Part shown: positions 1 through 64,000 of the stretch, piece by piece
Layout: each line of letters opens with the position of its first letter
Position numbering within the stretch: position 1 is the stretch's first letter
From: Monocercomonoides exilis PA203
Taxonomy: Eukaryota; Protista; Preaxostyla
Assembly: GCA_001643675.2 (NCBI GenBank)
Contig: LSRY02000004.1
Coordinates: 682,001 to 746,000 of the forward strand
Direction: 5' to 3'
Length of the DNA stretch: 64,000 bases
The notes under the pieces: model-generated
What the model was told of the DNA's origin: nothing
Seen by the model: only the letters and a program-made list of their open reading frames with translations
The model's database searches: none
Position numbers and translations under genes: made by a program

Positions 1-3000
1 CTCGTGGTGAGTGGTTGGTGTTATTGGAACTTCTCCGTCTTTTGTCACATTTGCTGCGTTCTTTTCGCCTTGCCCGTGTGGAGACGGACATGGTGAATGG
101 AAAGGATGGATAAGGCCTGTTGAGAAATTCCGTGTTGAGGCTGCTTGGAAACTGCTCTGGATTGTCGAGCGCAGAGGAGTCACAAACAACGGGAACGCAC
201 AGTTCGTGATATCAACAAGTGATGCATACATCGGACGAGGAAGACAATCCCAAGGCTGCATAACATTGATCCACCACAGCTTCTTCTTCCAATTACCTTC
301 GTTTTTCCCTTCTCTCTGCTTCTTTGCATCTCCTCCTTTCGTCCCAGTGGCTTTCTCATCTCGTCTCCGTGTCTCGCCTGATACCCCTTTCAACTTGCTT
401 TTCTCTTTCTCTTCTCCCTCACCAGCCTTATCTCCTCCACTTTTCACTGGTTTCTTTTCTCGCTTCTTTGCAACGGGTGTGCTTGGATGTGAATGTGTTT
501 GAAGGACCATCGCATTTAAACGACTGTTCGATGCAGGTGTTGACTGCTGTGACTGCATTTCCTGAACTCCTTTTTGCTTCAGTGAAGAAGACAGACCATG
601 CAAAGGTGTTGAAGGTTGGGTGCCAAATATCAGTTTTGGAGAATTTCTGTTGAAGTTAACAAAATAAAACATATGAAAAATAAATTGAATGAAATATATT
701 CAATAAAGTTGCAAATTAACCAAAAAAGGTTTAAAAAAAAAATCTATAGTAAAATTTTCAATCAAATTTCGTAAAAAAAAAAATCAAAGCTTACAACTCC
801 AAGCAAAGCAATTCGAGTCTCTTTTTCAATAAAATCTTAATCATACTGTGCCATTTGATTCTGTGTCATTTGCCGTGGAGAGCTTGCTGCCGATGGTGAT
901 TCTGATTTGCTGTTTCTGTGAGGCATCAGTCTTCCTCTGCTCATCAAAGGCTGTCTGGGCGAAGGGTCCTTTGGAGAACGGCTCATGATCGCTCCTCTCC
1001 TTCGAGTGGATGAATTTGGAGTTCCATAAAATATTCCTTCAGAAAAAGATAAAAAGATAGACAAAAATAATACAAAATTGTGCAAAAAATGTAAATTCCA
1101 TTACAAATGAAATGTGAAAGAATATTAGTGAAATAGATATATTATCAATAAAGGGGAAATAAATAATTAAATAAATATAAACCAATTTCGTGCGAGACAG
1201 GAGACTGTCTCTCGCTTTCACTCACCGTCCATCCTCTGGGCCGGAAGTACAAAGATGTGTTCTGCATGCTCCTGTCAAACGGGTTCATCCATTTTCCATC
1301 GATGAATTTCAGCACGCCGCTGCGGAAGAGACCAATAAGATACCCGTCCACCGACTCGTTGAAGATCCACTTGCTTTCGTTCAGTGCCTTTTTCTCTTCA
1401 GACGCCGAGCCGCACTCTTCGAGAAGAGAATACTTCGCTTGAGACTCCATCACGTTCATGCAGCACCAGCTGAAGATGCTCCGCAGGAAAGGCACACTCA
1501 GCGGCTCCTTCACCAGCAGATCAAAGTACTCGTAGAAGAACCTGCCCCAGTCGAGATAGTTCTCAGCAAGCTGCTTCAGCGCTGCTCGGCCGATCATTTC
1601 TCCACTCCCAGCTTTTCTTCTCCGGTCGTTTTTGGCTCCTTCCCCTTCATTTCCACCGCCTTCTTTGTTTGGAGCATTATTTGCTTTTGCTCCTTCTTTC
1701 AATGAAACTGGTGTTCTTGGTGAACCAGAAACACTAATTGGCGTTAGGCCAGTTATGTTCTGTGGCTGTTGCAGTCTCTGAAGTCTCACAAGAGACGTGG
1801 TTGAAGAGCGGCTGAACTGGGAAGCCGAAGAAAGGCCCAGTCGAACCAATGAGCCAGACTGCTGCATGGAATGAGACTGATTTTGCTTCGATACTTGATT
1901 TGATACAGCAAGTGGTGATGGAGTTGAGAGCGATGTTGTAGATGCAGATTTCATTGTGTGAGCAAGGACGGTTGAGGAGCCTCGTAAGTATGGAGATGAT
2001 GGGGTATTCAAAGATGTGGAAGAAGGAAAGCAAGCAGATGGGGATGAGGAGGATGGTGTTGTGCGAGCAACATTCGCTGATGAAACTTTTATATCTGCTC
2101 CAAATTCATTTAACGCTTCATCCTTTAAAACTCCATTTGCTTTGTCGTTTCCCATTCCCTCGCCACTTTCTCCGGACCTTCTCATGTTCCCTTTCCCGTT
2201 TGGCACATCCTTCGAGGTCAATCTATTCTGAACATCAATAAAAGTCTCCACCAGTTCATTCTTCCCCATGATGATGATGATGTCTTCTGTATTGTTCTTC
2301 TCGTAGTCTTCTTTGATTGCCCGTCCCATAAAGTTCTCAAACAGAAACTTTCTCCGAAATGCAACATCCAAACTCAGTGCCGACAAGCAGTCGAAGAACA
2401 GACGAATGAACAGAACACTCTGCGAAATCCGATATTGAAGCATCTCCATCGCCTTCTCATCGAGAAATCCATTCGAAAAGTGAGTGATAGCAACAGATGC
2501 CGAAGACTGGGGAGAAAGCAGCAATGGAAATTTCATAGAGAACATGGACAAAGGCTCCACGCGGTACTGTTTTGTTTGTGGCTCATCATCGATTGATTTC
2601 AATGTGACTCCTCCTTCTTCCTTTCCAATCCACTCCTCTCCGCTCTCCCTCCCAGTTCTTGATCTTGCCTCTGTTTCTCTTTCCACTCGCTCCATTTCGA
2701 GCCGGTGCTTCTCTTCTTCTTCTTTGCTGACAGTCAATCGACTCATTGCGCACAAAAGCTGCCTCACAAACGACTCTGCGCAGCATAGCAGGAACTTCAT
2801 GCTTTGCCGCATAAAAGACACCGTCGGTGCAAAGCCGCTCATTCCTCGTTCTGCGCCACACTCAGCATGGGGACATCTGATGCTGGGAGATATGTGATAT
2901 AGAAGGAAATAGCGCTCGGCACGCGCTGGCCCTGCGTAGACAGTGAGCGACTGGCGCATCTGAGTCAAAAGCAGGTTGCTCGTCTGATTGGAAGGCGCAG

Positions 3001-6000
3001 AAAAGGAGCCGGTTGGTGTGATCATTGGCGATGTCGACTTGAACGAATCAGAAGAGCGAAGAGGAGTTGTGAAATGAATCAAATTAGTAATCTGGTGGGA
3101 ATTGTAAGGAGGGATCAGGAATGGCACAGGCGTGTGTTCCTTCAAAGATATATAAAACAGCTTCCTTTTCTCTTGTTGATGGATTTCTGCATCCGTATGT
3201 TCGTGAAGCTGAGCAATGGGAAGTGCGATAGTCTCTTTTTGCTGCTGTTCAGACAAAAACCCGGACTTCACTCTTCCCAAGTCAGCCTCGCTGCCAACAA
3301 CAGCATTGTCGCTCGGCTTTCTTGCAAGGCTTCTGACTTCTTTCTCCTCTTCATATTCCTTCGAGGTCACAAACGAGTCGACGAAATCAGCTGCCCGCTC
3401 GTCCTCTGTCCACATGTGGCTGTTTCGGTCGACGGCTGCCTCTGTCATGCAGGAGATGCCCACCATCACCAGATACAGAATGTTCCAGTGAAGGATCGAG
3501 TCCTCGTTCACATCAAACAGCGAGACGGGAAGCAGGCGACTCTCTCCCACAGAAAGCGACTGCTCAAGATTGCGCATCTTGCTGCGCTCTTCTTCGATAA
3601 GCTCTTCTTCGTTATCACTTTCATCGTCCAGCAAAGCAATTTCCTCCTCTTGCCAGTCCTTTTGCTCATCTCCTTCGTCGTTTTCCTCCTTTTCTCCAAT
3701 CCCAACTTCCTTGTGATTATCTCCCTCTCCATTCTCTGCTTCTCCTCTTCCTCTTCCTCCTCCTTCAACTTGGTCATCAGCTCCTTCTTCTCCTTTGTTC
3801 TTTCTGTTTCTCTCAGCTGTCTGTGAATACTGCCCCGTTGAGAGCGAGTCAACAGAAGCCCGCGAGCGAGACGAGGCAATAATCTCCGGAGTCAGCGTCT
3901 CTGTTGGATCGCCTGGTGACAGTGACTTGTCCACTTTCATCTCGTTCTCTTCGTCCATCGATCTTTCGTCTGTCTCGTGGTCGTCAAATTCTCCCCCAAC
4001 GTCAATTCCTGAAAGCTCCTCGTCGTTGCGCGTGTCCTGCGCCATCCGCATCTCCATGTTGCGTCTCCACTGCTCGCCGTTGGGACTGTTCTCTCCTTTC
4101 ATCAGCTCCATGTCTCCTTCTTCGTCTTCAACGGGAGTGTCTGGCCGGTCTGAAAACAGGTCATATTCATCAACAATTGCTGTGTTGTTGCCTTCGAAGC
4201 CGTTGCTGAGAATTCCGCGGTCGTCGTATCCTTCTTCAACGCTGGAGACATAGCTCATCTCTCCATCGTCGTTTTCGTCGAATCCTTCCCCTTTGCTTCT
4301 GCTTGTGAAACCGCCCAGCCGATCTCTTGATTTCTTGTATTGCTCGTCCTGATGCTCTCCTCGTTCATTCTCATCTTCTTCATCTTCTTCTTCGCTGCCG
4401 TCTTTTTCGTTTCCCTTTGAGTGCTTCTTCCTTCCTTTTCTGTGTCTCTTTTTCCTCCTTCGCTTTTCTTCGTCTTCCATCTTGTCTCGTTCGTTTTTTG
4501 CTTTTTCATTCAAAGCAGCTGCTGTAAATCGGCTAATCTCGTCGTAGAACAGATGCATGAGAGTGTGAAGAATGCCATGTGCGATTGCAGCTTGTGCTGT
4601 TTCCTTTCGATAAGTTGGATGCAACAAGAGAGAACAAAGAAGATCCAGCCCATAAAACACTTCTGTGGTGAACTTTGGAAGAGGCAAGTCAACAATAGTT
4701 ACAATGCTTTGAAGAAGCCTGTGTCTGATCACAGAATCACTCACGATGCGGTTTGCTATCATTGTCCGCTCTTCTTCTTCGTCTTCTTCGTCAAGCGAAT
4801 CATCAGAATCTGACAGATTGCCTTCGATAGCCATTTGTTCGTTGTTTCCAACTTCTCTGTTGTCAAAGCTGCTCCATGGCTTATCTCCATCTTTCTTTTC
4901 CTCATTCTGCGTGGACCACTTCTGTGCTGGAGGCAGTGCCTCTCCAATTGCATCGTCGTTCTCCCCATCTCTGCTGTGATGTCCGCTTAATGCTTTGCCT
5001 TGTTGGTGCAGCACAGAAGAAGACCCAGCAGACAGCGACGAGCTTTTAAAGCGAGCTGGATTGTCTTTCATGTGTTTGCGTTTCTCGTTCGGAGTAAACA
5101 AAATGCGTGTCATTGTGCGCATTGCAATCCCATTTGCTTGTGGTGTGGGAGACCTCTGCGAAGAAGGAAGGCCAATGTTCATTTTCTTCATGATAAAATC
5201 GGTGGATGAAGGAAGCGAAGACAGCTTCACGCAAATGCGGATGAGTCTTTTGTGGCTTCCGCAGAGCAGCACAGTTTGATGGTCGTTCCACTCGGTTGCA
5301 TTCATTTTGCATATTTCTGCTTCATTGCTTCTGTTGAAGAGTCTTTCCTTTCTTGCAGACGACTCATCAAAAGAATGCAGAACGCATTCAGTCAGCCCTC
5401 TCACAAACGGTCCCAGAAGATGCGAAAACTCGATGGTGGACAGAAGCCTCTCCATCGAAAGCGTCTTCTTCTTTACAATTGTCCCCATGGCTCCGCCTCC
5501 AGACGGTTCGCTTGAGGCAAAGTAATGAGGCAGCGCAGGAAGTGAGGATTGTGGCTGTTGGTGAAGTGGTTGGAATGGCAAGCTCGCAAGATTCCCTCCT
5601 GCATTGTTCGGGACTGCGAGTGTCACAAGTGAGAAAAGAGGCTCATTCAACACAGCGAATCCGTTCAGCGCAGGAATTGAACCAGAGGATATCTCAGAAA
5701 TGACGCTCCAGTCTCCGCGTTCGCTTGCGATCTTGCTCAAAAGCGAAAGAGGTGAAGCAGCCATCCCCAAGGTGCTGTGTGGCATGGAACCGCCCATTGC
5801 TCTGAAGTGGTGAGGTGGAGTTATCGCTTGCGATGAATTGAGTGAGGTGTGTGATGATGAAGTGCTTGAAGGAGAAGGTGTAAGTGTAGTTGGTGAAGGA
5901 ATAGGAATGAATGCGAATTGAGAAGTAGATAGTTGGCTTGAAGTGTTGTCAGGGAGTGGCGAAGTGCGTGAAAGGAATTCGTGCCGTGCTTGAACATTGT

Positions 6001-6865
6001 AAGATTCGTTTCCAATATGAGAAGCACTCGGAGAATGAATGAAAAAGTTTTTGCTTTCTTTCGAAGCATTTTCTTCTTTTCTATCAGAGTCTCCAACTAC
6101 GTTTTCAAAATCTTTAAGTGTTATTGGCATGAGGGGTAGTATGTTCGTAGAGCTAACTTTTTGAGGAGTTTCGTTCCAGTTGTTTTCATCAAGTGCAGGA
6201 AGAGTGGTTTGCTTGTTTTCAGCAGTCGCTTCTAGAGAAATAAATGTTCCTTCATTAAAACGAATAGGGGTGTTCAAAAATACTGGAGAACTGGAAGCGC
6301 TTCCATTATCAGTGTTGTTGTGTTGTCCAGATAATATTACACGATGTAATTCTCGAATTTGTCCATTAGATGCACTTTGTTCAGTATTTGTAGCATTAAA
6401 CTCTTTTGCTTGCATTTTTTCCATATTACTTGTTGAAGTCCCTTGTTCATTTCTTTTCATGTTTTTGCGTTTTTCTCTGGCATGACTTGATGACTCTTGT
6501 TCTAATTCAAGATTATCAGTTGTTTCAGCTTCATCTCCAATTTCTAAATCACAATTATCGTTTAATTGTCCGCTAGAATAAAGCTCAATTCCTTCGTTTG
6601 TTGTTGTTTTGTGCCCTCTTCGTTTTATAATTTGTAATTCGTTATTATCCTGTAACTGAGTATTATCATGAAAATTTGTTTCATCTGATGGATCATCAGA
6701 TATATTAGAATTTGGCGGTTTTAATGCAGAAACATTATTTGAGGGCTGAATTCTTCCTAATTTTCGTAATTTCTTTTTTAGTTTATAAAGTGCAATTGCC
6801 AAAATAAATATTATAATCAAAAGCGCGGCACCAACAACAATTACTACAATAAAATACACTTCCAT
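1..6865 (-). CDS. Giant (>2100 aa) hypothetical protein with N-terminal signal-anchor/TM and long acidic and Ser-rich low-complexity tracts; 3' end outside window. Exons 6865-1183, 1036-847, 646-<1
   Basis: The 1906-aa ORF starts MEVYFIVVIVVGAALLIIIFILAIALYKLKKK. Phase-compatible GT-AG introns at 1182-1037 and 846-647 join it to the 837..1085 frame and to a frame open to the window edge (…NSPKLIFG…WKKKLWWINVMQPWD…). Confidence 0.8.
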
Positions 6866-7339
6866 GTATTAATTATAGCGCAATACGCATTTTAAAAACA
6901 ATTGTAGAATTCAGTTATTGCTTAATAAGTCAAAAAGTCTATTTATTTGAATAAATGATCAGACAGTTTCCCATACATTTATGTGAAGAAGTTAAATATT
7001 CATTTACATTCTTTAAAATTCGCAAACATCAAATAAAAACTTTTATAAAAACGTGAAAAAAACATATCAAAACTAAGAATAGCATTCTGGTGTAAAAGAA
7101 AAATTGATAAACATAGATTATTGTTAAACATTATAATAATAATTAACTCCAAACAATGAGGAAGCGAATTTATATCACAAAAGCTCTTTGTGCATAATTC
7201 TTCAAAAAAAAAAAAAAATATCTCAAATAATCTTTACAACAAACAACTCACAACTGCTGCTCCGAGCAAAAATAATATTCTCATTTTACAGAACATTGTA
7301 ACAAATGAAAGCAAATACATAAAGATAAAGATTACATAT

Positions 7340-10036
7340 CTAAATATTCAAATTTTGATGCAAGGACGTATCGAACAAGACCGCCATAGCAAGCGAAAAC
7401 AATCCCATGACAGATCCTGCGACAAGTAAAATTACAGCCAACGTTTTTCCAAACGTGCATCCAGAAGGCAAATTCCTATAATGCTCAATAGTCAACTTGT
7501 TCTTCCTGTAGCAGTCTGGAATTGCTGGGTCATAATATCGCTTCGTAGTCGTATACTCTCTTGTGTTCCTCATAAACTGCAAGTAGAGCGCGGACGGAAA
7601 CAGAAACACAACAGCCACTCCGGCTGTCGAACCAACGATGTCAAACACAAGATTCACTGTCGGTATGAAGTTTCCCAACACCATTGCAATCGCTGTGAGG
7701 CACGAGCCAATCACACACGACAGAAACAGACCGTTCGTACACGGGCCGCAGCACGTGCGCTTGCCCCAGGGCTTCTTCTTGATCCCCCTGGTGACTTCAA
7801 CCATGTTGGGGTCCGTGTGCAGCAGGGAAGAGGTGGAAGAGGCAGAGGAAATTGACATGTTTGAGGAAGGTGAATGAAGAGAAGAAGAAGAAGAAGAAAT
7901 CGACTGTTCTGCGGATGAGCCATTGGACAACACATTTCCCATTTGAGCAGGTTGGTATGGCTGGTTCAACGCAGCCATTTCGCACGCTCTGCCTTCCTCA
8001 GCGACTGGCTCTTCAGCGCCTGGCGGAGCGTCTCCTCCGACAAAGCGGTATTCATAATCGAATTCCTCGTTTGACGAAGAGCTTCCTCCAAAAATCAGCG
8101 CAAACGACGGGATGGGCAAGTAGTGGTCTCTCTCCACCACCGAAGAGTACGACTGCGGAGGCGGGTACATGTAAAATTCTTCCTCCAGCCTTTCGAGGCT
8201 GCCCCCAACAAACGGCGTGGGTGTGGCAATCTCCTCGCTGCTCCCTTCAAACAGCGGAGAAATCAGGCGTTCTGACTCAGATTGGCTTCCGGCTGAAATC
8301 GTCGAGGTTTGAGACGCAGTTGTGGCAGACTCGCAAGGAGACGGGGTGATTCTCTGCTGGCCGGCTGGAGAAGGGTCAGCGTGGTCAACAGACTCGGCAG
8401 GGTCGACATAAACAAGCGGAGAAGGGTTTCTGATTGTGTACTCTTTCACTTCATGCTCGGAGGTTGATGCATCTGCTGTGGAGATGCTTCTTCCTTTGTC
8501 AAGCTTCTCCTGCTCTTTCTCATCCAACATCAGCTCTTCTTTCTCGCCGTTGTCTTCGTCTCCTTCTTCTGCTGCAGGTACATTCGGATCATCTGCAGAC
8601 TTCGTTTCTCTGCTCAGCACATTCCACTGCCTGCTTTTGATTCTCTTTTCTTGCTCTTCCTTCATCTCCTTTTCCATTTCATGGAGCCTCCCAGCAACTT
8701 CTCTTCCTCTCCCAATTGGCGCGTGCCTGTCTAACACTTCTGATTGCGTTCTAATCCTCCTAAACGGGATCATTGCCTCATTAGCCCCCGATCCTTGTGT
8801 GCTTATTATTCGTTTTTCAGAATTTGCATTATGTTCATTTCCTGTGCTCTGCCCAGTTCTCTTTAGTGATTGGCCGCCTGTTATTTCTTCAAGAGGGAGC
8901 GGAGGCTTCATTTCGGTTATGATTTGGTTTGTTGTAGCTGTTTTGATCTTTATGAACGTTCTGACTCGGCCTTTGCTGTCTTTCGGCTGGTTTCTTTCAG
9001 CAATCATCTTCTTGATCATCGATGTGATGTTAATTAGAGCCATACGCGCTGGAAGCATCTGCACAGGAAAACAGAATATAACAGTAATAAGAGATCCGCA
9101 TCTGGCCAGAATGGGCAAAATATCTTTTTCTTGAAACATTGTAAGAATATTTCCAGGGGTTGGATGTGTAAAGTATTGAGAAGTGAAGCACATGTATCCA
9201 AAGGAACCAGCTGTAATATAAAAACTGCTAACAATCAGCACTTGACACATAAGAACTTTTGTCATTGCTGGTTTAGATCTTCCCTTGTACTCACTCAAAA
9301 CCAATGGTACGTTTTGATGACAGCATATCGAGAAGATCAATGTGGACAACGTTTGAATAGCTTTTATGTTCGTCTGAATCAACACAGGTGGATCTATTAG
9401 TGGGGTTCCTGGAGCATGACTTATACAACGTACAACAATGACGGAGATACACAGGGCCATTGATATTGTTCCAAGAAAAGATGTGAATTTAAGTGCATCA
9501 AGGGTTCTAAACCATCCAAGAAGTTGAAGAACGGCTACACCTACAACAATAATGATGAAAAATCTTTGAACAAAAACAGAATCTTCTGGAACTCCTGCGA
9601 CTTTTAAAAGAGAAGGCACAAAATCACTGATAAGAATAATATATGCCCAAAGACCGCCAAAACAATTCAAAAATGTGCACATTTCCACCAAAAGCAAGCC
9701 CTTCATTCCAAATAACTTTGCAGCCAACTAAATAAAAATAGGTTTTGTTAACAAATAAATAAAATAAAAATAAAACAATCAAGCCCCTCCAAGTGAATAA
9801 ACTCCGCATGCATCTGCCACAACAAGCAAAAAATACATTGTACAAAAGGCAATCATTTCAACCAATACGTTCATGCAAATAGCGAGAACAAGTCCAGCTT
9901 TTGCGTATGCAAGAGGAACGCCAAGCATCCCAGCTCCAAGTGTCGAATTAATGAGAGTAAAAGTTGACATAATAAAATTTCCAGAAGGGCGGCGCAGCTG
10001 TCTTGTTGGCTGTGCACTTTTTTTCTTGTTCTCCAT
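7340..10036 (-). CDS. Amino-acid transporter, AAAP/Aa_trans (SLC38-like) family; exons 10036-9785 and 9727-7340
   Basis: TM1 motif FTLINSTLGAGMLGVPLAYAKAG; LDALKFTSFLG; FSICCHQNVP; FYITAGSFGY; GNIL; VFDIVGSTAGVAVVFLFPSALYL; about 11 hydrophobic segments; TTTAG acceptor at 9728. Confidence 0.9.
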
Positions 10037-12286
10037 TTTGTTGAACCGAAAAACGAATAAGTTTTTCCCTTCAAATAATAATGGTTAGGAAAATATGAAG
10101 ATTATTTGCAATACATCGCAAATAATTAAAATTAAGAATTTAGACGTTTTGAAATTAATTTTTTTCAAAAGAAACATGAGTCAAGCTGTCATTTCACAAT
10201 TTCAAGAAATTCAACAATCATTTTTGGAAAAGAAACGAAAATTATTTCCGTCAAAATTAATTAATTAATTTCCACCAATAAAAGTTTCATCTTTCAAGTG
10301 AAGTTTGACCAGCTATTTTATGCAAGGTTTTCATTATTTTGCATATTTCGGAAAAACTATTAACACAACGGATAATATTGAACAAGTGGTTTTTTTCAAC
10401 AACAATTCAAAGCATTATTCTGATTGTTTATCATCTCTTCTTGCTTTATATCTCACATAGCATTTTATGCTTTAGTTTTGATTACTGTTGAATATTAAAG
10501 AATCCAAGAATCAATATTAAAGAGAAAATGTGATGAGTATTTTTCTGAAAAGTCAATAGTTGTTATTTTATTTTTATTTTGCTAGCAAAAAGAAAGAAAG
10601 AACAATATGACTTAACATCTGACAATGAGAAGACAAAGGATTTGGAAAACAGTAAGAATAAAGCATAAGTGAGGATAAGAGATTCAAAAGAATTTGTCCG
10701 TTGCACATGAAAATTACTAAAAAAGGAAGGAAGGAAGGAAAAAAGAAAATCTTTCAAACGAGATATAATTTTTGACAATAGTTTTCATAAACTTTTCAAA
10801 TTTTTTCCCTTATAGCTTTCGAAAGTTCAAAAAGTTATAATTTTCTGTTTGTATGCGAAAAATAGTAGTTTATTTATGAAATATCGATTAACCACATTAA
10901 AGCGTTAAAGATAAAAATAAGAATACTTCTACAATTTGTTCAATAGTTCAGATTATTGAGTGAAAAGTTAATTTGTTGTTGGAAAAAAATACAGACTTCA
11001 AAAGATACAAATGATAAATTTTTCAATAAGCAGCTTTGCAAGTGCATAATATCTCAACACCCAAAGAAGATTGGCACAAAACAAAACGCAGACGCGCCGT
11101 CTGCCGTTGTGTGCCATACACTGCTTTGGCTCTGAAATTATCAGCGCACAAACAAGCTGATCGAAATGAGTGCGCTTCAGCACTCAGATTGAATAATTAA
11201 TAAAAAACTGCATCGCAAATATCAAAAGAAAAAAGAAATAGTAAAAAAAAGAAAAGAAAGAAAGAAAGAATAAAGAAAATCAAATAAAAACTCATGAAAT
11301 TTCGTCATCGTCTTTGCCTTCTTTGTCTTCTTTGCAGTCTTTCTTGAAATTAGATGCAAATTTTTGAATGCAAAGAAAATCAATTGAATGAAAAGAAGAA
11401 TAAGGAATGATTGCGACAGAAAGAGTTTAGAAAGATGGCTTGAAAAACGAATATAACGAAAATGAAGAAGACGAAGAAGAAGATGAATACGAAGAAAAAG
11501 AAGAAGACGATGACGAGAGTATAAAAAGAAGACAGAGATAGAGCAGCAGCATCAGAAAAGAAGGAATCTGTTGTTAATGATATAAATAATAAGTTGGATT
11601 AAATTAAATGAAAAATATAAAATGAAACCATACGCACAACAAAAATCTTTTAAAAATAATAAAAGAAGAAGAAAAAGAACGAGATTGTGATGAAGAAGCT
11701 GTAGATGCTGCTTCCTATATGAAAAAATACAAAAATGAATTTATTATCGTGATGATGTGAACTTTAAGAGAAATGTTGAAGAACTCTTCAAAGCTCATCT
11801 AATTTGGTAGAAATACTGTGGAAAGGATGGCTTCAGACACAAATGGAATCATAATCATAATCGCAATAACAATAATGATATCAATAAAAGGGAAAAAACT
11901 CATAATAATAATATTAATAAAGTTAAAGAAGAAGACGAAGTTGTAGTAGTAGTAGAAGAAGAAGAAAGATAATGATAATGATAATGATGGTTGAATAAAT
12001 TTGCGATTGATGATTTGTGAAAGAGAAATGACGATGGAAATGGAAATTTTTCAAAATGGAAGTTGAAAAAATGAAAAATGATAGAAATAAATAAGAGGTC
12101 AATAAGCCATTTAAAGTTTGCATTGGATTTTTTTTTTCTTTTTTTTTTTAGCCTTTCATTCATCCGCCTCTTCTGAAACTCAAAGTTCACTCCATTCCAT
12201 TCTTCATCGTCATTTCTCTTTCCTCTTGCATTCCCTTCATCTGAAACAACAAATCAAGAAATGCAGTTGAGAAGAACATTTTTCTT

Positions 12287-13800
12287 TTACAAATACACAA
12301 TATAATCAGGGTCTGGCAGACGCGGCAAAAAGTCAAAAGATGATAAGTGAATATCTTTACTCCCAGGAAAGAAACGAGGCTGTTGACACAAGTCCGTTAA
12401 TGAGTCTTCGTATCCTTTTTCCTCCAACATGTCAAATATCTTTCTTTTAATTGCTATTCGTTTTGTTTCGTCGCTCTCTTTTTCCGTTTTCTTCTCTAAT
12501 GCTTCCTTTAAGAATCGGAAAAACAAAAAACATTCCTTGATTTGAGAATCCTTTTGGTATGGATTTGTAATTTCCTCCAAAACAGCATTAACAGCCCCGC
12601 TTTTTAACAAGTATTCAACATGCTTTGCTCCGTTTACAAATTTATTGAAAAAACTGATGCAAAATCTATTAACATTTCCATTGTAATTCTTTGATGCCCG
12701 AAACGCTCCTGCAACGCTACCAAGTAGCCCAACAGATTCTTCATTCCACAATCTATGTGATTCTAAGTATTCTTCCATTACATTGATCCATTTATTAATG
12801 GTGCGTGCTTCTTTCTTTTCTATTACATATAAGAATCTCTCCACTTTGCTCTTCCAATCCATGCATTTTGTAAGTTCCTCCAATTCTCTTTTTGCTTCTC
12901 TCATAAAATGCATCTCGTTCATAATCAATTCTTCTAAACTTTTATCATTCCCAAATCGGTTAATAGTAAACTGCCAAGCAGCTTGATAGGCCAGTCGTGT
13001 CAGATTGCTATGTTTCTGATGATATTGGATTATTTCCATCATTTCATTCAGATAAAGTTTATTTTCTGTTTTTCTCTAAATAAGATATTAAAATAGAGCT
13101 AAAAAAATAAAATCTAAATTGATAAAAATAAAAATCAAACATTTATTTGATCAATTACACTTAACACATCCAAAGCAGTTTCAACTTCATTTTGAACTTT
13201 TTCGCTTTTCTCCTTATTCAACGAAATTTTCAACATGCACAGTATGAAAATGTATTCAAAAGCTCCCAGCCAATCGCTTGCACAAGCTAAAAGATAACAC
13301 TTGTTCAAATCAAACAACAGCTCAACATTTTTTTCTTCATCTTTCTTCTCTTCTTCAAAATTAATCAGTTCCTCAATTTTTTCGACCAAAGAAAATCCAT
13401 CAAAATGACAACTAGGAGGTTTAATGCACTGTATGAAAACTCCTGCATTATTCAACAAATAAACAGCATTTTCATATGACATTTTCTTTTCTTCAACCAT
13501 TTTTTCAACTTCTTTGATCAGTTCTTCATCAAAAATATAGCACAATCTATTTTTGCTCATTTTAAATATAATTGCATTCATTTTTCCGATTTTTTGCTTT
13601 TGCTCATCTGTTGTGTAGTTGCCTAACTTTGAAAATTTCGCTTCAAAGATCAAAATAAGAACGAAGCTGAACAACCGAAAGATAAAGTGAAATTTCAAAC
13701 ACCAATATTGTCTAATTGGGAGCATCTCTTGATTTTCATAGAATGTATAGTCTTGAAAGGCAATATTCATTTTGAAAGAAATAAGACCTTCTTTAATCAC
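12287..13800 (-). CDS. Lineage-specific helical hypothetical protein; intron 13140-13076; 5' end uncertain
   Basis: Two ORFs are joined in frame by a GTTTGA…TTTAG intron (…DQIN|RKTENKLYLNEMMEIIQYHQKHSNLTRLAYQAAWQF). From memory it resembles a large Monocercomonoides paralog family; not verified. Confidence 0.65.
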
Positions 13801-14448
13801 AAAATTGAAGATTTTGAGAATAGAAGAAGTTTTTCAACATCCATTATTGCAAAAAATCTGAATAAGTGAAATGAAATTGCGATAAAGAATACTTTCTATT
13901 TGATTGGATCTAATTTTTATCAAAAATAGTTGTTTTTTTAAATAGACTTTATAGTTATGGTGTATTTGATCGATTATTTTTTCATTCAACTTTTAATAAA
14001 TAAAAATGAGGGAATAAAATAAAGAAAGAAAGAAAGAAAAATTAAATTATAAAACCTTCATTAGTTATCTGTGCGAATAGAAGCAAATTTTTCTGTATCC
14101 AACACAGGCTACAGACTTGTTAATTTTTTTCTTCCGATAATAACGTTTTTTTATTTGGAACCTCTTTATTTCTTCATTTTCTTTCTATTTCTTTTTTCTC
14201 TCATTCACTCACTACTTTCTCTCTCTTTTTTTCTCTCTCTCTCCCTCTCTTTCTCTCTCTTTATTATTTTTTTTGAATATTTGAATGATTTTTTTTGATA
14301 TGTGTGATTATTCTAAAAAATATAACATTTTTCGAAGTGTCTGAAATCTTGAAAATTCATTGTCATTGGATTAATAATTTTTATTAAAACGTAAAATGTT
14401 AATCAATCATATCAAAAGCCCAATTATGACTTAAAATAATTGGAGAGG

Positions 14449-14940
14449 CGTCAGAAAATAAATCCGTCACTTTTTTGGATTAATTAAAGATTATTCATAG
14501 CAAACATTCATCTCGAAATTTGTGTCAGAAAAAATTCAATTTCAAAATAATCACCCATATGGGACGATATTTTCTGCATTATGAATTTTGTTCCGTTCAG
14601 TGTTTTCGATAAATTTCTCATTTTTTTCTATTTTTCAAAACATTTTTGGATGAGAATGTTTGACTTGTTATGAAATGAAATTGGAAAAGGTTTGGAATAA
14701 ATCGTTGTTTTTTTATTAAAGCAAGAATTTTGTCCCATATGGCTGATCCTTTTTGAAATCACACTTTCTTTCGAGTTTTGATCAAAAATTTAATCTCAAT
14801 GGAATTTTGAAAAAAATGGGTTGAAATATGGAACACTTATTGTTTATGATATTGCTATTGCAAAAACTAATTTCAACAAAAATCCCATTGAGATTAGCCC
14901 TGGGTGACGTGAGAAAAAAAATCTGTCACGTCCGTCACCA
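14449..14940. repeat. Foldback/MITE-like segment with two inverted-repeat pairs, flanked by 22-bp direct repeats
   Basis: IRs 14541-14576/14722-14758 (core CCATATGGGAC/GTCCCATATGG) and ~14792-14815/14871-14896; direct repeats 14449-14470/14908-14929 (19/22); homologous to 40553-40750. Confidence 0.6.
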
Positions 14941-14961
14941 GTTTTCCACTTCATTTGGACG

Positions 14962-15015
<54 letters not shown>
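14962..15015 (+). repeat. Poly(A) tract, 54 nt
   Basis: Seen directly. Confidence 0.95.
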
Positions 15016-15017
<2 letters not shown>

Positions 15018-15684
15018 TAAGAAAAGAAAAGAAAAAACTCAAGATTTGTACACAAAAATAACGAAATAAAAAGATATTTTCCGAAACAGTTTATAATAAT
15101 TATTTGTAGGTTTTCAAAAAAATATTTTTCTGAAATGCTCCTGGATTCAGATAATTCAGGCACCAATAAAAATAAAAGTGGAATGAAAAAAAACTCACCA
15201 CACTAATGAATAACTGACTAGATGAAAGATGTGATAATACAAAGAAAAGTTTTCCGCAATAATTTCCGATGCTATTTTGCATTTAGGTAACCAACTATCA
15301 TTTTTTCATTTATCATAATTCAAAAAATTTCACTATTTTTTGTAAGGAAAAGTGTATATTTGCATTTATTATATCCGGTTTTAACTGTATTTTCAAATTT
15401 GAATTATTGCTGATAAAATCTCCAATTCAAAACAAAAAACAATTAAAACATCTCCAAATTTATGTCAAATAAATATATAAAAAATACATAATTCACCACT
15501 AAAAAACTATCTAGAAATTATAATTTGTTGCTAATTATTTTTGTGTTTTTCTTCACATTTACAATCTTTTCTTTTTTCATTTTTAGATTTTTTACATTTT
15601 TAAAAAAAGACGATTTAATACAAACATAATTGATGCCACGCTCATTTAATTTTTTTAGTAGCTCCTTTATTCATTTGGTTGCAA

Positions 15685-18600
15685 TCATCCCCCTTTTTTG
15701 AAAATCGATCTTTTTAATGTTCTCGATAAAAGAGGAAGTAAACCATTTTCATCATAACCGTTTCCTTTTGGAGCATCATCTTCATTTTTATCAAATCCTC
15801 CGCACTTTGTTATTTTCATGAATTCATCTTCGACAGAATCCGATTCCGAGAGATAATCATCCGAAAGGTCGAACATATCTTCTTCACCTCCATCCTCATC
15901 CACAATAACACAATTGCCAAATTCTTTTTCTACATCTTCATTTGAAGCAAATTCCTTATCTTCTTCCGATGTGAGTTCTTGCTGTTGCGGCACATTTTCA
16001 TTCAAATCATTTTCCTGAGCCAAAAATAAGTCTGAAGCCTGATCATTTCTCCCTGATTCTTCGCGATGTACGGGAAGCACATTTTTCATTTGTGTGCGTT
16101 TCAACGTTTTCATCAGCAAGTGACGCTCAACGCGGAATGTCTCACCAAGACTTATCGGCTTGCATTTCGAATGAAAACGTTTTGATTCCTTCAATGATTT
16201 CTCAAAATTTCCCTCAGTGCAACTTTCAACTGGTGAGTTCTGCTTTCTTTCTTGTTCCTTTGCTTGTAATTTCATACTGCTATGATCTTTATCCTCATCT
16301 TCTTCACCCAACACTTCGCATGAGCCTCCTGTTTCATCGGTTTCTTCGTCCAACTCCTCTTCAAAGAATGATAAATCTGTCAGCTCATCCGATTCAACAA
16401 AGTCAACATCAGATTCTTCTTCTTCTTTGTCTTTTATTTTGTCCAGTTCAATTATTTGGCTGAAACGCTGCGATACTTTGTTATTTCGTTGATCACTGCT
16501 TAACTGCGATGCTTGCTTCTGTAATGAAGGCGCTTGTGCATTCACAACAGCTTGTGAAGAAGAATCATTCTGCGAAAGAGAAATTGAACTTTGCCGATTT
16601 GATTGCTGAGGCAACAGTGAAATTGGGGCTTGCTGCCTCAGAGAAAGTTTTTTCACTGGCTTGTTGCCCGATTGGGATGAAAGAGACTTTGGATAAGAAG
16701 GAGTTGTAGAAGAAGAAGAAGAAGAAGAAGACAATGATAATGAAGAAGAATTGGATGAAACATCAGAACTTTTCACCATTTCTGTTCGAATTTGTTTTTT
16801 GACATCAACACTTGGTATTTGTTCAAATTTCTCAATCGAATTTAACTCAGCCATTGGCTTTTCATTGGAAACGGCAGATATTTCAGTTGAAGGAAGAGAA
16901 GAAGGAAACTGTGAAGTTGATTCATGTGCCTGTTCACTGTGTTCTGTAATGAGTTTTGATGCACCTGTTGGTGGTGGATGACGTGGCGGTGGAGGCGGGG
17001 GAAACAACTGAGAAAGAGAATGAGCAGGTAACAGCGAAGGTGGGAGAGGCATATTCTTGGGAGCTGAAGAAGTGCGAGTATGCAAAGGCTCAGATGATGC
17101 AGGCGGATGAAATGGAGGTGCGTTAGATGAAGGTGAAGAACGAACTACAAATGGAGCAGAAGCAGAGACAGATACCGCAGAGTTGGCTAACCCTGCTTTA
17201 AATGGAGGAGGAGAAGGAGGTGGAGGAGGTGCAGAAGAAGGAAGCGAAAAAGGAAGGGCTGGAGGAGAAGCAGCAGACGGTGACACAGGCGGGGTCAGCG
17301 GAGGGGGATGCGATGGAAGAGGAGGTTTTTGAATGGGCTGCTTGAGCCTTGAGTCCACAGAAAGAGAAGGCGCATTTGCCTTCACGTTCAGCAAAGGCCG
17401 CTGAGGAGGTGGATGTTTAGGAGGACTGGGACAGATCAACGATATGGTTGGCTTTGATGGAGCAGCAACTGAACGCTGCTGTGAAGAAGAATTTATTTGT
17501 CTTTGTGTTTGTACCTGCTGCTGTGGTTGCAGAAACAAAGCTTTGTTCTGGTTAGCCTTTTCTGGCTGCAGAAAGAACGCTTCAGAGGCTGACAGCCTGC
17601 CATCAACAACAGAGTTTATTTCCTCTGCAAACAGATCAAACGCTGTCAGATGGCAATGAAGTGAACTTGTTTTGGAGGAAGTAGTAGGCAAAGACTGCTC
17701 CTGAGACGAAGAAGATGATGAATCCGCTGCTATATTTGGAGAAGGCATTGATACAGATGGATATGCATCTCTATTTGCAGTTGACAGAACTCGCGACTTT
17801 TGCATCTCTTGCTGCGGCTCAGCCGTGTTTGCTGCATCAGCAGAGCAGGCAGATAGCGAAGGTTTCTGTGGTGCTGAAATTCTTCTCTTGATTGTTCCTG
17901 ATAAGACATTTAATTCCTTTGTCTTTGACTTTTTCTTTGTCTTTGCCTTTACCTGCTCCTGGAGATGGAACTCAGCAAACTCCAGAAACAGGCGAGTGGA
18001 GAGAAACTGCCTCACAAACGGCTGAGTGGAGCGTGGGAACGAGCAGACGTACTTTTCAACATCGATAAACTGCGCTGCCCCAAACGAAGAAGGCGAATGT
18101 GGCTGCAATTGCGGCAGTTGCTGTTCTTTGTTGCTGTCAGTCTGCAAAACAGCAGTTGGAAGAGAGCTCTGCTGGATGGGCGCGCAGAGCGTGGCATGAA
18201 AGCGGAAGAAGTAGTATGCAGAGGCTCTAATGCTTTGCAGCAACATGAGCCTTTCCTTCTCTTTCGGTGTGGCGAAGCCAGGGGAAAGTACTGAATTACT
18301 TGTTGAAGCTGAATTTTGAGCGGAATACGAGAAATTTGGTGATATTCTGTTGAGCATAAACAGCATCACTTTGAAAGATGCGATGTTGAGTGATGCCACT
18401 TCTGGAGGCGGAGAAGGCGCAAATGCGGTGGAAGGGAAGGAAAGGGAAGATAACTCCAAATATTCAATTTGTGCCGAAGTGAGTTTTCCCTTGCCTTCTT
18501 TATCAACCTTATTGTTCCCATTTTTTATGATTCTTTTGTCATTTGAAAGTTTGTTCTGAAAGATGGAAGACGATTGATAACTTGTTCTTCTCTCTGAGTT

Positions 18601-19688
18601 TGCACCTTGACGATACTTGGCTGCTTCTCTTGGACCTTGCACTCTTTTGAGCCTGTTCAATGCGCTGTCGATAGGAAACAATACTGTCCCGTCTTCAAGA
18701 TTAGCCACAGCTGTGGTGCCAGATAAACCTCCTTCGTGTCCTTTTAGGTTCTCTCGCAGAGTCCCCATAATAAATGGCATTGGTGCTTCAGTGCATTCAA
18801 TCAAAGAGTACGGGACAATCATGATTATTGCATGATGCCAGACAAATGGCACCAGAAGGCATTCCAATGCATGGCAAGCTTCTCCGATTTGTTGTAAGTT
18901 ATCTCCAACAATCAAAACAGAACGCTCCAAAAGAAGCCATAAATGTATGCTGGCGATATCTGCACAAGAAAATTTGGAAAAAAGAATCGAAGTATTAAGA
19001 TTCTCTAGAAATCCAAGTGGAGAAGAAGGTCGTGATATCAATATAAAATGAGAGCTATCTGGAATTTTTATTAAACAATTTGACCCTTGACGAGGGAATT
19101 TGAATGCAGTAAGCACATCCAGAAGTGGACGATAGACAACATTAAGTTGAGAGGCTGTTGGCAGTTCTTTTTGAATGATTAAATCGGAATTTAAGTACAA
19201 CGCTTGAAAGCTGCAAAGCATATTTTCCATGCTCTTGACCCAATAATTACTTGTCAGAATGCATATACACTCAGGAGGTTTGCTGTCATCCACTTGAAAA
19301 CGAAGGCAAAAGCCAAAACGTCTTTCATTCGATTGCGTTGTCAAGCAAAAAACAAAAGTGCCTCTATTTCAATAAAAATTTATGAATGAGATATTTAACT
19401 TTCAAAGATAACATCTACAAACTGTCGAATAGATAATGAATGAAAAAGGAAATTCTTTTCAGGAAAACAAAAATTTGCTATATTCTTCGGTGCTGGCCAA
19501 GGAGCACAATCAAATTCGAAAAGAATTTCCGGATGATACAATTTTGAATCAAGTGAATTTGGAAAAGATTCGGCTCGCTGCCTTTTATCACCTTCAATTA
19601 TTAAAATATCATTTTCCATTGCATTTTTTGTGGCATCATCCAATTTAAAACTGATATGTAGCAGCGCCTCAAGCAAAAGTTGTTTCAT
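15685..19688 (-). CDS. DENN-domain protein (Rab GEF) with Pro-rich and acidic C-terminal region; exons 19688-19423 and 19363-15685
   Basis: uDENN PEILFEF…IANFCFPE; splicing restores GTFVFCLTT…RRFGFCLRF; cDENN LLERSVLIV…LLVPFVW…APMPFIMG; dDENN PFVRQFLSTRLFLEF; 59-nt GT-AG intron in phase. Confidence 0.88.
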
Positions 19689-19950
19689 GCCACAATAAAT
19701 AGCAAATATATTTTAATTAAAAGCTACAATCCAGTATTTAAAAAAAAGGAAAATAAATTCAAAAATAAAAAAAATACACTTCAACTGCAAGAAATTGAGA
19801 ATAATGAAAATAAATCAAATAACGACCAAATTAAATAAAATTATATACAATAAAAAGCAAATGAACGAAAAATAAAAATTGTTATTTTGAAAAATTTATT
19901 ACGTTTAACTTAATTAGGAAGGTTGTAAAACATGTAAACTTGAATTTTAA

Positions 19951-21342
<1,392 letters not shown>

Positions 21343-22265
21343 ACTATTTTGTAAAGGAACAATTCTGTTAAATTTATTTTATTTGATGATTTGAAGAGCA
21401 TTATCCCCATAATGAAGTGAAAGCGTGAGGAATTTAAAGATATAGATGTTTTTGTCTTTTGTTTTGAATGATAAAGAACTCAACACTTTCAAAGCCAAAT
21501 GATTCAGAATGTTTTCTATTTTGTTTATATGGATGACTGCTGTTGAGATTTATTTGTCATTTTGATGAAAGATTCGTTTTTAATCTTTTCTCCTTTTGCT
21601 TTTAATGAAACATTAAGGGATGTGTATTTTCAATCATATCATTTTATTTGTTTTTTTGAAAAGAGAAATACGAATTTGTGTTTTTAAGAAGTTGTTTTTT
21701 TTTATTTCATTAATTTAAAAAGAAAGATAGTTTTATTTTCTTTGAAAGCTTTTGAAGTCGCAAACAATGAGTAAATTGAAAGAATGTTGAGGAGTCTATT
21801 TTTGAAACATATTTGAAAGAGGACAATGTTAGTTTCTTAGGATTGACTACTTATTAACTATTCAGAAATTCTAAATGAAAAGCTTGTAATGAAAAAGAAA
21901 TAAATGATGTTAAGATAAATGGATATTCAACTGAGTAAGTCCATTCTTGAAGAATGGAATTGCACTATAAATATTCGAGTCTAAAAGAATAAAAACAAAA
22001 TAAATATACAAGCAGATCTACAATTATGTAATGATACGAAAATTAAGAATTTGAATATTAAGTAGCAATTAGCAAAACAATTACTGCCATAAGTTAGACC
22101 AAAATCTCACAATGGTTAAAAAAATGTTTGAAAAGGAAAAAAAATATGAGCATGGTCAAATAAAAATTACAGAGCACTTTCAAAAACGTGTCATAATTTC
22201 CGTCTAAAGCATTAAAATGAGCAACGTTCTTAAATTACAGCCCATATATTATTCTTCTTTCAGAA

Positions 22266-22700
22266 TTAATTGCTTGCACTTTCCGCTTCTGGCTCCATTG
22301 CTTTCATTTGAATGGCCATTCCGTCACTGTTGGCCGAAGCTGCCTTCAGCCTCGAGCTAATGGAGCAATTCTTAATACCCAAAATAACAATAACCACAAT
22401 TGCAATCAAAAGAACAACTGCAAGCACGATCGTTGTTGCAAGAGCTGCAGGTGAAAACGCTTTGCTTTGGACTGGTTTGTCTGCAATTTCAGTTTCGTTG
22501 TTTGCAGGTTCGGGTTTTTTTTCATCGAGCCCGCATTTGGTCAGCCATTCCTCGTTGGTGTAGACAATGCTGTTCAAAAAGAATTTGTTTTAATTTTATG
22601 ATAGAAATCAAATAAAGATGTTACAGGAAAATTTTATAAAAAATAATTATTGAATAAAAACACATGATTAATTGATAAATAAAAGAAACTACAACTCTTT

Positions 22701-22747
<47 letters not shown>

Positions 22748-24226
22748 TTCTCAAAACATACTCTTTTAATTGTTGAATTGTGCACATATCTTGCTCGTTA
22801 CACATAACAGGCGAAAGATTGCAAGTTTTGCAAGCTTCTCCAACAGGTTCCAACTTTCCATTTTCAAATTTTCTATAACCAACTTTGACTTTAATGTCCG
22901 CTTCTTCGTATGGCCCTTCTGTTTTGGCGCCATTTGTATTGTACACCTCGAAATAAAAAAGTGATCCAAACGGAACACGTCCTGGCGATTCTTGTTTGAA
23001 AAGCTGAAGTGGGCCAAGAACATTTGCATTTGATCCAATGTACATGACAAACTCTTTTTCTTTATCTTTTGATGCAATTCTTGCTTTTATGTTTTTAATT
23101 ACCTAAAGCATTGAACAGTAATAGTAATGCAAATTTCATGTTGAAATGGATATTGTAAATTTGTTAAATAACACAAATATTGCAAACATCATTGATAAAA
23201 GGACTTGCCTGAAGTTTCGCAAGTTCTGTGTCTTTTGGATTGTTATTCATGATATTCTGTAAATTTGAGATTTGCACCAAATTTTCATTTAGCAAGATTT
23301 ATATTCATATTTTTAAAAGTATCTACAAACCCTTTTCGTTGCAAGTTCTATCAATTTATCATTCATATCATTATCGTCAAAGACGCAATTTTCAGATGTG
23401 CTTGTAAATCCGTTGTGAGTTGCAAGTATAATCTGCTCAGCTGCTTCTAAAAAAACACAACGTCAAATAATGAACAAAAAATTAATTAATTTTGCAAATA
23501 ATTCATTGAAAGCAAACTTGGAACTGTTCCAAATGTAATATCAAAACTAAACCCTCCTTTTTCTTTAACCTTTCCAAAAAATTCTTTATTTGCTTTTGCT
23601 ATTTCATTCCATTCATCTGTTTTTGTTACATATTGTCGCTCTGCTGAAATTGCTCTGTAACAATTTGTTATTTTTTAACTAAAAGTTTTCAGGAAAATAA
23701 AAATACACACTCCGCACAAGTCGAAGAAAACATCATAACGTGGTCCGAAGAAAGTGTTTCAGAGTGAATTGGAACAGACTTTTTTTAAAAAACATGATAA
23801 AGGATTTTCTGTTTAGAAATAACAACAGAAACAATAACAAACCGGATAAGGCTTCATTCCATCAACAAAACTACTATTAAACATCCCCTGAAATATGCTC
23901 TGTCCAGAGATCAATGTTTTTGGCTCTCCAGATGATATAAAATAATGCTTTTTTATTGAAAACTCACTTCCAATAAAATCTTTGTAAGACTCTCGTATGC
24001 TCTCGCCCAACTGATAATTTTCTTCATGCCCTTTTTGTGTAATCTCTCCAGGAGTTTCTTTAAATTTGGGACATGGGAGACTTGGGATAGGATTTATTGA
24101 GGAACGGACTCCATGGCGTGTTACACCTATAACCTGTATCAATTTAGGATCTGCATTAACTTTCATTTCTTTCTGCGATGATGCAAATAAACAAAATGCT
24201 AGTCCCAAGCAGCACAGCGAAAACAT
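22266..24226 (-). CDS. Multi-exon histidine acid phosphatase-like type I membrane protein (lysosomal acid phosphatase-like)
   Basis: Signal peptide MFSLCCLGLAFCLFASS; RHGVRS motif; GEITQKG…LGESIRESY; VPIHS; C-terminal TM LATTIVLAVVLLIAIVVIVILG. Internal exon boundaries only partly resolved. Confidence 0.8.
22702..22745 (+). repeat. Poly(A) tract, 44 nt, intronic (poly-T on the gene strand)
   Basis: Seen directly. Confidence 0.9.
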
Positions 24227-24885
24227 TTTCAAAAAGGTCAATTCACTGATCTTAAGCCATAAGTCTGTATAACTTAAATTTGGATTATATAAGGAACAAT
24301 GCAATTATCAAGAATAGCGTTTTGTAAATAAAGCAAAGAATTTCCCAAGATGTTAGATTTCACTCCAAAGAGTTATGCGATAAAGAAAAAACTGATTAAT
24401 TGTGAATTGCTTTGAGAAAAAAAGAAAAGAAATAGACTCAGTTAATATTTGTAATTCAAGATCGCAAGCTCTTTGATGAAGAAGGTTGCAAAAATGTTAT
24501 GCAGAGCTTAACATGACTAAATAATATCAGAGTATTATTCTCGTTTTCCTGTTGGACAATAAAGAAAAAGTCTCTTTTCCGTCAAACTGATTGCTCTAAA
24601 TGAACTACTTACATTCACACTTTTCGATTCCATTCAAATAACCCAATTTTTTTTAAAAAAAAAAGAAAAACCAGTTCTAATACCAAAATAAAACCAAAAG
24701 TTAAAAAAGATTTTTAAGTACCATTTTCACTTTTAGCTTTTCCTCTTCCTGCAATTGCCTTTGCTCTCTGCCCTTATTCCCTTCTCTCTTCCCCTCTCTC
24801 TTCTCTTCCTTCCCCCTTCCTTCCCCCTCCTCCTGCTCCCCTCTCAAAACACCTCCTGTTTTTCTGTCACTTCCACGAGGCACGC

Positions 24886-27800
24886 TTACCCCAACGGCGT
24901 GAACCCGACCATGTTCTTCCTGAAGTAAATCTTCCACAGCACCAGCAGCCCAATCGCCAGCACGAACGCCACGACAGCTATTGCAATCACACTCCCAATC
25001 GACCGCACAGGCACCTGCCCCGGCCGAGCCACCACAAACGGGAGGGACCGGGCAGTCACATTGCGCCACATCGAGTTCACCTCTATGTGGTAGGACTCGG
25101 AGTCGCCCACATACACTGCACTGACACCCGGGATGTGCTTGCCAAGCGTCTTCGATGAACGAGAAAGAGAGGAAATAAACGAGTACAAGGAAGAAGACGA
25201 GACAACTCCTGATGCATTTGCTGGTGACTGTGAAGGAGCCAAGCTCTTCTGGTTCTTCTTGTCTGCCTCTGACATCCCCAGCCCCTCCGGCACCGACCAC
25301 ACATACGACGACGCTGCCTCGTCTGCTCTGGCAATGCCAATAGGCGTGGTGTTTGAGCTCGAGTAGAGCATAATGTCCTTCTTCGCTTTCCTCCCCACAT
25401 AGTCCCACGCGATCGTCACATCGTCACCTTCCACAATAATCACGTTCTCTGCCAGCTTCGCCTCTTCCCCAACATACCAGTTCTTGTGGCGCGCCGCCTT
25501 GAACCTCAGCTCCAGCGAGGGCTGTTTGATTGTCTTCTCCGGAGAGCACACTTCAGTGTGTGTCACAATCTCCTCCACGCAGATGATGTAGTTGTCAGCT
25601 GTGCGTGACACAACTGCCTCCCACTCCAGCGACGTGTGTGGATCCTGGTTGGGAGATATGATCTGCACACGCTCACGCGAATCGTCTGCGTTCTTCGTGT
25701 ACAGCACCACCTGCATGTTTCCCGCACGGTCGTTGCACTTCCAGTCGATCAGCACAGACTCTCCTGCTTCGATCACCGTCTGCGGAGAAGGCGACACCAG
25801 CTGCAGCGCAATGTCATCTGAGCGGAACTTGAACACATCAGAGATCGCGAAACGCACCCCAGTCATTGTGGAGGAGATGACGATGACATAATCATTGGCT
25901 GAAGGGATACCTTCCATATCGTCCCACTCCACCTCGCTCTCTTCTGTCCAGAAGATGATCGTCTTCACAGGATGCTCCAAGTTCTGTAGATGATGCAGCG
26001 CAACTGACACGCCCCGGTCGAAATCGCCCCTCTCAAACTGGATCTTGTATTTCTCTGTCCCATAGCACGTATCGTCCTTCGTCGGGCTGATCACTTTCAT
26101 CTTCGGAGACTCCAGCAAATACTCCTCCGATTCATACATCACATAGGAATTCGGAGAACCCGGAGAATACACATAAAACCGGATCGTCACTGTGGCACCT
26201 TCACCTCCAGCAGGAATGGCAACGCGTGCGTAAGGGTAGTCGAGGTATATTCCCTTTTGCAGGAGCGTCTCCTTCACAGTCGTCGACCCTTTCTCCTTCA
26301 CCGCTGCATACACGTCAGCCAGCCCGTACACATCCTGGCTGAAAGACCACTTCGCCATGTACAGCTCAGCTGCGGTGAGCTTCATAGTCGTTGTCAGCTT
26401 GTCCAGCGTGAACACAGGCATCACACTCTTGCACAGCTCTGCCACGTTGCTGCCGTATGCCCAGCTGCCGCACGAGCCGAGCGTCGGCCCCAGCACATTC
26501 CCCGGAACACACCCGGCAAACGGCTCCGGAGTGGCGTACGTGTTCTGGCACCACCCGCAGCCCTTGTGGCGCAGGCAGACGCCGCAGTCTCGGCTCTCCT
26601 CGCACTCCGAAGGGCACTGTAGCTCGCTGTGCATCAGGTGCGTGCACGTTTCATAGACAGCCTTCCCTGTCTGCTGCGACATTGAGACACACGTGTGTTT
26701 CGTCGAGCACCAGCTGCACGTGGTGCTTGCGACGCAGGTCTTGCAGTCGGCGGAGGAGTAGCACGGATCAAGGTCAAAACGGTACATCTTGCCGCTGATC
26801 TCTTCCTTCGCTGGGTCAGAGCAGTCGCGGCCGCCGATCACCAGCAGCGCTGTTGAGTCCTGCAGGCAGCAGCAGGCAAAGTCCATGAGAGGCGGGGGGT
26901 TCAGCCCCGTTGGCGCAGATAGGCGATAGTAAGTGAAGTCAACTGCATTGAGAGGATAAATTGCAAAAAAAAAAAATGATGAATTGACAGGAATGAATGT
27001 TGTAAAGTTAAAATAAAAAGAAAGAAAGAAAGAAAAGTTCATTAATTTTCATGGTAGTAGAAAGAGTAATAATAATGAAAATATTATTATCATAAAAAAA
27101 AAAGAAAAGAAAAGATGAACGATTGAACGAATGATGTTAAACGCAGTTAACAACAAACAGAAAAAGAAAAAAATAATGCCACAAACTCAAGTTATATTTC
27201 TCAATGAATGAAGAAGCAGAATTTCCTCCAAACAAGAAAAGCGAAGATCCGTAAATGCCTGCGAGGTGCTGACGACGTGAAAGAAGACCATCGGGCTGAG
27301 AATACATTGGCTCGAATGTCCCTGAAAACGAGCTTCCTTCTTTTTCTATCAACAGTCATATTGTTTCAGTAAAATGGGAAAGTTAAGTTTATATGATGAA
27401 AATATTAGAAAAACGTTTTCAATTTCAAAATGAATATAAAATCTTGATAATTATAAAAATGGACTTATAAACCTAAATACAGCTTATACAATGAGGTTGG
27501 ATTTCCGCTCTCTGTCGCATATCCTCCGGATAAGATGAAAATGTATTTTGAATCAATTTTTTGCCTTTAATCATTTTCAAAATGTTAAAATGAAAATTTA
27601 TGGAAAAATAAATATTACAAAAATACCAGTATGTAAGCTCACATGACAAAGGTGGAGGATATGACTTTCCTTTCGCAGTTACATGTGCTTCTTTGAAACT
27701 ATAGCCGTTACCTTCACGAAACATCAATCAATTCAAATAAAAAATTTAAACATATAACGCTATTCAACTGAAATAAATACTTTTTGTTGCGACATATAGA

Positions 27801-28297
27801 TTATATGAATCTCGCTCTTCGTTCGATCCTTCTGATTTCGTTTTTCCTCCCCAAATAACAACAATATCTCCATCAGTTGTTGAGGCGCAAGTGTGTTGAG
27901 AAAGTGAAGTCGGTAATTTTGGTTTTTCGATAAACGTTTGATCCATGTAATCAAAAAACCAGACGTCATCCAAAAATTTGTCTTTATAAGTTCCTCCAAC
28001 AAGAAGTGCTCCTTCAACACAATTCACAAATGAATGATCAAATCTTTGTTCCATCTCATTTTCAAGTTTCTTGTTTCCAATAACTTCTCCTTTTTCGTTT
28101 ATGATATAGCATTTATCATTGTAGGTATCTCCATTCTTACCACCGATAATGTAAATGCGTCCATTTTCGATGACTGCAGTATGACCATGGAACGCTGGTA
28201 CGTCTATTTTATATTCGGTCCATGTTCCAATTTCCGCTCTTAAATTCAAAACCGTTATCAAACACACGAACAACATGACCCTTGCTCTTCTGATCAT
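24886..28297 (-). CDS. Multi-exon type I membrane protein: signal peptide, Kelch propeller, two PSI domains, several Ig-like beta-sandwich repeats, TM, short tail
   Basis: Kelch motifs FHGHTAV…IYIIGG, RFDHS…LLVGG…DDVW, SQHTC…VIWGG, RRQHLA…LFLFGG, LLVIGG; PSI CKTCVASTTCSWC and CGVCLRHKGCGWC; TM VIAIAVVAFVLAIGLLVLW. Start codon and middle exons approximate. Confidence 0.8.
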
Positions 28298-28391
28298 CAA
28301 ATTACAAAAGTCAAATAAAGTGGTATGTATGATCATACCATAGATATTTTTTATACGAAATAATATCCTTAACTGACTAAAGATCGAAACA

Positions 28392-28943
28392 ATGGCAAGA
28401 AAAGTTTGGATTTTTTTCTTTATTTATCAAGTTTTCACGAAGATAAAAAAACGCTTGTTATTCAATTAGTTGAAAATTGTCAAGAAGAAGAGAAACCATT
28501 TCCCTCGGTTTGAATCTGACAAGCTGAAAACAGTAAAGGTATTTTACTTAAATTACTCCTTCTTAACATTCAATATAATATCAAATTATCATATATCATT
28601 TTTTTAATTATGAAATTATTTTTCTTTTTAGCCAAGCTGGAGAAAACCACGCGGTATCGATAACTCTTGCCGAAGAAAGTATCGTGGCTCACTTCTCATG
28701 CCAAAGATTGGTTACGGAAGTGCTAGAAAAACAAGATATAGACTTCCAGATGGACATTACAAGTTTGTTGTTAACAATGCACACGAACTTGAAATGATTA
28801 TGATGCACTCAAAGAAATATGCAGCTGAAATTGCTCATGGATGCTCTGTTCGTACACGCAAACTCATTCGTCAACGTGCAGCAGAGTTAGGAATTCATCT
28901 CACCAATGGAACCGCACGCCTTCGTAAACAAGAGGCTCATTAA
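28392..28943 (+). CDS. RPL32: 60S ribosomal protein L32 (eL32); exons 28392-28403, 28470-28538, 28632-28943 (130 aa)
   Basis: Spliced MARK|LKIVKKKRNHFPRFESDKLKTVK|PSWRKPRGIDNSCRRKYRG…MPKIGYGS…AEIAHGCS; two GT-AG phase-0 introns. Confidence 0.97.
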
Positions 28944-29378
28944 ATATTTTTTGCCTTACATGCCACTGTTTCGTAAATAATCAAAACTCGTTTCAAATGA
29001 TCATATCATGCTTCATTTATATCTTTGTATTATTGTTTTTAAAGTTCTGGATTTGTATTCATTTATTATAGAAGGAGGGATTTCAAAGGAAAAATTTGCC
29101 ATGAAACGATAAAAATGATATTTGTTAAGAAAGGTTCAAAAAAGTTTCAATATTTGTGTATATTTTCCAAAAACTTTGTTGCAAAATGCGCATTTTCATC
29201 ACAACTTATGCGCTTTGACAAGAAATAAAAATACAACCAAAACAACATAATTATGCAATTTTCTCAGTTCTAAATATCTTTCAAAAAGACTAATCTCAAC
29301 GTTTAATTTTCGTTCATTTGCATTTTCTTTGGCATGCCCTTTTTATATTTAAAGTGAAATATATATCAAAATTGAACC

Positions 29379-31324
29379 TTAGAATCCACCGCCGAACATC
29401 ATTCCCATTAGTCCTCCCATTCCACCCATGCTTCCCATTCCCCTCATGCTTCCCATGCCTCCAAAGCCAAATCTGCCAAATCCTCCCATCCGTCCACCGC
29501 CCATCCTTCCGAATCCTCTGTCGTCTCTCCTTCCGCCTCTTCTTCCGAATGCCCCGTGCTCTTGGAATAACTTAAACTCGGCTTCTCCTCGCTTCAATCG
29601 GACATTCATATACAAAAGCTCCATCTCCATTTGCGATACAAGCTCTTTGATGGATTCTGCAGACGAGCTCAAAGTCTCACTACGGAAGTTGGATGTTCGT
29701 GAAATAAGACGCTAAAATTGAGCATTGAAGAATGACCATTCAATTTAGATTCGATCAAGAGTTTATTAGAAAAAATAAAAAAATAAATATTTTGTGAATG
29801 TTTAAAATACCAAAAAATAAAACAAAAATATAAAGAAGAAAAATATTATTATTATAAAAAAGTTGTTTGATCACACATGATTGTGGGTGTCTACCATTGC
29901 TTGCACTTCTCCATTCATCACCAGCTGAGTCACTTTTTTTTCGATGTCTTCGAGTGTGGTGTTGAATTCATCAGCCATCTGCTTCAGGTCAACCACTTTG
30001 AAAGGTTGGATGTAGCATTTTGCACAAGATACAAATATTCTGCTTAACAGTTTTGCTGCGAAAGGCTCAAGAAGTGGAATCACACGAATAGTTTGCTTAT
30101 GACAAAAATCAGACAATTAGATGCAATTCGAGCAAACAAATAAGAGAAGAAAATAGAAAAATCAAGATCACGTTTTACGTAAATAATTTGAAAACTATAC
30201 GAACAAATTCACATTTAAACAAAAAAAATTAACGAAGATGCCCGTGCTGCTTCAAGGCAATTATTTAACTTATGCATGTATAATTTGAGTATTCAAAATG
30301 GTTTCATATGGATGCATACCTTAAATTCACTAACATTTGAAAGGCATCTTTTAAAATCGCGTTGGTAGTATGCGTCGATAGCTTCTTTCATTTCTGGAAC
30401 ATTTTCAGTCATTTTGTGAAATGTCGTGTTGTGTATAACATTATTTTTCATGTGTTGCCGAGAGAATGACGCAAGAGTGCATAGAGCAGCAATAATGGCA
30501 ATGTCAGTGCATGTAAGAAACTACGCATAAAGCAATGAATTTTCGTATTTCGAAATTTTTAAGATATTTTTATTTAATCAGAAATAAATAAATAAAATTT
30601 CCAATAAAATATTACAAACCTCATTAAAATGTCCTTCAATATCGATTGTGCATTCTAATAAACATCTTGCCGCCTGAAAGTAATCTTCGTTCCACAAATA
30701 TACAATTCCAGCTCCACATTGCGCTATGGAACTTATCACTCGATGGTCTTGTTCTGACATATCAAGAGGAGCTGAACCAATTTTCGACACAGCATTGTAA
30801 ATTAATGATGGATTGTGTCCGTACACTCCGCTTCTTATCAAATTTACACAAACTTCTAATTGTTCCTTCAAACCAGAAGTATAGTTGCTTGAAGCTGCAA
30901 AGTTTGCCTGAGCAGCCTTCCAATCTCCCATTGATAAAGCATGTTCCCCAAGCTTCACATGTGTTAAATAAGTGCCTTCTCTTTCGAGTTTGCCTTTATA
31001 AGTTGATAAATCCTCTGTAAGGCGATCCAATTCAGCCTTAGCTTTCTCTTTCATTCCATCTGTCATTGTATTATTAACAGCAAGTGAGCAACCAAGCATG
31101 CGAGCTTTTTTACAAAAGTTTTCAAACTTATCCGGATTATATCCATCTTTAAGTTCGTTGTATGCATTTTTGAGAAATGTATCAGGTATACCCTTTAAAT
31201 TAGAAGATATCAATTCAATTCGTTCTGTTTGCATATGACCCTTATATTGTGCAAGGTAGTCGCTAACTGACATTCCTAAAAGCTCTGATACTGAACTTGA
31301 AGCTGATTGTCGAGAAGATGACAT
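29379..31324 (-). CDS. CSN1: COP9 signalosome subunit 1 (RPN7-like N-terminal region plus PCI domain), multi-exon
   Basis: LGEHALSMGDWKAA…, YFQAARCLL, DIAIIAALCTLASFSR, PCI YIQPFKVVDLKQMADEF…LVMNGEVQAMVD; exons 31324-30620 and 30520-30320, then further exons to 29379. Paralog Rpn7 is less likely but not excluded. Confidence 0.78.
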
Positions 31325-32196
31325 TTTCGTATTGATCTTGAACCTTCATATTTTTTGAACATTTCACTGTTTGTTATTGAATGATTAGATAAAAATGGAA
31401 ATAAAAAATTTATTGAAAAAAAATATTTATTCGAATTATCAAAATTTATTTTATAAAACAAGGTTAATCGTATGAAATATTTGTTAATCAGTCTGATTGT
31501 GTATATTATGTATTGTTGTGTTTTAAGTTTTCAAAACAACTGTTATTTGAATAAAGTCATTTTTTTTCATCCATTCCATCTATTAGCAAAACAATAAAAA
31601 AACAAATTTATTTAGCAAATTGCAAAGGAAAAGGACATTAAAATTCAAGCAAAATACTAAATAAATCACAATTCACTTTTGTTTTAAAAATAAACATTGC
31701 AATTATTGAAAGCAGAATATTTTTTAACATAATTGTTATTTTGTTTATCACAGATTTATGTGCTTTTTAAGCGAAAAATTCCAATCTTTTCAATGCAATG
31801 AATAACAATTTGGATAATCCATGATTTTTCCCGTTATTATCAATTCTTGTTTTGCTAATATTGTTGTTTTTGAGAAAAATAGTTCCGGTTGAAAAAGCAG
31901 AGAACAAATAATGATTCGAAAAAACTTTCACTTCCAACACAGCGAAGCAATGTTGGTGATGATTAACCAAGTTTCATCCAGGAAAAAAGGGAGATATTCA
32001 GATAATTCATCATATCAACATTTCAAAAGATAAGAAAAGGAAAGAAACAACAACTGTTTTCATTTTGATAAACACTTTTCATCAACACTTATTCCATTGA
32101 ATGGCATGACGTGCAATAAAAATTAAATGCCTTAAATCATTTGTTTTCAAGAATTAAAACGAAATCACTTGAAGGGTTATTCATTATTATGAAGTG

Positions 32197-35100
32197 TTAT
32201 GCTTCTTCATTATTTTTCGTTTCGAAATATCCAGTTGGCACATTCTCTTGGTTATTGTTTTTCTCTTTTTCATTGCTCTCGCAAATCAATCTCTCATTTC
32301 TCTCATCTGATGTGTTTTCAATGCAAATCGCATCAGTCACAGTGAGCATCACAGCTCCTGGTGGAAAGAGCAGAATAAACTCTCTCTTCAAATATAGAAG
32401 CGATGGACGCTCGTTCATCTTGCTCGACAAGCACAGCTTTACAATTTCTTTAAGTGTTTGTTTTTGGATTGCTTCGATTTTTGGCCTCTCTCCATTCACA
32501 ATCTTCTGCCCTGCCACCTCTGCCTCATACTCCCCAAACGGGATCTGAAGTGTCAAACATTCCCACAACATCATCCCAATCGAAAATGCAACAGTCTTCT
32601 TCGTCGCCTGCTTCTTTGTCCCGCTCAACAGCTCAGGCGCCATCCACCTCAGGCACTCTTTTTTGAAACTATCTTCATCCTCAAATGCTGACGAGGGCAG
32701 AGAGTCACTTTCATCATCATCATCACTTGCAGATGTCACAACAGTCGATGAAGAGATGGATGATGAATCTGAGTCATCAGAAGAGAAGTCAGAGTGCATC
32801 ACAATGCATATCACCATATGTTCTGAGAACAGCACAATGTGCGGGCTCAGATTCGCAAGTGACTGAAGCTTGTTTTCCATTTCATCAAACGAGTGGAGCG
32901 CAAGATTCGCCACCAAGAACAGGATCTGTGCAGCTGTCACTTCTCTCTCTTCCAGCGATCCGATCGGCATCTCCTTTGTCTTGTTCCTTCCATGCAGCAG
33001 CATGAACAGCGAATCTCTCAGATCCACAATCAGCTTCTCATGAGGTGAAGAGCAGGCCATTGCATCCACCAGATTCGACATCGATGAGGTGGTTGGGCAA
33101 AGATCCTCCCCTCGAACAAATGTGGAATCTGAATCGGTTGTTGAAGTGGTTGAAGTGGATGAAGTGGATGAGATGGATGGAGATGGTGTTCGCTTCCTAA
33201 TCTCTTCCTCTTCATCTTTCTCCAATGCCCAATCAGGAATCTTGTCCGAATCTCTTCCAAGGATGTATTCTGTCGAACCGCTCTCACTCAAAAGATGCTC
33301 GGATGATTCAGAATGTTGCATATTCGTATCATACACCCTCTTCTTTATCCTCTCTTCATTCTTCTTCTCAGCTTCCCTCTCCGCTCTCCTCCATTGCTCC
33401 TCTGGTGAAATCTCCATCGTCACCATCTCAAATGCCTTCGGATCTTTTCTGATATTTTCATTCACAATCTCTCTCAGATCTTCTGCTTCATTCTTCACCT
33501 TCTTCCATCGAACAATGAATATTATTGATACAATTAACAGTATTACCACGATCACAATACAAACAATCAAAGCCCATGAGATTTTTACTTCTTTTCCTCC
33601 TTCAACAATCTTTTCATCATCTGTTGGTGGAATCACGCTTGAATTCTTCAAAATGAATGAATTTGTTGATGAAGGAGATTCTGCGTTTCCAAACAAAATG
33701 AGCACGCTCACCTCAATTTCATCTCCACAACTTCTGATGAGATCTTTTGCCACACTTCCTTCAACTTCTCTTTCTGACAAGAATCCATTTGAATCAAAAT
33801 CATAATGTTCAATCTCATTCTCTTCTCCCTTCCTCTTCACAACTGAGAATGACAGATTGCATGGAACAAGAAGCAATCCTTTGAATGTCAACTTCATTCT
33901 ATCTGTCTCTTCCTTTGCTTCCACACTTTCCAACACAGGAATGAAGAATGGTGAATCTCTTTCAGAAGCAATCCCTTCAAAACTGCACCCATCATTCAAC
34001 ATCCAAAGAGATGTGTTTCTCTCCAATCCATCACCTCCTTTCAAACTCATCACATTCAATGTTCCTGAATCTGAACAGACGATATTCCTTCTCAATGATG
34101 GATATCCTTCAATTGATGGATTATTGTTCTCAAATTTTCCATCATTAACAGTCATCGCCCCTCCACTGATTGTTATTCCACCTTCTGGTGAATTTGAGAA
34201 TGTTGTGTCTTTCATTATCACGGAACTCTTCACAATATCCATAAGAGATCCATCCCATCTGCACGTCTCCTCTTCCACATTCAAATACTTTTCATTTTTT
34301 CCCTTTGAACTCCCATCAAAAATGCAACTGTCCATTTTCACATCCAAACAATTTTCCAATTTCATTAATTTCCCTTTTGCTTTGTTTGAACTGACTCCGC
34401 CCATTGTGCAATTTGCCAATTGCGTTGTCTTTTTCATTGCCAAGCAAGATATCAATGATTCTTCATTTCCCTCAACTGTGATATTTTCTGTATGAAACTT
34501 CTCCATATTTAATTGTTCACTTTCATTAATATCTATCAGAGAAATTTTAATTGTTGAATTGCAAATCGTTAATGAATCAATTACAGATGGAATTGGTGAT
34601 GATAGATATACTGAAGATTTTTGAAGAATGAGATTTGACATTGTGCATCCATCAAGTTGCAATTCTCCTTTTTCCATTTTGATTATGTGAAATGGAATGT
34701 TTGCAAATTCTATATTTCCTTCTTCATTTGATTGTTTTGATGTGAATGAACAGTTCATTATCTCAAGAATCCCTCCATCCGGAGAGATTAATGATTCATG
34801 CGAAGAGATGAAATTCGAATCGAACGCAAAGTTCACTCTCATCAATGAGACTGACCCTGTTGTTGTTATCAAAGCATCTCTTGTTTTTCCAATGCTTGAT
34901 TTCACTTCAACTTCACACAAATCTCTGCTCTTTGAACTCAAACTCATTTCTTTCAGATCAATTTCTCCTCCTATCACACTTTCTTCAACAATGAATATCA
35001 GACTCAGAATATCTGAGGTCAAGTGAATCAGCCCATGATCAATTGAATAGCATGGAAGAACATTTGTTCCACATTGCTTTTCATTCGATCCACTCATACT

Positions 35101-38100
35101 GCTCACAATGATTGTGTCGCTCTGATGAATAGTCACAAATTCAATCAGATCTGTATCACTTTGGTAATCACACCTATCAATCCCAAATATCGCATTCATC
35201 CGTGAATAATAGCCCTCTCGAAGATCAAACCGAAATTGACTTTCATTGATCTGTGATGTGATGTTGAAGCATTCAATGAAAATATCATTCCCCACTTTTG
35301 CTGTGTTTGAACTGAATTTCATTCCCACAAATGTGAAATTCAATTCTCCTCTTTCCTTTGTTGCCAGATACACCCCTCCTCCTTTCCCATTGGTGCAGCT
35401 GCAACGGCTGATTGTCGAGTCAATCATCTTCATCGATCCAAATGCACCCAATGCGAAGAATATTGCTCCTCCTTTTTCACTTGTTTCTGCTTTGTCTTCA
35501 GTTATGCTGCTCTCATTCACAACTAAATCTATCTTTTTCTCACTTGCTGACTCAAAAATGCTTGCTCCATTGTCACTTCTCTTCACTCCTGAAATTGATG
35601 AATTGCTAATTTTGAGATTCATTTCCTTTCCTTCTTCATTTATCTTCAATTCTGGTTCAGATTTCTTGATTGATAAAATACATCCTTTGCTTTCATTCAA
35701 CGATTCCACTCGAACATTCACAAAATGGCAAGTTATTCCAGAATCATGAATGACAAACATGCTATCTCCAACATTGCATGATTCCATCGACAAATCACTC
35801 ACATCCACACTTCCACCAATTACATCCACAAACACACAATCAAATCCATTGTTCACTTCTGCATCTGAATGGAACGAACATCCAGTTATCACCAATTCTC
35901 CATTTTTGTTGGAAATAATTGTTTTGGCTGAGTTGTCAAATCCAGTTGTCAGTTGCAGTTGGATATTCATCAATTCAAGATGATTATAATTTCCCATGAA
36001 ATATTCCAGTTGACTTCCAATTGCTTTTTCAAAATTCAATTTGGCTTTAACATTCTCTTCTCCCATATTTACACTCTTTTTGATTAAATAATTGGACGTG
36101 TTGAACGAATCTCGAATTATTGTTGATCTTTCAATTTGAATTGTTTTCAATCCAGTCCCCATTTCCATATTTTTAATCCCTTTCCACATTGTGAAACAAG
36201 GTTCTTCCTCACTTCCACAACGTGACACATCAAATCCTTCGGATGAGATAAATATCTCAGTTGAGCTGTATGAAATCAGAAACATGAACAAATCTTTGTT
36301 TGAATGAAAATCATCACTTCCAACAAACAAATTGTTATCGCCTTTCATTAAAGAATAATTGAACTTGAATGAATCATTTGTCACTGAATTATTAAAATCC
36401 TTTCCTAAAATGAACATGTTCTTTCCAATGGCTGCTTTGTTGTTCTCAAAAGTGAGGCCAACATCAAAAAGAAATGGCTTCTCATTCAAACATTCTTGAC
36501 AATCCAAATACAAAAACCCTCCTTTTCCATTGCTCTTTGAAAGAGAACAGAAAGTTGCATTTGTTGACTTTATCTCAATTATCTCATCATCTTTCAATGC
36601 GATATTTGCATCGCCTCCTTCTTCACCGCTTCCAGTGTTCATAATGTTTGAAAAGTTGTTACTTTCAAGCAAGACAGAAGAAGATATCATCAATGGAGAT
36701 TCACCAAATGAGGATTCATCCAAACTGCATCCTTCCATTGAACAATTCAACAATTTCACTTTATATTCCTGCTCATTCTCTCCTTCATTCATATTTGCTG
36801 AGGAAAGCGAAATTGAAAACAACGAAACTGTTGATTTCACTTCTGAAATCGTGACAAATTCCAGCTCAACCATCTTTCCTGTTGATTTGATCAAGGAAAA
36901 TCCAATTGTGTTTTCCTTCCCTCCATTCACACTCATCTCACAGTTCTTCATGTGCAACTCGCCATTTTGAGTGCTCGATTCAATCACTGCTGAGATTGTT
37001 CTGTTAAAACTCGATGGAATAACAATTCCAATAAACTCAATTTCTGTTACAGATGAAGATTTCAGAACACATTCTTCGGAGCCACTCACTTCTCTTTGGC
37101 ATTCGATGCCAATAACTGTCTCGACTTTGGCCTTCACATTCATTCCCCCTGCATCAATGCATCCAGTTACAGTCGATTTTGAGCATAAAATAATTTCCTG
37201 TTTTATATTCTGTGCTCTCTTCAGATGTCCCACCCCGTAGTCCACACTCTTGCATGGCGCTTTCTCCAATCCGCAATATACCTCTTCCACTCCAGATGCT
37301 CCATCCACATATATCGCGTCAGCAAAGAAACCATCGAGAAATATAAACAAATCGACATCCCATCCACAAAATGCCTCTGTTCTGTCATGCCCAACGATCG
37401 AGTTGTCTTTCTGACTGATGCTTGTCATGAAGGCGAAGGAAGAGTCATTTACAGAAGCGGCAAATGATTCACACACGAAATACATATCTCTTCCGACACA
37501 GGCCTTGTTGGCTGAAAACACAATATTGGTGATGGAAAAGGAGGATTCCGACAGTTGCGAGCCATGATTGTACTCGATCATGAGAGCCCCGCCTCTTCCT
37601 CCAGAACTTGTATCCTCGCTCACAGAGCAGGTGGAGAAATTTGTGTTCCTCACAGAAAATGTGTTGGCAGTGGATGATGAGGCGAATGAGATGCACCCGC
37701 CATCTGTGGCAGTCTGTTGGTTTTGTGGAGCTGAGTTGATGTTGGTGATGGTGCAGTTGGCGAGGGAGAGGGAGAGGGCAGGGGAGGTGGCAGAGGAGAG
37801 GACACAGCTGGCGGGGGTGGCAGTGGAGGTGATGTGAGTGATGTTGGAGGAGTTGAGGGAGAGAGGATTTGTGAGGGAGGTGAGGTGGAAGATGCTTTGG
37901 CTGTTGAGGGCGAGACTGGTGATTGCTGTGTGGTTGAGGGCGAGGGAGCCAGCAGTGAGGAAGAAGAGGGGAGTTTTTATTGTTATGGAGGTTGTTCCGG
38001 TGATGGTGGTTGTGTTGAGATTGAGGGAAGGGGAGTTATCGGAGAGGTGGAAGAGGATGGGGGTAATTGGATTTGAGGAGTTGTGGACGATGGCGAGGGC

Positions 38101-40239
38101 GGAGACTGTGAGGGAACCCTGGGTCTGTTGGAAGAGGGCAGACGAGGCAGATGGATCTGGTGAAAAAGATGTTAATGATGATGAGGATGATGAAAACGAT
38201 GAAAATGATGATGTTGATTGTGATGACTGTGAATATGAGATTGGTGGTTGAGGAATGCCATCAGAGGATATGATGGTGGCATCTGTGCCATTTCCAGTGA
38301 TTTTTGTGTCAACCGCGCTGAAGGTGAGTGTTTGAAGAGGAACAAATGTTGAGGTGAGGAGGATAAGAGATGTATCTTGGAGTGGGATGAAGCCGCTGAG
38401 TACATACTCTATTGTTGCGCATGGGATAAGTTGTGGCCTACCGCATGCATCGATATCGATTCCATCGTTTGCAACGATTTTGTTCGAAGGGATAAGAGAA
38501 AGCCAACTGTTGTACTCATCGTTTGTCGCAGTTCCTGCATTCCATACTCGATTTGTTGGAGTTGTTGAGCCGCAATTCTCGAACGGAGATTTTATGATGC
38601 TGCTTCCATTGAAGAATACATCATTTCCTCTACCGTCAGTGGCGGAGTTTCCATCGAAGAAACAAAAAGTGATGAATTGTTCTTCATTCATCCAAGAAAA
38701 AGTTTCATCAAAGTATGCACCAGCTCCACCATATGTATTATCAGTCAGTTTGTTGTTTATAAACTGGCATTCATTGATTGTAAACTGATTTGGTTTGTTT
38801 GATGGAATTTTATAAAATGTTATTGCACCTGAGGAATTGCAACCAACATTTGCAATACATTCGCATTCTGAAAACAGGAATTGAGAATTTGCAGGCATTT
38901 TATCGAGCCAAAAGTACCATCCAGTTCCACCACTTAGCGTTGTAAAACATTTTTTGGCCAAGTTATCTGAGAATGCCCAAATAGATTCGGCTCGTGGATT
39001 CGACAAAACTGCAGCTCCTCCACTTGATGCAGAACAATTTGTGAAATTGGATTTTGAGATGTTGATTTTCATCAAACCAAAACAAAACAATGCACCACCA
39101 TGATCATTTGAAGAGCATTTGTCAAATGAACAAGATGTAATTGTAAGATTTGCTTCGGCGCATTCAACATTTAGTGCACCGCCCCAACTATCTCCGCTGT
39201 TTGAATCATTCCATTCGCACCATTCAAAGCGATGACTGTTCACATCAAACGAAGTCAATCTTCCAGGTGATTTTCTGTGAGTTTCATTTCCTTCATATAC
39301 AACAGCAGCATTTGATGAAGAACGTGTTTGGTGGAGAAAAGAGACATTGAAGGCAGAGAGAGAAGTGGAGGGGCTGTTGAGGTTGGGGAGGATGGCGCCA
39401 TCGATGGGGTTGTGGGTGTGTTTGAAGATGGTGGAGTGGATGGAAAGTGATGAGTGAAGAGATAAGAAGTGTATTGTGTTAGTGTTTGTGGTGGTAATGA
39501 ATGAGTTGTGTGTGTGTGTGTGTTTAGCAGGAATGGAGTGTGTGGATTGTGGTGCAGTGATGTTTGTGAAGAGTGCGTCCGAGAGATGGAGATCGAGGTG
39601 GATTTGGAGATGGCGATGGAGAAGGGAAGAAGAAGAGGATAATAAAGGAGAAAAAAGGAAGGGCTGGGTGAGGGAGATGAAAGAGGAGAAAGAGGAGTGG
39701 GAAATAGAGAATGAGGCAGGGGCTGGGGAGTGTATTTCTGGGAGGAGATTGTTTGGGGTGGAGAAGAGGGGGAAGGAGAAGATGGCAGGTTGAGGGGTGA
39801 TGAGGGAGAAGTTGGTGAGGGAAAGGGAGCTGTGCGAAGAGATGAAAAGTGGAGATTTTGTTGTCGGGTTGACTTGGCAAGTGGAAGAGAAGATTGCAGC
39901 AGCTGAGCGGTGTTGGGCAGTGAGGAGTGGACAACCAACGAGGGGGATGATGTTGAGATGGGCCACACACAACGAGGTGTTGATGATATTTAGACTTGTT
40001 TGAATGCTGCAAATGTGATTGTCAACTGAATTTTCATTTTTTGCTACATGAATGTCAAAATAATTGTTGTATTCTCCTTTTCCATTTTCGATGTTGATCT
40101 TGCCTTTTTGCATCTCCTCGTTCCATTTTTGATGATATGGCCTATCTGCAATGCATTCTCCATAATAGCAGTTAATAACAAGAAAAAGCAATGCAACAAT
40201 ATTGTATGCAGCTCTCATATGGGTGGAGCACCTCGCCAT
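32197..40239 (-). CDS. Giant intronless receptor-like protein A (2680 aa): signal peptide, 4 beta-helix-type modules, TM, TKL-like pseudokinase
   Basis: Module starts CGRPQLIPC, CGLEKAPC, CGSEEEPC, CGTNVLPC; GGA/FxxN motifs; TM ALIVCIVIVVILLIVSIIFIV; kinase C-lobe RWMAPELL…FSIGMMLWECLTLQIPF…CL…ERPS. Confidence 0.9.
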   Translation of the reverse strand: MARCSTHMRAAYNIVALLFLVINCYYGECIADRPYHQKWNEEMQKGKINIENGKGEYNNYFDIHVAKNENSVDNHICSIQTSLNIINTSLCVAHLNIIPLVGCPLLTAQHRSAAAIFSSTCQVNPTTKSPLFISSHSSLSLTNFSLITPQPAIFSFPLFSTPNNLLPEIHSPAPASFSISHSSFSSFISLTQPFLFSPLLSSSSSLLHRHLQIHLDLHLSDALFTNITAPQSTHSIPAKHTHTHNSFITTTNTNTIHFLSLHSSLSIHSTIFKHTHNPIDGAILPNLNSPSTSLSAFNVSFLHQTRSSSNAAVVYEGNETHRKSPGRLTSFDVNSHRFEWCEWNDSNSGDSWGGALNVECAEANLTITSCSFDKCSSNDHGGALFCFGLMKINISKSNFTNCSASSGGAAVLSNPRAESIWAFSDNLAKKCFTTLSGGTGWYFWLDKMPANSQFLFSECECIANVGCNSSGAITFYKIPSNKPNQFTINECQFINNKLTDNTYGGAGAYFDETFSWMNEEQFITFCFFDGNSATDGRGNDVFFNGSSIIKSPFENCGSTTPTNRVWNAGTATNDEYNSWLSLIPSNKIVANDGIDIDACGRPQLIPCATIEYVLSGFIPLQDTSLILLTSTFVPLQTLTFSAVDTKITGNGTDATIISSDGIPQPPISYSQSSQSTSSFSSFSSSSSSLTSFSPDPSASSALFQQTQGSLTVSALAIVHNSSNPITPILFHLSDNSPSLNLNTTTITGTTSITIKTPLFFLTAGSLALNHTAITSLALNSQSIFHLTSLTNPLSLNSSNITHITSTATPASCVLSSATSPALSLSLANCTITNINSAPQNQQTATDGGCISFASSSTANTFSVRNTNFSTCSVSEDTSSGGRGGALMIEYNHGSQLSESSFSITNIVFSANKACVGRDMYFVCESFAASVNDSSFAFMTSISQKDNSIVGHDRTEAFCGWDVDLFIFLDGFFADAIYVDGASGVEEVYCGLEKAPCKSVDYGVGHLKRAQNIKQEIILCSKSTVTGCIDAGGMNVKAKVETVIGIECQREVSGSEECVLKSSSVTEIEFIGIVIPSSFNRTISAVIESSTQNGELHMKNCEMSVNGGKENTIGFSLIKSTGKMVELEFVTISEVKSTVSLFSISLSSANMNEGENEQEYKVKLLNCSMEGCSLDESSFGESPLMISSSVLLESNNFSNIMNTGSGEEGGDANIALKDDEIIEIKSTNATFCSLSKSNGKGGFLYLDCQECLNEKPFLFDVGLTFENNKAAIGKNMFILGKDFNNSVTNDSFKFNYSLMKGDNNLFVGSDDFHSNKDLFMFLISYSSTEIFISSEGFDVSRCGSEEEPCFTMWKGIKNMEMGTGLKTIQIERSTIIRDSFNTSNYLIKKSVNMGEENVKAKLNFEKAIGSQLEYFMGNYNHLELMNIQLQLTTGFDNSAKTIISNKNGELVITGCSFHSDAEVNNGFDCVFVDVIGGSVDVSDLSMESCNVGDSMFVIHDSGITCHFVNVRVESLNESKGCILSIKKSEPELKINEEGKEMNLKISNSSISGVKRSDNGASIFESASEKKIDLVVNESSITEDKAETSEKGGAIFFALGAFGSMKMIDSTISRCSCTNGKGGGVYLATKERGELNFTFVGMKFSSNTAKVGNDIFIECFNITSQINESQFRFDLREGYYSRMNAIFGIDRCDYQSDTDLIEFVTIHQSDTIIVSSMSGSNEKQCGTNVLPCYSIDHGLIHLTSDILSLIFIVEESVIGGEIDLKEMSLSSKSRDLCEVEVKSSIGKTRDALITTTGSVSLMRVNFAFDSNFISSHESLISPDGGILEIMNCSFTSKQSNEEGNIEFANIPFHIIKMEKGELQLDGCTMSNLILQKSSVYLSSPIPSVIDSLTICNSTIKISLIDINESEQLNMEKFHTENITVEGNEESLISCLAMKKTTQLANCTMGGVSSNKAKGKLMKLENCLDVKMDSCIFDGSSKGKNEKYLNVEEETCRWDGSLMDIVKSSVIMKDTTFSNSPEGGITISGGAMTVNDGKFENNNPSIEGYPSLRRNIVCSDSGTLNVMSLKGGDGLERNTSLWMLNDGCSFEGIASERDSPFFIPVLESVEAKEETDRMKLTFKGLLLVPCNLSFSVVKRKGEENEIEHYDFDSNGFLSEREVEGSVAKDLIRSCGDEIEVSVLILFGNAESPSSTNSFILKNSSVIPPTDDEKIVEGGKEVKISWALIVCIVIVVILLIVSIIFIVRWKKVKNEAEDLREIVNENIRKDPKAFEMVTMEISPEEQWRRAEREAEKKNEERIKKRVYDTNMQHSESSEHLLSESGSTEYILGRDSDKIPDWALEKDEEEEIRKRTPSPSISSTSSTSTTSTTDSDSTFVRGEDLCPTTSSMSNLVDAMACSSPHEKLIVDLRDSLFMLLHGRNKTKEMPIGSLEEREVTAAQILFLVANLALHSFDEMENKLQSLANLSPHIVLFSEHMVICIVMHSDFSSDDSDSSSISSSTVVTSASDDDDESDSLPSSAFEDEDSFKKECLRWMAPELLSGTKKQATKKTVAFSIGMMLWECLTLQIPFGEYEAEVAGQKIVNGERPKIEAIQKQTLKEIVKLCLSSKMNERPSLLYLKREFILLFPPGAVMLTVTDAICIENTSDERNERLICESNEKEKNNNQENVPTGYFETKNNEEA

Positions 40240-40504
40240 GAAAGAAGATGAAAGAAAAAACAGAAAATTAAAAATTTATGCGCCCTTAATTTATTGAAAA
40301 GTGTTATAAAAATGAGGAAAAATGATTGCAGTTGTGAAAAATACTGTAATTTGTTTCAAATAATTTATTCAACCTTATTATTATTTGTTTTCCATAACAC
40401 TGCGAAAAAATACAGAAAAGTCTAAAATAGAAAAAAATATATGATAATATTGAGAGGAACAAAATTCATCATGCTTAATACTTTTTAACCATTTGCTCTG
40501 TGAG

Positions 40505-40506
<2 letters not shown>

Positions 40507-40552
<46 letters not shown>
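40507..40552 (+). repeat. Poly(T) tract, 46 nt
   Basis: Seen directly. Confidence 0.95.
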
Positions 40553-40558
<6 letters not shown>

Positions 40559-40750
40559 AACTTTCGTTCGAGTTTTGATCAAAGTTTTTATCTCAATGGG
40601 ATTGTGAAAAGAATAATTACTCTTTAAAAAACATCATCGTGTGCAATATGTGTTAACAGTTAAAGATCAATTTTTCGAAAATCCCATGTAGATTACAATT
40701 TTGATCAAAACACGAACGAAAGAATGATTTCGAAAAGGTTTGGCCATATA
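40553..40750. repeat. Foldback/MITE-like element, second copy
   Basis: Arms 40553-40610 and 40672-40730 are imperfect inverted repeats (CTTTCGTTCGAGTTTTGATCAAA / TTTGATCAAAACACGAACGAAAG); the reverse complement aligns to ~14736-14895. Confidence 0.7.
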
Positions 40751-41247
40751 TTCAAAACACAATTTGTTTGAAAAATGACTGTAAATATAATTCCAAGGTG
40801 TTGATTGAATCTCCTCTAACCTTTTAATTTAGAAAACACTAATTACAGAAAATATTTTGATGTGATTCAAATTTCAGTATTCCAACGAAAAATCTGCAGA
40901 GACTTCATGCTCGTAAAAATACATATTCCTCGTCAATAATACATAAATCATGAAGCATATATACAAGCATATCAAAATAAAAACTAAAAATTTAATCGCA
41001 AACCAAATCAATTGATTGCAACCAATTTGTAGTTCTTCATAAATATTTGTAAATACATATAAAAATAACTTCAAACAAATATAAGCAAAAACATGAAAAA
41101 TAAGCTGGATAAATCACAATTAAATACTTGTAGCAAAAGAAACATCATTTTGAACAATAGTTTTAAAAATATTTCTGAATTATCATTTTGAAACTTAAAA
41201 ACCTTTCACATTAATAAATTTTATCTATCATACTAAGGATTTCAGCT

Positions 41248-44200
41248 CTAGTTGTTTTCACCGCTTAACTTTTCAGAAATATAAATGATACTCGCGCTCA
41301 CTTCTTTTTCGTCTGTTTCTTCATCTTCAAAATCAATCGCATCTGAGACAGTCACGAACACTGTCCCTTTTGAAAAATACTTGATAAACGATCTTTTCAA
41401 TTCTACAAGTGTAGGCCGACATGATGCTTTTGCAGACAAACACGCTTTAATAGACTCAAAATGTGTTGACATGCTGACTGAAGAAGCGTTTGGTCTTTCT
41501 CCTTTCACAATCTTGTCTCCCGCAATCACTGCCTCATACTCCCCAAACGGGATCTGAAGTGTCAAACATTCCCACAGCATCATCCCAATCGAAAATGCAA
41601 CAGTCTTCTTCGTCGCCTGCTTCTTTGTCCCGCTCAGCAGCTCAGGCGCCATCCACCTCAGGCACTCTTTTTTGAAACTATCTTCATCCTCAAATGCTGA
41701 CGAGGGCAGAGAGTCACTTTCATCATCATCATCACTTGCAGATGTCACAACAGTCGATGAAGAGATGGATGATGAATCTGAGTCATCAGAAGAGAAGTCA
41801 GAGTGCATCACAATGCATATCACCATATGTTCTGAGAACAGCACAATGTGCGGGCTCAGATTCGCAAGTGACTGAAGCTTGTTTTCCATTTCATCAAACG
41901 AGTGGAGCGCAAGATTCGCCACCAAGAACAGGATCTGTGCAGCTGTCACTTCTCTCTCTTCCAGCGATCCGATCGGCATCTCCTTTGTCTTGTTCCTTCC
42001 ATGCAGCAGCATGAACAGCGAATCTCTCAGATCCACAATCAGCTTCTCATGAGGTGAAGAGCAGGCCATTGCATCCACCAGATTCGACATCGATGAGGTG
42101 GTTGGGCAAAGATCCTCCCCTCGAACAAATGTGGAATCTGAATCGGTTGTTGAAGTGGTTGAAGTGGATGAAGTGGATGAGATGGATGGAGATGGTGTTC
42201 GCTTCCTAATCTCTTCCTCTTCATCTTTCTCCAATGCCCACTGAGGAATTTTGTCCGAATCTCTTCCAAGGATGTATTCTGTCGAACCACTCTCAGATAG
42301 AAGATGCTCGGATGATTCAGAATGTTGCATATTCGTATCATACACCCTCTTCTTTATCCTCTCTTCATTTTTCTTCTCAGCTTCCCTCTCTGCCCTCCTC
42401 CATTGCTCTTCCGGTGACATCTCCATCGTCACCATCTCAAATGCCTTAGGATCTTTTCTGATGTTGTCATTCACAATCTCTCTCAGATCTTCTGCTTCAT
42501 TCTTCACCTTCTTCCATCGAACAGCCAGAACAACGGCAACTATAAGAACAATCAACAAAATTATCACCAACACAATTATAATAACTGTTGAATAGCCATA
42601 TCCTTTTCTACTTTCAACAGGTTTTCCATCTCCACTTGCTTTCGGATCGCTTCCGTTCTTCAAAATGAATGCCTTTGTTGAAGAAGGCGTATCTGCATTT
42701 CCAAACAGAATGCACACCAACACTTCTGCCTCCTCTCCTGCCTCGCAAATCGTCTTTGAAGGTACCGCCCCCAACACTTCTGCCTCCGACACAAACCCTC
42801 CCTCATCAAACGAGTATCTCTCCACCAACGCCTCCGACCCAACCCTCTTCACCACCCGAAACGACAGATTGCACGGCACAAGAAGCAGCCCAGCGAACTT
42901 CAGCCTCGTCACGCTCCCATCCTCCTCCGCCTCCACACTTTCCAGTTCCGGAATGAAAAACACTGATTCTCTTTCTTCCGCTATCCCGCCCAGCGTGCAT
43001 CCTTCGTTCAGCACCCACAGCGACGATCCATCCTTCACTCCATCTCCTCCTTTCACACTTGTCATGTTTAACAACCCAGAGCCTGCGCAAATGATATTTC
43101 TCCGAACTGATTTATAATTTCCGATCTTCGGGTTGTTGTTTATGAATTCGCTTTTTTCAATCGTCATGCTTCCTCCAAACACGCTCATTCCTCCCATCGA
43201 GCTGTTTGCAATTGTGATGTCTTTCAAAGTTGCTGTGCTGTTGACAAATGAAACGACCGAAGATGCCCATTTGCAAATGTGCTCCTCTTTGCTGTTTTCA
43301 TTTTTTTCTGAATGATCCAGGTCACCTCGAAGCACGTTCCAATGCAATGTCACATTGTTGCAATCGCAAAAACTCATCACGCTTCCTGCCTCAGACTTCG
43401 AAGAAGCATTGGAAAAAGTGCAATTCGCCAAACAAATCCCTCCTTTGAACAACGAGCAAGCAATGATTCCTTCCTCCTGCTGTGCAGACGAAACATTATC
43501 AAATGATGCATCTTTGAGTTCAACACTTCTTTCGCCTCCACTCTTTTGCTGTTCAGAAAATGGTTGTTCCCCTTCAATCAAAATGAAAGCGCCTTTGTTC
43601 AGAACAGTATCTTCCGCTTTCATTTCAGAAAACAACACACAACCACTCAAATGAGCGATTCGAATTGAAGCTTCGGCAGAAAAGTGCATGTGACTTATTT
43701 TTATCTGTGAAGCAGTCACTTGCCCATTTTCGATTGAGATGAGCGTCAGTTCAATCGTTTGAGCACTTCTTTCTTCCTGCGATTGGGAAAAGCTGCATGC
43801 AAACAACGACAGGCTTCCAGATTCTGCTGTGAGCAAAATGTGGTGTGCTGAAGAAAAGTCTGATTCAAAGAAAAACTCAATCTTCGAGACAGAGACGCTT
43901 CCTGATGTTGATATTACGCTGGATCTTGTGTGCGCAATATCGCGGAATATGGTGAGTTTCGAGGGATCTTCCTTTCGAGACGCGATTGAAAGATCTTCCA
44001 GATCCATCTCCTTTTCAACAAACGACTCGTCATCCACCAGAAGTCTGCTTTCCACATCGTTCGTCAAATGGCTCAGCGCATAGCCGATTGTCAGGCACGG
44101 AAGCTTCAGTGTTCCGCATTGTCTGTCATTCTTCCCGTTCTTGGAGGGAGCGGATGACAGGATGATGGTGTCTGCCTGGTGGATTGTGATGAAATCCATC

Positions 44201-47200
44201 AGATTTGTGTCGCTCTTGTGGTTTGTGGAGTCGATTCCGTAAATAGCATTCAACCGCGTATATGCTGTGTCTCGCAAGTCAAAATAGAATTGCGTCTCAT
44301 TGATCTGGCTTTCGATGTCAACACACTCCACAAAAATATCATTCCCCACTTTCGCGCTGTTTCCTTTGAATGTCATCTTCTCAAACAGAAACGAGAGGGC
44401 ACCCTCAAAATTTGCATATATGTAAATCCATCCTCCTTTTCCGTTGTCGTTGCTGCATCCGCACTGAATCACTGATGACTTGCTCATTGACAGAGCTCCT
44501 TCGCTATGAAGCTCCTCAAAAACACCGCCACCCTTCTCGGAACCAACTGCCTTGCACGAATCAAATGTGCATCCGCTGATTGATATCACTGAAGCACAGC
44601 CAGACGAACTGATAATTGCAGGCCCGTTTCCATTCCGAGTGATCAGCTGGAATGTGGAGTTTTTGATGGCGACAGAGCAGTCAGCAGCATTCTCCTTTTG
44701 GAATGAGCGAGAAACTATTTTCACAAAACTTACTCCAGAAAATGTACATCCCGAAGCCGCAAGATGCTGCATTGCACAATCGCATCCGTTGCTGATCGAA
44801 AACACACCCATCTCCGACATCACATTCTCAACTGACAGCTTCGAAACATTCAGCACTCCGCTTTCCATCAACAAGAACCCAACCTTCGCTGGAGCATCTC
44901 CACGTATCTCAGCTACAAACGAACAATCGCTTATCCCAATCACCCCACTTTTTCCAACAAATGAATACTGCCGCTCGTTCCAAAACCCTTCCGACAGTAC
45001 AACTGAAATCCTATTCAGTTGCAAAACGCCCTCGCTGCTAATTGCGGGATCGGTGCCACTTTCTGTCTTGTTTGCAAAAATCAGCTTCCCTTGATTATGT
45101 TCTTCTGTTTCAACTTGTTCAATAATAAAGTTCGACAGCACGAACGAGTCCTGCACAATTGTTTCATCTGATATTTTAATCCACTTCTGAGGAGCACTTT
45201 CATCAATCTGCTTCATCCCTTTCCACATGCCCTTGCACGGATCCTCTTCGCTTCCGCACCTCATAATATCGTATCCACCTGAACTCACAAATATTGTTTG
45301 GCTCACGTATGTCTCCAAGAAACGGAGCAACCCAGTGTCTTCCCAGACTAAATCCCTTCCACAAAACAGCAGTTTGTCTTCTCTTCTTTTCGTGAAGTCA
45401 AAGCAGAGTGTTGAGAGTGTCACACTTTTGTTCAGATCCCCTGCCGAGATGAATATGTTTTTTCCTGCCTGCGCCTTGTGGCCAGCAAATGAAACATCTT
45501 CTCCAAAAACAAAAGGAGTGCCAGCCAAAGCACCCTGGCATTCAACAAACGCAAACCCGCCTCTTCCACATTCTTCAGAGCAGCAGCAGTCATCTGTTTC
45601 TGTTTGGCTCATCAAAAATGTCGCTTCACCCACCAGCTCCACATAAACTGCTCCTCCCTTCTGGCTCGGCTTCGCAGATATCGATGAAAAATTGCATCCA
45701 GATATTTCGCACGAGGATGTCAGCCAAACAGGCGTTGACGAGAAAGACAGTGAAGTGAAATCGCAATTCAGCAATTGAACATCGCCTCCTTCAGAATGAA
45801 TGAGGCAGAACTCCAAGTTTGATGCGCTGTTGGATTTGAAGGTGCATCTATTGAGCGAAAGGCAAGAATCGGCTGATTCAGACAAAAGAAGAGTATTTTC
45901 GTTGTTTACGAAAGAAGAAGGAAGCGAAAATTGAATCAATTCAAACTTCAATTCTTTCGAGTTCTGAATAATTGATTTTTTTGAATCACTTGTTTCCATT
46001 AAATTCTCAAACAGCATCACACACTTCTCATCTGCCTTGTTCGGCACAACTTTGAACAATGAGAGGTCATAATGGTTCCTGATATTTGCTTCTGTTTCAA
46101 TTCGTATAACCCGATTCGGTGCTTCCAAATCGATGTTTTCATATCCTCTCCAAAACGACAGGCAAGCGAATTCCGCACTTCCACACCCCAAAATGTCCAT
46201 TCCACCCCTTGAAACAAGAATCGTATCATCCTTTCTTTGGATCAGGAATAGCAGAAGATCAGTTACAGATCCTTTCAGCAAAACATTATCTGTGCCTTTC
46301 AGATCAACAATGTTTTCGTTTCTCTCATTCTGCAGCTGAAACGCAAACCTTTGTCTCACAACAGATGCATTCACGTCTGTGCTCAACACAAATATGTCTT
46401 TCCCTTCAAATGCACAATTATCTGCAAATGTTATTTCTGTCAGTTTTATGCTCAGCAAGGGATTCTCTGAAATATCCAGATACAATCCACCTCCTCTTCC
46501 GCCTTCCTCGCTTGCTGAACACGACCTGATGCTTGTGCCGTTCATCTTAGCATCGCTTTCTCCCTCAACGGAAATAAGTCCACATCCTCCGTTCCCTCCT
46601 TCGTTCCTACAACCCTTCATGCTTGTCCCATTCTTCCAGTTCAGGGTCTTCACTTTCTTCAGCACAGCAAACCCACCATTCTCAAATGAACAGTTTGTGC
46701 TTTTCAATTTATTCAAAAAAATCTCAGTTCCCCCTTCTCCAACAACCATTCCTTTCCCGCTTGATCGGATGTTACTCACTTCCACGCTGTCAAAAGTGCA
46801 CCCAACCTCGCCGCTCAAAAAGATTCCGCAGTCAGCTTTATATTCCATGTTCTTTATAACCACTCTATCCAGCGAGATCTTTCCACCTTTCCCTGTAATT
46901 ATCCTCATGTTTGTCTCCGCCAATGTTTCCGGATCAGCATTTCCGAATGAGCACTCCACAAAATACGTTTTCCCCACACTAACTTCCACAAGCTCAGCGA
47001 AATCTGATGTTTCAGGCAGCTCAAATCCAATCTTCGAAATCGTCAGTGTTGTGAGCGTGGTTCCAACTGCCATCTTCAAGTGCCCCTCTTTCCCCACAAT
47101 CACCCGACTCCCGTCCTCTCCTTTCCCTTCAATCGTCGTCGGTTCGTTTTCCCTCTCGATCTCTCCACTCAGCTCACACGATGAAAGAATTCGCAGGACG

Positions 47201-50200
47201 CGCTTCTCCTCAGTCATTTTTCTTGAAGCATACCAAAGCTCCTCGCAAGGATAATCGTCAGCGCCACACCCGTCTGTATGGCCATTGAGCGTGTTCACAT
47301 ATATTATTTCGTCCGCTCTGGGGAACAGATACTTCAGAAGCGTGTCTGTTCCATCGGGAAATGTTGGATCAATCACCCACATCGTTTCCTCCTCCTGGCC
47401 TTCTGTGGCTGATCCTGCCCATTTATTTCTGTCAATCGTAATCCGCGGAGTGGGGCACACAAGATACACATCGTATCCCAGCATCGCATCGTTGCTCAGG
47501 AATTTGTTGTTCTTCATCGAGTATCCAACCTCGCTGCTCAAAAACTCCATGTGCAACCCTCCCCCCAAACCATCCGCTTTCCTCACTTTGCTCTCTTCAA
47601 CCGTGTTGTTGTTGAACAGCAGCTCCCCGTTGGCAGATACAGTTGTGATGATGCTTCCTCCTTTCGAACCACTCGCCAAGCAGTTGATTGAAGTAAATGA
47701 ACAAAAATTCACGCTCAAACTCTTCCCGGCTCCAACTCTCCCCGTAACCACAACTCCGTTTCCTTCGTTCCTCGTCAAAAGACTGAAGTTGCTCTTTTCA
47801 ACTGTTGCACTCGACAATTCTTCAACGAATAAGGCCCCGTGGTTCCCAAACTGTGTCGGCCCAGATATTTTCGAGTTTTTCATTTCTACATGGCTGCTGG
47901 ACTTTACAGCAATCAGTCCTTCAACTGATCCCGTCTTTAGGTTGTTCCATTCCACATCTTCCAGAGTGCATCGGCTGCTCGTCCCGCTCAGTTCAACCAC
48001 TGGCGCTCCCAGCAGTTCTATTTCGTTCAGCACTCCCCTCAGAATATGGAGACTCCCACCTCTCACAGTCACATATCCAAAGTCGATCTTCTTTGATTGC
48101 GCATTCATTGAGCAATCAACCAGCGAAAGTGCGGAGCCACTGCACAGGAATAGACACTTTCTTTCAGCTGCTGTAAATGTTGTTGAAACATTGAATGCTA
48201 TTCCACTGAATGAGATTGCATTGCTTGTATCGATGAGCCCTTCTCCTTCTCCTGTTCCATCAGATATCACATTTATCAGTGTTCCGTTTGTCTCTGCTTC
48301 AATGTCCATCTCTTGCGAACTCAAAACAATCGTATTTGCAAAGCAGAAACGACCTGTGAGCCTCAAACTCGCCTTCGAATCCCCAAATCGCACCAAACCC
48401 CCATACTGCAGCGTTCCGCACGGATAATCCGAAAACCCACATCCTGTGTAATCAAAGCTGTTCTCCTCTGCTCCGCCAATAAAGCAAGGCTCTCCGAATT
48501 CTCGGAAATACAACACGAGAGGAATGTGAAATTCTTTATTTGTTGTGCTTCTCTCAAAGCCCATCATATCTTCAGCCAATATGGTCTCTGTTTTAAAGCA
48601 CTGCAGCCAATCCCCAATAATCTGCCTCAGATCTTCTCCGTCAACAAACAGCTCCTTTCCTTTCCAAGCATTGCAACCGCTGAAACTGATATTGTCGAAG
48701 GCTAGGCTTCTGATGCTTTCGTGCAAAAAAAGATACATTGCACCGCCTAATCCATTTCCCACCGATTCGCGATCTTCTGAAGGCACCATGCAGTTCTCAA
48801 AACTTGTGCTTTTCACGCTCAAAAAGTTCCCGCTTCCAACCTTCCCCATGACTCCCCCGCCTCGAATTCCATTCCCTTCGTCACATGAGCCAGTGAAGTT
48901 GCAACTTTGGATTGTGATACTTTTTTCATCTCCGTTTGCTTCATTGATATATAAGCATCCACCGTCTCCATTTATCCTCCTCGTTCCAGTCAAGCTGCTG
49001 TTCTCTATCTTTATTGAATTGTAGTTGTCTGCAAAGATGGGTGAAGTTGTGAATGTTGTTGCTTGTTCCATTTTGAATCCACTTATCAGAAGATTCCCGC
49101 TTTCTACAAAGATCACATTGAAGGAAACAGGATCATTTGTATTTTCTGAAGAGAAATCCACACAACAGTTGGAGATGGAAAGCGACGATGAAGAGAAAAG
49201 AAAGGCTTTTCTTGCAGCTGCGAACAGCCTTTGCACATTCAGTGACAGATTTGAAAGGGAAAGAGGAGAGGAGCACATCACCAGTCCATCCTGTATGGCT
49301 CTGTCTGTGTCTCTAACCGAAATAGGCACAAGCGCCTCAGAATAGATAGTCGCTGATTTGGTCCAAATCACAACTTCCTGTTGTATTATTGACCTTGAAA
49401 GAACTTTGATGGTGTTCAATGGATCGCTTATTCGGTTCTCAATGCAGTAATCGATTGACAAGCAAGCAGAAGAAGGAAATCCACAGTGAGTGTGATCAGC
49501 TCCATTGTCGCTGTCAGTGATAATTTCTGATTGAAGAATGCAAAGATACACATGCAGAGGAATCACAAGAGAAGCACTTCCATTTTCGCTTCCGCTCAAA
49601 GCCAAAGCGTCTGACGGCAATTCCGATGAATCAAAAAATCCAATTGAAGACGAATTGATCATTTGGGAAAGTAAAATCCCACTCTCACATCCAACAAACA
49701 CATCCTTTCCATATTCAGCTTTGTTCTTTGTTTCCTTTGAAAATACAACTTCATTCTTTATTTCAAAAGAAGAAGACACATAGCCACAGCGGATGCATAT
49801 TCCTCCTCCTTTCCCTCCACATCCTTCTTCGCTTGGTGCACAGCATCCCTCGAAACAAGTTGAGCCATTTACAATCAGAATATCATTTTCGCCTAGCCAA
49901 GCACTCATCCCTCCTCCTTCTCCTCCATCCCCATAAACGCAGCAATCACTGAAGCCGCAACCATCGATCACAATCTCTCTATTGCGGTTATTATTCAACA
50001 CGTTGTTCTTCGCAATCGAAATACATCCTCCATTCCCATTCATCCTCTTGATGCTGCACATGTTGCATCCAGCACAGTTTAGCATCCCAGCTCCATTCAA
50101 ACTGATCAACGAAGCGGATCCAAATGTAATCTGCGATGTTGTGGAAAATCGGTTCAAAAACAGGCTCCCATCGTTTATCTTGATAAATCCAAATCCAAAT

Positions 50201-53193
50201 GCTGCGTTTCCGCTTGATGAGCATTTGAGCGAGCAATCAGCCATTGACAGTTCCTCAGACTGGCACAAAAGAAAACAAGAATGCACCCCAAGCTGTGAAG
50301 ATGCTGAAAAACTCAGATTCGAAATGGAGGTTGCAATCTCAACTGTCACCATTCCTTCAGATAGGCTGACAGTTGTACTCGATACTTTAATTTCTCGCCC
50401 TCTTGTGGGACTTTTCACTTCCCATCCATAAACATTAAAGATCAGAGATTCTGTCCATTCAAAGTCTGCATTCAGTGTGATAATTCTTTTGCTGCTGGGA
50501 AAGCGAAGTGCTGCTGCATATCCAATGCTTCCACATGGATAATTGGCTGTGCCACATCCTGAAAAATCTCTGTTTTTAGCTCCTCCAACAAGGGCTGTTC
50601 CTGAAAATGTCTGGAGATATGCCAGAAGAGGAACTGGATTTGTCCTGCACTGCTCTTCAAACCCCATCAGATCATCATCAATCATCCCTGTTTGCGTGAA
50701 CCCGAAAGTGCCCCTCGTTATTGTTGAGCTCAACGAAATTGCATCAACAAATATGTTGTTCCCCTTCCAGGCTTCGCATCCGTTGAACGTAGCATCTCGT
50801 ATCGCAAAGCTCGACGAACTTCCTGTCACTTTCAGATGCATTCCTCCTCCTTTTCCTTTGTTTATGCTGTCCTGTGGCGCTGTGCATCCCTCCATTTCAA
50901 TTCTTTTTGTGGAACCGATTGACACTTTCCCACCAGCATCCAGGAAGAAATTGATAGATCCTCCATTCCCTTTGTTGCACATGCACCTTTCGAATCCCAG
51001 TTCATCCAAATTCAGTTCGTCTCCAGAAGTTAAAGTCACATCAAAAGCCGATCCACTTCCTTCATTTCTCATGATGTTTCTGAAAGTTGTATTCTCAAAA
51101 GTGAAACAGGGCAGTGTAGATGACTCAATCCGGAGAGCAGACACATCAGAAAACATCATGGATTCAACAGTTGTTTTTGACATGTTAAATTGGCCAGCTG
51201 AAATGGATGCAAATGCTGTTGCAAATGGAGAAACTTGCGCTGTCTCAGAAGTTATCTTGCATGAACTGAGCACAAGCTCTCCAGACGCTGAAGAAACGGA
51301 GAACAAAGGCAGCGAAGTGGATGCAGAAGAGTTCCTAATGATGAACAACCCTGTCAGGAAAGCATATCCAGATAATATTTGGAAAAGAGCATTGCCATTT
51401 GAAGAATCTGCACTCAACTTTGTTCCAAAATTACTTGATCCTTCAAAAATCAGATATTTCGAATTAATTGCAAGCGATTGTTCCGCATATGATCCTGTAT
51501 TAATATAGATATGAGCTGGTTGATCCTTTCTTATCGAAGTTGCATCACGGATAGAATTGTATACCGTTAAGCATGGCGAAGTCTTCCAGCCACATAACGC
51601 TTCGTCTCTTCCCAAAGTGTCAACAAAAACCTCAGTTTTTTTAATCCAAGCGCTTTTATCACCACCAACTGCAAAAACGAGACGATTTATTTCGGTAGAG
51701 CTTCTTGACAAGCAACATATGAATTGACTTTTATTCAACACACCTTGCCAAGGAATTGCTGCATAAATATCTTTGCCATCTCCAAGCGCATCACACCCAA
51801 TAAACAAACAATAAGAAAGTGAACTGTAGCGAGCCAAAGAAGCGTTTCTTGAGTCAAAATAGATTGCTCCACCAATTGTTTTATTGGCACTGCAATTTTC
51901 AAAAACAATGTTTGAATAGGATATATTTACTCCTTCCCCATTCCAAATAGCGCCTCCTCCATTACACTCATAATGAATGTCTGAGGCAAAGCAATTGCAA
52001 AATGAACAATCAGCTAAAATATCATCACTTGATATTTTTCGATGCATATGAATGCATCCTCCTCCATATTTTGATTCACAATATGTCATGATGTTATTCT
52101 GGATCGTCACAGGACCATTTCCTTCACATGGAGCAATGCATGATGCATAATTAGTTGTTTTGATAGAACTGAAAGTGTTGTTGATAGATTGAAATATGTA
52201 ACAATATTTTTCGTATATGCATTGCAAAGATGTTGAATTTAGAAAATCTGTATTTTTAACAATGCAAGAACCTGAAGAAGTATGAAAAATGCAATATTCG
52301 GAATGATTTTCATACAAGCAGTTATCAACACGCGTGTCCTCTGAGCCTGTGTGTTTTATCATCAAACCAATTGTTTTGGAGCATCTCAAAAAAGTCGAGT
52401 TCAAAAGATTTTGAGAGCCATCTGAAATTTTTGGAACAATGCAGCCTTCGGTCGGGTTGGTCATAGATGAAACAATGCAGGACGACAGAGTGAATGACGC
52501 GCAATATTTGCAAAATGTGCCTCTCTCGGGGTATTGCTGCGATATGTTCTGGAAGGTGCTGGATTGCATTGAGATGCAGTGAAAATTTGATGATTGGACA
52601 AGCGGCTTTGAATTGCACAACGAAAAAGATGAAAATACAGAGCCCTCAACCTCAACACTGCATTGATAACCTTGATGTGCATCTGCCCGGTGAACGGAAA
52701 CCAACGATGGAAGAAGGTGATTCGATCGAGTCGGAACCAAAGACAAATTGAAAAAGCAAATGGAACTGTCGCATGAATGAATAAAAGCATTGGGTAATTG
52801 ATTTGGCGAAGAAAACAGACAGCTTCCTGCAAAAAATGTTGATTGGCCAAATAATGACACAATTGCACTTCCCCCTGCTGAATTGAATTGAATATTCAAG
52901 CAACCTATGGACGAATTACAAGATGCAATCGATGAAACAACAAAAGTTTGGTAAAACACTTCTTTCATATTTATTTCGGTTGGGAAAGCCATCATTCTTC
53001 TTTCAGCGCTTTCATCAGAACTTTTTTGATTTTCTTTAAAAATCCTCGAACATCCAACGCATAAGCAAAACGATGAATTTTTTTCGTAACTGCTAAATAT
53101 TTTTATGTTTTGCACGTTTTCACTTGTTTCACATCGAATGATTGTAATAAGGAAACATGAAATAAACAATAACTTTGATTTCATAAATATCAT
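41248..53193 (-). CDS. Giant intronless receptor-like protein B (3981 aa): signal peptide, 8 beta-helix-type modules, TM, TKL-like pseudokinase
   Basis: Module starts CGWKTSPC, CGTANYPC, CGFPSSAC, CGFSDYPC, CGADDYPC, CGSAEFAC, CGSEEDPC, CGTLKLPC; TM VIIIVLVIILLIVLIVAVVLAV; tail nearly identical to gene A. Confidence 0.9.
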   Translation of the reverse strand: MIFMKSKLLFISCFLITIIRCETSENVQNIKIFSSYEKNSSFCLCVGCSRIFKENQKSSDESAERRMMAFPTEINMKEVFYQTFVVSSIASCNSSIGCLNIQFNSAGGSAIVSLFGQSTFFAGSCLFSSPNQLPNAFIHSCDSSICFFNLSLVPTRSNHLLPSLVSVHRADAHQGYQCSVEVEGSVFSSFSLCNSKPLVQSSNFHCISMQSSTFQNISQQYPERGTFCKYCASFTLSSCIVSSMTNPTEGCIVPKISDGSQNLLNSTFLRCSKTIGLMIKHTGSEDTRVDNCLYENHSEYCIFHTSSGSCIVKNTDFLNSTSLQCIYEKYCYIFQSINNTFSSIKTTNYASCIAPCEGNGPVTIQNNIMTYCESKYGGGCIHMHRKISSDDILADCSFCNCFASDIHYECNGGGAIWNGEGVNISYSNIVFENCSANKTIGGAIYFDSRNASLARYSSLSYCLFIGCDALGDGKDIYAAIPWQGVLNKSQFICCLSRSSTEINRLVFAVGGDKSAWIKKTEVFVDTLGRDEALCGWKTSPCLTVYNSIRDATSIRKDQPAHIYINTGSYAEQSLAINSKYLIFEGSSNFGTKLSADSSNGNALFQILSGYAFLTGLFIIRNSSASTSLPLFSVSSASGELVLSSCKITSETAQVSPFATAFASISAGQFNMSKTTVESMMFSDVSALRIESSTLPCFTFENTTFRNIMRNEGSGSAFDVTLTSGDELNLDELGFERCMCNKGNGGSINFFLDAGGKVSIGSTKRIEMEGCTAPQDSINKGKGGGMHLKVTGSSSSFAIRDATFNGCEAWKGNNIFVDAISLSSTITRGTFGFTQTGMIDDDLMGFEEQCRTNPVPLLAYLQTFSGTALVGGAKNRDFSGCGTANYPCGSIGYAAALRFPSSKRIITLNADFEWTESLIFNVYGWEVKSPTRGREIKVSSTTVSLSEGMVTVEIATSISNLSFSASSQLGVHSCFLLCQSEELSMADCSLKCSSSGNAAFGFGFIKINDGSLFLNRFSTTSQITFGSASLISLNGAGMLNCAGCNMCSIKRMNGNGGCISIAKNNVLNNNRNREIVIDGCGFSDCCVYGDGGEGGGMSAWLGENDILIVNGSTCFEGCCAPSEEGCGGKGGGICIRCGYVSSSFEIKNEVVFSKETKNKAEYGKDVFVGCESGILLSQMINSSSIGFFDSSELPSDALALSGSENGSASLVIPLHVYLCILQSEIITDSDNGADHTHCGFPSSACLSIDYCIENRISDPLNTIKVLSRSIIQQEVVIWTKSATIYSEALVPISVRDTDRAIQDGLVMCSSPLSLSNLSLNVQRLFAAARKAFLFSSSSLSISNCCVDFSSENTNDPVSFNVIFVESGNLLISGFKMEQATTFTTSPIFADNYNSIKIENSSLTGTRRINGDGGCLYINEANGDEKSITIQSCNFTGSCDEGNGIRGGGVMGKVGSGNFLSVKSTSFENCMVPSEDRESVGNGLGGAMYLFLHESIRSLAFDNISFSGCNAWKGKELFVDGEDLRQIIGDWLQCFKTETILAEDMMGFERSTTNKEFHIPLVLYFREFGEPCFIGGAEENSFDYTGCGFSDYPCGTLQYGGLVRFGDSKASLRLTGRFCFANTIVLSSQEMDIEAETNGTLINVISDGTGEGEGLIDTSNAISFSGIAFNVSTTFTAAERKCLFLCSGSALSLVDCSMNAQSKKIDFGYVTVRGGSLHILRGVLNEIELLGAPVVELSGTSSRCTLEDVEWNNLKTGSVEGLIAVKSSSHVEMKNSKISGPTQFGNHGALFVEELSSATVEKSNFSLLTRNEGNGVVVTGRVGAGKSLSVNFCSFTSINCLASGSKGGSIITTVSANGELLFNNNTVEESKVRKADGLGGGLHMEFLSSEVGYSMKNNKFLSNDAMLGYDVYLVCPTPRITIDRNKWAGSATEGQEEETMWVIDPTFPDGTDTLLKYLFPRADEIIYVNTLNGHTDGCGADDYPCEELWYASRKMTEEKRVLRILSSCELSGEIERENEPTTIEGKGEDGSRVIVGKEGHLKMAVGTTLTTLTISKIGFELPETSDFAELVEVSVGKTYFVECSFGNADPETLAETNMRIITGKGGKISLDRVVIKNMEYKADCGIFLSGEVGCTFDSVEVSNIRSSGKGMVVGEGGTEIFLNKLKSTNCSFENGGFAVLKKVKTLNWKNGTSMKGCRNEGGNGGCGLISVEGESDAKMNGTSIRSCSASEEGGRGGGLYLDISENPLLSIKLTEITFADNCAFEGKDIFVLSTDVNASVVRQRFAFQLQNERNENIVDLKGTDNVLLKGSVTDLLLFLIQRKDDTILVSRGGMDILGCGSAEFACLSFWRGYENIDLEAPNRVIRIETEANIRNHYDLSLFKVVPNKADEKCVMLFENLMETSDSKKSIIQNSKELKFELIQFSLPSSFVNNENTLLLSESADSCLSLNRCTFKSNSASNLEFCLIHSEGGDVQLLNCDFTSLSFSSTPVWLTSSCEISGCNFSSISAKPSQKGGAVYVELVGEATFLMSQTETDDCCCSEECGRGGFAFVECQGALAGTPFVFGEDVSFAGHKAQAGKNIFISAGDLNKSVTLSTLCFDFTKRREDKLLFCGRDLVWEDTGLLRFLETYVSQTIFVSSGGYDIMRCGSEEDPCKGMWKGMKQIDESAPQKWIKISDETIVQDSFVLSNFIIEQVETEEHNQGKLIFANKTESGTDPAISSEGVLQLNRISVVLSEGFWNERQYSFVGKSGVIGISDCSFVAEIRGDAPAKVGFLLMESGVLNVSKLSVENVMSEMGVFSISNGCDCAMQHLAASGCTFSGVSFVKIVSRSFQKENAADCSVAIKNSTFQLITRNGNGPAIISSSGCASVISISGCTFDSCKAVGSEKGGGVFEELHSEGALSMSKSSVIQCGCSNDNGKGGWIYIYANFEGALSFLFEKMTFKGNSAKVGNDIFVECVDIESQINETQFYFDLRDTAYTRLNAIYGIDSTNHKSDTNLMDFITIHQADTIILSSAPSKNGKNDRQCGTLKLPCLTIGYALSHLTNDVESRLLVDDESFVEKEMDLEDLSIASRKEDPSKLTIFRDIAHTRSSVISTSGSVSVSKIEFFFESDFSSAHHILLTAESGSLSLFACSFSQSQEERSAQTIELTLISIENGQVTASQIKISHMHFSAEASIRIAHLSGCVLFSEMKAEDTVLNKGAFILIEGEQPFSEQQKSGGERSVELKDASFDNVSSAQQEEGIIACSLFKGGICLANCTFSNASSKSEAGSVMSFCDCNNVTLHWNVLRGDLDHSEKNENSKEEHICKWASSVVSFVNSTATLKDITIANSSMGGMSVFGGSMTIEKSEFINNNPKIGNYKSVRRNIICAGSGLLNMTSVKGGDGVKDGSSLWVLNEGCTLGGIAEERESVFFIPELESVEAEEDGSVTRLKFAGLLLVPCNLSFRVVKRVGSEALVERYSFDEGGFVSEAEVLGAVPSKTICEAGEEAEVLVCILFGNADTPSSTKAFILKNGSDPKASGDGKPVESRKGYGYSTVIIIVLVIILLIVLIVAVVLAVRWKKVKNEAEDLREIVNDNIRKDPKAFEMVTMEMSPEEQWRRAEREAEKKNEERIKKRVYDTNMQHSESSEHLLSESGSTEYILGRDSDKIPQWALEKDEEEEIRKRTPSPSISSTSSTSTTSTTDSDSTFVRGEDLCPTTSSMSNLVDAMACSSPHEKLIVDLRDSLFMLLHGRNKTKEMPIGSLEEREVTAAQILFLVANLALHSFDEMENKLQSLANLSPHIVLFSEHMVICIVMHSDFSSDDSDSSSISSSTVVTSASDDDDESDSLPSSAFEDEDSFKKECLRWMAPELLSGTKKQATKKTVAFSIGMMLWECLTLQIPFGEYEAVIAGDKIVKGERPNASSVSMSTHFESIKACLSAKASCRPTLVELKRSFIKYFSKGTVFVTVSDAIDFEDEETDEKEVSASIIYISEKLSGENN

Positions 53194-53749
53194 TCAGATT
53201 TAAATATGGGCCAATTATTGGAAATAATATTTCTTTCTATTAAAATTTACAATGTTCAGGATATGAATTGGATAAAATGACAGATCTTTCAAATTTTCCA
53301 AATGTCAACCGGGTTTGTTTTGTGAAAATCGTTCATCAAAAAATTTTTTCGAATAATAAATTACGCAATATCCAAGTAAATTTTTGTCATTTCCATTTTC
53401 ACTGAAAAGAAAAACAAAGAAAGGCATTTAATTAGATATACAAATAATAAAAGCATGAAGAACATTTTTTCTTTTTCTGGAAATATTTATTTTATTTTTA
53501 TCTGCTACACCAAAAATAATTCGATAACGAAAAAGTTTTATTCAAAATCGAAAATTCTTTATCATCAAAATTTTTAGAAAATATTTTGAAAATTCATGCT
53601 CATGTCAGTTCCATTTCTTTCAGTGAATGATCTTCAAATTTTGTTAATTTCAATTACAAAAAAAATTTTTTTCTGTGTTTATAAATTGATTGATTGTGTG
53701 AAATAGCGAAAATATGATAAAATTGAATTATTTCAAAACTCTTCACATA

Positions 53750-55762
53750 GGTGAGTGTTTTTATTGGCACCATTTTTTTATTGGCACCAAATTTTTGAAG
53801 TGATAAAATTCGAAAAATACAGACTCAATTAGCAAAAATAAACAAAACTTTGGTCAAATAATCTTCTCATTTTTCTTTTTCCTGAACTTTGATTTGCAGA
53901 ATTATATTCTTTGAAATAAAGCACCTCATCATGCAAAAATTTTCGACAAACTCTTTTCATCTTTGATTTAAATGGAAGAGTTTCTTCAATAATTTCTGTT
54001 TCGTCTTCGGCTTTAGAACATTTCGCACTTATTCGAATAAAAATAACTTCTACCAACTTTTCTAAGAAATCTTCGTTTGTGAGCTTTTTTCCGAAAAAAT
54101 CAAAACGATTTTTATAAGCGTGCAAAGGAAATAAAAAGTGTTTAAGTAATTTTCGAGAAACTTGTCCTGACGATTTAAACAAAACACTTCTTGCATCAAA
54201 AGCATTCTTTATTACTGATGGAGCGAATGCAGAGTGCCGAGCTTGAGGAAGGGCGTCTTCCATAGTTTTTCTGTTGGAAGAAGCAGTTGAAGATTGTGGG
54301 ATTTCAATTGATGAATTCAAAACTAATTTAAGAACAGCAAAAACACCTCTATCGAGAGGTTGCGAAATATGTGATGTGCGAGGAACAAAAGTGATGACAT
54401 CCACATTCGATTCCATAAATTTTCTCTATATAATAGGGTTTGCACGAGGGCTGTGCGAATCAACGAGAAGTTAACATCTCTCTTCAGTCAATTTCATCCT
54501 TTTCTTTCTTTCTAGTATTTTTGGAAGAAGAACACGCAAAGAGTATCGTTCGAATAAAGAAAAGTTCATCCAACCGTTCATATTGCACCACACATCAAGC
54601 GAAGGAGATAGTAAAGAAGTCATCTCTTCCGGAACATTTGAACTTGGCCAAAGAACAATTGAGGGCAAAGAAAATCCATCTGAGGCAACAGCATCCACAA
54701 GCGTCGCGTTTCGAGCTCTCGAAGGTGCCAGACAATAGGCTGAAAGAGATTCAGAGGATGTCGCAACAAGTTTTTGGCAATTATCAGATTATCTTAGTGA
54801 TGTTTCATCCACATGAAAGACCAGCTCCCTTCTGTATTTGAACTTTGAATGCAAATTATCAAGCGTTTCATACCAAGGTTTCAAAACGTCTTGACAAGAT
54901 GCTGCAAGACGTTTTGAATCTAAAATATTTGCTTTTGAAATTTCAATTCGGGCTGATTTCGCAAGAAGGAATAAGCCGCGGATTTTGAAATTTCTTTTTT
55001 TGGTGAAGCATCAACTGAAATCTCTGAGTCTTCATCTTTAATCGCATTTTCAATCAAAATAGAAACAAATAAATAGAAAAAAATTATTTTGCAAACAAAT
55101 TCTTTTGTTTTCTTCACTGTCAGGTTTGTTCCACACTTTGCTTCAATTTTAATTACGTCTGTAACAATTTCCTTTTTTTCACTTGCGCAGCAATGACGGT
55201 CTTCCTTCTTTGGAAACATCTCTGTCACTTTTAACAGACTTCACTGCATGGATGAGTGTTTTTTTTTGAAAATTGACCGAAGTTGGTTGCATCCACAAGC
55301 CTGGCTTTTCCGTCAATAAGAATTCTCGCCATTCTCTCGAGTCTATTTTCATCAATGCGACAGTTTATCGACGCCATTTCTGCCTGCATTTTTCTTTTTC
55401 CCTCTTCAGCTTTTTTTTTGATCATAATAAATCAAATCAATTTTTTGGGAAATGATCAAAAAAAAAGTCCATTTAAAGCAGCCAAAAGACATTTCAAGTT
55501 TTGATATAGGAAGTATTTGCTTTAATAAATTTTTGTATATTCAATTTGTTTTTATAAAGATTTTGTCATGTTTTTTTCATACGATAATTTCACTAACATT
55601 TTTAACTGTTTCCCCGAAATCAAATAAGAACATCTGTTCATCCGCTGATGACAAAAACAATTGTTTGTGCAAATAATCTTTGTTTCTTATAGAAAATTTT
55701 ATCTTTCACAAAGAAATAGAAAAAATGTGCTAAAAAAAAAGGTTCCAATAAAAACACTAACA
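53750..55762 (-). mobile_element. Decayed pogo-type (Tc1/mariner superfamily) DNA transposon, about 2.0 kb, TA target duplication
   Basis: TA|GGTGAGTGTTTTTATTGGCACCATTTTTTTATTGGCAC at 53750 and a degenerate inverted copy ending …CCAATAAAAACACTAACA|TA at 55762; fragmented transposase inside. Confidence 0.85.
53829..55425 (-). pseudogene. Frameshifted DDE_1 transposase pseudogene
   Basis: Fragments MIKKKAEEGKRK…RLERMA, DGFSLPSIVLWPS and DVITFVPRTSHISQPLDRGVFAVLK are colinear with the 57049-58680 transposase but lie in different frames. Confidence 0.9.
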
Positions 55763-56715
55763 TATGCCCAGGAAAATATTGGTATTTTTTACAAAAATAG
55801 AACAGATAGGATTGTTTTTTATCTTGTTGCATGCACAAAAAGACAGAATTCAATCTCATTAATTTGAAATGAAGTATTATAAATTTCATTTATTGCAATA
55901 GAAATAGTTAAAACGAACCATTTTTAATTTTCAAAATAACAAAAGGATCAATGTATATCAGTCTGAATCATAGAAAACATTTGTTAAAAAAGACAAAAAA
56001 GCATTTCCAATAAATAAGCATATGTTATTATCAACATTTATCTTAAAAATATAACACAAATTATGACTTGATTTTGAAATACTGAACAAATCAACTTTTT
56101 TTTCGTTTTTGAAAAAAACATTATCAATGTTGAATTAAATATTTTCGATGTTGTTTAAAACTTTTTCGTTATTAAACAATTTTTAGTTGTATTAATAAAT
56201 GTTGCAATTGCCCGTTGAATTATTGATCAAGCATTTTTCCAATTGTTTTCAGAATCGTTTCAAAAGTTCTATATGCATAAATTGATGTTCAAAAAAATAA
56301 ATTCTTGGAAAATGTTGTTCATCTATTTGGAAACACTTTCGCAAACGATTTAATAACAAAAAAGTTTTCATCTTTAATGCAAACTTTTTTTCACACTGGG
56401 ATTGCGTTGACACTGTTCACTTCGAGAAGTTCATTTTTTGAAAAGATTTCTATGAAAATGATTGATTTTTTCGTGGATATCATAATTTTGACATATTCAA
56501 AAAAGGTTAATGAACAATTGCAAAAATAAAAAATAAACTATACCTCATTAAATAATAATAAAAAATTAAAAGTTGAAGAACAACTGAAGATAATTATGCT
56601 GAACGTGACTTTTAGAAAACGATAATCAGAAACTTTCAACTGAAAACAAACGAAAATAGAAGAAAAAGAAGAAGAAGAAGCGGTTAAAGAATGAGGAATG
56701 AAATAATTGCCAATA

Positions 56716-58754
56716 GGGTCATCTTTTTATTGGCACTTTTTTCTTTATTGGCACTTTTTTTTTAAATAAAAATTAATCTGACCCACAAATGATATTTTAA
56801 AATATATTTTTGGTATATATACAAATGTGATATATTCTAATATTTGAATTTTGAAAGAAATCCAATTTCTCATGGGGGGGAAATGGGGGGGTTCAAGTCC
56901 TTCCATTGAGCTTTCATGAGAAATTGGACTGCACAAAGGTTTGTAAATATTTCTAATTCATTCAAAAATTTAAATATTAATTAAAAATTCTTTAATGAGA
57001 ATTAATAAATAAAAAAATTTATTAACGATCATTACCCATAATATATATATGAAATTACTAGTGAAAAAGAAAGCTGAAGCGGCGCAGAAGCGGCTGAAGG
57101 AAGCAATGTCAACATTACATTACAGGAAATATGAAACAAGATTGGAAAGGATTGCACACATTGTCAATGATAATGTTGTCAGGCTGGTCGACGGTGTTAA
57201 ATACGGCGGAATCAGCAAGAAGTCATTGGAGCACGCTGTTAAAGCTATAAAAAACGGAAGGCCTATTGCAAAAGTTGGGCACCCACCTATTATAAGCGGC
57301 GAAAAATAAAAGCAATTCTTAGAAGAAGTTACAATAGAATCTCGATCAGGGACAAGCCTCTCGTTACGAAAAGCGCGTGATCTGGTTTGCGATTGATATT
57401 TGAATTGTATATTAATTGGTATTTAGATGGAAAATATAATTAACGATAGTGAAGAAGAAGGAGAAAAAGAAGAAAATAAGAAAAAGACTGTAACTTTAAA
57501 GACAGTTTACGCCTTCATACAGAGACATCCGGAACTGAAGTCCTCGCTGCCAAAGCAAGTTGATATCAACAGACTTGCAGCATCTTGTCAGAAAATCCTA
57601 AAGCCGTGGTATGCAGAATTACAATCATTTCACGATGAAAACAAATATCCAGAAGAATTAATCTTCAATGTTGACGAATCTTCGCTTCGAATTCCGACTT
57701 CTACACGTGGCGTTGTTGTTCATCCTGCAGATGAACAAGCTGGATTCAAAATGACTGCCGAACGGATGCCGAATGCTACTCTCGTTGCTGGAATCGCTGC
57801 TGATGGCTTCTCGCTTCCGTCTGTAGTGCTGTGGCCGAGCGCAAATCTTCCGAAAGAACTGACAACACTGTTGACGCCGTCGCTTGACATTTGGCCAAAC
57901 ACAAACGGCTGGATGGAAAAAACGTCATTCAAAAAATACGCCTTAACAGTTCTGCTGCCAGCTATCATTGACAGAAGAAAGCGAATTCTTAAAGAAACTC
58001 ATCGTTGCCTTCTTCTCCTGGACTCGCACTCATCACGGGCAGATCCAACGATATGGAGACAGTTCAAGGAAGCCGAAATTGACGTCATCACCTTCGTTCC
58101 ACACACCACACACATATCGCAGCCGCTGGACAGAGGCGTATTTGCAGTATTGAAGTCAGAGCTTTCAAACAATTACAGCTCTCCATCATCCACCTCCTCA
58201 TCTTCAAAAAGAACAGCTGTTGCAGATGTGTTGCCACAAGCCCTTCACACAGCATTCACACCATCAGTCATCAAAAAAGCCTTCATTAACAGCGGAGTCC
58301 TCAGCAATGGATCTGGATCTGTGTTGATGAAGCTTCCTCAGTCTTCTCAATACTTCATTCCTTCTCATTCACATTGTTTCGACTTCTTCGGAAAAGAAAT
58401 AACAAAAGAAAAGCTTCTTGATGAATGGGATGAATATAATGAAAAGCACAAGATGAAAATTGAAGAAATTGAAGAAAAAGAAAAGGAAATTGAAGAAAAT
58501 GTTGAAAAAGAAAATGAAATTGAAGAAGAAGAATTGCCTTTGGAGAAAAAAGTTAAAAGAAAATTCAGAAAAATTAAGAATGATGACGATGAAACAAGTG
58601 ATGAATTTGACCCCTTTGAACGTGAAAATGGAAAAAGAAAAGTGAGAAGAGTAATTGATTCGAGTTTTGTATTTTTTTGATGTGTTTTTAATTTTTTTTC
58701 ATTTCAAAAAATTTTGGTGCCAATAAAGAAAAAGTGCCAATAAAAAGATGACCC
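56716..58754 (+). mobile_element. Near-intact pogo-type DD35D DNA transposon (2039 bp), 39/38-bp TIRs, TA target duplication
   Basis: TA|GGGTCATCTTTTTATTGGCACTTTTTTCTTTATTGGCAC (56716-56754) and its inverse at 58717-58754|TA differ by one base in a T run. Confidence 0.95.
57049..58680 (+). CDS. pogo-like DDE_1 transposase; exons 57049-57384 and 57427-58680; one in-frame TAA at 57307-57309
   Basis: Triad FNVDES, LLLLDSHSS, SQPLDRGVF (35 residues between D2 and D3); 42-nt GTTTGC…TTTAG phase-0 intron; N-terminal region aligns with the decayed copy across the stop. Confidence 0.88.
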
Positions 58755-59656
58755 TAAGTGGACAGATTAGCAAGCCCTGTTGATTTTGTCTCGATGATGC
58801 AGTTCAACTGCAGTGGGAGATTCAATTTGATTGACAGAAACTATCCCTGCTTTAGCATTTGCCGATCGGAAAAACACTTGATAATCATTAATGATTCAAA
58901 TTCAATAAAACAACAACAAACACATTGGTTATTGCATTAATTGTACAGACAATAATAGTGTTTCAAAAATTTTTATCGAAATTTCTTTTATCAATCAAAT
59001 TTTTATACCCGATCATGTTTCTTCACTAGAATGAACATAATAGCATAATCAAATTATGACTTTCTTTTTTGTGACGTTTCTTGAGTGCGAACATAAATTT
59101 GATCAAGATTCGATTTTTTTATTTCATTTGAAAACCATTCTTAAGCGACTTTTCAAAAAGAATTATAAGTATTTAAACATTTACTGATATTTTTTGATTC
59201 AAAATAAAAAAAATTCAATTTTATTTTTGTGTTTATTTTGAAAAATTTAATTGAAAATCAAAAATTTCTAAAAGTTAATAATTGTCTTGAATTATATTTA
59301 ACAAACTCAGAATAAGAACAATTCATTTAATAAACATCTTTGTTTTTCTTTCATCTTTAACATTGGCTTCAGAATTTATTCCAAATCATTTTGCATTTCA
59401 ATGATAAATTTCTGTTTAATGAAAATAAGCAAATTCACAATAAATATTTCGAAAAAGAATAAGATTTTTTAAATTAACACCAAATACCTAAGACAAAAAA
59501 TATTTTTTTTCAAAATTCAAACAAAAATGTGATTTCAAAAATGTAAGCCACATAAACATTGCTAAATTTTCAATAGTTTTTTTTTTCGATCAAAATTCCA
59601 AAAATAATATCAAAAAAATTTCAGTAAAAGCATAGTGCTAATAATCTATCAAATGA

Positions 59657-59660
<4 letters not shown>

Positions 59661-59700
<40 letters not shown>
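59661..59700. repeat. (TA)20 microsatellite
   Basis: Seen directly. Confidence 0.95.
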
Positions 59701-59703
<3 letters not shown>

Positions 59704-59830
59704 CACACAAGAAAAATATTTCGCATTTTTTAAAACGAAATACAAATGAATCAAAAACAAAATCTTGAACATTCTACGAAACACTAATCTAATACAAGAA
59801 AAAAAAAAAAAAATAAAGTGAATAAATAAA

Positions 59831-62800
59831 TTATTGTAATTTTTTCAGTATTTCCGATTGAACAGGATCTATACCGGTAATTGTGGAGATAACATCAATC
59901 CATTGATTCGCCAGTTCCTCAGACGCTGCAACCAGATCGACAGATCGAGATGCAAATTGGAGCGAAAATGAAGAACATTCTTCGCTTCTCAAAAGCGCAC
60001 TGACACCAGGCTGGGGAGCATTTTCGTTACCTTTCTGTTTAATTTTCTTCTGCCATCGACTGTACATAGCCTCATATTTCTCTCTCTCTGCTGATTTCTT
60101 CTTCATGAACGTTTCTGTCTGCCTGCCCCGAATGATTTGAGTCAGATCCACAAGTGAGAGGTGCTTGGCTGGTGCGACAGAAGGCAAACGGGACGGGTTT
60201 TCGGGAAGCCAAAAGACAAGAAATGAAGAAAGTGCTTGCGAGAACTCTGACTGGGAAATACAAGGAGCATTTTGACTATCCTGTAATTGCGAAGAAGAAG
60301 AAGAAGAAGAAGAAGATGATGATGATGAAGCTGCACTTGCTGCATTTAATTTTGATGGAAGTAGCATAGAATTAAATAAAAACACCCATCTTTGAACTTG
60401 CTTTCCGTTTGTGCAATACTTCACAAACTTTGTTGGTTTATTGATCAATGGCTCTATTTTTTTCCACGTTGAATTCCAACTTTGCTGTTCTGAATCTTTT
60501 TTCTCATTCGATTCTTCATTATCTTCACGGCTCATATCTTCTTTTTCACTTTCATCATCATCATCATCTTCATTTGCACTTTTTCTTTCATTCACTTTAG
60601 ATTCTTTTTCTTCTTTTCCCTCTTCATCCTCTTCATCCTCTTCATCATCATGACGACGTTCCCTGTTTGATTTCTCCTCTTTTGAATGGCCCTTCTTTTC
60701 ATCAATTGGACTTTTGTCTGGTTTTTCGTTCTTTCCTTCATCACATTCTGCCTCTTCATCTCCCTTTGCCAATGTCTGCTCTTCAACTTCCACTTCTTCA
60801 TTTTCATCCAAATTCTGCTCTTTCTCCCTCTCCATCTCTTCTGCCTGCTCTTCATTCGTTTCCTCTCGTTCGTTCTGTGAAAGTGCCTCGCTTTCTTCGA
60901 CATCTCCCGCCTGCTCATTCATCAGCAGCGGGTGTGATGAAACATCTACAGCCGAAAAAGAGACAGGCGAGCGACGAATCATCTGCCGGATGCTTTCCGC
61001 TTCCCCTTCTCCCCCTTCGTCTGTTCCATTGCTTCCTTCTGAGGTTGTTTGTCTTTCCCGCTCTTGAGAAGATTGCTCACCACTTTGAGCATTTCCACTG
61101 GAATCTAACAACATTTCTGTGGTTTCCTGCATTCTGCCCAATTGTTGACAATCACTTCCTTCAACAGTTTTATGCTCTTCATCCTCATTGCCTTGCCTGT
61201 TTCCTTCCTCTTCTGAATAACCATCCTGCCTTGCAACGTTGGGATGCTTACTCTCATTTTTGTCTCTATCTTCTGCTTCATCCAACAAAAAGGCCAGAGG
61301 ATGTGCATCAGCCTCGACCCACTCAATCAAATGCGCCGGATCAAGCCCCGGCGTCTCATTAGCATCCAAACCGTTGTCTTCCTCCTTGTCGTTGGCCACC
61401 AATGCTTCTGGCTCTTCTGCTTCCTCTCCCACTCCTCTTCCTCTTTCGTCCTCCTCTTTCTCCCACCCAGTTCCACTCATCCTGTCTTGGTGTTGCTTTC
61501 TCTGCAGCAGACTAGTCATGTTCATCATGTACAGTTCATCCACACTTTCCTCTGCTGTCTCGTCATCTGCCCATTGAATTCTTGCAAAGTTAAGTGCCTC
61601 CCCCGATTTCCACACAGCCGCACCGCTGCTTCCATCTTCATTGGTCAATTCGTTCAATTCATCTGCACCAAAACAAAGCTCCTCTTCGTCATTGACAGGA
61701 TCCAGCCACGCTCTTCGCATCGCTTTTATCCTCTTCCGCTTTTCGATTGCAGCAAGCTTCTTCTTTGCCCTTTCTCTGGCTCTTTCTCTTCCGCGCTGCA
61801 TTCCCCTCACAAAATCGCTTGTCATTGGCATCTCCATCGGCGGCTCGTGGACAAGCGCTGGGGTGAGATAGAATGCAGGTGAGTGAACAATCACATTTGG
61901 GTCTGTGGAAGAAACAGGAGGAGGCGAGTGAGGAGACTGAGAGGTGTCAAACACAAATGAGGAGCTGGAGGCGAGCGGGCTGTGCATTCGGCCTGTGCGT
62001 CCTAAGAGAGGCGGGATGGAAAGAGAAGAGCTGAGGGAACGAGGTGTCAGAGAGACCAAAGAACGAGGTGATGATGGAGAAGAAGGAGATGAAGAAGGAG
62101 GAGGAGAAGAAGGAGAAGAAACAGGAGGAGCAGAAGAAAAAGAGAAAGAAGGAGAAGTTAACGATGATGATGAAGCAGAAGCAGAAGCAGAAGCGGAAGA
62201 AGCAGATGCTGACAGAGCCTTTGTGTCGAGCATTCGAAGAGAAGATGAAATGTGCAGTGAAACAAGAGGAGATTGATAAGGAGGAAAAGAAGGAAAAGAA
62301 GGAGAAGATAGAGAGTTTGAATGAGTGCTACGTGACAATTGGGATCTGCTGGCTGATATTGGCGTTGAAAGAGGAGATTTTCCAGTTGATTCGACAGAAG
62401 TAACAGAGGAAGTAGAAGTAGAAGCAGAAGAGGAATTAGACGAATGCGAAGAATTTGGCTTCTCTGTTGATTGCCTCGAGTCTACAGGACAAAACACCCA
62501 CTCTTTTCCTTTCCCTCCATTTTGCTGGCTTTCGCGAGCGAAAAAAGCAAACTCAATCTGATTCTTACTCCTCTTTCTGTTGCCATTCCCCTCTCCTTCT
62601 TCTTCTCCTTCTCTTTCTTCCTCATCATAACCATCTTCTTCTTCTTCTTCTTCATCATCGTGCTCGCTTTCTTCCATCAGCTGAGGTAACATCGCATCAC
62701 GATCATAACCATCGCTCTCACTTTCACTGACAATCTCATTCAAGAAGTCGTCGTCTTCATCATATGCTCCATCTTCGCTGTTGTCTGCGCCTTGCGCTTC

Positions 62801-64000
62801 CACAAGCAGTCTATTCTGCCCAAACTCGCTCCACACAAGCGGATTGCGCTTGCTTTCTTCGCCTTTTTCCGATCTTTTTTCACTTTTGTGATGAGAAGGA
62901 AGAATAAAAACAGGACTTTGTGTTTGTTTCTGATTTGGTGTGTGAATTGATGAAGGGGGTTCTCCATCTTCTTTCGACTCTTTCATAAATTCCTCCGAAT
63001 CTATCTGAATTTTTTCATCAGCATCATTTGATTGACTTTTGTGCATAACATTATCAATGGACTCTGTTTTACTTGTTTCATTCTGGAATATCAGCCCAAC
63101 AAAAGAGCCTTTCTTTTCATCATATCCGCCCTTCCATTCATTATTTTGTTGTTCCCCTTCTTTCTTCAGCATCCATCTTTTCTCTTCTGAATCATCTGCA
63201 TCTGCCTCTTGAAGCTCTCTTCTTTCCATTTTATCTGCAACTGCCGTATCTCTTCGATATGTTGTCAGAATCACAGCTTCATCGCTTCCTTTGTTGTTGG
63301 AATACTCAAAAAACTGACCCAGTTTTGAATTTCTGGCTTTGTCTGTTCCATCAACTTGTTCACTAATAAACTTTCCTTCATCCTCCTTCGTTGACTCTCG
63401 ATCTCTCTCACACTCATCATGTTCGGCACATTCTCTTCCTTCCCTTCCTTCCCTCTCTTCTCTCTCCTCCTCTTTCTCCCCCCTCTCACTCATCACCATC
63501 CTCCTCAGCTGCTCTGCCTGCGCCGACTCTCTCTTCACCATCTGCTGCAATTCGTCTCTTTGCTTCGCCTCGTCTTCTCTCAGCTGCCTCTCCTCGTATT
63601 CCACACTCAGCGCCGTCGAATGCCGCAGCCGCCGCGACCTCTGCGACGACAGCAGGAGACGCTCGTCGTTGGGATACCACAGCTTAAGGGGAGTGGAAGA
63701 GGAGAGAGAAGAAGAAGAAGAAGAGGGTGAAGAAGATGATGAATTCTTTATGTTGGATGAAAGAGCTCTTGGTTTTGAATTGCATTCTGTGATTGATGGA
63801 TCATTAGTGTTTACACCAGTCGATGAAACAGCAGATGATGATGATGATGATGATGACTGATTTGGCGTTGCTTGGAGACAGTTGTTCTCTGAGTTAAGTG
63901 TTTCTGATTGAGATTGATCTGAACTAGCAGCATCTTCTTCATTTGCTTTGATAGAAGCACTGGTTGATGCATCAGAAGAAGCAGATGAAGAGGTTGATGA
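59831..64000 (-). CDS. Large acidic/Ser-rich protein with C-terminal PLC/Num1-type PH domain; 5' end outside window
   Basis: Frame stays open from 64000; PH motifs FVKYCTNGKQVQRWVFL, DLTQIIRGRQTETF, SFSLQFASRSVDLVAASEELANQWI. Confidence 0.8.
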   Translation of the reverse strand, partial: SSTSSSASSDASTSASIKANEEDAASSDQSQSETLNSENNCLQATPNQSSSSSSSSAVSSTGVNTNDPSITECNSKPRALSSNIKNSSSSSPSSSSSSLSSSTPLKLWYPNDERLLLSSQRSRRLRHSTALSVEYEERQLREDEAKQRDELQQMVKRESAQAEQLRRMVMSERGEKEEEREEREGREGRECAEHDECERDRESTKEDEGKFISEQVDGTDKARNSKLGQFFEYSNNKGSDEAVILTTYRRDTAVADKMERRELQEADADDSEEKRWMLKKEGEQQNNEWKGGYDEKKGSFVGLIFQNETSKTESIDNVMHKSQSNDADEKIQIDSEEFMKESKEDGEPPSSIHTPNQKQTQSPVFILPSHHKSEKRSEKGEESKRNPLVWSEFGQNRLLVEAQGADNSEDGAYDEDDDFLNEIVSESESDGYDRDAMLPQLMEESEHDDEEEEEEDGYDEEEREGEEEGEGNGNRKRSKNQIEFAFFARESQQNGGKGKEWVFCPVDSRQSTEKPNSSHSSNSSSASTSTSSVTSVESTGKSPLSTPISASRSQLSRSTHSNSLSSPSFPSFPPYQSPLVSLHISSSLRMLDTKALSASASSASASASASSSSLTSPSFSFSSAPPVSSPSSPPPSSSPSSPSSPRSLVSLTPRSLSSSLSIPPLLGRTGRMHSPLASSSSFVFDTSQSPHSPPPVSSTDPNVIVHSPAFYLTPALVHEPPMEMPMTSDFVRGMQRGRERARERAKKKLAAIEKRKRIKAMRRAWLDPVNDEEELCFGADELNELTNEDGSSGAAVWKSGEALNFARIQWADDETAEESVDELYMMNMTSLLQRKQHQDRMSGTGWEKEEDERGRGVGEEAEEPEALVANDKEEDNGLDANETPGLDPAHLIEWVEADAHPLAFLLDEAEDRDKNESKHPNVARQDGYSEEEGNRQGNEDEEHKTVEGSDCQQLGRMQETTEMLLDSSGNAQSGEQSSQERERQTTSEGSNGTDEGGEGEAESIRQMIRRSPVSFSAVDVSSHPLLMNEQAGDVEESEALSQNEREETNEEQAEEMEREKEQNLDENEEVEVEEQTLAKGDEEAECDEGKNEKPDKSPIDEKKGHSKEEKSNRERRHDDEEDEEDEEGKEEKESKVNERKSANEDDDDDESEKEDMSREDNEESNEKKDSEQQSWNSTWKKIEPLINKPTKFVKYCTNGKQVQRWVFLFNSMLLPSKLNAASAASSSSSSSSSSSSSQLQDSQNAPCISQSEFSQALSSFLVFWLPENPSRLPSVAPAKHLSLVDLTQIIRGRQTETFMKKKSAEREKYEAMYSRWQKKIKQKGNENAPQPGVSALLRSEECSSFSLQFASRSVDLVAASEELANQWIDVISTITGIDPVQSEILKKLQ

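Follow-up and report, generated by a model that had tools for sequence, protein, structure and literature searches.

Two tandem genes and the order of their modules

In a 64,000-nt window of the Monocercomonoides exilis PA203 genome (contig LSRY02000004.1), two very large genes follow each other on the reverse strand. Gene A, the MONOS_3581 locus, is an uninterrupted open reading frame of 2680 aa at 32197..40239 and gene B one of 3981 aa at 41248..53193; both frames were verified at these positions. The intergenic spacer, from the B stop to the A start (40240..41247), served as a silent control for RNA. It contains an imperfect inverted repeat (40547–40617 / 40666–40736).

Both proteins share one layout. 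A signal peptide and an N-terminal cap precede a series of full modules (three in A, seven in B), followed by a terminal module, a stalk and a transmembrane span; the tail, about 430 aa long, closes the protein. Signal peptide and topology were predicted by reading the sequence: A and B each have a hydrophobic N-terminus and a single hydrophobic span of 22–24 aa, as an earlier note on this DNA had supposed.

In gene A (all coordinates in both genes on the reverse strand) the hydrophobic N-terminus (about aa 1–28) and the cap, which extends to aa 580, occupy 38500..40239, according to composition, HMM matches and exact RNA contigs. The cap is of low complexity, rich in S, T, L and H and weakly module-like (module HMM E 1.8e-5); GC skew reaches +0.41 at 38001–40000. 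The N-terminal 500–580 aa of both proteins show the same weak resemblance to modules. Three full modules (aa 581–975, 971–1327 and 1323–1708; 35116..38499) were delimited by their anchors, the module HMM and an AF2 model. They are followed by the truncated terminal module, here called T (aa 1704–1985; 34285..35130; HMM positions 3–251, E 1e-28), a membrane-proximal stalk with about 50% identity among paralogues (aa 1986–2221; 33577..34284) and the single transmembrane span, read from the sequence and followed by RWKK (33493..33576). In gene B, the seven full modules (aa 516–3013; 44155..51648) comprise one of a 'first', five of a 'middle' and one of a 'last' type. The module HMM places T at aa 3008–3289 (43327..44172), and the transmembrane span, again read from the sequence with RWKK after it, lies at 42514..42585. 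Pfam and the A/B comparison define the tail (41251..42492), made up of a core (aa 3568–3905) and a variable end (aa 3906–3981).

Both genes are transcribed. For A, exact RNA contigs reach as far as 40236 and have no joint across 37714–38106; for B they were found at 41134–41520, 42535–42661 and 42949–43264. Contigs lie on A and on B and none on the spacer, where RNA depth is zero at 40400–40999. All four bulk RNA libraries contain A and B, the evidence being assembled contigs, i.e., presence only. With both frames unbroken and no splice joint over the parts covered by RNA contigs, the two can indeed be regarded as intronless tandem genes. The annotated model of A (P0001, MONOS_3581) starts at aa 448 of the frame and skips aa 712–842. 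Gene models of this family have to be corrected; in MONOS_3581 the signal peptide and a portion of one module are missing.

The modules begin with an anchor of the type CG-x(4-6)-[PA]C, found four times in A (aa 599, 989, 1341 and 1723) and eight times in B (aa 534, 880, 1237, 1585, 1976, 2337, 2646 and 3026). Anchor spacing is 309–391 aa, a full module measures about 355 aa, and closers of the type FxxNxAxxGx[DN]x[FY] lie ahead of most anchors. An HMM built from the units of A and B matched every one of them with E values of 1e-52 to 1e-80; therefore, the periodicity is far beyond chance. The last unit of either protein is a truncated variant covering HMM positions 1 to about 250. Thus, the four versus eight modules counted previously are three and seven full ones plus a truncated terminal module each. 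A and B had also been described as corresponding in order in their last modules and diverged in the distal ones, and this is the case: A aa 846–2649 is colinear with B aa 2201–3964 at 46% identity, whereas the remaining module pairs are only about 20–22% identical.

The number of modules ranges from 1 to 8, but their succession does not change: cap, then first, n copies of middle, last and truncated terminal, then stalk. A module nearly always finds its closest match at the same position of another protein, and cross-class scores separate position-specific types. Therefore, free module shuffling can be ruled out. Length varies by amplification of the middle-type module, as our comparison shows, with one copy in A versus five in B. 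Of the gain, loss and shuffling of modules envisaged in the earlier note, the change in number stands and the free shuffling does not.

Ectodomain fold and the kinase-like tail

GGA and FxxN motifs had led to the expectation that the modules fold as right-handed parallel beta-helices. One module was modelled with AF2 (A aa 1301–1746), with very high confidence (pLDDT 95.3, pTM 0.92). Aligned to solved structures with VIA-align, the model gave Z scores of 23.2–16.9 at an rmsd of 3–4.5 Å over 242–324 residues. The matches include polysaccharide lyases, hydrolases, phage tailspikes, Vag8 and SRRP; the top 50 are all beta-helix proteins, and Foldseek returned beta-helix proteins only. The nearest Atlas neighbours belong to DUF1565/Beta_helix/Chlam_PMP clusters. 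Modelling thus shows the ectodomain as a linear chain of domains, each predicted to fold on its own into a right-handed parallel beta-helix of about 12 turns whose N-terminal cap bears the CG....PC pair. At the level of Pfam, neither A nor B attains the cut-off of the Beta_helix family (PF13229, 25.9 bits): among the ten full modules of A and B the best score is 13.5 bits, in B module 6, and T and stalk of A score 8.5 bits. A precomputed PF13229 match exists for one paralogue (P0046).

Across 150 diverse modules, the columns conserved to at least 90% hold G, C, F, A and L only, and no catalytic-type residue, acidic or basic, reaches this level. Furthermore, no CAZy-type Pfam family was found at threshold in A or B. 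The closest structural neighbours of the module are enzymes as often as binders.

On the other side of the membrane, the tail has a core of about 335 aa (in A aa 2253–2590; 32470..33483, delimited by paralogue alignment and pN/pS). Most of its columns are at least 90% conserved across 95–120 paralogues, and with pN 0.074 and pS 0.545 it is under strong purifying selection. T and stalk together show pN 0.44 and pS 0.69. The tail had been called constant, which is true for the core but not for the last 90 or so aa (in A aa 2591–2680; 32200..32469). No other part of the protein varies as much as this C-terminal end (pN 0.46, pS 0.74), which falls into 36 clusters among 55 proteins.

The kinase-like part of A (aa 2525–2620; 32380..32667) matches PF07714 at positions 163–257 of 258, from APE to alpha-I. 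When only the tail was searched, the match lay at tail aa 272–368 (profile positions 162–257) with 43.8 bits, the cut-off being 23.1. A PDB profile search with the tail found the C-lobes of ZAK, TAK1, ILK and BTK (E about 6e-7). The homology spans subdomains VIII–XI only (APE, alpha-F to alpha-I). No match to PF07714 positions 1–160 was obtained for A, B or a profile of 120 tails, and the 146–156 aa ahead of APE gave no kinase match at E<=10 against Pfam or PDB. Likewise, the glycine-rich loop, the VAIK lysine, HRD and DFG appear to have no counterpart in the tails of A and B or in the 120-tail profile, and the same truncated pattern is invariant in all 120 tails. A stretch LxNLSPHIVLF...HSDF might be read by eye as a degenerate HRD...DFG; we dropped this reading because the region has no kinase match at E<=10. 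The proposal of a pseudokinase is borne out to this extent, that a remnant restricted to subdomains VIII–XI is predicted, with neither N-lobe nor catalytic motifs. Judged by sequence, the tail is almost certainly a non-catalytic kinase remnant, but it may instead be a very divergent full pseudokinase fold. An AF2 model from 120 aligned tails (pLDDT 45.8) was too low in confidence for fold comparison. The tail conserves none of the known endocytic motifs: NPx[YF] is absent from A and B, and acidic clusters are present.

Gene conversion and independent histories of the segments

Beginning just past the transmembrane span, A and B are 93–100% identical at the nucleotide level over about 990 nt, and the shared tail reported for the pair is thus confirmed. 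The A copy of this tract (32520..33509) differs from the B copy (41529..42518; offset 9009 nt) at 19 positions, and 603 consecutive bases (32629–33231) are identical. In the last 100 codons identity falls to about 50%. Conversion of the core is also evident in other pairs of paralogues: core pS is 0.085 for A/B, 0.000 for L008/L009 and 0.048 for L016/L011, with pS of at least 0.5 in the flanks. The reverse holds for B and its closest paralogue, in which core pS is 0.31 and pS of the flanking T and C-terminal end only 0.04.

The paralogues compared (118 proteins and 28 loci) were picked by tail similarity to A and represent part of the family. Within this sample the closest ectodomain pairs carry unrelated cores, and tail identity and ectodomain identity are uncorrelated (Spearman about 0). 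Distal, proximal and tail trees rejected each other in AU tests on FastTree topologies (delta lnL 400–1440, p < 0.003), and the incongruence of ectodomain and tail trees suspected beforehand is therefore real. Nearest-paralogue concordance between segments was 13–38%, a figure of little information given the near-star radiation of the family.

These comparisons show that the family diversifies by whole-gene duplication together with frequent gene conversion among paralogues, and that copies lying next to each other have overwritten one another's core again and again. Recombination exchanges homologous segments between paralogues. Since conversion swaps such segments, the ectodomain has a history of its own, and so do the tail core and the C-terminal end. 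Concerted evolution alone, considered as a reason for the conserved tail, can be ruled out because the synonymous sites of the core have diverged family-wide (pS 0.545). The genes thus offer a clean natural example of three adjacent blocks within one gene that evolve under different regimes and are re-paired by conversion between neighbours.

Family size, proposed role and known systems

A degenerate pattern of the tail core (DLRDSLFMLLHG) had 954 matches in the genome (82,301,135 bases, 101 contigs) and none in the control. Judged from this sequence pattern, the family comprises roughly 950 members; it is huge, and not a matter of few paralogues. Annotated matches are 533 proteins of 1474–4690 aa and 130 of 235–749 aa, all of them MONOS_ proteins. 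Many of the annotated family models are fragments.

In the literature, the largest gene family of M. exilis is listed as tyrosine kinase-like, with 332 genes (Karnkowska et al. 2019), and an ONT assembly of the genome is available (PMC8767320). MONOS_3581 has precomputed PF07714/PF00069 matches, which fits this published 'protein tyrosine kinase / TKL' family. We infer that the 332 TKL genes are the beta-helix/half-kinase family described here, which would then have been catalogued, as the earlier note had thought possible, but solely as TKL 'tyrosine kinases'. Among the literature searched, there was no account of a beta-helix ectodomain or a dead kinase in this M. exilis family. If the family indeed consists of giant beta-helix proteins at the surface that have no catalytic activity, the kinome of M. 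exilis, a gut flagellate and model amitochondriate eukaryote, is heavily overestimated, and a family that has gone unstudied would dominate its surface and prey-recognition biology.

We consider it probable that A and B belong to a type I membrane family of about 950 members in which a beta-helix ectodomain and a conserved non-catalytic core, re-paired by conversion, link the binding of ligands at the cell surface to intracellular machinery. The proteins would be placed at the cell surface, and their modules would recognise a range of ligands, among which glycans, either on bacterial prey or on the gut surface, are the most plausible. Glycans are a guess by analogy, drawn from the usual partners of the fold and from the bacterivory of the organism. 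The invariant core would serve as a common docking or scaffold module and couple binding to one intracellular machinery, for instance signalling or phagocytic uptake. M. exilis feeds on bacteria and depends on phagocytosis (PMC12308965). A more far-reaching version is conceivable but rather doubtful: about 950 tailspike-like glycan receptors, re-assorted by gene conversion around one invariant kinase-derived hub, would provide a germline-encoded recognition of prey or microbiota that takes up several percent of the genome.

Alternatively, the proteins could form a variant coat that helps the cell to evade immunity or its environment, similar to the VSPs of Giardia, with one or few genes expressed per cell and switched, and with the tail acting in trafficking or expression control. 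A repertoire of 954 tail motifs, a variable exterior on a conserved interior and mosaic genes produced by conversion would all agree with such a coat, as would the host-associated lifestyle, a feature of VSP and VSG systems. However, the adjacent genes A and B both occur in all four bulk RNA libraries, and in a recent pair omega of the ectodomain is about 0.2–0.4, which means moderate constraint and not diversifying selection. A core of 335 aa with omega about 0.1 far exceeds the needs of a trafficking tag, no switching machinery was seen and M. exilis is regarded as a commensal. We therefore regard a variant coat as unlikely.

Membrane-anchored enzymes, whose beta-helices act as lyases or hydrolases on bacterial capsules, mucin or dietary fibre, appear distinctly unlikely. 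Glycoside hydrolases, polysaccharide lyases and tailspike depolymerases do head the structural comparison, and M. exilis digests wall polymers of bacteria and fungi (PMC12308965). But the non-enzymatic adhesins Vag8, SRRP and PfbA match equally well, identity of the modules to enzymes is 7–13%, the 150 modules lack an acidic or basic residue conserved to 90%, and A and B lack a CAZy-type Pfam match at threshold.

It is very improbable that the family is largely selfish or decaying repetitive DNA, i.e., an amplified gene fragment with no current cellular role. The family overlaps 'unclassified repeats' in the RepeatModeler output of the published genome, about a fifth of the scored copies lie in short open frames, some with stops, and many annotated models are fragmentary. 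Against this, open frames of 8–12 kb are maintained (72 of 91 scored tails lie in frames of at least 2000 aa, and paralogue B' retains 3979 intact codons), core pN/pS is about 0.14, uncorrected, and A and B are transcribed while the spacer is silent. Active receptor tyrosine or TKL kinases, finally, as suggested by the annotation 'protein tyrosine kinases' and by PF07714 and PF00069 scores above or near cut-off, are hardly credible, given a match confined to profile positions 161–257, 146 aa without kinase match preceding APE, no counterpart of glycine loop, VAIK, HRD and DFG, and the invariance of this truncation in 120 tails.

Among known systems, the nearest to the module by protein-language features and shape are prokaryotic DUF1565 / Beta_helix / Pel9A-like proteins. 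Common to both is a beta-helix whose N-terminal cap shows a motif of the type G-x-D-x-x-x-G/C...P, but the prokaryotic proteins are single-domain and secreted or surface-located, and A and B show no Pfam-level match to them. The VSPs of Giardia, also a metamonad, comprise hundreds of paralogues that vary on the outside and share an unchanging cytoplasmic end. They have a tail of 5 aa (CRGKA) and CXXC-rich ectodomains, and one VSP is expressed per cell. In contrast, the M. exilis tail measures about 430 aa, and A and B are co-expressed in bulk RNA.

Chlamydial Pmps likewise carry GGA[ILV]/FxxN-type motifs on right-handed beta-helix coils and form a polymorphic paralogous family at the cell surface (PMC11166332, PMC10715098). 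They are, however, bacterial autotransporters of type V, in which a single uninterrupted helix is combined with a Pmp-middle domain and a beta-barrel, whereas the eukaryotic M. exilis proteins are predicted to be type I with separate helices in tandem. A Pfam scan of the whole of A and B found neither Pmp-middle nor the autotransporter beta-barrel; the C-terminus consists of transmembrane helix and tail. Nor was there a Chlam_PMP match (PF02415) at E<=0.1, the best score being 12.5 bits (B module 6) against a cut-off of 20.6. The supposed link to the Pmp family thus does not hold for A and B at the sequence level. Genome-wide, six places in giant ORFs exceed the cut-off with 24–25.6 bits, and these are candidate family members only.

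The TMKs of Entamoeba histolytica, too, are a large type I family in which the ectodomain varies and the cytoplasmic domain is related to TKL kinases; some are reportedly implicated in phagocytosis and some selectively expressed (PMC2211552, PMC2880585). Compared by description, TMKs have CXXC-rich ectodomains, number about 90 and mostly contain a complete kinase, whereas the M. exilis proteins would combine beta-helix arrays with subdomains VIII–XI alone.

Similar in design are also the Pmp-like proteins of trichomonads (PMC6701047), which are metamonads as well. In both groups, beta-helix-type repeats with GGA/FxxN-like motifs precede one C-terminal transmembrane span, which replaces the autotransporter of bacteria, and a tail in the cytoplasm; in A and B some 430 aa separate this span from the C-terminus. 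Both families are expanded, and a role in adhesion or uptake has been proposed. Trichomonads express about two dozen Pmp genes, and their short tails, compared here by published description, carry NPx[YWF], including NPx[YF] endocytic motifs, and an acidic cluster (PMC6701047); ATPITK is a further motif of these proteins. The tails of A and B have acidic clusters but no NPx[YF]. The M. exilis family differs by its roughly 950 predicted genes, by 3–9 discrete cysteine-capped beta-helix domains and by a tail of about 430 aa with its putative kinase remnant.

Beta-helix modules of the ectodomain

Two uninterrupted ORFs lie on the minus strand of the window, gene A (32197–40239, 2680 aa, the MONOS_3581 locus) and its neighbour, gene B (41248–53193, 3981 aa). 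The module anchors described in the earlier note were confirmed, with four copies of CG-x(4-6)-[PA]C in A and eight in B and 309–391 aa between successive anchors, and closers of the type FxxNxAxxGx[DN]x[FY] were found upstream of most of them. A module profile, built from the units of A and B and then rebuilt with 427 units of paralogues, matches every full unit of both proteins (E 1e-52 to 1e-80). According to sequence and profile, each protein has a hydrophobic N-terminus followed by a weakly module-like cap (together about 580 aa in A, 515 aa in B), three (A) or seven (B) full modules, one truncated terminal module corresponding to profile positions 1 to about 250, a stalk of about 240 aa in both, and a hydrophobic span followed by RWKK; the topology read from the sequence makes the remaining 430 aa (A) or 420 aa (B), approximately, a cytoplasmic tail. 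The last modules of the two proteins correspond in order, as had been noticed: B aa 2201–3964 are colinear with A aa 846–2649 at 46% identity, and the remaining module pairs share about 20–22% only. The cap and first module of A (aa 100–340 and 640–860; 38000–40000) are low-complexity versions of the module, rich in Ser, Thr, Leu and His, with a C-rich coding strand (plus-strand GC skew +0.41). RNA word depth reaches thousands in this region, which means that many transcripts have these words in common.

For structure prediction 150 diverse modules were aligned, and A residues 1301–1746, one module with the boundaries of its neighbours, were modelled on this alignment. The model (pLDDT 95.3, pTM 0.92) is all-beta with short strands, and an exhaustive structural comparison yielded as top matches right-handed parallel beta-helices throughout, namely polysaccharide lyases and hydrolases, phage tailspikes, the Vag8 autotransporter passenger and an SRRP adhesin (Z 23.2–16.9, rmsd 3–4.5 Å, 242–324 residues). 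Foldseek and the ESM Atlas point to the same fold; in the Atlas, the clusters nearest to the model are prokaryotic DUF1565/Beta_helix/Pel9A-like proteins. As modelled, the modules are right-handed parallel beta-helices, the fold the earlier note had proposed, and each of them has at its start a capping helix, joined to a short strand by the loop that holds the CG....PC pair. The suggested likeness to Pmp proteins holds for the fold, and Atlas neighbours by language-model features include Chlam_PMP-bearing clusters, but it does not extend to the sequence: none of the ten full modules of A and B reaches the cut-off of any Pfam family, the best scores, both in module 6 of B, being 13.5 bits for Beta_helix and 12.5 bits for Chlam_PMP. 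Elsewhere in the genome the Chlam_PMP cut-off is exceeded at six places with 24–25.6 bits, all in long ORFs of 1244–4138 aa (G000:C36:2190711, 2274697 and 1652127; C16:748272; C58:1402747; C22:398994).

Binding or cutting of polysaccharides is typical of beta-helix domains. Columns conserved to at least 90% across the 150 modules hold only G, C, F, A and L, which argues against a common enzymatic site and makes it less likely that the proteins are anchored enzymes.

The tail and its kinase remnant

Kinase matches of the tail, in Pfam as well as in PDB profile searches, are confined to the stretch from the APE motif through helix alpha-I. PF07714 matches with positions 162–257 of 258 (43.8 bits), and the best PDB relatives are the C-lobes of ZAK, TAK1, TNNI3K, ILK and BTK. 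The 146–156 residues upstream of APE gave no kinase match in these searches even at E ≤10, and AF2 yielded no usable structure for the tail. The homology that can be demonstrated amounts to half a C-lobe, although a very divergent complete fold is possible. Judged by its sequence, catalysis by the tail appears implausible, and active kinases are a less likely reading of the family, given the restriction of the matches to this segment. The former designation as pseudokinase was thus right in the spirit of a non-catalytic protein, but too wide for the part that is demonstrable.

Likewise, the "constant signalling tail" is constant in its core only: among 95–120 paralogues conservation is at least 90% in most columns between the membrane and about residue 2590 of A, whereas the last 90 residues or so vary. 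These C-terminal 76–90 residues (32200–32469 in A, 41251–41478 in B), comprising the end of the kinase-like lobe and whatever follows it, vary more than any other part of the proteins. In a set of 55 proteins, with ectodomain identity often about 80%, they form 36 clusters at 60% identity, and they assort independently of both ectodomain and core.

In 28 loci with DNA, belonging to a paralogue sample drawn by similarity of the tail to that of A, pN and pS are 0.074 and 0.545 for the core, 0.44 and 0.69 for the terminal module plus stalk, and 0.46 and 0.74 for the C-terminal end. The core is therefore kept by purifying selection on the protein; its diverged synonymous sites rule out family-wide homogenisation as the cause.

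Exchange between paralogues

Local conversion patches overlie this selection. A and B have a tract of about 990 nt in common (32520–33509 and 41529–42518; 19 differences, 603 identical bases) with only about 50% identity on both flanks, and pS between them is 0.085 in the core versus 0.73 in the adjoining ectodomain. The closest paralogue of B, an intact gene of 3979 aa about 400 kb distant, differs from it with pS 0.04–0.17 in the ectodomain and 0.04 in the C-terminal end, but 0.31–0.41 in the TM, juxtamembrane segment and core, so that a patch was replaced in one of the two copies. The core of B is near-identical to that of A. Since both are about equally close to the core of that paralogue (pS 0.33 and 0.32), transfer between A and B may have occurred in either direction. 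A convergent pair of loci (L008/L009) shares a 2094-bp inverted repeat of 99.7% identity, including tails and 3' flank. Its arms (L033:1757–3850 and 5794–7887, i.e. G000:C36:537756–539849 and 541793–543886; 99.67%) extend from the end of the stalk through the TM and the complete tail into 688 nt of 3' flank, and are separated by a 1943-bp spacer whose short ORF ends in a DDE-like HVDETS stretch. Similar +/- pairs with identical motif DNA, 4.5–5.2 kb apart, are located at C1:2314/7524, 75613/80798 and 189583/194770 and at C6:727390/731842. Another conversion-type pair of neighbours, L016/L011, lies about 25 kb apart.

Ectodomain and tail have separate histories. In 95 proteins tail identity remains at about 0.76 for any level of ectodomain identity (Spearman about 0). 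Among 55 three-module proteins the ectodomain segments intercorrelate at 0.67–0.85, the stalk correlates with them at 0.34–0.48, and core and C-terminal end at about 0. The tree conflict that the earlier note had suggested looking for was found in 29 closely related proteins, whose distal-module, proximal-module and tail trees reject each other (delta lnL 400–1440, AU p ≤0.002); the conflict between distal and proximal modules indicates homologous exchange within the ectodomain, too.

The nearest relative of a module is almost always found at the equal position in another protein, and scores across classes define four types, first, middle, last and terminal. In the seven-module class, each of the five inner modules is nearest to the sole middle module of the three-module class. 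Three full modules are the mode among 118 sampled proteins (65 proteins), followed by seven (10 proteins), with a range of 1–8. The number of modules therefore changes when the middle type is amplified or lost, and whole-gene duplication follows. Of the module gain, loss and shuffling envisaged before, gain and loss are retained, but free shuffling is ruled out by the position-specific types: judged from the sequences, exchange between paralogues preserves module order. In about a dozen of the paralogues P0001–P0120 a terminal-type module stands inside the protein, and a second cap with a further series of modules comes after it (for instance FTpFFT or FFTpFFFT), so that one ORF holds two ectodomain units.

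Gene models, family size and possible function

The annotated MONOS_3581 (2102 aa) has ORF residue 448 as its start and treats residues 712–842 as an intron, although these form the middle of a beta-helix module and the frame is open throughout (37714–38106). In contigs of four metatranscriptomic runs from one study, which show presence but neither level nor strand, A and B are present in all four libraries; exact contigs cover the 5' ORF of A up to 40236, upstream of the annotated start, and the 3' UTR, tail and ectodomain of B. No RNA joint crosses the annotated intron in these contigs. Open frame, contigs and absent joint together suggest that the model probably lacks the signal peptide and part of a module (38899–40239 and 37714–38106). 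The A–B spacer has no RNA depth at 40400–40999 in the four runs; it contains an imperfect inverted repeat (40547–40617/40666–40736) whose 71-nt arms are 77% complementary and separated by 48 nt. A few kb upstream of B, an ORF of 417 aa (57427–58680, plus strand) encodes a pogo-like DDE_1 transposase domain. On the minus strand, two long ORFs lack any Pfam match (1145–6865, 1906 aa; 59831–63604, 1257 aa) and a third (24886–27042, 718 aa) has PSI and Kre9/KNH-like domains; the other genes of the window are ordinary (amino-acid transporter, DENN, tubulin).

Far from only a few paralogues, the degenerate back-translation of the tail motif DLRDSLFMLLHG matched 954 places genome-wide with at most two mismatches (reversed control: 0). 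A protein search with the tail gave 1460 first-look candidates; the 91 scored were all 73–90% identical to the tail of A, and 72 of these belong to open frames of at least 2000 aa. Protein database matches comprised 533 of 1474–4690 aa and 130 of 235–749 aa, and all those listed in two word-based searches (120 shown each) were MONOS_ proteins. Assuming that long genes account for about four fifths of the copies, extrapolation would give the family a share of several percent of the genome. In the paper on the Nanopore assembly of Monocercomonoides exilis PA203 (PMC8767320) and in Karnkowska et al. 2019 (PMC6759080), the largest gene family is that of "protein tyrosine kinases", with 332 genes counted, nearly all of the TKL group and overlapping unclassified repeats. 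Our literature search found no description of ectodomain, pseudokinase or Pmp-like proteins of this organism.

We favour the view that the family is a repertoire of non-catalytic surface receptors or adhesins that share a docking core in the cytoplasm; less likely readings are a variant coat and selfish DNA. What speaks for receptors or adhesins is the usual partners of beta-helices, the bacterivorous, phagocytosis-dependent life of M. exilis (PMC12308965) and the closest eukaryotic analogues. These are the Pmp-like proteins of trichomonads, with a TM span, a tail and a link to adhesion and endocytosis (PMC6701047), and the transmembrane kinases of Entamoeba, some of which act in phagocytosis.
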